Shown one piece after another: positions 1 through 44,485 of a stretch of 44,485 bases of DNA. Within the stretch, counting starts at the first letter, position 1; every line of letters starts with the position of its first letter. The translations under genes were made by a program, and so were the position numbers. The stretch is taken from contig JBKXCY010000001.1 in NCBI GenBank assembly GCA_046994005.1, positions 1 to 44,485 on the forward strand, written 5' to 3'. This DNA is from Streptococcus sp. (GTDB lineage: Bacteria; Bacillota; Bacilli; Lactobacillales; Streptococcaceae). The notes beneath the pieces were generated by a model that saw only the letters and a list, made by a program, of their open reading frames with translations, had not been told where the DNA came from and ran no database searches.

Positions 1-68
1 ACTGTGCGGAGGTGGGACGACGAAATCGAATTCTAACGAATGACCGATTTCTGTTCCACTCTCTTTTT
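1..68 (+). repeat. Streptococcal interspersed repeat (SPRITE-like/MITE-like), 3' part cut by window edge
   Basis: ACTGTGCGGAGGTGGGACGACGAAATCGAATTCTAACGAATGACCGATTTCTGTTCCACTCTC is nearly identical to 2607-2670. Confidence 0.75.
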
Positions 69-135
69 TTCTTTCTATTGATATCTGTTCTCTCCTTTCT
101 GAAAATATGGTAGAATAATAGAAATAGAAAGATAG

Positions 136-675
136 GTGACCATGGATTACTTTAAACGACACAAATTTGATTGGTCCAAATTCCGTTTGGGGATGAGAAC
201 CTTTAAAACAGGGATTGCCGTTTTTATTGTGCTACTTATTTTTGGAATATTTGGCTGGCGAGGCCTTCAGATCGGGACTTTGACAGCTGTTTTTAGTTTG
301 AGGGAAGACTTTGATAAGAGTGTCCACTTCGGGGCTTCGCGTGTCATGGGCAATAGTATCGGAGGTTTTTATGCCGTATTGTTCTTCCTTTTAAAAACGC
401 TCTTTCATGGGGCGTATTGGGTAACTCTGATTTTTATACCCATTGCGACCATGTTAACTATTATGACCAATGTTGCGATGAATAATAAGGCTGGGATCAT
501 TGGGGGAGTTGCGGCCATGCTGATCATCACCCTCTCCATTCCTGATGGAGAGACCTTCTTGTATGTTTTCGCCCGAATATTTGAGACCTTTATTGGCGTT
601 TTCGTTGCGATTTTGGTCAATTCGGATGTTGATCGCATTCGAGATTATCTCAAGAAGCACAAAAAACCTATGTAA
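136..675 (+). CDS. Aromatic acid exporter/FUSC-like membrane protein
   Basis: LGMRTFKTGIAV N-terminus, several TM segments, RIFETFIG motif; typical position upstream of streptococcal glnRA. Confidence 0.75.
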   Translation: MTMDYFKRHKFDWSKFRLGMRTFKTGIAVFIVLLIFGIFGWRGLQIGTLTAVFSLREDFDKSVHFGASRVMGNSIGGFYAVLFFLLKTLFHGAYWVTLIFIPIATMLTIMTNVAMNNKAGIIGGVAAMLIITLSIPDGETFLYVFARIFETFIGVFVAILVNSDVDRIRDYLKKHKKPM

Positions 676-722
676 GATTATATGACATTTAATCTTGACA
701 TAGATTTTTTTTGGGTTATAAT
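670..722 (+). promoter_or_regulatory. GlnR box plus sigma70 promoter of glnRA
   Basis: ATGTAA-N7-TGACAT (670-688) matches ATGTNA-N7-TNACAT; TTGACA 695-700 and TATAAT 717-722. Confidence 0.85.
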
Positions 723-742
723 AGAATGGAAAGAGGAATGGT

Positions 743-1102
743 ATGAAGGAAAAGGAATTACGACGCTCGCTTGCGGTCTTTCCGATTGGGAGCGTGATGA
801 AACTGACTGATTTGACAGCACGCCAGATTCGCTATTATGAAGATCAGGGATTGATTTTTCCTGATCGTACAGAAGGCAATCGCCGTATGTATTCGTTGGA
901 CAATATGGACCGGCTCTTAGAGATTAAGGATTATATCTCTGATGGCTTGAACATTGCGGATATCAAGAGAAGATATGCGGAAAAAGAGCAGGTAACTACC
1001 AAAGCTGTCAGTCAAGAAGATATCCGTAAGGCCCTTCATCGTGACATCGTTCAGCAAAGTCGCTTCACATCATCCCCATCGCCATATGATCCATTTCGTT
1101 GA
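743..1102 (+). CDS. glnR: MerR-family nitrogen regulator GlnR
   Basis: PIGSVMKLTDLTARQIRYYEDQGLI MerR HTH; directly upstream of glnA. Confidence 0.95.
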   Translation: MKEKELRRSLAVFPIGSVMKLTDLTARQIRYYEDQGLIFPDRTEGNRRMYSLDNMDRLLEIKDYISDGLNIADIKRRYAEKEQVTTKAVSQEDIRKALHRDIVQQSRFTSSPSPYDPFR

Positions 1103-1141
1103 TCATTTCATTTCTTTGCATTTTATTTTAAGGAGACAAAA

Positions 1142-2488
1142 ATGTCAATTACTGCTGCAGATATTCGCCGTGAAGTAAAAGAAAAAAATGTTACTTTTAT
1201 TCGCTTGATGTTCTCTGATATTTTGGGAACCATGAAAAACGTCGAAATTCCAGCTACCGATGAGCAACTGGACAAGGTTCTTTCAAACAAAGCTATGTTT
1301 GATGGTTCTTCGATCGAAGGATTTGTTCGCATCAATGAGTCAGATATGTATTTGTACCCAGATTTGGATACTTGGACAGTCTTTCCATGGGGTGATGAAA
1401 ATGGTAGTGTAGCCGGTTTGATCTGTGATGTCTATACAACGGAAGGCAAACCATTTGCAGGGGACCCTCGTGGGAATTTGAAACGTGCCCTTCGTCATAT
1501 GGAAGAACTTGGATTTAAGTCCTTTAACCTTGGTCCAGAACCTGAATTCTTCCTCTTCAAGTTGGATGAAAATGGGGATCCAACGCTTGAAGTAAATGAT
1601 AAGGGTGGCTATTTTGACCTTGCTCCTACCGACCTTGCCGACAATACCCGTCGTGAAATCGTCAATGTCTTGACCAAGATGGGATTTGAAGTGGAAGCCA
1701 GCCACCACGAAGTAGCCGTTGGTCAGCATGAAATCGACTTTAAGTATGATGAAGTTCTTCGTGCTTGTGATAAGATTCAAATCTTCAAGCTTGTCGTGAA
1801 AACCATTGCTCGTAAACACGGTTTGTATGCAACCTTTATGGCCAAACCAAAATTTGGTATTGCTGGTTCAGGGATGCACTGTAATATGTCTCTCTTTGAC
1901 CAAGATGGCAACAATGCCTTCTTTGATCCAGAAGATCCAAAGGGCATGCAATTGTCAGAAACAGCTTATCACTTCTTGGGTGGCTTGATCAAGCATGCAT
2001 ATAACTTTACAGCGGTGACAAACCCAACGGTTAACTCTTATAAGCGTTTGGTGCCAGGATATGAAGCACCCGTTTATATCGCTTGGGCAGGTCGCAACCG
2101 TTCCCCATTGGTACGTGTGCCAGCATCACGTGGTATGGGAACTCGTTTAGAATTGCGTTCAGTAGACCCAATGGCCAATCCTTATGTAGCCTTGGCAGTC
2201 TTGCTTGAAGTCGGCCTTCACGGGATTGAAAATAAAATCGAAGCACCTGCTCCGATCGAAGAAAATATCTATGTGATGACACCAGAAGAACGTAGAGCAG
2301 CTGGAATCACAGATCTCCCTTCTACCCTTCACAATGCCTTGAAAGCCTTGACAGAAGACGAAGTGGTGAAAGCTGCCTTGGGTGAGCACATCTACACCAG
2401 CTTCCTTGAAGCCAAACGAATCGAATGGGCAAGTTATGCTACCTTCGTATCCCAATGGGAAGTAGACAACTATTTAGATCTTTATTAA
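1142..2488 (+). CDS. glnA: Type I glutamine synthetase
   Basis: [33 protein letters not shown] and [12 protein letters not shown] motifs. Confidence 0.98.
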
Positions 2489-2500
2489 GAAACAAGAGTA

Positions 2501-2674
2501 AAGAGGCTAGGACAAAAGTCCTAGCCTCTTTTGGATTGTCGAGCAAGACGTAGTGGTTGAGTGGGCTCTACTACGCTGATTTCATCAGCTTTTACAGCCC
2601 TACTCAACTGTGCGGAGGAGGGACGACGAAATCAAATTCTAACGAATTACCGATTTCTGTCCCACTCTCTTTTT
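2501..2674 (+). repeat. Full copy of the interspersed repeat, starting with a terminator-like hairpin
   Basis: AAGAGGCTAGGAC-AAAA-GTCCTAGCCTCTT hairpin after the glnA stop; 3' half matches 1-68; ends are imperfect inverted repeats (GAGGCTAGGACAAAAGTC / GATTTCTGTCCCACTCTC). Confidence 0.75.
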
Positions 2675-2694
2675 GATCCTCAAAAGGTTACTAT

Positions 2695-2731
2695 AAAACC
2701 AGTTGAAACAGTGGTTTCAACTGGTTGTTTT
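2695..2731 (-). terminator. Rho-independent terminator of rnjA
   Basis: AACCAGTTGAAAC-AGTG-GTTTCAACTGGTT hairpin immediately after the rnjA stop. Confidence 0.75.
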
Positions 2732-2732
2732 G

Positions 2733-4415
2733 TTAATTTTCGTCATCTGGTGTGAGAATCATTGGGATAATGATAGGTTCACGTTCCGTGCTCTCGTATA
2801 AGAATGGGCGAAGGGCATTGACAATCGCACCATTGACGGTTTGGATATTGGCATCTTTGTTCTTCAAGGCGATACGAATAGCATTGAAGAGAATGCGTTG
2901 GCTTTCACGAATCAGATCTCCTGATTCACGCATGTAGATAAAACCACGGCTCAAGATGTCTGGTCCAGCCAGGATCATCTTCGATTTGAAGTCAACAGTC
3001 GCAACAGCAAGAACGACACCGTCTTCGGAAAGGTCTCTCCGGTCACGAAGGACAGCAGCCCCGATTTCACCGATGCGATTTCCATCGACATAGATATCTT
3101 GAGCATTGAAGCTTCCTGCGATCCGAGCAGAGTTGGCTGTAAGAGCGAGGACATCACCATTACTCATGATGAAGATATTGTCTTTTTCCACTCCGCAATC
3201 ACGCGCAAGTCCTGCGTGGATCTTCTGCATCCGGTATTCACCATGGACAGGCATGAAGTATTTTGGTTTGATCAAGCGGAGCATGAGTTTTTGTTCTTGT
3301 TGCCCCCCGTGTCCAGAGGTATGGATGTTGTTGATCTTCCCGTGAATGACCTCTACACCCGCTTCAGAAATCGTATTGATCAATTTATTCACACTGGTTG
3401 TATTTCCAGGAATTGGACTAGAAGAGAAGATCACGGTATCTCCTGGTTGGAGTTGCACTTGGCGGTGCGTTCCGTTGGCAATCCGAGAGAGGGCTGCCAT
3501 TGGCTCTCCTTGGCTTCCTGTACACATGATCAGGATTTCATTGGCCGCATAGTCTTTGATCTCATTTGGCTCGATAATGGTTCCAGCAGGGACCTTGATG
3601 TAGCCAAGCTCAATTCCGTTGACGATGGCTTTTTCCATCGAGCGTCCAAAGACGACGATCTTACGACCTGTCTTGACAGCTGCCTCAGCAGCTTGTTGGA
3701 GACGGAAGATATTAGAGGCAAAGGAAGCAAAAATGATGCGCCCGTGAATGCCTTCGATGATCTTCATGATGGATTGGCCAACTACTTTTTCAGAGTTGGT
3801 AAAGGTTGGGACTTCAGCGTTGGTTGAGTCTGAAAGCAGACAGAGAACGCCTTCCTCTCCAAGGGCCGCCATACGATGGAGGTCAGCCGGTTCCCCAACA
3901 GGTGTGAAGTCAAATTTGAAGTCTCCGGTACAGACAATCTTTCCTTGAGGGGTGTGAATCACAATCCCTAAAGGTTCTGGAATCGAGTGAGTCGTACGGA
4001 AGAAGGTTGCTTTAAGATTTTTAAATTGAAGCTCAGTGTTTTGGTTGATTTCGTAGAGTTTGGCATCACGAAGAAGACCGTGCTCTTCTAATTTTCCACG
4101 GATCAAGGCAAGCGCCAAAGGTCCAGCGTAGATAGGGACATTGGCTTGCTTCAAAAGGAAAGGAATCCCACCGATGTGGTCTTCGTGTCCGTGGGTAATG
4201 AGGACCGCTTTGACGCGATCGATATTGTCAACGATATAAGAGTAATCTGGGATGACATAGTCGATCCCAAGGAGGTCATCTTCTGGAAATTTGATCCCGG
4301 CATCGACAATGATGATTTCATCTTGGTATTCGATCCCGTAGGTATTTTTTCCGATCTCTCCAAGTCCACCAATGGCAAATACACCAACTTCTTCAGGTTT
4401 TAAGGTATAAGCCAT
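2733..4415 (-). CDS. rnjA: Ribonuclease J1
   Basis: [18 protein letters not shown] metallo-beta-lactamase, HTSGHG and PVHGEYR motifs. Confidence 0.96.
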
Positions 4416-4418
4416 GGA

Positions 4419-4649
4419 TTAGTACTCCGTTAGTTCAAAAGCACCTGACTCTTTCTCGTAAGCAAGGTGTTGCTCAGAAAGTGGTGTGATAAATTCAATG
4501 TTGAAATCTGTGTTTGCTTCAACCAATTGACGAGCTTGGATGCGTCCTTCGCGTTCATTTGGTGCATCAATATCGAGATAAAGTGCATGCGTGGTTTCAC
4601 GACGAGGGTTGCGGTCTTTTGTTTCCTGATAAAAAACTTTGTAAATCAT
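4419..4649 (-). CDS. rpoY: RNA polymerase epsilon subunit
   Basis: MIYKVFYQE...PRRETT...IEFI signature; conserved position upstream of rnjA. Confidence 0.92.
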
Positions 4650-4941
4650 GAAGTAATTTTCCTTTCATTATTTCGGTCTATTTGTTAGCTACGGAGGAGT
4701 GCAATCACTAGAGTTTCCTACTCGCAACCAGTGGACCTGATTCGATACAATTAATTATCATTATATCATAAATTCGCCTGTAAGTAAAAGATAGACTGGA
4801 AAAGTCAGAGAGGCAAAGACCTATAATAGAGAAGCTTTTGAGCAGTTTTGGATATGAAAATCCTGCGTTCTAGAGGAGAGTTTCGCTGGGATTTGAAGGG
4901 AATTTGTAGTATAATATAATCCAGTTCAAGAGGAGTAGGAA

Positions 4942-5625
4942 ATGAAATTATTAGCATTTGATACCTCGAGTAAGGCTCTTTCTGTAGCGATTTTAGAAGA
5001 TGAGGCTCTACTTGCAGAAACAACATTAACTATTAAAAAAAATCATAGTATCACCTTGATGCCGGTCATCGATTTTTTGATGCAACAGATCGACTTGACA
5101 CCCAAGGACTTGGACCGCATCGTGGTGGCAGAAGGTCCTGGGAGTTACACTGGGCTGCGCATTGCGGTCGCAACCGCAAAGACCTTGGCTCATACTTTAG
5201 GGATTGAATTGATCGGGGTTTCGAGCCTCTTAGCCATAGTGCCGGAAGATCTAGAAGGTTTGGTAGTTCCTGTCATGGATGCCCGTCGGAACAACGTTTA
5301 TGCAGGTTTTTACCAAAATGATCAGCTGGTCGCACCAGAAGGGCATTTTCCATTTGAGGAAGTCCTAGAGCGTGCAGCGACAAGTGAGCAGGTCACCTTT
5401 GTCGGAGAAGTCACGGCCTTTAAGGAGCAGATTGCCTCTAGCCTGCCAAGGGCTACTTACTATGAAACCTTGCCAGATGCAGTGAAAATCGGACGTCTCG
5501 GTCTCAAACAAGCGCCTGTTAGCCTCCATGATTTCGTCCCTCATTATCTCAAACGGGTCGAAGCAGAGGAAAATTGGCTCAAAGACCACACGGAAACAAC
5601 GACCTCTTACATCAAGCGCCTATGA
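4942..5625 (+). CDS. tsaB: tRNA t6A biosynthesis protein TsaB
   Basis: LAFDTS, GPGSYTGLRI and DARR motifs. Confidence 0.95.
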   Translation: MKLLAFDTSSKALSVAILEDEALLAETTLTIKKNHSITLMPVIDFLMQQIDLTPKDLDRIVVAEGPGSYTGLRIAVATAKTLAHTLGIELIGVSSLLAIVPEDLEGLVVPVMDARRNNVYAGFYQNDQLVAPEGHFPFEEVLERAATSEQVTFVGEVTAFKEQIASSLPRATYYETLPDAVKIGRLGLKQAPVSLHDFVPHYLKRVEAEENWLKDHTETTTSYIKRL

Positions 5626-6059
5626 TGAAAGGAACAATCAGGAAAGGGAGCGTCCAGGATGCAGCTGCCATTCTCGCTGTGATGGAAGATGTCTATGAAG
5701 CTAGTCCCTGGAAGTTGGAGCAGATTGAAGCTGATTTAGAGCAGGAATCGACCTCCTATTTCCTAGCTGTGGATGAGGGGCAAGTCCTTGGATTTGTCGC
5801 CATTCAAGAGACTCTCTATGAAGCAGAGGTCTTACAGATTGCGGTCAAGCGCGTCTTTCAAGGCCAAGGCCTAGCTCAGCAGTTACTCGCGCAGTTGCCG
5901 GACCAAAAAGAGATTTTCTTAGAAGTGCGCGTGTCCAATCAACCGGCCCAAGGCCTATACAAAAAAATGCATTTTGAAGAAATTGCACGGAGGAAAAACT
6001 ACTATCACGATCCCATAGAGGATGCTGTGATCATGAAGAGGAACCTAAATGAAAGATAG
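5622..6059 (+). CDS. rimI: Ribosomal-protein-alanine N-acetyltransferase
   Basis: GNAT fold with LEVRVSN...[17 protein letters not shown] 5622 overlaps the tsaB stop. Confidence 0.9.
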
Positions 6060-7059
6060 ATATATTTTGGCTTTTGAGACATCTTGCGATGAGACCAGTG
6101 TGGCTGTCTTGAAAAATGACGACCAACTCTTGTCCAATGTCATTGCCAGTCAAATCGAAAGTCACAAGCGTTTTGGTGGGGTAGTGCCTGAGGTAGCCTC
6201 CCGTCACCATGTGGAAGTCATCACCGCTTGTATTGAAGAAGCCTTAGAAGAAGCTGGCATCACAGAAGCCGATGTCACAGCTGTGGCTGTCACCTACGGT
6301 CCAGGCCTAGTTGGAGCTCTTTTAGTCGGCCTAGCTGCAGCCAAGGCCTTTGCCTGGGCGCATGGACTTCCTTTGATTCCTGTCAATCATATGGCAGGGC
6401 ACTTGATGGCCGCTCAAAGCGTCGAGCCCTTAGAATTTCCACTTTTGGCCTTGCTGGTGAGTGGAGGACATACCGAGCTAGTCTACGTCAGTGAAGCGGG
6501 TGATTATAAGATCGTCGGAGAGACCCGTGATGATGCTGTCGGAGAGGCTTATGACAAGGTCGGGCGCGTGATGGGCTTGACCTATCCAGCAGGACGTGAA
6601 ATTGATCAACTAGCCCACCAAGGGGCTGATATCTACGATTTCCCACGGGCCATGATCAAGGAAGACAATCTGGAATTCTCCTTTTCAGGACTCAAATCGG
6701 CCTTTATCAATCTGCACCATAACGCACAGCAAAAAGGTGAAAGTCTCTCCAATGCAGACTTGTCAGCGAGTTTCCAAGCAGCCGTATTAGACATTCTCAT
6801 GGCCAAGACCAAGAAGGCTTTGGAGAAATATCCAGTCAAGACTCTAGTCGTCGCTGGTGGGGTCGCAGCCAACCAAGGTCTCCGTGAACGTCTGGCTTCT
6901 GAGATCACAGATGTTAAGGTCATCATTCCGCCTCTGCGTCTCTGCGGGGATAATGCAGGGATGATTGCCTATGCCAGTGTCAGTGAATGGAACAAAGAAA
7001 ACTTCGCAGGCTGGGATCTTAATGCCAAACCAAGTCTCGCCTTTGAAGGAATTGAATAA
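6049..7059 (+). CDS. tsaD: tRNA t6A transferase TsaD
   Basis: [27 protein letters not shown] and DNAGMIA motifs. Confidence 0.97.
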
Positions 7060-7060
7060 G

Positions 7061-7102
7061 AAAAAGGAGCCAATTGGATGTGCGATTCCAATGGCTTTTT
7101 TG
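7061..7102 (+). terminator. Terminator after tsaD
   Basis: AGCCAATTGGA...TCCAATGGCT followed by a T-tract. Confidence 0.6.
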
Positions 7103-7194
7103 CTGGGATCTCACCAACTAGTAGCGGATTTGCGAGGTGAAAGAAAATTCGGTATGATAGAAGGAATGAAAGATCTAGGAGGAAGAGAATAGAT

Positions 7195-8175
7195 ATGAAG
7201 AAAGAGAAGAGCTCTAAATATAGAATTGGTACGATGCTTGTCTTTGCGGTCTGTTTGCTACTGGTTGCAGGATGCGTATCACACAAGAAAATTGAAAAAA
7301 GTGATAAGAGTAAAGAGTCATACGAATTTTCGGTCTATAATGCGAAATCAGATATTAAAGACTTTCAATTTATACATGCTAAAAATGGGCTTGTGGTCGA
7401 ATGGAAGTTTGATGAAAAAGAACGGAAGAAATCTTTGAAGTCTCCCGATTCATCAGATTGGGTTGAGGTGAACTCTAACTATTTGGTTAGACAAAGAAAC
7501 AGAGTAAGAGGTATTATTCCATCGAAAAAAATGAAGTCGGATGAATATGCCCATTTAGAGATTTATGATTTGACAGGGAGTAAGGCGAAACGAAAGGAAG
7601 TCGATCTTTGGAAGATGATGGTGGAGTATGTAAAAAATGATGATTTCGAACTCTATGGATCTTTTCCAACTCTTCGAAAAATGAATGGGAATGATTACGC
7701 TATCATTAAAATTATGAAGCAAACTCAGCCACGTTATTTTTTGCTTAATCTTAAAACCCTTAAAATTGATAAAGAAATAACGGAAGAAGACGTGAATGAG
7801 AAAAATAGAGTGTATCTCTCAATTTCTACCCGTAAAGGCTACACTGCTGGAGTTCTTCCGTTTGATAATGGTTTTTGGAAGAAGGAATCTTACAAAGGGA
7901 ATATCAATTTAAAGGCATCCTATCCGACTGCATTTAACCTCTTTTCAAAACCAGAAGGTTTTGCATATAAAGTGATTAATTCTGAGAATGGTGTGATTAC
8001 GAATGGGAAAGAACTGATAGATCTAGAAACAGAATTTCTTACATTAGGTTCCTCTGTGTACGATTATGCCTATCTACCTAAAGAACTGAGTGTAGAAAAT
8101 AAAGATACGAAAATCTCTCAGTTCGATGAGATTCAAAAGTATTATAACGGTAAACCTATTTCAAATTGGTACTGA
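7195..8175 (+). CDS. Hypothetical lipoprotein
   Basis: Basic N-terminus, hydrophobic stretch, lipobox VAGC; AGGAGG RBS; more AT-rich than its flanks. Confidence 0.75.
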   Translation: MKKEKSSKYRIGTMLVFAVCLLLVAGCVSHKKIEKSDKSKESYEFSVYNAKSDIKDFQFIHAKNGLVVEWKFDEKERKKSLKSPDSSDWVEVNSNYLVRQRNRVRGIIPSKKMKSDEYAHLEIYDLTGSKAKRKEVDLWKMMVEYVKNDDFELYGSFPTLRKMNGNDYAIIKIMKQTQPRYFLLNLKTLKIDKEITEEDVNEKNRVYLSISTRKGYTAGVLPFDNGFWKKESYKGNINLKASYPTAFNLFSKPEGFAYKVINSENGVITNGKELIDLETEFLTLGSSVYDYAYLPKELSVENKDTKISQFDEIQKYYNGKPISNWY

Positions 8176-8220
8176 GAGAAATTTTAGGAAACATACAAGG
8201 AGAGTGAAAAAGAGGTTGTT

Positions 8221-8766
8221 ATGCAAACAATGATTAATTTAGGGATATGGGAGAACAAGAATTACCATTTTGATTGGGAGGAAAAAATCTTACTAGAAGA
8301 GACATCTTCTCCTAACTACTGGTCTTATGTATTGCTCCCTATTACATTATTTATTATCAACAAAATTTCGGATGGATTAGCGGAAGCTGGAATATTTGAC
8401 AATCAGTTGGTACGACTTGGAACGATTCCGATTTTAGGTGTTATCTCCTACTTCCTAGCTGCGTGGATCATTCGATATTACCATGCAAGCCTGAAATTAC
8501 AGCCATCCAAGTTGGATGAGGATCAGTGCAAGAAGTTAATTAAGGCATTAAAGAGACGGAAGGTGTACTTTACATTTCTGGTCAATCTTTTTAGGTTCCT
8601 AACTGTAGCCGCTATTCTTTTATTTGTCATTGGAAATGAAGCCATTGCAGCACTCTTTTTGATGATTAGTTTTATAGTGATATTTATGTTCAAATTTGAT
8701 TACCAATTATCTAAATGGCCCGATATGATGGAGAGCATATCTCAAGCAGTGGGAAATGGTGAGTAA
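8221..8766 (+). CDS. Multi-TM membrane protein, DUF443-like
   Basis: Short soluble N-terminus then about 4 TM helices; family assignment by resemblance only. Confidence 0.5.
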   Translation: MQTMINLGIWENKNYHFDWEEKILLEETSSPNYWSYVLLPITLFIINKISDGLAEAGIFDNQLVRLGTIPILGVISYFLAAWIIRYYHASLKLQPSKLDEDQCKKLIKALKRRKVYFTFLVNLFRFLTVAAILLFVIGNEAIAALFLMISFIVIFMFKFDYQLSKWPDMMESISQAVGNGE

Positions 8767-8813
8767 GGAAGATTTGATGGATATTAATATTCTTTAAAAT
8801 AAGAGGTAGAAAA

Positions 8814-9368
8814 ATGCCATTATATATTATATTTCTTTTTGCAATAGGGGGTGGCTCTATCTATTTCCTAACTGCTTTCTTCATCTATTCCTACATTTCT
8901 AAGCGTTTTGCAAGAAGGAAAAATCTAGCAACAGAACGGGTTGATGGTATTGTTGTTGGGTATGCATACGCAAAACAGGTGATTCCACCAATTGTAGAAT
9001 ATATTGTTGATGGAATAGCATATAAGAGACAACTGGAATATCGTTGGACCGTGGTGAAATCGGCCCCCTGGATGAGTCGGAAGGCGGTAGCTGATACACC
9101 GGATCTTTTGAGTGAAAATCTAGTGATTTCTAGAAACTCAATGGTCTCCTATACAAACGTTTTAGAAGAAGCCTTTCCTAAAGGATCTACTATGACTGTC
9201 TGGTATAATCCTCAAAATCCAAGAGAGTCCTATGTTGAACGTTTTTGTAATAAAGATAAACTGTATAAAAAGTTAGCTCTTCTCTTTCTCGTTCTCTACA
9301 TCATTTATATGATCGTTTTTGTAACCCTTACAATTTTATCTATAGTTTACAATTGGAAGGCTAATTAA
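8814..9368 (+). CDS. DUF3592-like membrane protein
   Basis: TM-(G-VVGY...P-VEY-VDG...G...V-YNPQNP.ESY)-TM architecture. Confidence 0.65.
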   Translation: MPLYIIFLFAIGGGSIYFLTAFFIYSYISKRFARRKNLATERVDGIVVGYAYAKQVIPPIVEYIVDGIAYKRQLEYRWTVVKSAPWMSRKAVADTPDLLSENLVISRNSMVSYTNVLEEAFPKGSTMTVWYNPQNPRESYVERFCNKDKLYKKLALLFLVLYIIYMIVFVTLTILSIVYNWKAN

Positions 9369-9478
9369 GATTTTAAAATATAAGGGCAGTAGAAATGGTT
9401 TGAGTCTCTCATTGGTCCTTTTTCAACTTTTTTTCTTGTGTTATAATAGAGGTCAATGATTCAGAAAGGAGTGAGAGA

Positions 9479-10174
9479 GTGGAAAAAGATTTTTGGCAGG
9501 GGGTGAAGGACGCGCTACCGACGGCTTTGGGCTATATCAGTATTGGCCTGGCTTGCGGTGTGGTGGCGTCTCCCTATCTTTCTCCTTTGGAGATGGCCTT
9601 GATGAGTGTATTGGTCTATGCTGGGGCGGCCCAGTTTGCGATGATCTCTCTGATTGCGGCTCATTCTTCGATCTTGAATATGGCCTTGACGGTGTGTTTG
9701 ATCAATCTCCGTAATATGTTGATGAGTCTGCATACATCGTCTGACTTTAAGGATGCTAGTCTCGCTCATACCATCGGGATTGGAAGCCTCCTGACCGATG
9801 AGAGTTATGGGGTCTACTTGAGTGAGAAGTTAAAGACGGATACCATTACAGTTCCTTGGATGCATGGGAACAATCTAGTAGGCTATGTGGCCTGGATCAG
9901 TGCGACGGTTATCGGAACAGCTCTAGGATCTCTCCTACCTGATCCAAAGGCTTTTGGACTTGATTTTGCTTTAGTGGCTATGTTTATTGGGATTTTTGCA
10001 GCCCAGTTTCAAGGAATGCAACTGACAGAAAAGACCAAGACTATGCTCACGGTGCTGTTAGCAGTAGCAGTGAGTTTCTTTCTCTTACTCTTTTTTGTTT
10101 CGCAACCGCTAGCTGTGCTAGCTGCGACCTTGATCGGCTGTTTTGTGGGGGTGGTCTGTGATGCGCGTGAATAG
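9479..10174 (+). CDS. azlC: AzlC-family branched-chain amino acid exporter permease
   Basis: YAGAAQF, INLRNMLMS, LTDESYG and GLDFAL motifs. Confidence 0.9.
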   Translation: MEKDFWQGVKDALPTALGYISIGLACGVVASPYLSPLEMALMSVLVYAGAAQFAMISLIAAHSSILNMALTVCLINLRNMLMSLHTSSDFKDASLAHTIGIGSLLTDESYGVYLSEKLKTDTITVPWMHGNNLVGYVAWISATVIGTALGSLLPDPKAFGLDFALVAMFIGIFAAQFQGMQLTEKTKTMLTVLLAVAVSFFLLLFFVSQPLAVLAATLIGCFVGVVCDARE

Positions 10175-10487
10175 TTATATCTTCATGGCCATTCTGGCCT
10201 CAGCTCTCGTTACCTGGATTCCTCGGATCTTGCCCTTCCTCTTAGTCAAATACAAGGGACTGCCGGCTCCTGTAACTCGCTTTCTCAAATACCTGCCTAT
10301 TTCCATTATCTTTGCCTTGGTTTTATCAAGCTTAGTAGATGGGAAAATTGGAAGCCTCCCGCAGCTCCACTGGTTGGACCTAGTGGTGACCATTCCCAGT
10401 CTCTTTGTAGCCTTTCGTTACAAAAACCTTATGGGAACTGTTTTGTTTGGAATTGTCTTGATTGCCCTATTGCGATTGGTATTTTAA
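10161..10487 (+). CDS. azlD: AzlD-family membrane protein
   Basis: VTWIPRILPF motif; overlaps the azlC 3' end. Confidence 0.85.
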   Translation: MRVNSYIFMAILASALVTWIPRILPFLLVKYKGLPAPVTRFLKYLPISIIFALVLSSLVDGKIGSLPQLHWLDLVVTIPSLFVAFRYKNLMGTVLFGIVLIALLRLVF

Positions 10488-10499
10488 ATGTAAAAATAT

Positions 10500-10560
10500 G
10501 TTACAAAAAAGTTACAATTATTACAAAAAAACTTGATTTTTGTAATAATTGGAGTATAAT
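10500..10560. promoter_or_regulatory. WalR/VicR-type direct-repeat box upstream of the lipoprotein promoter
   Basis: GTTACA-AAAAA-GTTACA (10500-10516) reads TGTAAC-N5-TGTAAC on the minus strand; TATAAT at 10555-10560. Confidence 0.55.
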
Positions 10561-10589
10561 GGGAGTCAGAAAGATAAAGAGGTGATCGT

Positions 10590-11252
10590 ATGAAAAAATC
10601 AATCTTCCGTTGGAGTGCCGCTGTTCTGGTGGCTGCGTCACTTGGTCTAGCTCTCGGTGGTTGTGGTGCAAAGGATAAAAAGACAGCTACCTCATCCGCA
10701 AAAGCATCTACCAGCAAGGTAGAGAAAAAAGCCAAAAGTAATAGCAAAAAGAGTTCAGCATCTTCCTCTCAGGCAAACGATACAGCTAGCTCTTCGACTC
10801 AAGCAAGTAGCGCGACAGCTGCAAAAGACTCTGGTAAGACCGAGAATGCGTCTACTACGACGCAAGCTCCTGTCCCTGCAGAATTGGTGGGAACTTGGGT
10901 AGGATCTAGTCCACAAGCGGATGCGATTAAAATGACAGTGGATGCCAATGGAGATGTGACAACAGTGGTTAGCTTCAAAAATGATAGCGAACCAACTCGG
11001 ACAGCTACCTATACAGCAAGAGCAGTAAAAGCAACAGGCAATATCTACTATTGGGAGTCAGAAGGATTGGATGGAGCTGATGCCTTGCTTCCTGGGATCA
11101 CAGGCTTAGGTGTCGCTGATTTCCGACTCGAACCTGGTTTTATCTTAGAAGAAGGACACTATACACCTATTGTTTTCACAACGGCCACCAATACACCATT
11201 TGACTACAACAAATACAATGATTTCCGTTTTTCATTAACCAAAGAACAATAA
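10590..11252 (+). CDS. Hypothetical lipoprotein with Ser/Thr/Ala/Lys-rich linker
   Basis: Signal peptide with LGGC lipobox, low-complexity linker, C-terminal beta domain (ELVGTWVG). Confidence 0.8.
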   Translation: MKKSIFRWSAAVLVAASLGLALGGCGAKDKKTATSSAKASTSKVEKKAKSNSKKSSASSSQANDTASSSTQASSATAAKDSGKTENASTTTQAPVPAELVGTWVGSSPQADAIKMTVDANGDVTTVVSFKNDSEPTRTATYTARAVKATGNIYYWESEGLDGADALLPGITGLGVADFRLEPGFILEEGHYTPIVFTTATNTPFDYNKYNDFRFSLTKEQ

Positions 11253-11285
11253 AAAAACGAACTCGATGGAAAATCGAGTTCGTTT

Positions 11286-11544
11286 CAGATTGAAGACAAA
11301 GTCCTCTTAAAAACTTTCCTTAAGTGAGTACGGACGTCAGCGAACTTCGTAGAAGTTCCATGACTAATTATTGAGCCTAAGGTCTCAATAATTCCGAGTG
11401 CCTGAAACTTTTTGTTTCAGGCACTTTTCTCACAGCGGAAAGTTTCGGCATTTTCTTGATTCATTCTAAGAATTGGACCACATTTATATTTCTTTGTAGA
11501 ATTACTTAACTTATTTTACTTTAAAATAGTTTGTCATCATTCTA
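11286..11544. mobile_element. MITE-like non-coding element inserted at a terminator
   Basis: Imperfect terminal IRs AGATTGAAGACAAA / TTTGTCATCATTCT (12/14); flanked on both sides by the same 25-bp hairpin ACGAACTCGATGGAAAATCGAGTTC (11257-11281, 11547-11571). Confidence 0.65.
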
Positions 11545-11576
11545 AGACGAACTCGATGGAAAATCGAGTTCATTTT

Positions 11577-12803
<1,227 letters not shown>

Positions 12804-12834
12804 TTATGGCTGGCTTCGGAAAACGAAGGGATCA

Positions 12835-12865
12835 AAAAAGCAAGCACCTTTCGATACTTGCTTTT
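12835..12865 (-). terminator. Terminator of larABCD
   Basis: AAAAGCAAG...CTTGCTTTT inverted repeat downstream of larD. Confidence 0.6.
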
Positions 12866-12887
12866 GAATGATTTTTCAATCAACTCA

Positions 12888-13601
12888 TTACATGATTCCA
12901 AGGAAGTAACGGATGAAGAAGAAGGCAAGGACAGCACCAACAAATGGAGCAGTACCTGGTACAAGAAGACCATATTGCCAGTCGTTGTTTACTTTATCTT
13001 TGATTGGTAAGATTTGGTAAGCAAAACGAGGTCCAAGGTCACGCGCTTGGTTCATCGCAAAACCTGTAGTACCACCAAGACCCATACCGATAGCCCAAAC
13101 GATCAAACCAACAGTGAATGGAAGCATTGCTTCGTTGGCGTGTTCAGCAGCCATGATAGATGTCAAGAAGATAAATGTTGCGAACGCTTCGACGAAGTAG
13201 TTACGTGGAAGGTTACGGCAGTTAGGGTTTGTAGAGAAGATGTTACGGATAGCAACACCATCAATTTGACCTTCAGAAATCTTGAAGTGGTCAGCATACA
13301 TAAAGTAAGCAATGACAGCTCCAAGGAAGGCACCGATGAATTCAGCGATTGCGATTGGGAAGAATTGAGCGATTGTCAATTTACCAAGAAGGACTTTTAA
13401 CAAAGCCATAGCAGGGTTCATTGAAACGCCGCCAAAGACAACCAAGCAGACAGTGATACCGAATGCCCATGTAGTGATCGCGAATAAGTGTCCAGTTCCA
13501 GCATATTTTGTTTTCTTCAAAACGTCGTCACAGTGTACGCCAACCCCGAAGATAATCATCAAAGCTGTACTCATAACTTCTGCAAGTAATTGATGTGTCA
13601 T
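12888..13601 (-). CDS. larD: MIP/aquaglyceroporin, lactic acid channel LarD (GlpF1-like)
   Basis: NPA and NQARDLGPR MIP motifs; last gene of the lar operon. Confidence 0.85.
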   Translation of the reverse strand: MTHQLLAEVMSTALMIIFGVGVHCDDVLKKTKYAGTGHLFAITTWAFGITVCLVVFGGVSMNPAMALLKVLLGKLTIAQFFPIAIAEFIGAFLGAVIAYFMYADHFKISEGQIDGVAIRNIFSTNPNCRNLPRNYFVEAFATFIFLTSIMAAEHANEAMLPFTVGLIVWAIGMGLGGTTGFAMNQARDLGPRFAYQILPIKDKVNNDWQYGLLVPGTAPFVGAVLAFFFIRYFLGIM

Positions 13602-13621
13602 GTTAATAAATGTCTCCTAAA

Positions 13622-14983
13622 TTAATAAATGTATTTTTGTAATTGGTGATAAACCTCTTGAATCGACAACTGCATCTCCGTAGCAATACGCTGACAGTCT
13701 TCGTATTCAAGTGTTTTTTTAGTGGTAGATCCGTACTGGTTAATTTTTACCGTAACGGGTCCAAATTCCGTATCGATTTGTTCAAATCGACGTTGCATGA
13801 CCTTTCGGTCGACTTGTTGGTATCGAAAACCAATGGTACTGGTTTCTTTGAACAAGAGGGCTGAAAAATCTTCCAACTGGCTTCCTTGAATCAAGAGAAT
13901 CAACTCAAAGCCAGGGCGATTCTTTTTCATTACGACGCTACGATAGTAGACATCTAAAGCTCCAGCATCCAGGAAACGGTGGATAATATAACCGAGTTGC
14001 TCTGGAGTTTGATCATCGATCGTAGTGGTAATCTCAACGATTTGATCTTCCGTACGATGGACGATAGTGGTGCTGTGAGAGGTGTCGTCTTTCAATAGCG
14101 AACCGCGTAAAGCATTGAATTTTCCAGTCTCTCTTTTTCCAAATCCATAGCCAACACTTTCGATGGAAAGGTGAGAGGGGATTGGTTCAAAGATTGGGGA
14201 CAATGCTTTAAGGAGGGCTAACCCTGTCGGAGTAATCAACTCCGTTTTAACTGTGAAGTCTTGAGTAATCGGAATAGTCGTTCCTTTTCTCAACTGCATC
14301 ACAGCGGGAACCGGAACAGGCATTTCTCCATGGGCAACTGAAATGGTCCCACTTCCCTCAGTGAGAGGAGTAGAGTAAACTGTATCGATACCGAGCGATT
14401 CCACTAGGATGAAAAAGCTAACGATGTCGACGATGGAGTCAATTGCACCAATTTCATGGAAATGTATCTGTTCGACAGGCATGTTATGCACAGCTGCTTC
14501 GGCTTTTGCGATATCAAGAAAGACTTCCAGACTTTTTTGTTTCACAAAAGGACTCAACTGAGAAGCGACAATCAAATCGTGGATATCCGTATAACTGCGA
14601 GCATCCGCATGGGAATGGTCGTGATGATGTTCGTGATCGTGATGGTGTTCATGATCGTGATGATGTTCGTGATCGTGATGGTGTTCATGATCGTGATGAT
14701 GTTCGTGATCATGATGGTGTTCATGATCGTGATGATGTTCATGATCGTGATCAAAATCACCTTCAATCCCCGTATCTTTCTCCCCGTGGTGAAGGTGAAC
14801 ATCGAAATCAGTTCCCCAAATTGCGCTTTTTGCGACACGATGAACGTGGAGGTGGAAACCATCCACTCCCAGTTTCTCGAGTTCTGTATGAAGAAGTTCG
14901 ACATCTGCCCCAAGGTCCACAAGAAGACCATTGAGCATATCGCCACTTATTCCAGAAAAAGGTTCTAAAAATAGACTGGTCAT
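13622..14983 (-). CDS. larC: Nickel-pincer cofactor nickel insertase LarC, single fused ORF
   Basis: GISGDM, FHEIGAIDSIVDI, ELITPTG, MKKNRPG, ETSTIGFR and EYEDC motifs; His-rich insert; ATG overlaps the larB stop. Confidence 0.93.
   Translation of the reverse strand: MTSLFLEPFSGISGDMLNGLLVDLGADVELLHTELEKLGVDGFHLHVHRVAKSAIWGTDFDVHLHHGEKDTGIEGDFDHDHEHHHDHEHHHDHEHHHDHEHHHDHEHHHDHEHHHDHEHHHDHSHADARSYTDIHDLIVASQLSPFVKQKSLEVFLDIAKAEAAVHNMPVEQIHFHEIGAIDSIVDIVSFFILVESLGIDTVYSTPLTEGSGTISVAHGEMPVPVPAVMQLRKGTTIPITQDFTVKTELITPTGLALLKALSPIFEPIPSHLSIESVGYGFGKRETGKFNALRGSLLKDDTSHSTTIVHRTEDQIVEITTTIDDQTPEQLGYIIHRFLDAGALDVYYRSVVMKKNRPGFELILLIQGSQLEDFSALLFKETSTIGFRYQQVDRKVMQRRFEQIDTEFGPVTVKINQYGSTTKKTLEYEDCQRIATEMQLSIQEVYHQLQKYIY
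14615..14749 (-). repeat. 18-bp tandem repeat encoding (HDHEHH)7-HDH within larC
   Basis: Repeated GTGATGATGTTC(G/A)TGATC-type units on the plus strand. Confidence 0.9.
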
Positions 14984-15750
14984 CAGTTTTCCTTTCGATT
15001 GTGGTTGAGTCGATTGATCATACATGCTGAATAAGCTGCACCAAATCCGTTATCAATGTTGACGACTGTTACGCCAGAAGCGCAAGAGGTCAACATACTC
15101 ATCAAGGTTGTTAGTCCTTGAAGGTTGCTTCCGTATCCAATACTGGTCGGAACGGCAATAACGGGGACATCCACAAGGCCTCCTACGACACTGACAAGAG
15201 CTCCTTCCATACCGGCAATCACGATGATCACACTGGCTTTTTGGATCTCTTCTAAGCGATTGAAGAGGCGATGGATACCGGCGACTCCCACATCATAGAT
15301 TCGGCGAACCGAATGGCCAAAGGTTTCTGCAGTGACTGCAGCTTCTTCTGCAACAGGAACATCACTTGTCCCTGCTGTGACGACCGCAATGTAGTGTTCA
15401 GGATCGGCTTCTTCTTTTTTAGAGTTGAGAACGAAGCAGCGAGCTTCTGGATAATAGTGGCCAGTCGGAAAGCGCTGAGAAAGAGCCTCTCCCTTTTGGA
15501 GAGAGACTCTTGTTGTGAGGATCGGCAATTCCTTTTGTGAAAGAAATTGCAGGATTCCTTCAATTTGCTCAACTGTCTTTCCTTCGCCGTATACGACCTC
15601 AGGGAAGCCGTTGCGACGTTGCCGGTCAGTATCAATTGCTGCATATCCTAGTTCTTTAACTCCATTGATTTGCTCAAGCGCATCCTCGACGGAGAGATGA
15701 CCTGCTTGCAAAGAACGGAGTGTCTGTTCTAGATTGGGTTGAAAATCCAT
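14983..15750 (-). CDS. larB: Nickel-pincer cofactor carboxylase/hydrolase LarB
   Basis: [41 protein letters not shown] and [10 protein letters not shown] motifs. Confidence 0.95.
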
Positions 15751-15758
15751 GTTTGATT

Positions 15759-17033
15759 CTATTCAACAACGACAGAAAGTCCGTCGCGGATAACTGTTAC
15801 TTTAGCATCTTTTCCTTCACGTGCAAAGGCTTTTTCAAGCGCTTCGTCAAATGAAGTTGCAAGTTCCATGTGCATTCCTTTGATCAATTCAGGATCTACA
15901 AGGTCAGATACAAAGATAACATGGTGGTGTACCAAAATACGTGCCAAGATTTGAGAAGTCCATTGGTCTGGGACAGTCTCTAAACGAGGTGTATTGATGG
16001 CTTGTTCCAAGAATTCTTTTGGATCTTCTACGTCAGCAAGGTTGCGATAGAAACCTTCTCCACCGTGACCGTCTGCACATCCAGCTACCATGATGATTGT
16101 TCCGCCTTCTTTGTTAGAAGCTTCGGCTGCAGTCATCCCTTTAACAGCTTGGTAGATGTTTTGGTCAAGTGGGAAACCACCGTTTGTAGAAATTGTGATG
16201 TCGCTTTCGATTTTAGACACATGTGCCAAGTCTGCAACGAAGTCACAACCAACTTTGTGGGCTTCAACCATGTCCCCAGCGAAAGATCCGATGATGTGTT
16301 TTTCGCCGTCCAATACAACGTTGACGATGAAGGCCAAGTTTGCAGTACGAGCAGCATAAAGCATATCTTCGTGGATTGGGTTGTGGTCAAGGTTACCAGT
16401 ACGTGCCTTATCAGAATTGATGAAGTCACCTGAGTGGTTCGCCATGATAGTTTTGTATGATGCGATACCTGGAAGGACTGATTTACGTCCACCTGAGAAT
16501 CCAGCAAAGAAGTGAGATTCGATGAATCCTTCTGCTAGCAACAAGTCAGCTTCAGCAGCGATCTTGTTGATGATACAATCACCACCTGAAGGAAGTTGAC
16601 CGATTTTAACCATGTCGTCGTCGTTTGTTGAAATGTGCATAACGATTTCTTCATTGTCAACGATTTCTTGGCCGTATTTGTTGATCAATTCTTCACGAGT
16701 TGAAGGACGGTGGAAACCAGTAGCAACCAAGATACGCACGCGTGCATCAGGGTTAACTGAGCGAATACGACGCAAAATGATTGGAGTGATGATGTGAGAA
16801 GGAACGGGACGAGTGTGGTCAGAACTGATCAACACGATGTCTTTTTTGCCTTTAGCAAGTTCTTCCAAAGTAGGGCTGCCGATAGGGTTATCCAATGAAC
16901 GTTCAACAGTTTCTTCTTCAGACAGTGGGTTATGGAAGTTTTCCGCTTTTGACTCTAACAAACCAGCAAAGTTTTCATCTGGAATCTTTGCAACAATCGT
17001 CTTTTTGTCGTACGGTAATTTAATTTCTACCAT
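15759..17033 (-). CDS. larA: Nickel-dependent lactate racemase LarA
   Basis: [43 protein letters not shown] and PDQW motifs. Confidence 0.93.
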
Positions 17034-17068
17034 TATTTGCGATCTCCTTTATTAATACTGATACTTAT

Positions 17069-17108
17069 AGTATAATTCTTTTTAAAAAGAGGTGTGCATC
17101 AATTGATG
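17069..17108 (-). promoter_or_regulatory. Putative larA promoter with LarR (Crp/Fnr) operator palindrome
   Basis: -10 TATACT (17069-17074, minus strand) with no consensus -35; perfect palindrome CATCAATTGATG at 17097-17108. Confidence 0.5.
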
Positions 17109-17193
17109 TCAACAAATGGTAACTATATTGTTTAAGAACAGGTGTATCATTAGTGTGATTTCAAGAAAGAGCAGATGGGGAGGAAAAACCGTC

Positions 17194-17859
17194 GTGAATT
17201 CAGAATTTTTAGTGAAATTTTTGGAAGAGAGGCGAACGCCGATCGTCAAGAAAAAATACCATAGTTACCTCTCCTATCGTGGGATCAAAGAGGATTACAT
17301 CTACATCTTGAAAGAAGGTGTGGTCAAGACCAGCGTCATTATGCGTGATGGGCGTGAGTTTAATTTTTCCTATCTAAAAGCCATTGACATTGTCTCTTTG
17401 ATTCGTGATGAGGTGTCCAACTATACAGACTCACCTTTCAATGTGCGAGTGGAGACAGAAGAAGCAAGTTTTTATCGTATTCCTCGGGTCAAGTTTTGGA
17501 ATTTTGTCAAAGAGCATAAAGAGCTGCAGGACTATGTGAGGGACTATTATCGTAATAAACTGTCTGAAAGTATGGAGTCTCAGCAGTATATGATGATGAA
17601 TGGTAAAAAAGGGGCGGTTTGTTTTCATTTGCAAAAACTAAGCAGTTTGTTTGGTGTGGAGCAAGAAGACGGCTTCTTGATTGATTTCAACATTACCAAT
17701 GAAGATATTGCCGGTTTTTGTGGGATTTCGACGCGAAACAGTGTCAATCGCATTCTCAATGAATTAAAACGAGAAGGTGTTTTGGATATTCGACAGCAAA
17801 AGATCGTGATTTTGGATAATGAACGGATTGAAGAATTTATCGGAAGGGAGCTATTCTAA
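17194..17859 (+). CDS. larR: Crp/Fnr-family regulator LarR
   Basis: cNMP-like N-domain (YILKEGVVK..DGREFN) and HTH TNEDIAGFCGISTRNSVNR; divergent from larA; GGAGG RBS before GTG 17194. Confidence 0.85.
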   Translation: MNSEFLVKFLEERRTPIVKKKYHSYLSYRGIKEDYIYILKEGVVKTSVIMRDGREFNFSYLKAIDIVSLIRDEVSNYTDSPFNVRVETEEASFYRIPRVKFWNFVKEHKELQDYVRDYYRNKLSESMESQQYMMMNGKKGAVCFHLQKLSSLFGVEQEDGFLIDFNITNEDIAGFCGISTRNSVNRILNELKREGVLDIRQQKIVILDNERIEEFIGRELF

Positions 17860-17860
17860 G

Positions 17861-18709
17861 ATGGCAACAGAAGCACAAATCAGAAAAGAAAAAGAAGAAA
17901 AATTACAAGATATTTTACGAAAAATCGGAAAGGTAGCCGTTACCTATTCAGGTGGGATTGACAGCTCTTATCTCTTGAAGGTGGCCTTGGATACCTTGGG
18001 ACCTGACAATGTTATTGCGGCCGTCGTGAACTCTGAGATGTTTTCAAATGAAGAATTCGATCTAGCGCTCGACTTGGCCGATCAGCTAGGAGCACCTGTG
18101 CTTGGACTGGAAATGAGAGAATTGAGTGATCCACGGATTGCTGCCAATACGCCCAATATTTGGTATTACACCAAACAATTGATGTACCAAACTATTAAGG
18201 ATTCAGTTACAGAACTGGGCTTTAAGCAATTGGTAGACGGCAATATTATGGATGATATCGACGATTTTCGCCCTGGTATCAAGGCTCGGGACGAAGCGGG
18301 TGTCCGCAGTGTCTTGCAAGAAGCGGGTCTCTATAAGACAGAAATTCGTCAATTGGCTAAGGAAAGAGGCGTCTCCAATTGGAACAAGGTTCCGTCTTGT
18401 AGTGTAGCCTCACGCTTCCCATACGGGGTAAAAATCACTTTGGAAAATGTCCAACGAGTCTTTGAGGGGGAAGAGTTCCTTGTAGGACTTGGTTTTGAGC
18501 AAGCCCGCGTGCGCGTGCATGGGGACTTGGCCCGTATCGAAGTAGAAGAGGACCATCTTCTTGAAGCGATCCAAATGCATGACAAGATCAATGACTTTAT
18601 GAAGGAAATTGGCTTTACTTATGTAGCCTTGGATTTGGCTGGTTACAAGTATGGTCGGATGAATGACTCTTTGGATGAAAAAACCAAAGAAAAAATTATG
18701 GCGGAATAA
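17861..18709 (+). CDS. larE: ATP-dependent sulfur transferase LarE
   Basis: PP-loop SGGIDS, DDFRPG, PSCSVASRFPYG and RVRVHGDLARIEV motifs. Confidence 0.92.
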   Translation: MATEAQIRKEKEEKLQDILRKIGKVAVTYSGGIDSSYLLKVALDTLGPDNVIAAVVNSEMFSNEEFDLALDLADQLGAPVLGLEMRELSDPRIAANTPNIWYYTKQLMYQTIKDSVTELGFKQLVDGNIMDDIDDFRPGIKARDEAGVRSVLQEAGLYKTEIRQLAKERGVSNWNKVPSCSVASRFPYGVKITLENVQRVFEGEEFLVGLGFEQARVRVHGDLARIEVEEDHLLEAIQMHDKINDFMKEIGFTYVALDLAGYKYGRMNDSLDEKTKEKIMAE

Positions 18710-18712
18710 GGC

Positions 18713-19237
18713 ATGAATGAAGTAGTACGATTTTGGTTTGAAGAGTTGCAGCCAGAGGATTGGTTTAAAAAATCGGATGCCTTGGACCGAGAAATGCGGG
18801 AGCGCTTTGAGGAACTTTATTGGAAAGCCAGTCGTGGGGAATTGTTTCACTGGCGGGCTACGGCAGAAGGTCGTTTAGCAGAGATTTTGCTCTTGGACCA
18901 AATTCCTCGCAATATTTTTCGAGGGACTGCCCAAGCTTTTGCGACAGATTCCCTAGCCTTGGTCTTGGCCCAAGAAGGCCTAACACAAGCTCAAGAATTA
19001 CCAGTTGTACAAAGAGGCTTTTTCTACATGCCCTTTATGCATTCGGAATCTTTAACCATTCATGAAGAAGCTCTGCGCCTATTTGATCAACCGGGCTTAG
19101 AAAAGCGTTTGAAGTATGAGAAGATGCACATGGACATTCTTCAACAATTTGGGCGTTATCCACATCGGAATGCCATCTTAGGACGGCCTTCGACCAAGGA
19201 AGAAGAGGAGTATTTGAAAGAACATTCTGGCTTTTAA
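18713..19237 (+). CDS. DUF924-family protein
   Basis: VVRFWF, LDQIPRNIFRG, FFYMPFMHSE and FGRYPHRNAILGR motifs. Confidence 0.9.
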   Translation: MNEVVRFWFEELQPEDWFKKSDALDREMRERFEELYWKASRGELFHWRATAEGRLAEILLLDQIPRNIFRGTAQAFATDSLALVLAQEGLTQAQELPVVQRGFFYMPFMHSESLTIHEEALRLFDQPGLEKRLKYEKMHMDILQQFGRYPHRNAILGRPSTKEEEEYLKEHSGF

Positions 19238-19399
19238 GGGAAGATGAGGCCCACAGATTTCAAAACTCTTTTCTCTCTTCATGAAATTGCCTGAAACAGC
19301 AGGCATGATGTCAGAGTTCCCTCACCTAGGCTTTTCCAAGCGTCTAAAAAATGGTATAATGAACTGTAAATTTCACAATTTGGAAGGAATGTTATTGCT

Positions 19400-19426
19400 A
19401 TGATGAATATGCAAGACTTGATTTAA
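19400..19426 (+). pseudogene. ebfC: 5' stub of YbaB/EbfC nucleoid-associated protein gene interrupted by island integration (MMNMQ-DLI*)
   Basis: Extended -10 TGGTATAAT (19352-19360), RBS GGAAGGA, then ATGATGAATATGCAA = MMNMQ, the recalled N-terminus of streptococcal EbfC; sequence then switches into the repeated att-like block. Confidence 0.65.
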
Positions 19427-19586
19427 GATTCTTAAAGTCTTGTTATTTATCAAAATACTGGTATTAAGGGATTTCGCATCCTTTTAAATCAATAAATTAT
19501 AGATGTGTTACAGTATATTGGACAGTAAATGGACAGTGACAGAGTGTTTGAAGAAGAGTAAAAGAGGCTTAAATGCCTCTTTTTAT
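19408..19586 (+). repeat. att-like repeat copy 1 (attL-like)
   Basis: TATGCAA core, AAGACT..TTTAAGA-T-TCTTAAAGTCTT palindrome, TTGGACAGTAAATGGACAGTGACAG, AAAAGAGGC/GCCTCTTTT hairpin; homologous to 31718 and 38148. Confidence 0.85.
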
Positions 19587-19772
19587 ATGTTTGTGGACTA
19601 GAAGTAGATAGAATATATAGATAATATGTAACAGTTATGCAAGTTATATATTTTTAAAAAGATATCACTTTGAAAAAATAAATAATTTAGTAGCCTCTAA
19701 AAAGACACTAATATATGGGGAGCTATTTAGTATTTTATATTGAGCTAGGCTTTTATTCGAACTTGCTTGGAA

Positions 19773-20024
19773 TTACTTATTTTCGGTTGATAGTAGCATA
19801 AATGATTTTTCTGTTAATCCAATCAATTTTTTTCTAAAATCAAATTGGTCAAATTTCCGAAGTATCCATCTTTCTTTTTCCATCAATTTTAATAGTTTCG
19901 TGACTGTTGGATTGGATAGATCTAAAAAATGCTCGACATCTCTTTGATTTTTACTAAATTGCGGAAATTGAGCGATATATAAGATAACATTTATGTATAG
20001 AGGTGGGAGATTTTGAAGAACCAA
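19773..20024 (-). pseudogene. MarR-family regulator remnant
   Basis: NQRDVEHFLDLSNPTVTKLLKLMEKERWILR..D.RKKLIGLTEK winged helix; short and without a clear start/RBS. Confidence 0.6.
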
Positions 20025-20505
20025 TCTATATTCGTGAGAATAGCGTTATCTAGTTTGCATTTATATTCTTTGAATTTTAAAAGAACTTTTTTTATACTAA
20101 TTTAGGCTTTGATGCAGCTGGTATTTGTAAGTTAATTGATACTTGAGAAATCAGTTTAACATTTATGTAGTTCATCAAACAATTGAAGATTCAACCCAAT
20201 TGATCAACTTTTAACTAGAAGAAGTAAAAAAACGAGGAGTTGCAATCGTGTATGATAGCTGGTACTTATCCTCTAAGTTTACTTTTGAATCAGCATAAGT
20301 TTTCGCCACTCGTGGTGTTAAATCTTCTGAACTTGAAAGTTTTCGTCTAACTTCTTAATTGTCATTTGCAGTTCTTCACCTTCACGCATTTGCAGGGATT
20401 GATGCCTTCGTTTGTTAAAAAATATAATTAGAGTTGTTAGTTTGAGTATATCTAACGGCTCTTTTTGTTTAATTGGAGAACTGGGGACCATTTTTTAATC
20501 AAAAA

Positions 20506-20522
20506 TTGTTTGTTTCAAACAA
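20506..20522. promoter_or_regulatory. LacR-type operator upstream of lacR
   Basis: TTGTTTG-TTT-CAAACAA palindrome; similar sites at 21999 and 25441. Confidence 0.6.
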
Positions 20523-20596
20523 AAAATGTAGATTTGAAATTTAAAAAAGAGTATAATGTAAAGAGAATGAAAAAACATGTGAAATAGGTAAAAAGA

Positions 20597-21352
20597 ATGA
20601 AAAAACATCAACGCTTGATAGAAATAGAGAAATTAGTGAATAGAAGAGGAGTAATAACAGTCGCTGAAATCGTTGAGATGATGAATGTATCAGATATGAC
20701 GATTAGAAGAGATTTAGCTGTATTAGAAGAACAGGGATTAATTACTAGGATCCATGGTGGAGCACGAAGTATCCAACAACTTAAATATAGAGAAATTCCT
20801 CATGAAGAAAAGCTGTATCAACACATTGAAGAAAAGAGGAAAGTAGCATCCAAAGCAGCAAAATTAATACAGGATGGAGAAACTATTTTCCTTGGACCGG
20901 GGACCTCTGTTGAAATTTTAGCTGAAGAAATTCAGAATGAAGAATTGCGAGTTGTTACGAATTGTTTACCGATTTTCAATGAGCTATATAAAAAAAGTTC
21001 TGATACGTTTAAAGTCATTTTGCTAGGGGGTGAAATGAGAGATCTGACTCAGGCTTTTGTTGGTGAGATAACGAACGCTTTATTAGATCGAATGTATTAC
21101 AATAAAATGTTCTTTAGTGGGAATGGTATCAAAGATGGTCAAGTTATGACTTCTTCGTTTGAGGAGGCTTTTACTCAGAGGCTAGCAATAGAAAAATCAT
21201 CGGAAGCATACCTATTGATGGATTCTTCTAAAATTGGTAAAGAAGATTTCACTTCTATCTGTTCGCTAGAAAATGTAACAGCAGTAATAACGGATATCTC
21301 TTCTGATAATGTACACGACACATTAGAGGTGTACACTCAAGTAATTGTATAA
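20597..21352 (+). CDS. lacR: DeoR-family lactose operon repressor
   Basis: VSDMTIRRDL HTH, RIHGGA, IFLGPGTS and DSSKIGK motifs; upstream of lacA. Confidence 0.9.
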   Translation: MKKHQRLIEIEKLVNRRGVITVAEIVEMMNVSDMTIRRDLAVLEEQGLITRIHGGARSIQQLKYREIPHEEKLYQHIEEKRKVASKAAKLIQDGETIFLGPGTSVEILAEEIQNEELRVVTNCLPIFNELYKKSSDTFKVILLGGEMRDLTQAFVGEITNALLDRMYYNKMFFSGNGIKDGQVMTSSFEEAFTQRLAIEKSSEAYLLMDSSKIGKEDFTSICSLENVTAVITDISSDNVHDTLEVYTQVIV

Positions 21353-21365
21353 AAGAGTAGGTAAA

Positions 21366-21884
21366 ATGAAAAAAAGATAATTGGTATTGATTTAGGTGGT
21401 ACTAGTGTAAAAATGGCTCTTGTATCAAAAATAGGCGAGGTATTAGAATTATGGAGTATCCCAACAGATACCAGAAATCAAGGGAAACAAATAATTCCGG
21501 ACATAGTACATTCAATTTTTGAAACTTTAGATAAAAATAATTTAACCACTTCAGACATTCTTGGTATCGGCATGGGAAGTCCTGGACAAATTGATTATCA
21601 ACATGGAACAGTATGTGGTGCTTATAATCTTGGATGGGATGAAATTCAAGAGGTTAGAGATCAATTTGAAAAATACTTTAGCCTACCATTTCTAATTGAA
21701 AATGATGCGAATGTTGCTGCCCTTGGAGAGAGGTGGAAAGGTGCAGGCGAATTTCTTTTAACAAATGTAAAAAAAAGAGTTTAATAGGTATGCTTTTCCA
21801 ACAGTTCGTAGGTCGACTGAATTGAAATTGGCTACTCTAGGAAATGTGGCAGGAGTCATTGGAGCAGCTAGTTTATTATTATAA
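21366..21884 (+). pseudogene. ROK-family glucokinase pseudogene (two frameshifts plus internal deletion)
   Basis: MKK-[fs]-IIGIDLGGTSVK...IENDANVAALGERWKGAG fused to EFLL..[fs]..FPTVRRSTELKLATLGNVAGVIGAASL*. Confidence 0.85.
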
Positions 21885-21998
21885 TTAAAAAAACTATTAA
21901 TTTTTTATAGAAGACATTGTTATCTATTATTATAAATGAGTAATAGACGAAAAAGTTTATAGAGAAAGGATTCGAGATTGATTATCTCGGATCTTTTT

Positions 21999-22116
21999 TT
22001 GTTTGAAAACAAACAACAGAAAGCGCTGTAAAAAACTTAAAAACTCATTATTTGTACAAAAAAAGATAAAATCAAACAAAAAATGTTGACTTTTTGTTTG
22101 TAATGGTGTATATTAT
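21999..22116 (+). promoter_or_regulatory. lacA promoter with LacR-type operators
   Basis: TTGTTTG-AAAA-CAAACAA (21999-22016); TTGACT 22086-22091 flanked by AAACA/TGTTT half sites; -10-like TATATT at 22109-22114. Confidence 0.6.
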
Positions 22117-22217
22117 AGGTGTATCTGAAAAGTAACTTAAAATGCTTTGCATCTGAGGTACTTTTTTAACTGATCGAGCAATCGATCAATCATAAATAAT
22201 TTTTTGGAGGCATAGTA

Positions 22218-22643
22218 ATGGCTATTGTAATTGGTGCAGATGCATCTGGAAAACGTTTAAAAGAACTTGTAAAAGACTTTTTAAACACTGAAGGATTTGA
22301 AGTAGTTGATGTAACTGCAGATGGTCAAGATTTTGTTGACGTCACTTTGGCAGTTGCAAAAGAAGTGAATACAGCTGATGACAATTTGGGTATTGTAATC
22401 GATGCTTATGGAGCTGGTCCATTCATGGTTGCTACTAAGATCAAAGGAATGGTTGCTGCTGAAGTTTCTGATGAACGTTCTGCATATATGACTCGTGGAC
22501 ACAACAACGCTCGTATGATTACTATGGGTGCTGAAATCGTTGGGGATGAATTAGCTAAAAACATCGTTAAAGGTTTCGTAAATGGTAAATACGATGGTGG
22601 TCGTCACCAAATTCGTGTAGATATGCTTAATAAAATGTGCTAG
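22218..22643 (+). CDS. lacA: Galactose-6-phosphate isomerase subunit A
   Basis: [18 protein letters not shown] and [15 protein letters not shown] motifs. Confidence 0.96.
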
Positions 22644-22661
22644 GAAAGAGGAAAGAAAAAA

Positions 22662-23177
22662 ATGAAAATTGCAATTGGTTGTGACCATATCGTTACAAAT
22701 GAAAAAATGGCTGTTTCTGATTTTTTGAAATCAAAAGGATACGAAGTGCTCGACTTTGGGACTTATGACCATACACGTACCCACTATCCAATCTTTGGTA
22801 AAAAAGTTGGTGAAGCTGTAGCAAGTGGCCAAGCAGATCTTGGTGTATGTATCTGCGGTACCGGTGTTGGTATCAACAATGCGGTAAACAAAGTTCCTGG
22901 TATCCGTTCTGCCTTGGTTCGTGATATGACTTCTGCTCTTTACGCTAAAGAACAATTGAATGCGAACGTTATTGGATTTGGTGGTAAAATCACTGGTGAA
23001 TTGTTGATGTGCGATATCATCGAAGCATTCATTCATGCTGAATACAAACCAACTGAAGAAAACAAAAAATTGATTGCAAAAATCCAACACGTTGAAACCC
23101 ATAATGCTCACCAAGCAGATGCCAACTTCTTTACTGAGTTTCTTGAAAAATGGGATCGCGGTGAATATCACGACTAA
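22662..23177 (+). CDS. lacB: Galactose-6-phosphate isomerase subunit B
   Basis: [15 protein letters not shown] and CGTGVG motifs. Confidence 0.96.
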
Positions 23178-23187
23178 GGGGTAGAAT

Positions 23188-24117
23188 ATGATTCTAACGG
23201 TAACTTTGAATCCATCTATTGATATTTCTTATCCACTAGAAAAATTGAACTTAGATACCGTCAATCGCGTATCTGAAGTTTCTAAAACAGCTGGTGGGAA
23301 AGGTCTTAATGTTACACGTGTCCTTTCAGAAAGTGGAGATCAAGTAGTAGCGACAGGTTTTGTCGGTGGGACAAATGGTCAATTTTTGAAAGAGCATTTG
23401 CCAGCAGGAGTTCAGGCAGCATTCTTTGATATCGATGGTGATACACGGAATTGTATCGCGATTCTACATGAAGGAAATCAGACAGAAATCCTGGAAGCAG
23501 GACCTGAAATTAGTAACTCTGAGTCAGAAGGATTCTTAAGCCATTTTGAAGGATTGATGAAAGATTCAAATGTTATTGCTATTTCTGGTAGTCTCCCAGC
23601 TGGCCTGTCTACAGATTACTATGCAAAACTGATTGAAATCTCACAAAAGCATCAACGCAAGGTTGTACTAGATTCGTCTGGAAAATCTCTAGAAGCAGTT
23701 TTGAAATCTAGTTTCAAGCCAACTGTTATCAAACCAAATAATGAAGAACTTTCTCAACTTTTGGGTAAAGAAGTAACAGAAGATCTTTCAGATTTGAAAG
23801 AAGTATTAACAGATCCATTGTTTGATGGCATTGAATGGATTATCGTCTCACTTGGAGGAGATGGGGCATTTGCTAAGCATCAAAACACCTTCTACAAAGT
23901 GGATATTCCTAAAATTGAAATAGTCAATCCGGTTGGTTCTGGAGATTCTACTGTTGCAGGAATTTCATCAGCTCTCAATAGTCAAAAAAATGACGAAGAA
24001 TTGTTGAAACACGCAATGGTATTGGGAATGCTCAATGCACAAGAAAAAATGACTGGCCATGTGAATATGGACAACTACGAACAACTATATAAAGAAATTA
24101 AAGTAAAAGAGGTATAA
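23188..24117 (+). CDS. lacC: Tagatose-6-phosphate kinase
   Basis: [17 protein letters not shown] and NPVGSGDS PfkB motifs. Confidence 0.95.
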
Positions 24118-24119
24118 AA

Positions 24120-25100
24120 ATGGCACTTACAGCACAAAAACGTAAATCATTAGAAAAACTTTCAGACGAAAATGGAATCATCTCAGCTTTGGCATTCGAC
24201 CAACGTGGTGCCTTGAAACGTTTGATGGGTCAATACCAAGACGCTGAACCAACTGTAGCTCAAATGGAAGAATTGAAAGTTCTTGTAGCAGATGAATTGA
24301 CAAAATATGCTTCATCTATGCTTCTTGACCCTGAATATGGACTTCCTGCTACTAAAGCTTTGGACAAAAATGCTGGACTCCTTCTTGCATATGAAAAAAC
24401 AGGATACGATACTTCAAGCACAAAACGTTTGCCTGACTGTTTGGATGTATGGTCTGCAAAACGTATCAAAGAACAAGGTGCAGATGCCGTTAAATTCTTG
24501 CTTTACTATGATGTAGATAGTGCAGATGAATTGAACCAACAAAAACAAGCTTACATCGAACGCGTAGGTTCTGAATGTGTGGCTGAAGATATCCCATTCT
24601 TCTTGGAAATCTTGGCTTACGATGAAAAGAATGCTGACACAGGTTCTGTTGAATTTGCTAAAGAAAAACCTCGTAAAGTTATTGAAGCAATGAAAGTATT
24701 CTCAAACCCACGCTTCAATATCGATGTATTGAAAGTTGAAGTTCCAGTAAACATGAAATATGTTGAAGGATTTGCTGAAGGTGAAGTGGTTTACAGCCGT
24801 GAAGAAGCTGCTGCTTACTTCAAAGCACAAGACGAAGCTACAAACCTTCCATACATCTACTTGAGTGCTGGTGTATCAGCTAAATTGTTCCAAGAAACTC
24901 TTGAATTTGCTCACAATTCAGGTGCAAACTTCAACGGTGTACTTTGTGGACGTGCAACTTGGGCTGGATCTGTTCAATCTTATGTTGAAAAAGGTGAAGA
25001 AGCAGCTCGCGAATGGTTGCGTACAACAGGATTCCAAAACATTGATGAATTGAACCAAGTTCTTCAACAAACTGCTACTTCTTGGAAAGAAAGAGTTTAA
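24120..25100 (+). CDS. lacD: Tagatose-1,6-bisphosphate aldolase
   Basis: [24 protein letters not shown] and LCGRATW motifs. Confidence 0.96.
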
Positions 25101-25196
25101 TCACTGTTATTTAATGTGAAATTTCAACGATTTAACCTCCTAAGGCATTTTAAAATGTTATATTAAATTTTGTTCTTTGTTGAAATTGTTAAATAG

Positions 25197-25246
25197 AAGA
25201 CCATCGGTAGACTTTCATAACTTGAAAGTTTTCGATGGCTTTTTTG
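25197..25246 (+). terminator. Terminator after lacABCD
   Basis: CCATCG...ACTTTCA/TGAAAGT...CGATGG stem followed by a T-tract. Confidence 0.6.
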
Positions 25247-25440
25247 TCAGAATAAAATGGAAAAATTGTTCAAAGTTAGGTTGTTATTGAGATGATCTTT
25301 GAGATATAAGTATATAATAGAGTTGTCTTTCCTCCTCTAATTAAAGACATTGGAGGAAAGGGGAGTCGCATCAGTAGTTTTATTTTTATGATGTCATCTG
25401 TGATTCACATAGTTTAACTGTAAGGATACAAACACTAGTT

Positions 25441-25524
25441 TTGTTTAAAGCAAACAAAAAAATAACAAAAATAGCAAAAAAATAATCAGAAAGGGTTTAC
25501 AAAATCAATTATAAGTGTTATAAT
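25441..25524 (+). promoter_or_regulatory. lacT promoter with LacR-type operator and cre-like site
   Basis: TTGTTTA-AAG-CAAACAA 25441-25457; AGAAAGGGTTTACA 25488-25501 overlapping -35 TTTACA; TG-TATAAT 25519-25524 with 17-bp spacing. Confidence 0.65.
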
Positions 25525-25546
25525 GAAAACATAGTTTGAATAGGGT

Positions 25547-25635
25547 GGATCGTAACTGAGTAATATTAGGCGAGACTGCAAATGAATTCGGGGGTAGTAT
25601 TATTCTGTTTTCCCTGCTCGTTTGTGGTCTTTTTA
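25547..25635 (+). promoter_or_regulatory. RAT (ribonucleic antiterminator) overlapping a leader terminator
   Basis: GGATCGTAACTG...TAGGCGAGAC matches the BglG/LacT RAT pattern and overlaps the GAGACTGCAAATGA...TCGTTTGTGGTCTTTTT hairpin. Confidence 0.8.
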
Positions 25636-25701
25636 TATTTGTTTATGACGTTATGATGATCTTACTTTTGGTCATGATACTGGGAGAAAGGAGGAGTTAC
25701 A

Positions 25702-26535
25702 GTGTTTCGGATTGTAAGCCCGATTAATAACAATATTGCTTTAGTAAGGGATGAAAATCAAAGAGAGTTAATCGTTACTGGTAAAGGTATTGTCTTTCAA
25801 AAGAAAAAAGGAGACATTATTGTAACTAGTTTAGTTGACAAGGTATTCCATTTGAAGACGGAAGAATCAAAAGAAAACTTTTTGGCTCTCTTAAAAGATG
25901 TTCCTCTTGATTTTATTACAGTGACATATGATGCTATTGATAAATTAACACTGAAATACAATTATCCTGTACAGGATTATCTGTATGTAACTTTAACTGA
26001 TCACATTTATTGTGCTTACCAGTCTATTCAAACAGGTAACTACCAAAGTAGTAAGTTGCCAGATGTTTCAAATGAGTATCCAATTGAATATCAAATTGGT
26101 GAAGAAGCTCTTTCCATTTTCAAATCAAAATTATTTGATGGTTTTCCTGAGGACGAACTTGGAAGAATTGCTATTCATTTTATAAATGCTAAGAGAGAAG
26201 GGGAAGTGACTCCATCATTTCAGATTAGTCGAACGAAGCATATTCTTGAATTAGTTAAGCAGGAATTGTCTCGAGACAATATTGAACGAACTCCACAGAA
26301 TAGTAATTTCTATGATCGTTTCATGGTTCATCTAAGTTATTTTTTGGATTATATTGATCGATCTAGGAAAGATAATACGTCCTTGCTGGGAATGGAAGAA
26401 CATCTAGAGGTTTCGTATCCTAAGGCTTTTGAAATAGGAAACAGAATCTATAATGTCATTGCAAGAGAAACAGGAGTGGATTTATTCCACAGTGAACGAA
26501 TATATATCGTTCTTCATATTCAACGTCTCTTGTAA
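25702..26535 (+). CDS. lacT: BglG-family antiterminator LacT
   Basis: INNN..GKGIVFQKKKGD CAT domain; PRD motifs TLTDHI, RIAIHF and LHIQR. Confidence 0.93.
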   Translation: MFRIVSPINNNIALVRDENQRELIVTGKGIVFQKKKGDIIVTSLVDKVFHLKTEESKENFLALLKDVPLDFITVTYDAIDKLTLKYNYPVQDYLYVTLTDHIYCAYQSIQTGNYQSSKLPDVSNEYPIEYQIGEEALSIFKSKLFDGFPEDELGRIAIHFINAKREGEVTPSFQISRTKHILELVKQELSRDNIERTPQNSNFYDRFMVHLSYFLDYIDRSRKDNTSLLGMEEHLEVSYPKAFEIGNRIYNVIARETGVDLFHSERIYIVLHIQRLL

Positions 26536-26581
26536 AAAATTAATTTGCTCTATATCATTAAAATTATAAGGAGGAACTATT

Positions 26582-26899
26582 ATGAATAGAGAAGAAGTCC
26601 AATTACTTGGCTTTGAAATTGTCGCTTATGCTGGTGATGCTCGTTCTAAACTACTTGAAGCATTAAAAGCTGCTGAAGCTAGCGATTTTGCTAAAGCAGA
26701 AGCCCTTGTTGAAGAAGCAGCAGGTTGCATTGCGGAAGCTCACAAAGCGCAAACATCTATGCTTGCTCAAGAAGCTGCGGGGGAAGAAATTCCATACAGC
26801 ATCACAATGATGCACGGACAGGATCACTTGATGACAACCATCTTGTTAAAAGATGTGGTTCATCATCTTATTGAATTATACAAACGGGGAGCTAAATAA
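26582..26899 (+). CDS. lacF: PTS lactose EIIA
   Basis: AGDARS and HGQDHLMTT motifs. Confidence 0.95.
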
Positions 26900-26901
26900 T
26901 A

Positions 26902-28602
26902 ATGAACAAACTCATTGAGCTTATTGAAAAAGGAAAACCATTCTTTGAAAAGATTTCTCGTAATAAATATTTGCGAGCGATTCGTGATGGTTTCATTGCA
27001 GGGATGCCTGTAATCTTATTCTCATCTATCTTCATCCTAATTGCGTATGTACCAAACGCTTGGGGATTCCACTGGTCTAAAGATATTGAAACATTCTTGA
27101 TGACTCCATATAACTATTCTATGGGCATCTTGGCCTTCTTCGTTGGTGGTACAACGGCTAAGGCTTTAACTGATTCAATGAACCGCGACCTTCCAGCAAC
27201 CAACCAAATCAACTTCATTTCTACAATGTTGGCTTCTATGGTTGGCTTCTTGCTCATGGCTGCTGAACCTGCTAAAGAAGGTGGATTCTTAACAGCCTTC
27301 ATGGGTACAAAAGGTCTGTTGACAGCCTTCATTGCAGCCTTTGTTACAGTTAATGTTTATAAGGTCTGTGTGAAAAATAATGTGACGATTCGCATGCCAG
27401 ACGAGGTTCCACCGAATATTTCACAAGTTTTTAAAGACTTGATTCCATTTACAGTTTCAATTGTTCTCTTGTATGCATTTGAATTGATTGTTAAAGGTGC
27501 TATCGGTGTAACAGTTGCGGAATCTATCGGAACACTTCTAGCTCCATTGTTCTCTGCAGCAGATGGATATCTTGGAATTACCCTTATTTTTGGTGCTTAT
27601 GCCTTCTTCTGGTTTGTAGGTATCCATGGTCCTTCAATCGTAGAACCAGCGATTGCGGCGATCACATATGCAAATATCGATAACAACTTGCACTTGCTTC
27701 AAGCTGGACAACACGCAGATAAAGTCATCACTTCTGGGACTCAAATGTTTATCGTTACCATGGGTGGTACTGGTGCAACCTTGATTGTTCCATTCCTCTT
27801 CATGTGGTTGTGTAAGTCTGAACGAAACCGTGCGATTGGACGTGCATCTGTTGTTCCTACATTCTTCGGTGTAAACGAACCAATTCTCTTCGGGGCTCCA
27901 ATTGTATTGAATCCAACCTTCTTCATTCCATTTATCTTTGCGCCAATCGCAAACGTCTGGATCTTCAAATTCTTTGTTGATACCTTAGGAATGAACTCCT
28001 TCTCAGCCAACCTTCCATGGGTAACACCTGGTCCTCTCGGAATTGTCCTTGGTACAAACTTCCAAGTTCTTTCCTTCATCCTTGCTGCACTTCTTGTTGT
28101 AGTAGACGTGATCATTTACTACCCATTCGTTAAAGTTTACGATGAACAAATTCTTGAAGAAGAACGTTCAGGTAAATCAAACGATAGCTTGAAAGAAAAA
28201 GTTGCTGCAAACTTTAACACTGCAAAAGCAAATGCTATTCTTGAAAAAGCTGGTGTTGAAGGTGAACCAGTTCAAAACAATATCACAAAAGAAACAAACG
28301 TATTGGTTCTCTGTGCCGGTGGTGGAACTAGTGGACTTCTTGCCAACGCTTTGAATAAAGCTGCTGCAGAATACAATGTTCCTGTGAAGGCTGCTGCTGG
28401 TGGTTACGGTGCTCACCGTGAAATGTTGCCAGAATTTGACCTTGTTATTCTTGCTCCTCAAGTAGCTTCAAACTATGAAGATATGAAGGCTGAGACAGAT
28501 AAACTTGGAATCAAATTGGCTAAAACTGAAGGAGCTCAATACATCAAGTTGACTCGTGATGGTAAAGGCGCTCTTGCATTCGTTCAAGAACAATTTCAAT
28601 AA
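26902..28602 (+). CDS. lacE: PTS lactose EIICB
   Basis: [35 protein letters not shown]. Confidence 0.96.
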
Positions 28603-28653
28603 TAAATAGATTTACTGTTGATTGAAGTGAGATGGAGAAGGATTGCTCACTGA

Positions 28654-30111
<1,458 letters not shown>

Positions 30112-30255
30112 CCTCACTTGAACGTATCCTATTTTGTTATCAAATACTCTAGAAAAGGTCAAAGATTTTCATAAAATGGTCTTTGAAAAAGTCTGTATCG
30201 TTTGTTTCGATGTAGATTTTTTCCCTTTTCAATAACAAAAAGAAAGGAATTGATT

Positions 30256-31140
30256 GTGACGATTGAATTAAAAAATGATTACTTAACTGTCCAATTCCAA
30301 GAAGTCGGAGGAGCCCTTTCTTCCATTAAGGATAAAGACGGGGTTGAATACCTCTGGCAAGGGGATGCAACTTATTGGAGTGGCCAAGCGCCAGTCTTAT
30401 TCCCGAATTGCGGAAGTGTTCGTGACGATAAGGCCTTATTTGGTCAAAAAGTGGGTCAGCTTCCAAGACATGGATTGGTCCGTAAAAAAACATTCCAGGC
30501 TCATCCTGTAAACGATCATCAAGTGAAGTTTACGATTGAAGATACTCCAGAGATGTTTGAGCAATATCCTTATCATTTTAAGTTGAGTATTTTGTATACT
30601 TTGAAAGAAAAATCAATTGTAACAGAATACATTGTTGAAAATCTTTCAGATGAAGTGATGCCTTACTTTATCGGTGGTCACCCTGGTTTCAATTGCCCTC
30701 TTCTTGCGGATGAAGCTTATGAAGATTATTATTTGGAATTTGAAAATGAGGAAACTTGTACAGTTCCAAAACAATTTCCTGATACAGGGCTTTTAGATGT
30801 ACAAGATCGTACGCCGTTCTTGCAAGGTCAAAAAACACTTGATTTGGACTTCAAGATTTTTGAAAAAGATTCGGTAACGCTTGATCAATTGTCCTCAAGA
30901 AGTATCCGTTTGAAATCGAAAAAGCATGATAAGGGAATTCAGTTGCAATTTAAGGATTTCCCTCATCTGATCCTATGGTCTACAACCAATAAAGGTCCAT
31001 TCATAGCTTTGGAACCTTGGAGTGGTCTATCTACCTCTTTAGAGGAATCTGACCAGTTTGATCAAAAACGGGATGTATCATTTGTTGAACCAAAGCATTC
31101 TGATCAAAAGAGCTTTGTCATTGAAGTGCTAGGAATTTAG
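30256..31140 (+). CDS. lacX: Aldose 1-epimerase family protein LacX
   Basis: EYLWQGD..WSGQAPVLFP, RHG, GGHPGFNCP and IALEPW motifs; GTG start after AAAGGA. Confidence 0.9.
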   Translation: MTIELKNDYLTVQFQEVGGALSSIKDKDGVEYLWQGDATYWSGQAPVLFPNCGSVRDDKALFGQKVGQLPRHGLVRKKTFQAHPVNDHQVKFTIEDTPEMFEQYPYHFKLSILYTLKEKSIVTEYIVENLSDEVMPYFIGGHPGFNCPLLADEAYEDYYLEFENEETCTVPKQFPDTGLLDVQDRTPFLQGQKTLDLDFKIFEKDSVTLDQLSSRSIRLKSKKHDKGIQLQFKDFPHLILWSTTNKGPFIALEPWSGLSTSLEESDQFDQKRDVSFVEPKHSDQKSFVIEVLGI

Positions 31141-31272
31141 CCTCTATTATTCTTGTATATTAGCGATAGTCCAAGATCTCCCTCCTTTAAAATAATATTC
31201 TATTGAGACAATTTTTGACTTGGACTATCGTTGATTGTAGATGATAGCGATGGAAAGTTTAATTGAAAACAG

Positions 31273-31325
31273 AAGAGCAAGACTGAATGAATGTTATTTG
31301 AGATTCATTTAGTCTTGCTTTTTTA
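31273..31325 (+). terminator. Terminator after lac operon
   Basis: AGCAAGACTGAATGAAT...ATTCATTTAGTCTTGCT followed by a T-tract. Confidence 0.7.
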
Positions 31326-31350
31326 TATGGGTGAATCAAGCTGAAACTGA

Positions 31351-31521
31351 CTCGAAAGTGCTAAAAATACGATTTTATTAGTCGATCAAACAAAATTCAT
31401 TCACACTGGATTTTATAAAATTAACCAACTGTCGGCCTACAAAACGATTATTTCAGATGCTGCCCCGGATCCTAAAATGTTAGTTGCGGCAGAGGATTGT
31501 GGGACAGAATGGATTTACTAA
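31351..31521 (+). pseudogene. C-terminal fragment of a DeoR/GlpR-family regulator
   Basis: Translates LESAKNTILLVDQTKFIHTGFYKINQLSAYKTIISDAAPD...WIY*, matching the DeoR C-terminal LVD..KF / IITD pattern; no start. Confidence 0.7.
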
Positions 31522-31717
31522 GAGTAAAAATTCAAATTGAATGATAAAAGGGAGATTGGCTCAGTAATTAATTTAATAAAAAAGTTCTGTCAGTTTCATT
31601 AAACGAATTTAATGACATAAGGTCTTCTATCAGTAAATGGCCATTATTAATCTTTCGTTTTCAAAATATTCATGTATTGTCTAAATGATTTCCTTACTAT
31701 CTTTAATTTATATAGTT

Positions 31718-31895
31718 TATGCAAGACTTAATTTAAGATTCTTAAAGTCTTGTTATCCGTCAAAATATTGATTTTAAGCGATTTTGCATTCGATAAAATC
31801 AACAATTTATAGATGTATTACATTATATTGGACAGTAAATGGACAGTGACAGAGTGTTTGAAGGAGAAAAAGAGGCCTAAGGGTCTCTTTTATGT
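31718..31895 (+). repeat. att-like repeat copy 2
   Basis: Same TATGCAA core, palindrome, TGGACAGT repeats and hairpin; near-identical to copy 3. Confidence 0.9.
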
Positions 31896-32095
31896 TAATT
31901 ACTTTTATTATTATAAATAATAATAAATCAATTTCAGAAATTATTAAACGTAATTTAGTAAGAGTTGATAGAATGAATCTTTCTAAACTTCTAAAAATTA
32001 GTTTGAGTACATTACATAACTTTTTATTTGATTATCATTTTATTGAATTATATTTTGATATAATTAATGAAATAAGATAATAAAAGGTAGAAAAT

Positions 32096-33478
32096 ATGCA
32101 GAAGATAAAAGAGAATACTGCTTTTGAAAAAATTCCTGAGATTTCAAAAAAAATAGAAGAAGTGAAAATCACCTCTTTCTATATGTTGAGCACAGATTTA
32201 TATAAGATAGACAACAATAAACTAATAGAGATAATTACTAAAAAATTTGAAAATCATCCGGCTACGATTATGACACTAATAGGTACAAAAAATAATACTC
32301 TTTTAAAAAAGAAATATAAGCCATGGAAAATTCCCAAAGAGTTGCAACATTTAAAAAACAAAGTGGATGAGAAAACTAATTATTATTTAGACTTATATTT
32401 TGCAAGATTAGAAAAAGGAAAACAAAATTGTCTTTTTAGTTCTAAATCTAATCAATTTGTTAAATTTATTTTTGCTCCTTTAATAGAAGTGGATAGTGAG
32501 GAAGAATTACATTTTTTCTTTGTGACACTCACTGTTTTTCAAAACGGATCAATAGTCATAGAATTATTTGAAGATTTAAGATCATCATTCTATAGATTTG
32601 ACTTTTTTCATCCGATTACAATGATGAGATGGCAAATATTTCCTGATTTTGAAAAGAGTGATAGAGAGTATTCTTTAAATACTAAACATCAACTTGATGA
32701 TATATTGAAGTATATAAAAAAAGAACTTTCCTCCATAAACGGAGGATTGAAGTTAACTGAGAGTATATTTTATTTACATTTTGTTACAAATATGAAGCAG
32801 ATGAATAAAATGGATTTTTTTAAAAATAAAAAACTGTATACATGGATGATAAATGCTCCCTATAGTGTTAACAATGTATCTTCAGAAATTAAATCAAAAA
32901 ACTATTTAACCAACTATTATAATTTAGGTAGCATTAATTATATAAATAAAGGAGCAAATTATATAGTATGGAGTGAGGATGATTCTGACAAATTTGAATC
33001 AAATTTTTTAAGACAAGCCAGTTTCTTTTTATCTTCAGCCACTCCATTCTTTCAGTTAGTGTGTCTAGATGAGACTATTATGGATGGGCTGGAAAAATTC
33101 CAACTTTCAAATGATAAACAACTAATAAAATTTAACGAGTGGGTTCACGGTTATAAACGATCTTTTCTATATATCTATCGAATAAATCATATTGCTATTT
33201 TTGATTTATTTAATCATTTAAAAGAAAGTTCTTATTTCAAGCATGATGAATATATAGAAAAAATTAAGCAGGAGGAATACGATTTGTTAAAGGATAGAAA
33301 TCAATTTAATGAGTCACAGAAGAATAGAGTTATGGAAATTATACTTTTCTTCGTTAGTTTGGTCTCTGTTTTACAAGTTGTAGATATATTTACTAAAAGT
33401 AAAATAATATTATTGATGAGTGCTCTACTTACTATAATTTTGTCGGTTAGTATGCTTATTTACAGAAACCGTAAATGA
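32096..33478 (+). CDS. Hypothetical protein with two C-terminal TM helices
   Basis: 460-aa very AT-rich ORF with AAAGG RBS; soluble body, then MEIILFFVSLVSVLQVV and IILLMSALLTIILSVSMLIY, basic tail. Confidence 0.75.
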   Translation: MQKIKENTAFEKIPEISKKIEEVKITSFYMLSTDLYKIDNNKLIEIITKKFENHPATIMTLIGTKNNTLLKKKYKPWKIPKELQHLKNKVDEKTNYYLDLYFARLEKGKQNCLFSSKSNQFVKFIFAPLIEVDSEEELHFFFVTLTVFQNGSIVIELFEDLRSSFYRFDFFHPITMMRWQIFPDFEKSDREYSLNTKHQLDDILKYIKKELSSINGGLKLTESIFYLHFVTNMKQMNKMDFFKNKKLYTWMINAPYSVNNVSSEIKSKNYLTNYYNLGSINYINKGANYIVWSEDDSDKFESNFLRQASFFLSSATPFFQLVCLDETIMDGLEKFQLSNDKQLIKFNEWVHGYKRSFLYIYRINHIAIFDLFNHLKESSYFKHDEYIEKIKQEEYDLLKDRNQFNESQKNRVMEIILFFVSLVSVLQVVDIFTKSKIILLMSALLTIILSVSMLIYRNRK

Positions 33479-33894
33479 TATTTAAAATTTGATAAAATAA
33501 ATGTAAATGGCATCCGAACAGATGATTTGTATAACTGTTCAGATGCTTTTCAATTTCTATCAATATTTTTTTCGAATATGACATATTGTACTTGATTATG
33601 AATTCTGCCTTATTCTTGAAATTTATCAGGAAAAAATAACATCAATAAATGAATTAAGATACCAACCAAATATAAAATCACACTGATATCATCTTGCGAA
33701 CTAGATCCTTCGAAGAATTCTTATTTATACCAAATCGAATTTCATTTTATTGGGAGATATAGATTTCTAAAATGGAACATCGACTAACATTTATATAAAA
33801 TTTGTATCTTTCTGAACATATATTTGAATTTTTAATTTAAACATATTACAATTAATATTGAAGTCAAAATCAATTAGAAAAGGAATATCCAAAC

Positions 33895-34761
33895 GTGGGT
33901 ACATTATTAGCAACAAGATTAAAAAATAGACGAAAAGAATTAAAAATGTCACAAAAAGAATTGGCTGAAGGGATTTGCAAACAAGGTCAAATTAGTCGGT
34001 TAGAGAGTGGAGAATATACTCCAGGGGCAGACTTCTTGTATGCTTTATCACGCAGACTAAAAGTCAGTATGGATTATTTTTTTGAAGAACATGTTGAACA
34101 GAAAATAGACGAGCTAACAGAATTTAAAAAAATAGCACGTATTTTTATTATGAATCGGAATTATGAGTCTTTAAAATATATACTTGAATTAGAAAATATT
34201 AAGACCCATCGTTTATCTTTATCTGATAAACTTTATATGGAGTGGATAAAAACACTTGTTGATTTTTATTTTTATGGAAAGAAAGACGAGGCAGTTCAAA
34301 AATTAGAGGGAGTACTTGAGCAACTAAGTACATCTGATTTGAACTATCTTCAATTCTCTAATACATTATTTAATTTTTATTATGAAGTTGGGAGTATAGA
34401 ACGATTTAATAAAATTAGAGATCGAATAGAGGAAAGAGTTAACCAATTGAGTTTAAATACGATAGAAGAACTAGAATTGTCAATCAAATTTAACTATAAC
34501 GTATGCCGGTATTTATGGCTCCAAAAAGATACTGAACAAGCAATTTCTAGAATTTCTACTACAATTAAACAATGTAAAGATTATAGAACTACCTATCTAT
34601 TAGCAGATTTATATGTATTAATGGGAAATATAAGTAAAAGTATTTCATCAAAAGATAACACATTAGAAAATTATGAAGTTGCCCGTTTTTTGTACAAACT
34701 TGATGAGAATATCCCTATGATGCTAAAAGTAGAGCAGTATATTTTAAAATTGACGGAATAA
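33895..34761 (+). CDS. XRE-HTH/TPR (PlcR/Tpr-like, RRNPP) transcriptional regulator
   Basis: RRKELKMSQKELAEGICKQGQISRLE HTH plus helical C-terminal repeats; AAAGGA RBS, GTG start. Confidence 0.85.
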   Translation: MGTLLATRLKNRRKELKMSQKELAEGICKQGQISRLESGEYTPGADFLYALSRRLKVSMDYFFEEHVEQKIDELTEFKKIARIFIMNRNYESLKYILELENIKTHRLSLSDKLYMEWIKTLVDFYFYGKKDEAVQKLEGVLEQLSTSDLNYLQFSNTLFNFYYEVGSIERFNKIRDRIEERVNQLSLNTIEELELSIKFNYNVCRYLWLQKDTEQAISRISTTIKQCKDYRTTYLLADLYVLMGNISKSISSKDNTLENYEVARFLYKLDENIPMMLKVEQYILKLTE

Positions 34762-34913
34762 TATGTAACGATGTTTTTAAATAACATCGTTTTAAAATAC
34801 AAAAAAGCATCTAATTATAAATAGATACAAAATGATTATATTATGTATTGACTTGTTATGCATGAGGTGCTAAAATAAAATGCAATAATACAAAAGGGAG
34901 GAGATCAAGAAGG

Positions 34914-35148
34914 ATTTGTTTTTGTCATGGGTTAGCTGACTTGCTCTATTCGTGCGATGATAAGTATTCAACAAAAGATATTCAAAGAGTATTGTAGATT
35001 ACTGGAAAGAAATTATTTCAATAACAAAGTACATAATGAATATAGTGTTTGAGGAGTATTAAGTGACAAAATAGGAACTTTATTATCATATGTTGCACTT
35101 AAACATAAGATAATAATTTGTGAAGAAATATTTGGAATTTTTAAATGA
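34914..35148 (+). pseudogene. Degenerate 3' remnant of a LanC-like lanthionine synthetase
   Basis: ICFCHGLA (CHG motif) at 34914-34937; after a frameshift, ...YSV*GVLSDKIGTLLSY...GIFK* ends 9 bp before the ABC gene. Confidence 0.45.
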
Positions 35149-35157
35149 GGCTGGAAT

Positions 35158-36768
35158 ATGACATTAAAAACTTATTTAATTAGATGCAAACGAAGTAATT
35201 CTATATGGTTGTTTTGGATTTTTATTAATTCATTATGTGTTTACTTAAATGGTATATTGAGTGCAAAAGCAATTTCTACAATTGTAAATTTTGATTTACA
35301 GGGATTTTTGTATTTAAGTGGAGCGATTTTAGCTGTAAATTTAATATGGGTATTACAAATATATCAAAACTCAAAAGCAAGTGAAAAAGCCATACAAGAA
35401 ATGTGTACCGAAATACGTAAAGATATTGTAAAAAGTATTGAAAGTAAAGGTGTGATACGTTTTGGCTCAAAAAGTGTTAGCGCCTATACCTCATGGCTGA
35501 CAAATGATCTTAATACTATTCGAGATCTTGGCTTTGAAACACTTGAATTAATGATTAGTCAAGCATTAAATATCATTTTTGCAATTATTGCCTTTTTTAG
35601 TTTCCATTATTCATTATTGTTTACAATTTTGATATTCTTCCTTTTAATGGTAAATCTCCCTAAAATATTTACAAAGAAAATGGAGAATAAAGCTGTTTAC
35701 TTTACTGAGAAGAATGAAGAATTAGTTAAAGCAATTGATGATTCTTTAAGTGGATTTCGAATGTTATCCAATGCTAATCAACTTCAATTTTTAATGGTAA
35801 AAATTTTATCTTATTCAAAAAAATATTCGAAGTCCAGAGTTTCATATTCAAAAACCTTTGGTGGGCTTATGTCTGTTCAAAATGGGACTAGTTTTGTGAG
35901 TCAAATTGCCATGTTGACCCACGCAGGGGTCTTATATTTTAACCGATTAATTCCGATTGGTGCTGTATCTTCTTCTCAATATTTTTCATCAATTATCTTT
36001 ACTGGCTTAACAGGCTTAACGGCAAATTACGCTGAGTTTAAAACGGTAAACAAAATATTTGAAAAATTTGAATTGGAAGGTGACCAAAGTATTAATGAAA
36101 GTAATGTTAATAAACAAACTTGGAAGAAATTTATAGATAAAGTAGAATTTCAATCGGTAACTATTGAACGTGACGGTAAGATTGTCTTAGATAATTTAAA
36201 TGTTAAAATTGAAAAAAATAAGAAGTATGCAATATCAGGATCATCTGGTTCAGGAAAATCAACTATATTAAAGGCTATTAATGGTGAAATCCCAATTTCG
36301 AAAGGCCACATCTTCTATGACAATATCGATTCAAAAAATATGAATTTCAAGGATCTTCATGAAAATATTTCTTATGTTAGTTTGGAAGATCATATTTTTA
36401 ACGAATCCATTTTATTTAATTTGACATTAGGCCGAGAAATAGAAGATTCAAAAATCGAAAAAGCATTGGAATTATTTTATTTAAGAGACTGGATTAATGG
36501 ATTGAGTCATGGATTGGAAACTACTTTATCGGAAATTAGCCAAGATATTTCTAGTGGACAGAAGCAACGAATTAGTCTAGCTAGAGCTTACCTTGAAGAA
36601 AAACCAATTTTAATTATTGATGAGGCAACTGATGCGATTGATAAAGAAAGACGGTATCAAATTGAAAAACATCTATTCTCAATGACAGAAAAAACTGTTA
36701 TTTTTGTAAGCCATCATCTAGATGAAAATATAAGATCTCTTTTTGATAAAATTATATATTTGGATTAG
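35158..36768 (+). CDS. ABC exporter, fused permease/ATPase (peptide/bacteriocin type)
   Basis: N-terminal TM domain; GSSGSGKS, ISSGQKQR and IIDEAT motifs. Confidence 0.9.
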   Translation: MTLKTYLIRCKRSNSIWLFWIFINSLCVYLNGILSAKAISTIVNFDLQGFLYLSGAILAVNLIWVLQIYQNSKASEKAIQEMCTEIRKDIVKSIESKGVIRFGSKSVSAYTSWLTNDLNTIRDLGFETLELMISQALNIIFAIIAFFSFHYSLLFTILIFFLLMVNLPKIFTKKMENKAVYFTEKNEELVKAIDDSLSGFRMLSNANQLQFLMVKILSYSKKYSKSRVSYSKTFGGLMSVQNGTSFVSQIAMLTHAGVLYFNRLIPIGAVSSSQYFSSIIFTGLTGLTANYAEFKTVNKIFEKFELEGDQSINESNVNKQTWKKFIDKVEFQSVTIERDGKIVLDNLNVKIEKNKKYAISGSSGSGKSTILKAINGEIPISKGHIFYDNIDSKNMNFKDLHENISYVSLEDHIFNESILFNLTLGREIEDSKIEKALELFYLRDWINGLSHGLETTLSEISQDISSGQKQRISLARAYLEEKPILIIDEATDAIDKERRYQIEKHLFSMTEKTVIFVSHHLDENIRSLFDKIIYLD

Positions 36769-36823
36769 TTTTAACATACTGAGATCAGTAGGTTAGATTG
36801 AAGAAAGATTCATCTACCAGATT

Positions 36824-36869
36824 TAAAAACGCACCAAAATTGGTGCGTTTTTATTTTTTGTGCTATAAT
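36824..36869 (+). promoter_or_regulatory. pezAT promoter/operator palindrome
   Basis: TAAAAACGCACCAA-AA-TTGGTGCGTTTTTA followed by extended -10 TGCTATAAT. Confidence 0.7.
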
Positions 36870-36890
36870 AGAAATAAAAGGAGGAGTTAC

Positions 36891-37367
36891 ATGATTGGAG
36901 AAAATATAAAAACGTTACGTAAAACACATAAATTAACCCAGCCTGAGTTTGCAAAGATTGTTGGTATTTCTAGAAATAGTCTGAGTCGTTATGAAAATGG
37001 AACAAGTCGAGTTTCGACAGAATTAATAGATCGTATCTGCAAGAAATTTAATGTTTCGTATATCGATATCGTAGGGGAGGAAAAAATGCTCACACCAGTA
37101 GAAGATTATCAATTAACTCTGAAAATTGAAGTGATTAAAGAACGAGGGGCGAATATCTTAGCGCAACTTTATCGTTTTCAAGATGAACAAGGAATTGCAT
37201 TTGATGATACTTTGAATCCTTGGGTTCTAATGAGCGATGATTTGTCTGATTTGATTAATACGAGGATTTATCTTGTTTCAACTTTTGAGGATATAGAGCG
37301 ATTTAATGGCTATTTGGATGGTATTGAACGTATGCTAGAACAAGCTAGTCATCTGGTGGTGGCTTAA
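36891..37367 (+). CDS. pezA: PezA antitoxin (XRE HTH plus epsilon-like domain)
   Basis: MIGENIKTLRKTH.LTQPEFA...LTPVEDYQLTLKIEVIKERG; stop overlaps the pezT start; AGGAGG RBS. Confidence 0.92.
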   Translation: MIGENIKTLRKTHKLTQPEFAKIVGISRNSLSRYENGTSRVSTELIDRICKKFNVSYIDIVGEEKMLTPVEDYQLTLKIEVIKERGANILAQLYRFQDEQGIAFDDTLNPWVLMSDDLSDLINTRIYLVSTFEDIERFNGYLDGIERMLEQASHLVVA

Positions 37368-38134
37368 TGAAACTAGAAGAATTTAGTCAAGATAATTTTG
37401 AACAAGCCTCCAAACGGCTTATCCGTTCTTTAACTCGTGGAAAAACAATCTCATCTCATCCTAAGGCTATTTTGCTCGGTGGACAGAGTGGTGCTGGGAA
37501 AACAACGATTCATCGTATTAAACAAAGGGAATTTCAAGGTAATATCATTATCATTGATGGGGATAGTTATCGCTCTTTTCATCCGAACTACATTGGCCTA
37601 CAGGAAAAGTATGGCAAAGATAGTGTGGATTATACCAAAGTATTCGCGGGACAAATGGTTGAATATCTTGTAGATGAGTTGAGTAAAAAAGGTTTTCATT
37701 TATTAATCGAGGGTACCTTGAGAACAACAGAAGTCCCCCGAAAAACGGCCCAATTATTGATAACTAAAGGATATCAAGTCTCACTTGCACTAATTGCGAC
37801 CAAACCAGAATTATCCTATCTCAGCACCTTGATACGTTATGAAGAGCTCTATGCTATAGATCCTCGTCAAGCTAGAGCAACTCCCAAAGAGCACCATGAT
37901 GGAATTGTAGAACATTTAGTTGATAACTTACGAGAGTTAGAAAATGACAAGATTTTTAATCAAGTTCAAATTTACCGAAGAGATCAATCGTGTGTTTATG
38001 ATTCGCAAGTAGACGAAACATCAGCAGCAGTAGTCCTACACGAATGCCTATTTGGAAAATGGAATAAGGTGGAAAAAGAGATGTTGAAGTTGGGACAGGA
38101 ACGGTTGAGAGAACTGGGAGGAATTGATAAGTGA
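37367..38134 (+). CDS. pezT: PezT zeta toxin (UNAG kinase)
   Basis: GGQSGAGKT P-loop, IIDGDSYR, EGTLRT and RATPKEHHD motifs. Confidence 0.95.
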   Translation: MKLEEFSQDNFEQASKRLIRSLTRGKTISSHPKAILLGGQSGAGKTTIHRIKQREFQGNIIIIDGDSYRSFHPNYIGLQEKYGKDSVDYTKVFAGQMVEYLVDELSKKGFHLLIEGTLRTTEVPRKTAQLLITKGYQVSLALIATKPELSYLSTLIRYEELYAIDPRQARATPKEHHDGIVEHLVDNLRELENDKIFNQVQIYRRDQSCVYDSQVDETSAAVVLHECLFGKWNKVEKEMLKLGQERLRELGGIDK

Positions 38135-38147
38135 CGAAGGGCTAATT

Positions 38148-38326
38148 TATGCAAAGACTTAATTTAAGATTCTTAAAGTCTTGTTATTTGTCAAAATACT
38201 GATTTTAAGCGATTTTGCATTCGATAAAATCAACAATTTATAGATGTATTACATTATATTGGACAGTAAATGGACAGTGACAGAGTGTTTGAAGGAGAAA
38301 AAGAGGCCTAAGGGTCTCTTTTATGT
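38148..38326 (+). repeat. att-like repeat copy 3
   Basis: Differs from copy 2 by one inserted A after the core and a few substitutions; starts 13 bp after the pezT stop. Confidence 0.9.
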
Positions 38327-38477
38327 AATTACTTAGTTTTTGTTAAGAATTAACGGATTAAGTTTCATGGGTATATTTATAACTTTTTGTCATTGGCAAA
38401 TAAATTATATCAGGACCTTTTACTATGATATTGGCCACTTATACAATTACATACGATAACATTATAGTTTATTTTAT

Positions 38478-38519
38478 TTGACTTTAATGCATAACAACGT
38501 TATAATGAAAGCGAATTCA
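38478..38519 (+). promoter_or_regulatory. Near-consensus sigma70 promoter with cre-like site
   Basis: TTGACT-17bp-TATAAT (38478-38506); TGAAAGCGAATTCA (38506-38519) over the predicted +1. Confidence 0.65.
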
Positions 38520-38558
38520 ATAAATAGATTATTTAGGTTAGAAGGGATGTGTCCATAG

Positions 38559-38681
38559 ATGAACAAAAGAAGCTTCAAAAAAATGTCTCTAATATTTATT
38601 TTAGGTATCATTGTAGGTCTATTCTTAATCCCATTACTTAGACCACTTATAGTTGATTGGCTAAAAACTATATTTGGTTAA
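38559..38681 (+). CDS. Unannotated 40-aa single-TM peptide
   Basis: MNKRSFKKMSLIFILGIIVGLFLIPLLRPLIVDWLKTIFG*; preceded by the promoter above and AGAAGGGA. Confidence 0.55.
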   Translation: MNKRSFKKMSLIFILGIIVGLFLIPLLRPLIVDWLKTIFG

Positions 38682-38891
38682 TAGTAACGATAACCTTATT
38701 TAACAAAAAAGTTTTCCCTTATATTTTTTAATAGCATTGTTTTGACAAATTAACTTCCACGTTTATTGGCGGTAGAAGTTGGTTTGAGAATTTAGCACTT
38801 TGATGACCTTAGACCATTATAATCCTACACGTACAGGTATGACTTTTAGTTTTAGATATTCTCATTAGTTTAATTAAAGGAGATCCGTGTT

Positions 38892-39122
38892 ATGGTAACG
38901 AAGTATTACAAGTATATTCCTTGGTTGGTTTTAGGAGCTATTGGATCTTATGAATCCGCAACTTATTTTGGACATAGTACATTTGATATACTGTATTTAT
39001 CTATTGTTTTTATGATTGTTTACGTAGCTTTGTTCATTCTACACGAAAAATATCTGAAATATAAATATAAAGAAATATTTACACATATTATGAGCAATCC
39101 TGAAAAAGATCATCATCCCTAG
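38892..39122 (+). CDS. Small 2-TM membrane protein
   Basis: AAGGAG RBS; two hydrophobic segments in 76 aa. Confidence 0.6.
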   Translation: MVTKYYKYIPWLVLGAIGSYESATYFGHSTFDILYLSIVFMIVYVALFILHEKYLKYKYKEIFTHIMSNPEKDHHP

Positions 39123-39157
39123 TAAGATATAGCATAATAAAGCCCTAGCAACCAGAT

Positions 39158-39234
39158 TGTACTGCCCCCAAAAAGTTAGACAATTAATTTAAGCAAAGGA
39201 TTTAGTTCTGTATTGCACAGGACTGAGTCCTTTT
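39158..39234 (-). mobile_element. IS3-family (IS150/IS861-like) terminal remnant
   Basis: Terminal IR TGTACTGCCCCCAAAAAGTTAGACA; minus strand encodes the transposase C-terminus KGLSPVQYRTKSFA*. Confidence 0.8.
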
Positions 39235-39437
39235 CTACTATTTGTATAGAAGTGTATACATTTTTAATCTATAGTCGTAGAGATTTAGTAAAACTATAGC
39301 CAAATATAGATCTTTTTCTATAATTCACTAATGTCTGTTATAATGGACATTATTTGAAATTTCCATTATAACAGACATTGATACAGTTTTGTAATATTAT
39401 TTTGGTAAAATTAAAATTATAGAAGGAGGCTAAAACT

Positions 39438-39800
39438 ATGAGAAAATTAATAGGTTTACTACTACTTTCATTATCAATCATTTCGTTAATTGCTTGCACT
39501 AAAAATAAGCAACAATCTCTGGATGGCGAATACTATTGGATATCAAGTGAAAGAAATGAATTAGCATTTACTATAAAAGGAGATACTGCTTCCATAGAGC
39601 ATGGAGAAGCCGACAGCTTTACCATTAACAAAAAAAAGAATACGATCGAATTAACTGGACAAAATATTGCAAGTCGAACAGAAGAATATTCATTTAAAGA
39701 TGGGGTCTTTTCTGTTGATATTAGTGGAGTTAAGCACGACTACTATCTTAAAGATAGCGAAGCATATAATAATGCACTAAAACAATATGGATATAAATAA
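39438..39800 (+). CDS. Small hypothetical lipoprotein
   Basis: AGGAGG RBS, signal peptide with LIAC lipobox. Confidence 0.8.
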   Translation: MRKLIGLLLLSLSIISLIACTKNKQQSLDGEYYWISSERNELAFTIKGDTASIEHGEADSFTINKKKNTIELTGQNIASRTEEYSFKDGVFSVDISGVKHDYYLKDSEAYNNALKQYGYK

Positions 39801-39807
39801 CATCATT

Positions 39808-39838
39808 CACACCTATTTTCCCGAATAGGTGTTTTTTT
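39808..39838 (+). terminator. Terminator after lipoprotein gene
   Basis: ACACCTATT-TTCCCG-AATAGGTGT followed by a T-tract. Confidence 0.75.
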
Positions 39839-40030
39839 GTGCTAAATAGATTCCTTCAAAAAACTTTTAAGCTTATTATTAACCGAAAGTCAAATCTATT
39901 TTTTGTTCAAATTTTGGTCAAAGAAACAAAATATACCATCCTATTTTAAAAAACCGAATTGTGATGATTGCCGATAAACAAACACTTTGATTTTTCTTTT
40001 TATTTCTTTATTCTTCTTATCATGCAAGAT

Positions 40031-40102
40031 TCAGAGAATAAAGCTAGTTGCAGCCACTGCTCCAACACTAATTAAGGCTTTAGTTTTGACTTTATTTAAC
40101 AT
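40031..40102 (-). pseudogene. 23-codon N-terminal stub of a secreted/membrane protein, probably of conjugative-element origin
   Basis: AGAAAGAAGG RBS then MLNKVKTKALISVGAVAATSFIL*; resembles (from recall) the start of a streptococcal ICE protein. Confidence 0.4.
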
Positions 40103-40309
40103 CTTAGACCTTCTTTCTAAAAAACTAGGTCAAGAATAACAAAAAAGATTTGTAAGTTTTATCACATCACAACGAAAGGTAATTCCTACATTTCTGGCGC
40201 AAAATCGTACAGTTCAGAGCAAAAATTAAAACCAGCTGTCCTTGGGGTATAATAGACTTATTGGAAAAAATAAAGTGCCATACTGTACTATGCTATACTA
40301 TAGTTAAGA

Positions 40310-41015
40310 AAACTATTTACGAAAAACCATGCAACTAACTCCTGAGAACTTTAAATTATTTATTAGTGTCAAAAAGGATACCTTCCCAACAAAGATATCC
40401 TGTCTAGATACAACTTATAAATCCAAACACTGTAAAGGAGGAGGCACAAAAACTTTAAGTCTAGAAAAACAGTTAATTTTGAACTTGCATTATTTATGCT
40501 ATTAATCAACTCAACATCTTCTAGTTTTTTGATTTTGGTCTTGGACTAGTGATAGTCACTGAACATTAACATTCGTAGAATATACTCTTCATTCCTCAAG
40601 TCTATTTGACTTAGAAAACTTAAAATCAACAAGTGTCACTATAGCTATTGATGTCACAGAAAGTCCTATTTCAATGTCCTAAAAGAAACCAAAGTAAGAA
40701 TTATCCTGGAAAAAGATATACACCATAAAGACACAATCATAATCGATTTAACGACACTTCGTGCCTGTCAATTAGTTTTTTGAGATGGTCATACACATTA
40801 TTTTACTCTTTTTAAAGAAAGTATAGGTCAAGTTTGTCAGAGCAATTACTTGTTTTTGTTATTTAGATACTATGAATATTCATGAGATATCTTTTTTCCT
40901 TTAAAAAGTTCTAAAAAGCATGTATCGACTGTAGAGGATAAGAAGTTTAATAGAGATAGTTGTAATACGTATTAAAATTGAGCGTTTAAATGCTAAGTTT
41001 AAAACTTTTCAATTT
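40310..41015 (+). mobile_element. Heavily decayed IS5-family (IS1381-like) transposase
   Basis: Frameshifted fragments ENFKLFISVKKDTF, LSLEKQLIL, IAIDVTESPI, PKRNQSKNY.GK, GHTH..TLFKES, KSSKKH..TVEDKKFN and RIKIERLNAKFKTF. Confidence 0.75.
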
Positions 41016-41147
41016 GTGGAATCATCAACTGTGAGTTAAAATAATTTACAAACAGAGGCTTTCCAAAAAACTTGATATCATACGTTTTATTGTGGAAATA
41101 TTTATTTCATTTTCTCCTAGTATTGAATTTTCACACACTCATTAATT

Positions 41148-41216
41148 TTATTGATATAATCCAATAATAATGATAATATCAAATAATAATAAAAAGATTT
41201 GATAGTATTTTTTCAG
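41148..41216 (-). CDS. shp: Short hydrophobic peptide (SHP) pheromone precursor
   Basis: (M)KKYYQIFLLLFDIIIIIGLYQ*; CTG start with AGAAAGCGTGA RBS; divergent from and adjacent to rgg. Confidence 0.75.
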   Translation of the reverse strand: MKKYYQIFLLLFDIIIIIGLYQ

Positions 41217-41263
41217 AATCTGTCACGCTTTCTAATGATTTTTTATGGTAAATGGAGATAAAT

Positions 41264-42127
41264 ATGATTATAGGTGAAACTTATAGAAAAATACGAGAAG
41301 GAAAAGGTATTTCTATTTCTTCATTAGCAGGTGCAGAAATTTCAAAGTCTCAAATATCTAGATTTGAATTAGGAGAGACAGAAATCTCATTTTTTAAATT
41401 ATTATATCTACTTGAAAAAATAGGTGTAACACTAGAAGAGTTTTTGCTTTCATGTAATCATTATCAACCTTCGGATTTTAATACCTTAATAGCTTCTGTT
41501 AAACAGGCCGCATATAATGAAGATACTCAAGCATTACTAGATATGGTAGAGAAAGAAATAGAACTTTTTCATGAGACAAATTCTCATTACCATAAATTAA
41601 ATGCTATTTTCATTGAAAGTATTATCTATGGAATTGATAATACTCATCAATTGAGTAATCAAGACACCTCTTATCTTACTAATTATTTATTTTCTGTTGA
41701 AAACTGGGGATATTACGAAATTCTTATTCTTGGAAATTGTTGTCGAGCAATATTACCAAATTTATTATTTAGATATGCCAAAGAGGCGCTTAAAAAAGGA
41801 AAGTTGTATAGTTCTATACCTAGAAATAAACAAGCTCTCGTTCAATTACTTCTTAATTCACTTCTTATTATGATTGAAAACAGCTTATATGAGGAAGCTT
41901 TATTTTTAAAACAAGCTACTAAGAATATATTATCTAATTCCACAGATTTTTTTGAACAAACTATTCTTTTGTATTTAGAAGGATTTTTTGAACTTAAATT
42001 TCATCGTAATCAAAAATCAATTTTAAAAATAGAAGATGCTTTAAAAATTTTTGAATTATTCAATAAAACAATCTACAAAAATTACAAACAATACTTTGAG
42101 AAACACATCATTCATTTAGTAGACTAG
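41264..42127 (+). CDS. rgg: Rgg/GadR/MutR-family transcriptional regulator
   Basis: IGETYRKIRE..ISKSQISRFELGE HTH; YLFSVENWGYYEI Rgg motif; GGAG RBS before ATG 41264 (alternative start 41252). Confidence 0.9.
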   Translation: MIIGETYRKIREGKGISISSLAGAEISKSQISRFELGETEISFFKLLYLLEKIGVTLEEFLLSCNHYQPSDFNTLIASVKQAAYNEDTQALLDMVEKEIELFHETNSHYHKLNAIFIESIIYGIDNTHQLSNQDTSYLTNYLFSVENWGYYEILILGNCCRAILPNLLFRYAKEALKKGKLYSSIPRNKQALVQLLLNSLLIMIENSLYEEALFLKQATKNILSNSTDFFEQTILLYLEGFFELKFHRNQKSILKIEDALKIFELFNKTIYKNYKQYFEKHIIHLVD

Positions 42128-42136
42128 GCCATTTAT

Positions 42137-43720
42137 CTATAAGGTAATAACGTGATCAAACTCTTCCAATATTTCTGGATTTTGATCATGAGTAATGACA
42201 ATAACAATTGCATCTTTAATGGATAGAATGTAATCCATTATTTCTTTTGCTTTTATTGGATCAAGGTTACTTGTAGGTTCGTCAAATATATAAACTGAAT
42301 ATGTTTTGACTAAAAACCTAGCTAAATCAATTCGTTGCTTTTCTCCTTCTGAAATGATTTTGTTTGATTGAGCTAGGTTTTTACGAAGGAAGTCTTCATT
42401 AAAACCTAAGGATTTTCTTAATTTTTCAGTTAAATGAAGGTTTCTAGCCAATTTGATATTCTCTAGAATATTACCTTCAATTAGAAAGTCATTTTTTTGC
42501 ACAAATGCAATATCTTTATATAACTCCTCTGAGGGAATATCAATATTCTGTTTTCCGTTGATTTTTATTTCTCCATCATAAAGATTTTTTGGATAATAAT
42601 TTAGTATTAATTTTACTAAAGTTGTTTTCCCAGTTCCTGAAGCACCGATAATCGCATAGCGCTTACCTTTTTTAAATTCATAGGAAAAATGATCAAATAA
42701 TATTCTATTTTCAATTTCATAATATAATTGGCTAATAGAAATAGTCGAAATGTTATCACAATCAATTGTACTTGTTTTATGGAAAGTTCCATGATTTGTC
42801 TCATATAGATTTTCTTGGATATTATCAATAATGGACTTGCTACTGCTGATTAAATTTTTATTGTAAAGAATAGATTGTAATGGAGCAAAAACACCGTTTA
42901 ATAATTGAATACTTGCTACTAGTAGTCCAATAGTCAGTAAGTTATTTCTTACAAAAAAGATACCAGCGACCATACAGGATAGTTGAGAGCCAAAACTTAG
43001 TAAAATTCCAGTAGTTGAAGCTAAGTCTTTTAAGAATTGATATGTTTTTCTGGACTCTTCAAATTCTAAACTGATTCCCTGAATTTTTTCTTGGGTCCAG
43101 CTTTGAATATTTAATAACTTAATTTGTTCAAAACCATTAATAAAGTTTGTCATTTTTGACAAATAGTGATTATTTTGTAGAGAATAATTATTAGTTGATT
43201 TAGTCATTAACTTTCCAGGAATTTGTGATAGAAAAATCGTTATACTCGACAATAAAAGAAAGACTAATGCTAATCGCCATTCTATATAAATAATAGCAAC
43301 CACACTCATGATAAGGCTCCCTAAATTTGCAATTAGAGAGATTTTAGGGATTAATAAATTTTCTTGAATAAGATCACTGTTTTTGGTGATATTATTTAAG
43401 AAATCTGAATGGTTACGGTTGTCAATTTGGTTAAATTCACGCGATAAATAATGTAATAAGAGACGCCTTTTTAGATCTAAAATAACTTTTTTTACATATT
43501 GGTTTTTAAGATAGGAATAGGAACAAGAAATCAAGAACCACAGTAAAATCGAACTTACACAAATAGTGATATGAAAGAGTAATCCACTATTTGAATTAGA
43601 TATACTATCAAGTATTCTTCCTAATTGGAGAGAGAAGAATGTCATTAAAAGAGCACTTGTCAGACTTAATAAAATAATCAAGAAATATAGTAATTTATAT
43701 TGTTTCATAATCTGGTTCAT
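42137..43720 (-). CDS. ABC exporter, fused permease/ATPase
   Basis: TM domain; GASGTGKT, ISEGEKQR (atypical signature), FDEPTSNLD and ITH motifs; convergent with rgg. Confidence 0.9.
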   Translation of the reverse strand: MNQIMKQYKLLYFLIILLSLTSALLMTFFSLQLGRILDSISNSNSGLLFHITICVSSILLWFLISCSYSYLKNQYVKKVILDLKRRLLLHYLSREFNQIDNRNHSDFLNNITKNSDLIQENLLIPKISLIANLGSLIMSVVAIIYIEWRLALVFLLLSSITIFLSQIPGKLMTKSTNNYSLQNNHYLSKMTNFINGFEQIKLLNIQSWTQEKIQGISLEFEESRKTYQFLKDLASTTGILLSFGSQLSCMVAGIFFVRNNLLTIGLLVASIQLLNGVFAPLQSILYNKNLISSSKSIIDNIQENLYETNHGTFHKTSTIDCDNISTISISQLYYEIENRILFDHFSYEFKKGKRYAIIGASGTGKTTLVKLILNYYPKNLYDGEIKINGKQNIDIPSEELYKDIAFVQKNDFLIEGNILENIKLARNLHLTEKLRKSLGFNEDFLRKNLAQSNKIISEGEKQRIDLARFLVKTYSVYIFDEPTSNLDPIKAKEIMDYILSIKDAIVIVITHDQNPEILEEFDHVITL

Positions 43721-43751
43721 ATCTTACTCCTTAAGTAACTCTGATGAGAAT

Positions 43752-43800
43752 ATTATAATCCAAATATGAAAATCAGAAACAAACCTCCCGTATTTGGGAC
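43752..43800 (-). promoter_or_regulatory. ABC-gene promoter with putative Rgg box
   Basis: -10 TATAAT (43752-43757) with no consensus -35; TCCC-GTATTT-GGGA palindrome at 43786-43799. Confidence 0.45.
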
Positions 43801-43880
43801 GCACTGAATAGTTTACACTAAATATAAAAAAATTATAAAATAATTATTTTTTAAAATAAGAGGAGAACTCATATTTTTAT

Positions 43881-43974
43881 TTATACTCAATGAAAATCAA
43901 AGAGCAAACTAGTAAACTAGCCGCAGGTTGCTCAAAACACTGTTTTAAGGTTGAAATGGAACTGACGTAGTCAG
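43881..43974 (-). repeat. Truncated BOX element (boxB-boxC, boxA missing)
   Basis: TTATACTCAATGAAAATCAAAGAGCAAACTAG..CTAGCCGCAGGTTGCTCAAAACACTGTTTT..GGTTG..ACTGACG.AGTCAG. Confidence 0.85.
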
Positions 43975-43982
43975 TATCCTAA

Positions 43983-44120
43983 ATTAGAACGACTGGAATT
44001 GGGCTAAAAATTTCAAAACAAATTGTTGATTTGCATCAGGGCTCTATTTCGTTTGCTAGTGTCCAAAATGAATTCTTTGAAAGTATCATTTCACTTCCGA
44101 TTTTCAACATTACCAATTAG
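43983..44120 (+). pseudogene. C-terminal fragment of a sensor histidine kinase
   Basis: TTGIGLKISKQIVDLHQGSI...ISLP* (HATPase G2 box); followed by its terminator 44122-44163. Confidence 0.75.
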
Positions 44121-44232
44121 ATAAAAAAATGGAGAAGAACCATTAGAGTCTTCTCCATTTTATTCATCTTTTCTTCCACTTATACCCTGTCTAGAAAAAA
44201 TAATACACTATTATTATTTTACATTAACAATA

Positions 44233-44485
44233 TCACTGTTCAACAGGTAAGAAATTCCCAACAATAATCCCTACAATTCTAGGATCTTCATCATACGAAA
44301 GAAAAATATCTCGATATTTTGGATTGATAGAAACTAATCGTAAACCCTGTTCTTCCTGGTAAACTCTTTTAATGTATGTCTGATTATTACAGACTACTGC
44401 ATATACTGCACCATCATAATCAAACCCTGTTTCACGAATGAGAGCCACAGAGCCATTTTGATATTTGGGTTCCATTGAGTCACCA
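44233..44485 (-). CDS. XRE/S24-peptidase (cI/LexA-like) repressor, C-terminal part; gene starts outside window
   Basis: GDSMEP...YIKR...LVSINPKY S24 catalytic motifs. Confidence 0.85.
   Translation of the reverse strand, partial: GDSMEPKYQNGSVALIRETGFDYDGAVYAVVCNNQTYIKRVYQEEQGLRLVSINPKYRDIFLSYDEDPRIVGIIVGNFLPVEQ

What the first reader, a model, noticed from the sequence alone, without database searches (positions are those of the whole stretch)
19408..38334. Integron-like tandem cassette array: three att-like ~180-bp repeats bound unrelated cargo modules
Seen: three direct copies (19408-19586, 31718-31895, 38148-38326), each beginning exactly at TATGCAA. Each then has a nested palindrome (AAGACT..TTTAAGA-T-TCTTAAAGTCTT), tandem TGGACAGT repeats about 110 bp in, and a hairpin. 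Copies 2 and 3 are nearly identical and copy 1 is more diverged. They delimit a ~12.3-kb lactose module, a ~6.4-kb regulator/ABC/pezAT module, and a third module running off the window. Known: a 7-8 bp crossover core plus distal direct-repeat arm sites is tyrosine-integrase att architecture, and streptococcal ICEs/IMEs can accrete in tandem to leave cis-mobilizable elements. Inference: one integrase (not in this window) repeatedly adds and could excise single or combined modules, so this locus would act as a shuffleable cassette platform.
Basis: partly seen in the sequence, partly recalled or inferred. Interest (0 to 1): 0.88.

Follow-up and report, generated by a model that had tools for sequence, protein, structure and literature searches.

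The report
Conjugative element with three left ends
The three repeats are copies of the left attachment end of a known kind of streptococcal conjugative element that inserts at the start of the ebfC gene, and the two inner copies mark where earlier cargo blocks (lactose use, a toxin-antitoxin pair) were stacked on, so this is a known process and not an integron.

Summary
The repeat is real. It is the attL arm of an ICESt3-type ICE that integrates at the 5' end of ebfC in the Streptococcus parasanguinis group, as published for ICE_SparasFW213_ebfC (PMC4701971). Copy 1 is the true attL: native ebfC promoter, then ATGATGAATATGCAA (ebfC codons 1-5), then the arm. Empty sites with the same left flank exist. 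In 13 of 15 relatives' stretches holding both arm and ebfC, the element ends in repressor-TcpA-MobT-VirB4-Int-attR-ebfC. The window stops inside that repressor; Int and ebfC are unassembled in this genome. Copies 2 and 3 lack the attR arm and the core's 5' half. They are internal attL' joints at secondary sites, like ICESt1 attL'; copy 3 sits 13 bp after pezT, where the native sequence continues differently. Break points across relatives cluster at either edge of TATGCAA, implying a 7-bp overlap. Expected excision is nested (each attL with the single attR), not single cassettes. No attB' product was found (0 of 401 genomes). Known kind; modest interest.

The parts
19330..19399 (+). Native ebfC promoter and ribosome-binding region (chromosomal B side of attL)
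   Evidence: The same 70 bp (96%) lies directly before intact ebfC in empty sites G149 and G153; G153 has the same lar-DUF924 left flank as the window. Extended -10 TG-TATAAT ends at 19360.
19400..19414 (+). 15-bp direct-repeat core ATGATGAATATGCAA = ebfC codons 1-5 (MMNMQ); inferred 7-bp overlap TATGCAA at 19408-19414
   Evidence: The same 15-mer starts ebfC (PF02575) at attR in G069 and other relatives; break-point classes.
19408..19586 (+). Copy 1: attL arm of the ebfC ICE (TGGACAGT arm-type repeats 19519-19537, terminator-like hairpin 19560-19583)
   Evidence: The attR arm of G069 carries matching TGGGCAG repeats in the same orientation.
19587..31717 (+). Lactose/tagatose-6-P cargo block: lacR 20597-21352, ROK fragment 21413-21784, lacA-D 22218-25100, lacT 25702-26535, lacF/E 26582-28602, lacG 28666-30111, aldose epimerase 30202-31140
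   Evidence: Pfam/NCBIfam. 99% covered by G126, where it lies between two arms with the same joint.
31718..31895 (+). Copy 2: internal attL' (overlap plus arm; no attR arm, no ATGATGAA)
   Evidence: The same lac-end joint occurs in G126 and G131, each followed by different cargo. The arm is identical over 148 compared nt to a primary attL in L158.
31896..38147 (+). Second cargo block: 460-aa unknown 32096-33478, HTH-RNPP regulator 33895-34761, ABC exporter 35158-36768, pezA about 36891-37367, pezT 37367-38134
   Evidence: Its first 120+ nt occur directly behind the primary attL in L086, L208, L248 and L264. The whole block is one contig in runs X1 and X6.
38148..38326 (+). Copy 3: internal attL' joined at a secondary site 13 bp after the pezT stop (one extra A relative to the core)
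   Evidence: In other streptococci the pezT 3' flank runs TTTATG|AGTACA with no arm. Contigs of three studies reach 29-36 letters past the joint (borderline for the tool's 31-letter rule).
38327..44232 (.). Left cargo of the rightmost element (lipoprotein 39438-39800, IS remnants, Rgg 41252-42127, ABC exporter 42137-43720)
   Evidence: Its head is at a primary attL in L125; 79% of 38331-44485 is covered by the ICE of G127. The IS label is recalled from the sequence, not from a call.
44233..44485 (-). 3' part of the S24/cI-like ICE repressor; the contig ends here, in the ICE regulation module
   Evidence: PF00717; 99% identical over 291 bp to the G143 backbone; found before TcpA-relaxase-VirB4-Int in 13 relatives.

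Best explanation
The window holds the left half of a composite ICESt3-type ICE integrated at the 5' end of ebfC. Shown in relatives: a 383-aa tyrosine integrase and a DUF3173 protein (putative excisionase, role recalled) lie at the far end beside attR, which restores ebfC. Copy 1 is attL. Copies 2 and 3 are left ends of other ICE variants of the same family, joined by the integrase to weak secondary sites inside earlier cargo. Each joint is foreign DNA, then a 7-bp overlap (TATGCAA), then the attL arm, with no attR arm. Inferred: the array grows as a ratchet, with older cargo pushed away from ebfC and kept as passenger DNA. Excision pairs one attL or attL' with the single attR, giving nested products (whole island; island minus lac; island minus lac and pezAT block), as for ICESt1/ICESt2. 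My favoured route to a joint (about 0.35): two related ICEs in tandem share an attI with both arms; it acts as attP on a secondary site in the upstream element and deletes the redundant backbone. Alternatives with the same end product: insertion into a resident element followed by homologous collapse (about 0.3), or aberrant excision followed by re-integration (about 0.25).
For: Core = ebfC start, with empty sites sharing the window's left flank. Of the best 30 of 32 close ebfC matches in 401 genomes, 16 have the attR arm upstream and 14 the native promoter. 13 of 15 stretches holding arm and ebfC carry the full backbone, and 4 of those 13 have a second internal arm. The window ends in the repressor, and G000 contig C292 holds the TcpC region at 93-95% DNA identity. 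The G069 integrase has PF00589 and the R/HxxR/H/Y residues (motif reading recalled). Of 17 non-canonical left flanks, 7 keep at least TATGCAA, 1 is copy 3, 9 keep 0-3 nt (8 of them AA), and no cluster representative keeps 4-6. Native continuations break exactly at |GACTT in 3 cases and at |TATGCAA in 1. The heads of window blocks 2 and 3 are primary left ends in other records. The lac-end joint carries three different downstream cargos; the window's arm allele differs from G126/G131 at +12 and +32 to +34, so the swap point is within about 30 nt of the core. Precedent: passages of PMC5812530 (ICESt1 attL'), PMC4057263 (Fean6303 attL2), PMC4701971 (ICE at ebfC).
Against: Integrase, relaxase, VirB4, attR and ebfC are not in this assembly (82% complete, and the core genes next to ebfC are missing too), so this copy could be decayed. 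No excision product from an inner site was found: 0 of 401 genomes have a non-A base before TATGCA at ebfC, and 0 of 30 ebfC loci have a third upstream type. Native targets were printed for only 7 of 17 joints, not for copy 2; of the 7, L213 breaks about 13 nt further left and L076 is inconclusive. Copy 3's extra A may inactivate it. Arms also occur in islands at rplL and rpmG with no ebfC-type backbone detected, which the tandem-deletion route does not explain. Related genomes are not independent, and natural transformation could move joints.
Confidence: 0.82

Rival explanations
1. Classical CIME-CIME-ICE accretion: each inner copy is an attI made by integration into a resident attR, and each module is a cis-mobilisable element with its own attL and attR.
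For: Well documented in streptococci (passages of PMC7563491, PMC5704250). A true attI (integrase, attR arm, full core, arm) exists at this locus in G156. The decayed cargo lies farthest from the target gene, as published.
Against: Copies 2 and 3 have neither the attR arm nor ATGATGAA upstream. Copy 3's left flank is unbroken native pezT 3' DNA up to TTTATG.
Confidence: 0.08
2. Integron-like platform: one integrase adds and removes single modules by recombining the repeats with each other, so module order can be shuffled.
For: The same module heads occur at first and at inner positions, and one joint carries three different cargos. Arm-headed cargo occurs at other loci.
Against: All repeats are one-armed attL sites. 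The integrase is a Tyr integrase with a weak arm-binding-domain hit, within a conjugative backbone. Each arm ends in a terminator-like hairpin. Among 13 full elements none has more than two arms. No module order swap was seen within one lineage.
Confidence: 0.07
3. The inner copies are inert relics or products of homology-assisted transformation, or the repeat is a MITE or sRNA, or the MAG is mis-assembled.
For: The host group is naturally competent (recalled). The assembly is fragmented (333 contigs). The arm folds stably. No inner-site excision product was found.
Against: No Rfam match. Only 4 copies in G000 and 1-3 in each of 38 carrier genomes. Break points cluster at the overlap edges. 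The copy-2 joint recurs in G126 and G131, and block 2 with the copy-3 joint recurs in independent runs.
Confidence: 0.05

Closest known systems
ICE_SparasFW213_ebfC (ConjICESt3 family, 37 kb, 5' ebfC, tyrosine integrase; PMC4701971, section 22, passages and supplementary table row)
   Same: Same species group, same target (5' end of ebfC, promoter displaced), same module types in relatives (Rep_trans/MobT relaxase, FtsK-type TcpA, VirB4, Tyr integrase).
   Different: Internal attL copies were not mentioned in the passages I read. Here there are two inner arms plus lactose and pezAT cargo. I did not compare sequences with FW213.
ICESt1 attL'/ICESt2 of S. thermophilus (passage of PMC5812530 citing Pavlovic 2004; the original paper not read)
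   Same: An internal copy of attL in an ICESt3-family element, giving a nested shorter element with the single attR.
   Different: Target is ebfC 5', not fda 3'; two inner sites; function untested here; joints traceable to low-homology secondary sites.
CIME/microCIME tandem accretion in S. salivarius and S. agalactiae (passages of PMC7563491, PMC5704250, PMC5357655)
   Same: Cargo-only blocks of 1-13 kb distal to the target gene, including tagatose-pathway lactose genes, moved in cis by the ICE.
   Different: CIMEs are defined as keeping attL and attR; these blocks have no attR arm. In S. salivarius tandems were reported at rpmG, rpsI, fda and rplL, not ebfC.
Fean6303 (attL, attL2, attR) and PAISt modular excision (passages of PMC4057263)
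   Same: Nested or modular excision from internal att sites.
   Different: Actinobacterial elements with unrelated conjugation systems.
Integrons (recalled)
   Same: A tandem of unrelated cargo units separated by repeats that a tyrosine recombinase acts on.
   Different: No IntI, attI, attC or cassette promoter; units are 6-12 kb multi-gene blocks; the repeats are double-stranded att arms.

Membership tests
ICESt3-family ICE at 5' ebfC | Direct repeat of the ebfC 5' end at the left boundary, with a matching empty site | tested here: met
ICESt3-family ICE at 5' ebfC | Tyrosine integrase and attR next to ebfC | tested here: inconclusive
   Present in 13 of 15 relatives' stretches; not assembled in G000, where ebfC itself is missing
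ICESt3-family ICE at 5' ebfC | MobT (PF02486) relaxase, TcpA coupling protein, VirB4 | tested here: inconclusive
   Met in G069 and relatives. In G000 only the TcpC region (C292) and the repressor end were found.
ICESt3-family ICE at 5' ebfC | More than 40% identity of relaxase, CP and VirB4 to ICESt3 proteins | not tested
   No ICESt3 reference sequence was fetched; the family assignment rests on domain content and PMC4701971
ICESt3-family ICE at 5' ebfC | Excision and conjugative transfer | not testable with these tools
   Needs PCR or read data from an induced culture
CIME (classical) | No integrase or conjugation genes in the block | tested here: met
   for blocks 1 and 2 (ORFs of 80 aa or more, 40 of 70 listed ORFs scanned, overlapping shadow ORFs left out)
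CIME (classical) | Block flanked by attL and attR (inner site = attI with both arms) | tested here: not met
   No attR arm and only 7 of 15 core nt contiguous at copies 2 and 3
ICESt1-type internal attL' | Internal, same-orientation, near-identical copy of attL | tested here: met
ICESt1-type internal attL' | Recombines with attR, leaving attB' | tested here: inconclusive
   No attB' scar in 401 genomes, about 30 of them close relatives
Integron | IntI integrase with adjacent attI and cassette promoter | tested here: not met
   The upstream genes are lar/DUF924 and the ebfC promoter; the only PF00589 match in G000 is a weak 249-aa frame on C15; the arm ends in a terminator-like hairpin
Integron | attC sites ending single-gene cassettes | tested here: not met
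   The repeats head multi-gene blocks and match an ICE attL; no attC model was run
MITE or sRNA | Many scattered copies, or an RNA family match | tested here: not met
   4 copies in G000, 1-3 in 38 carrier genomes, no Rfam match

The most novel reading that the evidence does not exclude
The ebfC-specific integrase routinely joins its attL arm to targets with little or no overlap homology (two break classes 7 nt apart, reminiscent of Tn916 coupling sequences, recalled). The arm would then act as a portable one-ended head that stacks cargo onto the ICE and seeds islands at rplL, rpmG and other loci. The inner sites would be re-usable, so that the lactose block is a standing landing pad for successive ICE variants and single blocks may even move by attL x attL' recombination.
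Probability: 0.3. Interest if true: 0.55.

Novelty: new member of a known kind. Interest (0 to 1): 0.3.

Why it matters
It shows, at base resolution and across many natural strains, how an ICE in a common oral commensal group stacks cargo. About half of the close relatives sampled carry an element at ebfC (16 of 30), and 4 of 13 complete elements have an inner attL. The joint catalogue predicts the overlap (TATGCAA) of an integrase for which I found no mechanistic study in my searches. It also gives a ready natural substrate, three nested attL sites and one attR, for testing how CIME-like blocks arise. The lactose block holds the only close lacC/D/E/G copies assembled in this incomplete genome. 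It does not define a new class of element.

Tried and rejected
Integrase search in the own genome (PF00589): one weak match on C15, not element-type. ebfC search in the own genome: none, an assembly gap. Rfam: no match. The 27-28-bp match that made up most of the 29 of 121 hits is a short motif shared with another att site at the rpmG 3' end (rpmG and cadDX labels recalled from translations), not this repeat. My idea that TTTATGCA after pezT is the start of a downstream gene was rejected: the native sequence is TTTATGAGTACA. The native continuation of the copy-2 joint was not found (5 matches in 400 genomes; 2 have the same joint, 3 diverge earlier). attB' scar search: 0 of 401. Run X1 has no cover over the lactose block while covering the promoter-core, block 2 and the start of block 3, which would fit loss of the block, but no contig joins across it, so it is not counted as evidence; no joint between repeats was listed in any of 4 runs. 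L076's apparent repressor-gene joint was dropped as inconclusive. Earlier scan findings: three look-ups returned nothing. Literature: six searches found no paper on internal attL sites at ebfC; most subscription papers, including Pavlovic 2004 and Bellanger 2011, are outside the library and were not read.
Full report
Observation. Identities are 86%, 87% and 98%. The palindrome, the TGGACAGT pair and the distal hairpin are real. Pfam and NCBIfam scans of 40 of the 70 listed ORFs confirm a lactose/tagatose-6-phosphate block and a block with a regulator, an ABC exporter and pezAT. They also show that the contig ends inside an S24 (cI/LexA-like) repressor gene. The genome holds one further degenerate copy on C53 and no Rfam family matches the window, so this is not a dispersed MITE or a known RNA.

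What the repeat is. Copy 1 is preceded by ATGATGAA, giving ATGATGAATATGCAA, which reads MMNMQ. In the relative G069 the same chromosomal neighbourhood leads to this 15-mer and the arm. Then come 46 kb of cargo and backbone, a 383-aa PF00589 integrase, a 78-bp attR arm and the same 15-mer as the start of ebfC (PF02575). The backbone has a PF02486 relaxase, an FtsK-type coupling protein, VirB4, TcpC, a CHAP protein and a DUF3173 protein before the integrase. Named records carrying the arm are mostly S. parasanguinis and near relatives. Of 15 fetched stretches that hold both an arm and ebfC, 13 have the order repressor-TcpA-relaxase-VirB4-Int-attR-ebfC; G121 and G131 do not. Empty sites exist: G153 has the window's lar-DUF924 flank, the same promoter and an intact ebfC. 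Among the best 30 of 32 close ebfC matches in 401 genomes, 16 have the attR arm upstream and 14 the native promoter. Copy 1 is therefore attL. This matches ICE_SparasFW213_ebfC, a ConjICESt3 element at 5' ebfC (PMC4701971: passages, section 22 and one supplementary row). In G000 the integrase, relaxase, VirB4 and ebfC are not assembled. The window end is 99% identical to the G143 backbone over 291 bp and contig C292 holds the TcpC region. The core genes next to ebfC are also missing, so this looks like an assembly gap.

Anatomy. Placing the G069 attR arm, core and attL arm as in attP gives TGGGCAG repeats at -81 and -71 and TGGACAG repeats at +111 and +122, all in one orientation, around the core. 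This is the layout expected of arm-type sites (inference; the integrase has a sub-cut-off PF14657 hit). The arm ends in a hairpin with T-tracts on both strands, which would insulate cargo from the ebfC promoter. That is the opposite of an integron's cassette promoter.

The inner copies. A classical tandem leaves attI = attR arm + full core + attL arm, and G156 shows exactly that at this locus. Copies 2 and 3 have no attR arm and only TATGCAA. For copy 3 the target is known: in many streptococci the pezT 3' flank reads ...GGGCTAATTTATG|AGTACA, and the window switches to the arm there, with one extra A. For copy 2 the same lac-end joint occurs in G126 and G131, and three different cargos follow it. 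The window's arm allele differs from theirs at +12 and +32 to +34 and equals a primary attL allele (L158), placing the swap within about 30 nt of the core. The first 120+ nt of block 2 are a primary left end in four records, and the head of block 3 in one. Four of the 13 complete elements have a second arm; none has three. Contigs from independent runs contain block 2 whole (X1, X6), and X1, X3 and X6 extend 29-36 letters past the copy-3 joint.

Break points. All arm copies in the loci held fall into 19 left-flank clusters: the promoter, the attR arm and 17 others. Seven keep at least TATGCAA (one cluster mostly the full core), one is copy 3, and nine keep 0-3 nt, eight of them ending in AA against an AA frequency of 0.14 in the window's cargo. 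No representative keeps 4-6 nt. A candidate native target was printed for 7 of the 17. Three break exactly before GACTT, one exactly before TATGCAA, copy 3 within TATG, one about 13 nt further left, and one is inconclusive. The targets include a cargo lipoprotein start, an IS remnant and the repressor gene. I read this as a 7-bp overlap resolved to either parent after integrase-made joints at poor sites. Arms also head cargo inside islands at rpmG (G122) and rplL (G153) with no ebfC-type backbone detected.

How it works. Shown: identity of the site, empty and filled states, modular variation at the core. Inferred: inner copies are attL' sites; excision pairs any of them with the one attR and gives nested products; older cargo is passenger DNA, with pezAT possibly stabilising it (recalled role). 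Three routes give the same joint: deletion from a tandem's attI to a secondary site, insertion into a resident followed by homologous collapse, or aberrant excision then re-integration. I cannot separate them. Against the function of the inner sites, no attB' scar was found (0 of 401 genomes; 0 of 30 ebfC loci).

Comparison and verdict. It works like ICESt1, whose internal attL' yields ICESt2 (passage of PMC5812530), and like Fean6303 (passage of PMC4057263). It also resembles CIME accretion, including lactose-carrying CIMEs (passages of PMC7563491, PMC5704250, PMC5357655 and PMC7168690). It fails the strict CIME test (no attR arm) and the integron tests. Six literature searches showed no description of inner attL sites at ebfC, but key subscription papers were not readable and I read only one supplement. 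Verdict: a new member of a known kind with a useful mechanistic detail; interest 0.3.

Noticed in passing
window:12888-18709: Nickel-dependent lactate racemase cluster (larD, larC, larB, larA, Crp-type regulator, larE); LarC carries a long His-rich repeat (14579-14769). The cluster is present in some relatives and replaced by other genes in others just left of the ebfC promoter.
   Followed up: no
G000:C53:7494-7670 (L004); also G069:C38, G042, G128, G150, G154, G156: A relic arm with a near-full core at a second locus, beside an ABC permease start and followed by putative choline-binding-like proteins (label recalled), with no ICE backbone; shared by several relatives.
   Followed up: partly
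L238 (G131:C4): lac end, arm, about 870 bp of remnant DNA, then a second copy of about 90 bp of the ebfC promoter and ebfC: a promoter duplication in place of attR, possibly from aberrant capture or a MAG mis-assembly.
   Followed up: partly
L212, L224, L303 (G134, G138): The left end is an attR-type arm plus core with no integrase upstream in G134: an old attR may serve as the standing upstream region of ebfC in these species.
   Followed up: partly
L015-L035; window:31758-31785: A 27-28-bp motif of the arm is shared almost exactly with the att site at the rpmG 3' end in many streptococci, suggesting a common accessory-factor site across integrase specificities.
   Followed up: no
window:1-68, 2500-2685 and 11252-11578: Two families of short repeats dispersed over many G000 contigs (BOX/RUP-like, label recalled); copies also sit just downstream of ebfC in relatives and at many contig ends.
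   Followed up: no
window:32096-33478: 460-aa protein with no Pfam or NCBIfam match, 93-94% conserved at DNA level directly behind the arm in G154 and G122.
   Followed up: no
window:19400-19426: After integration the ebfC promoter and ribosome-binding site drive an 8-codon ORF (MMNMQDLI) into the arm.
   Followed up: no
G124 (L279): The integrase reads as two frames (118 and 245 aa), so it may be frameshifted in that strain.
   Followed up: no
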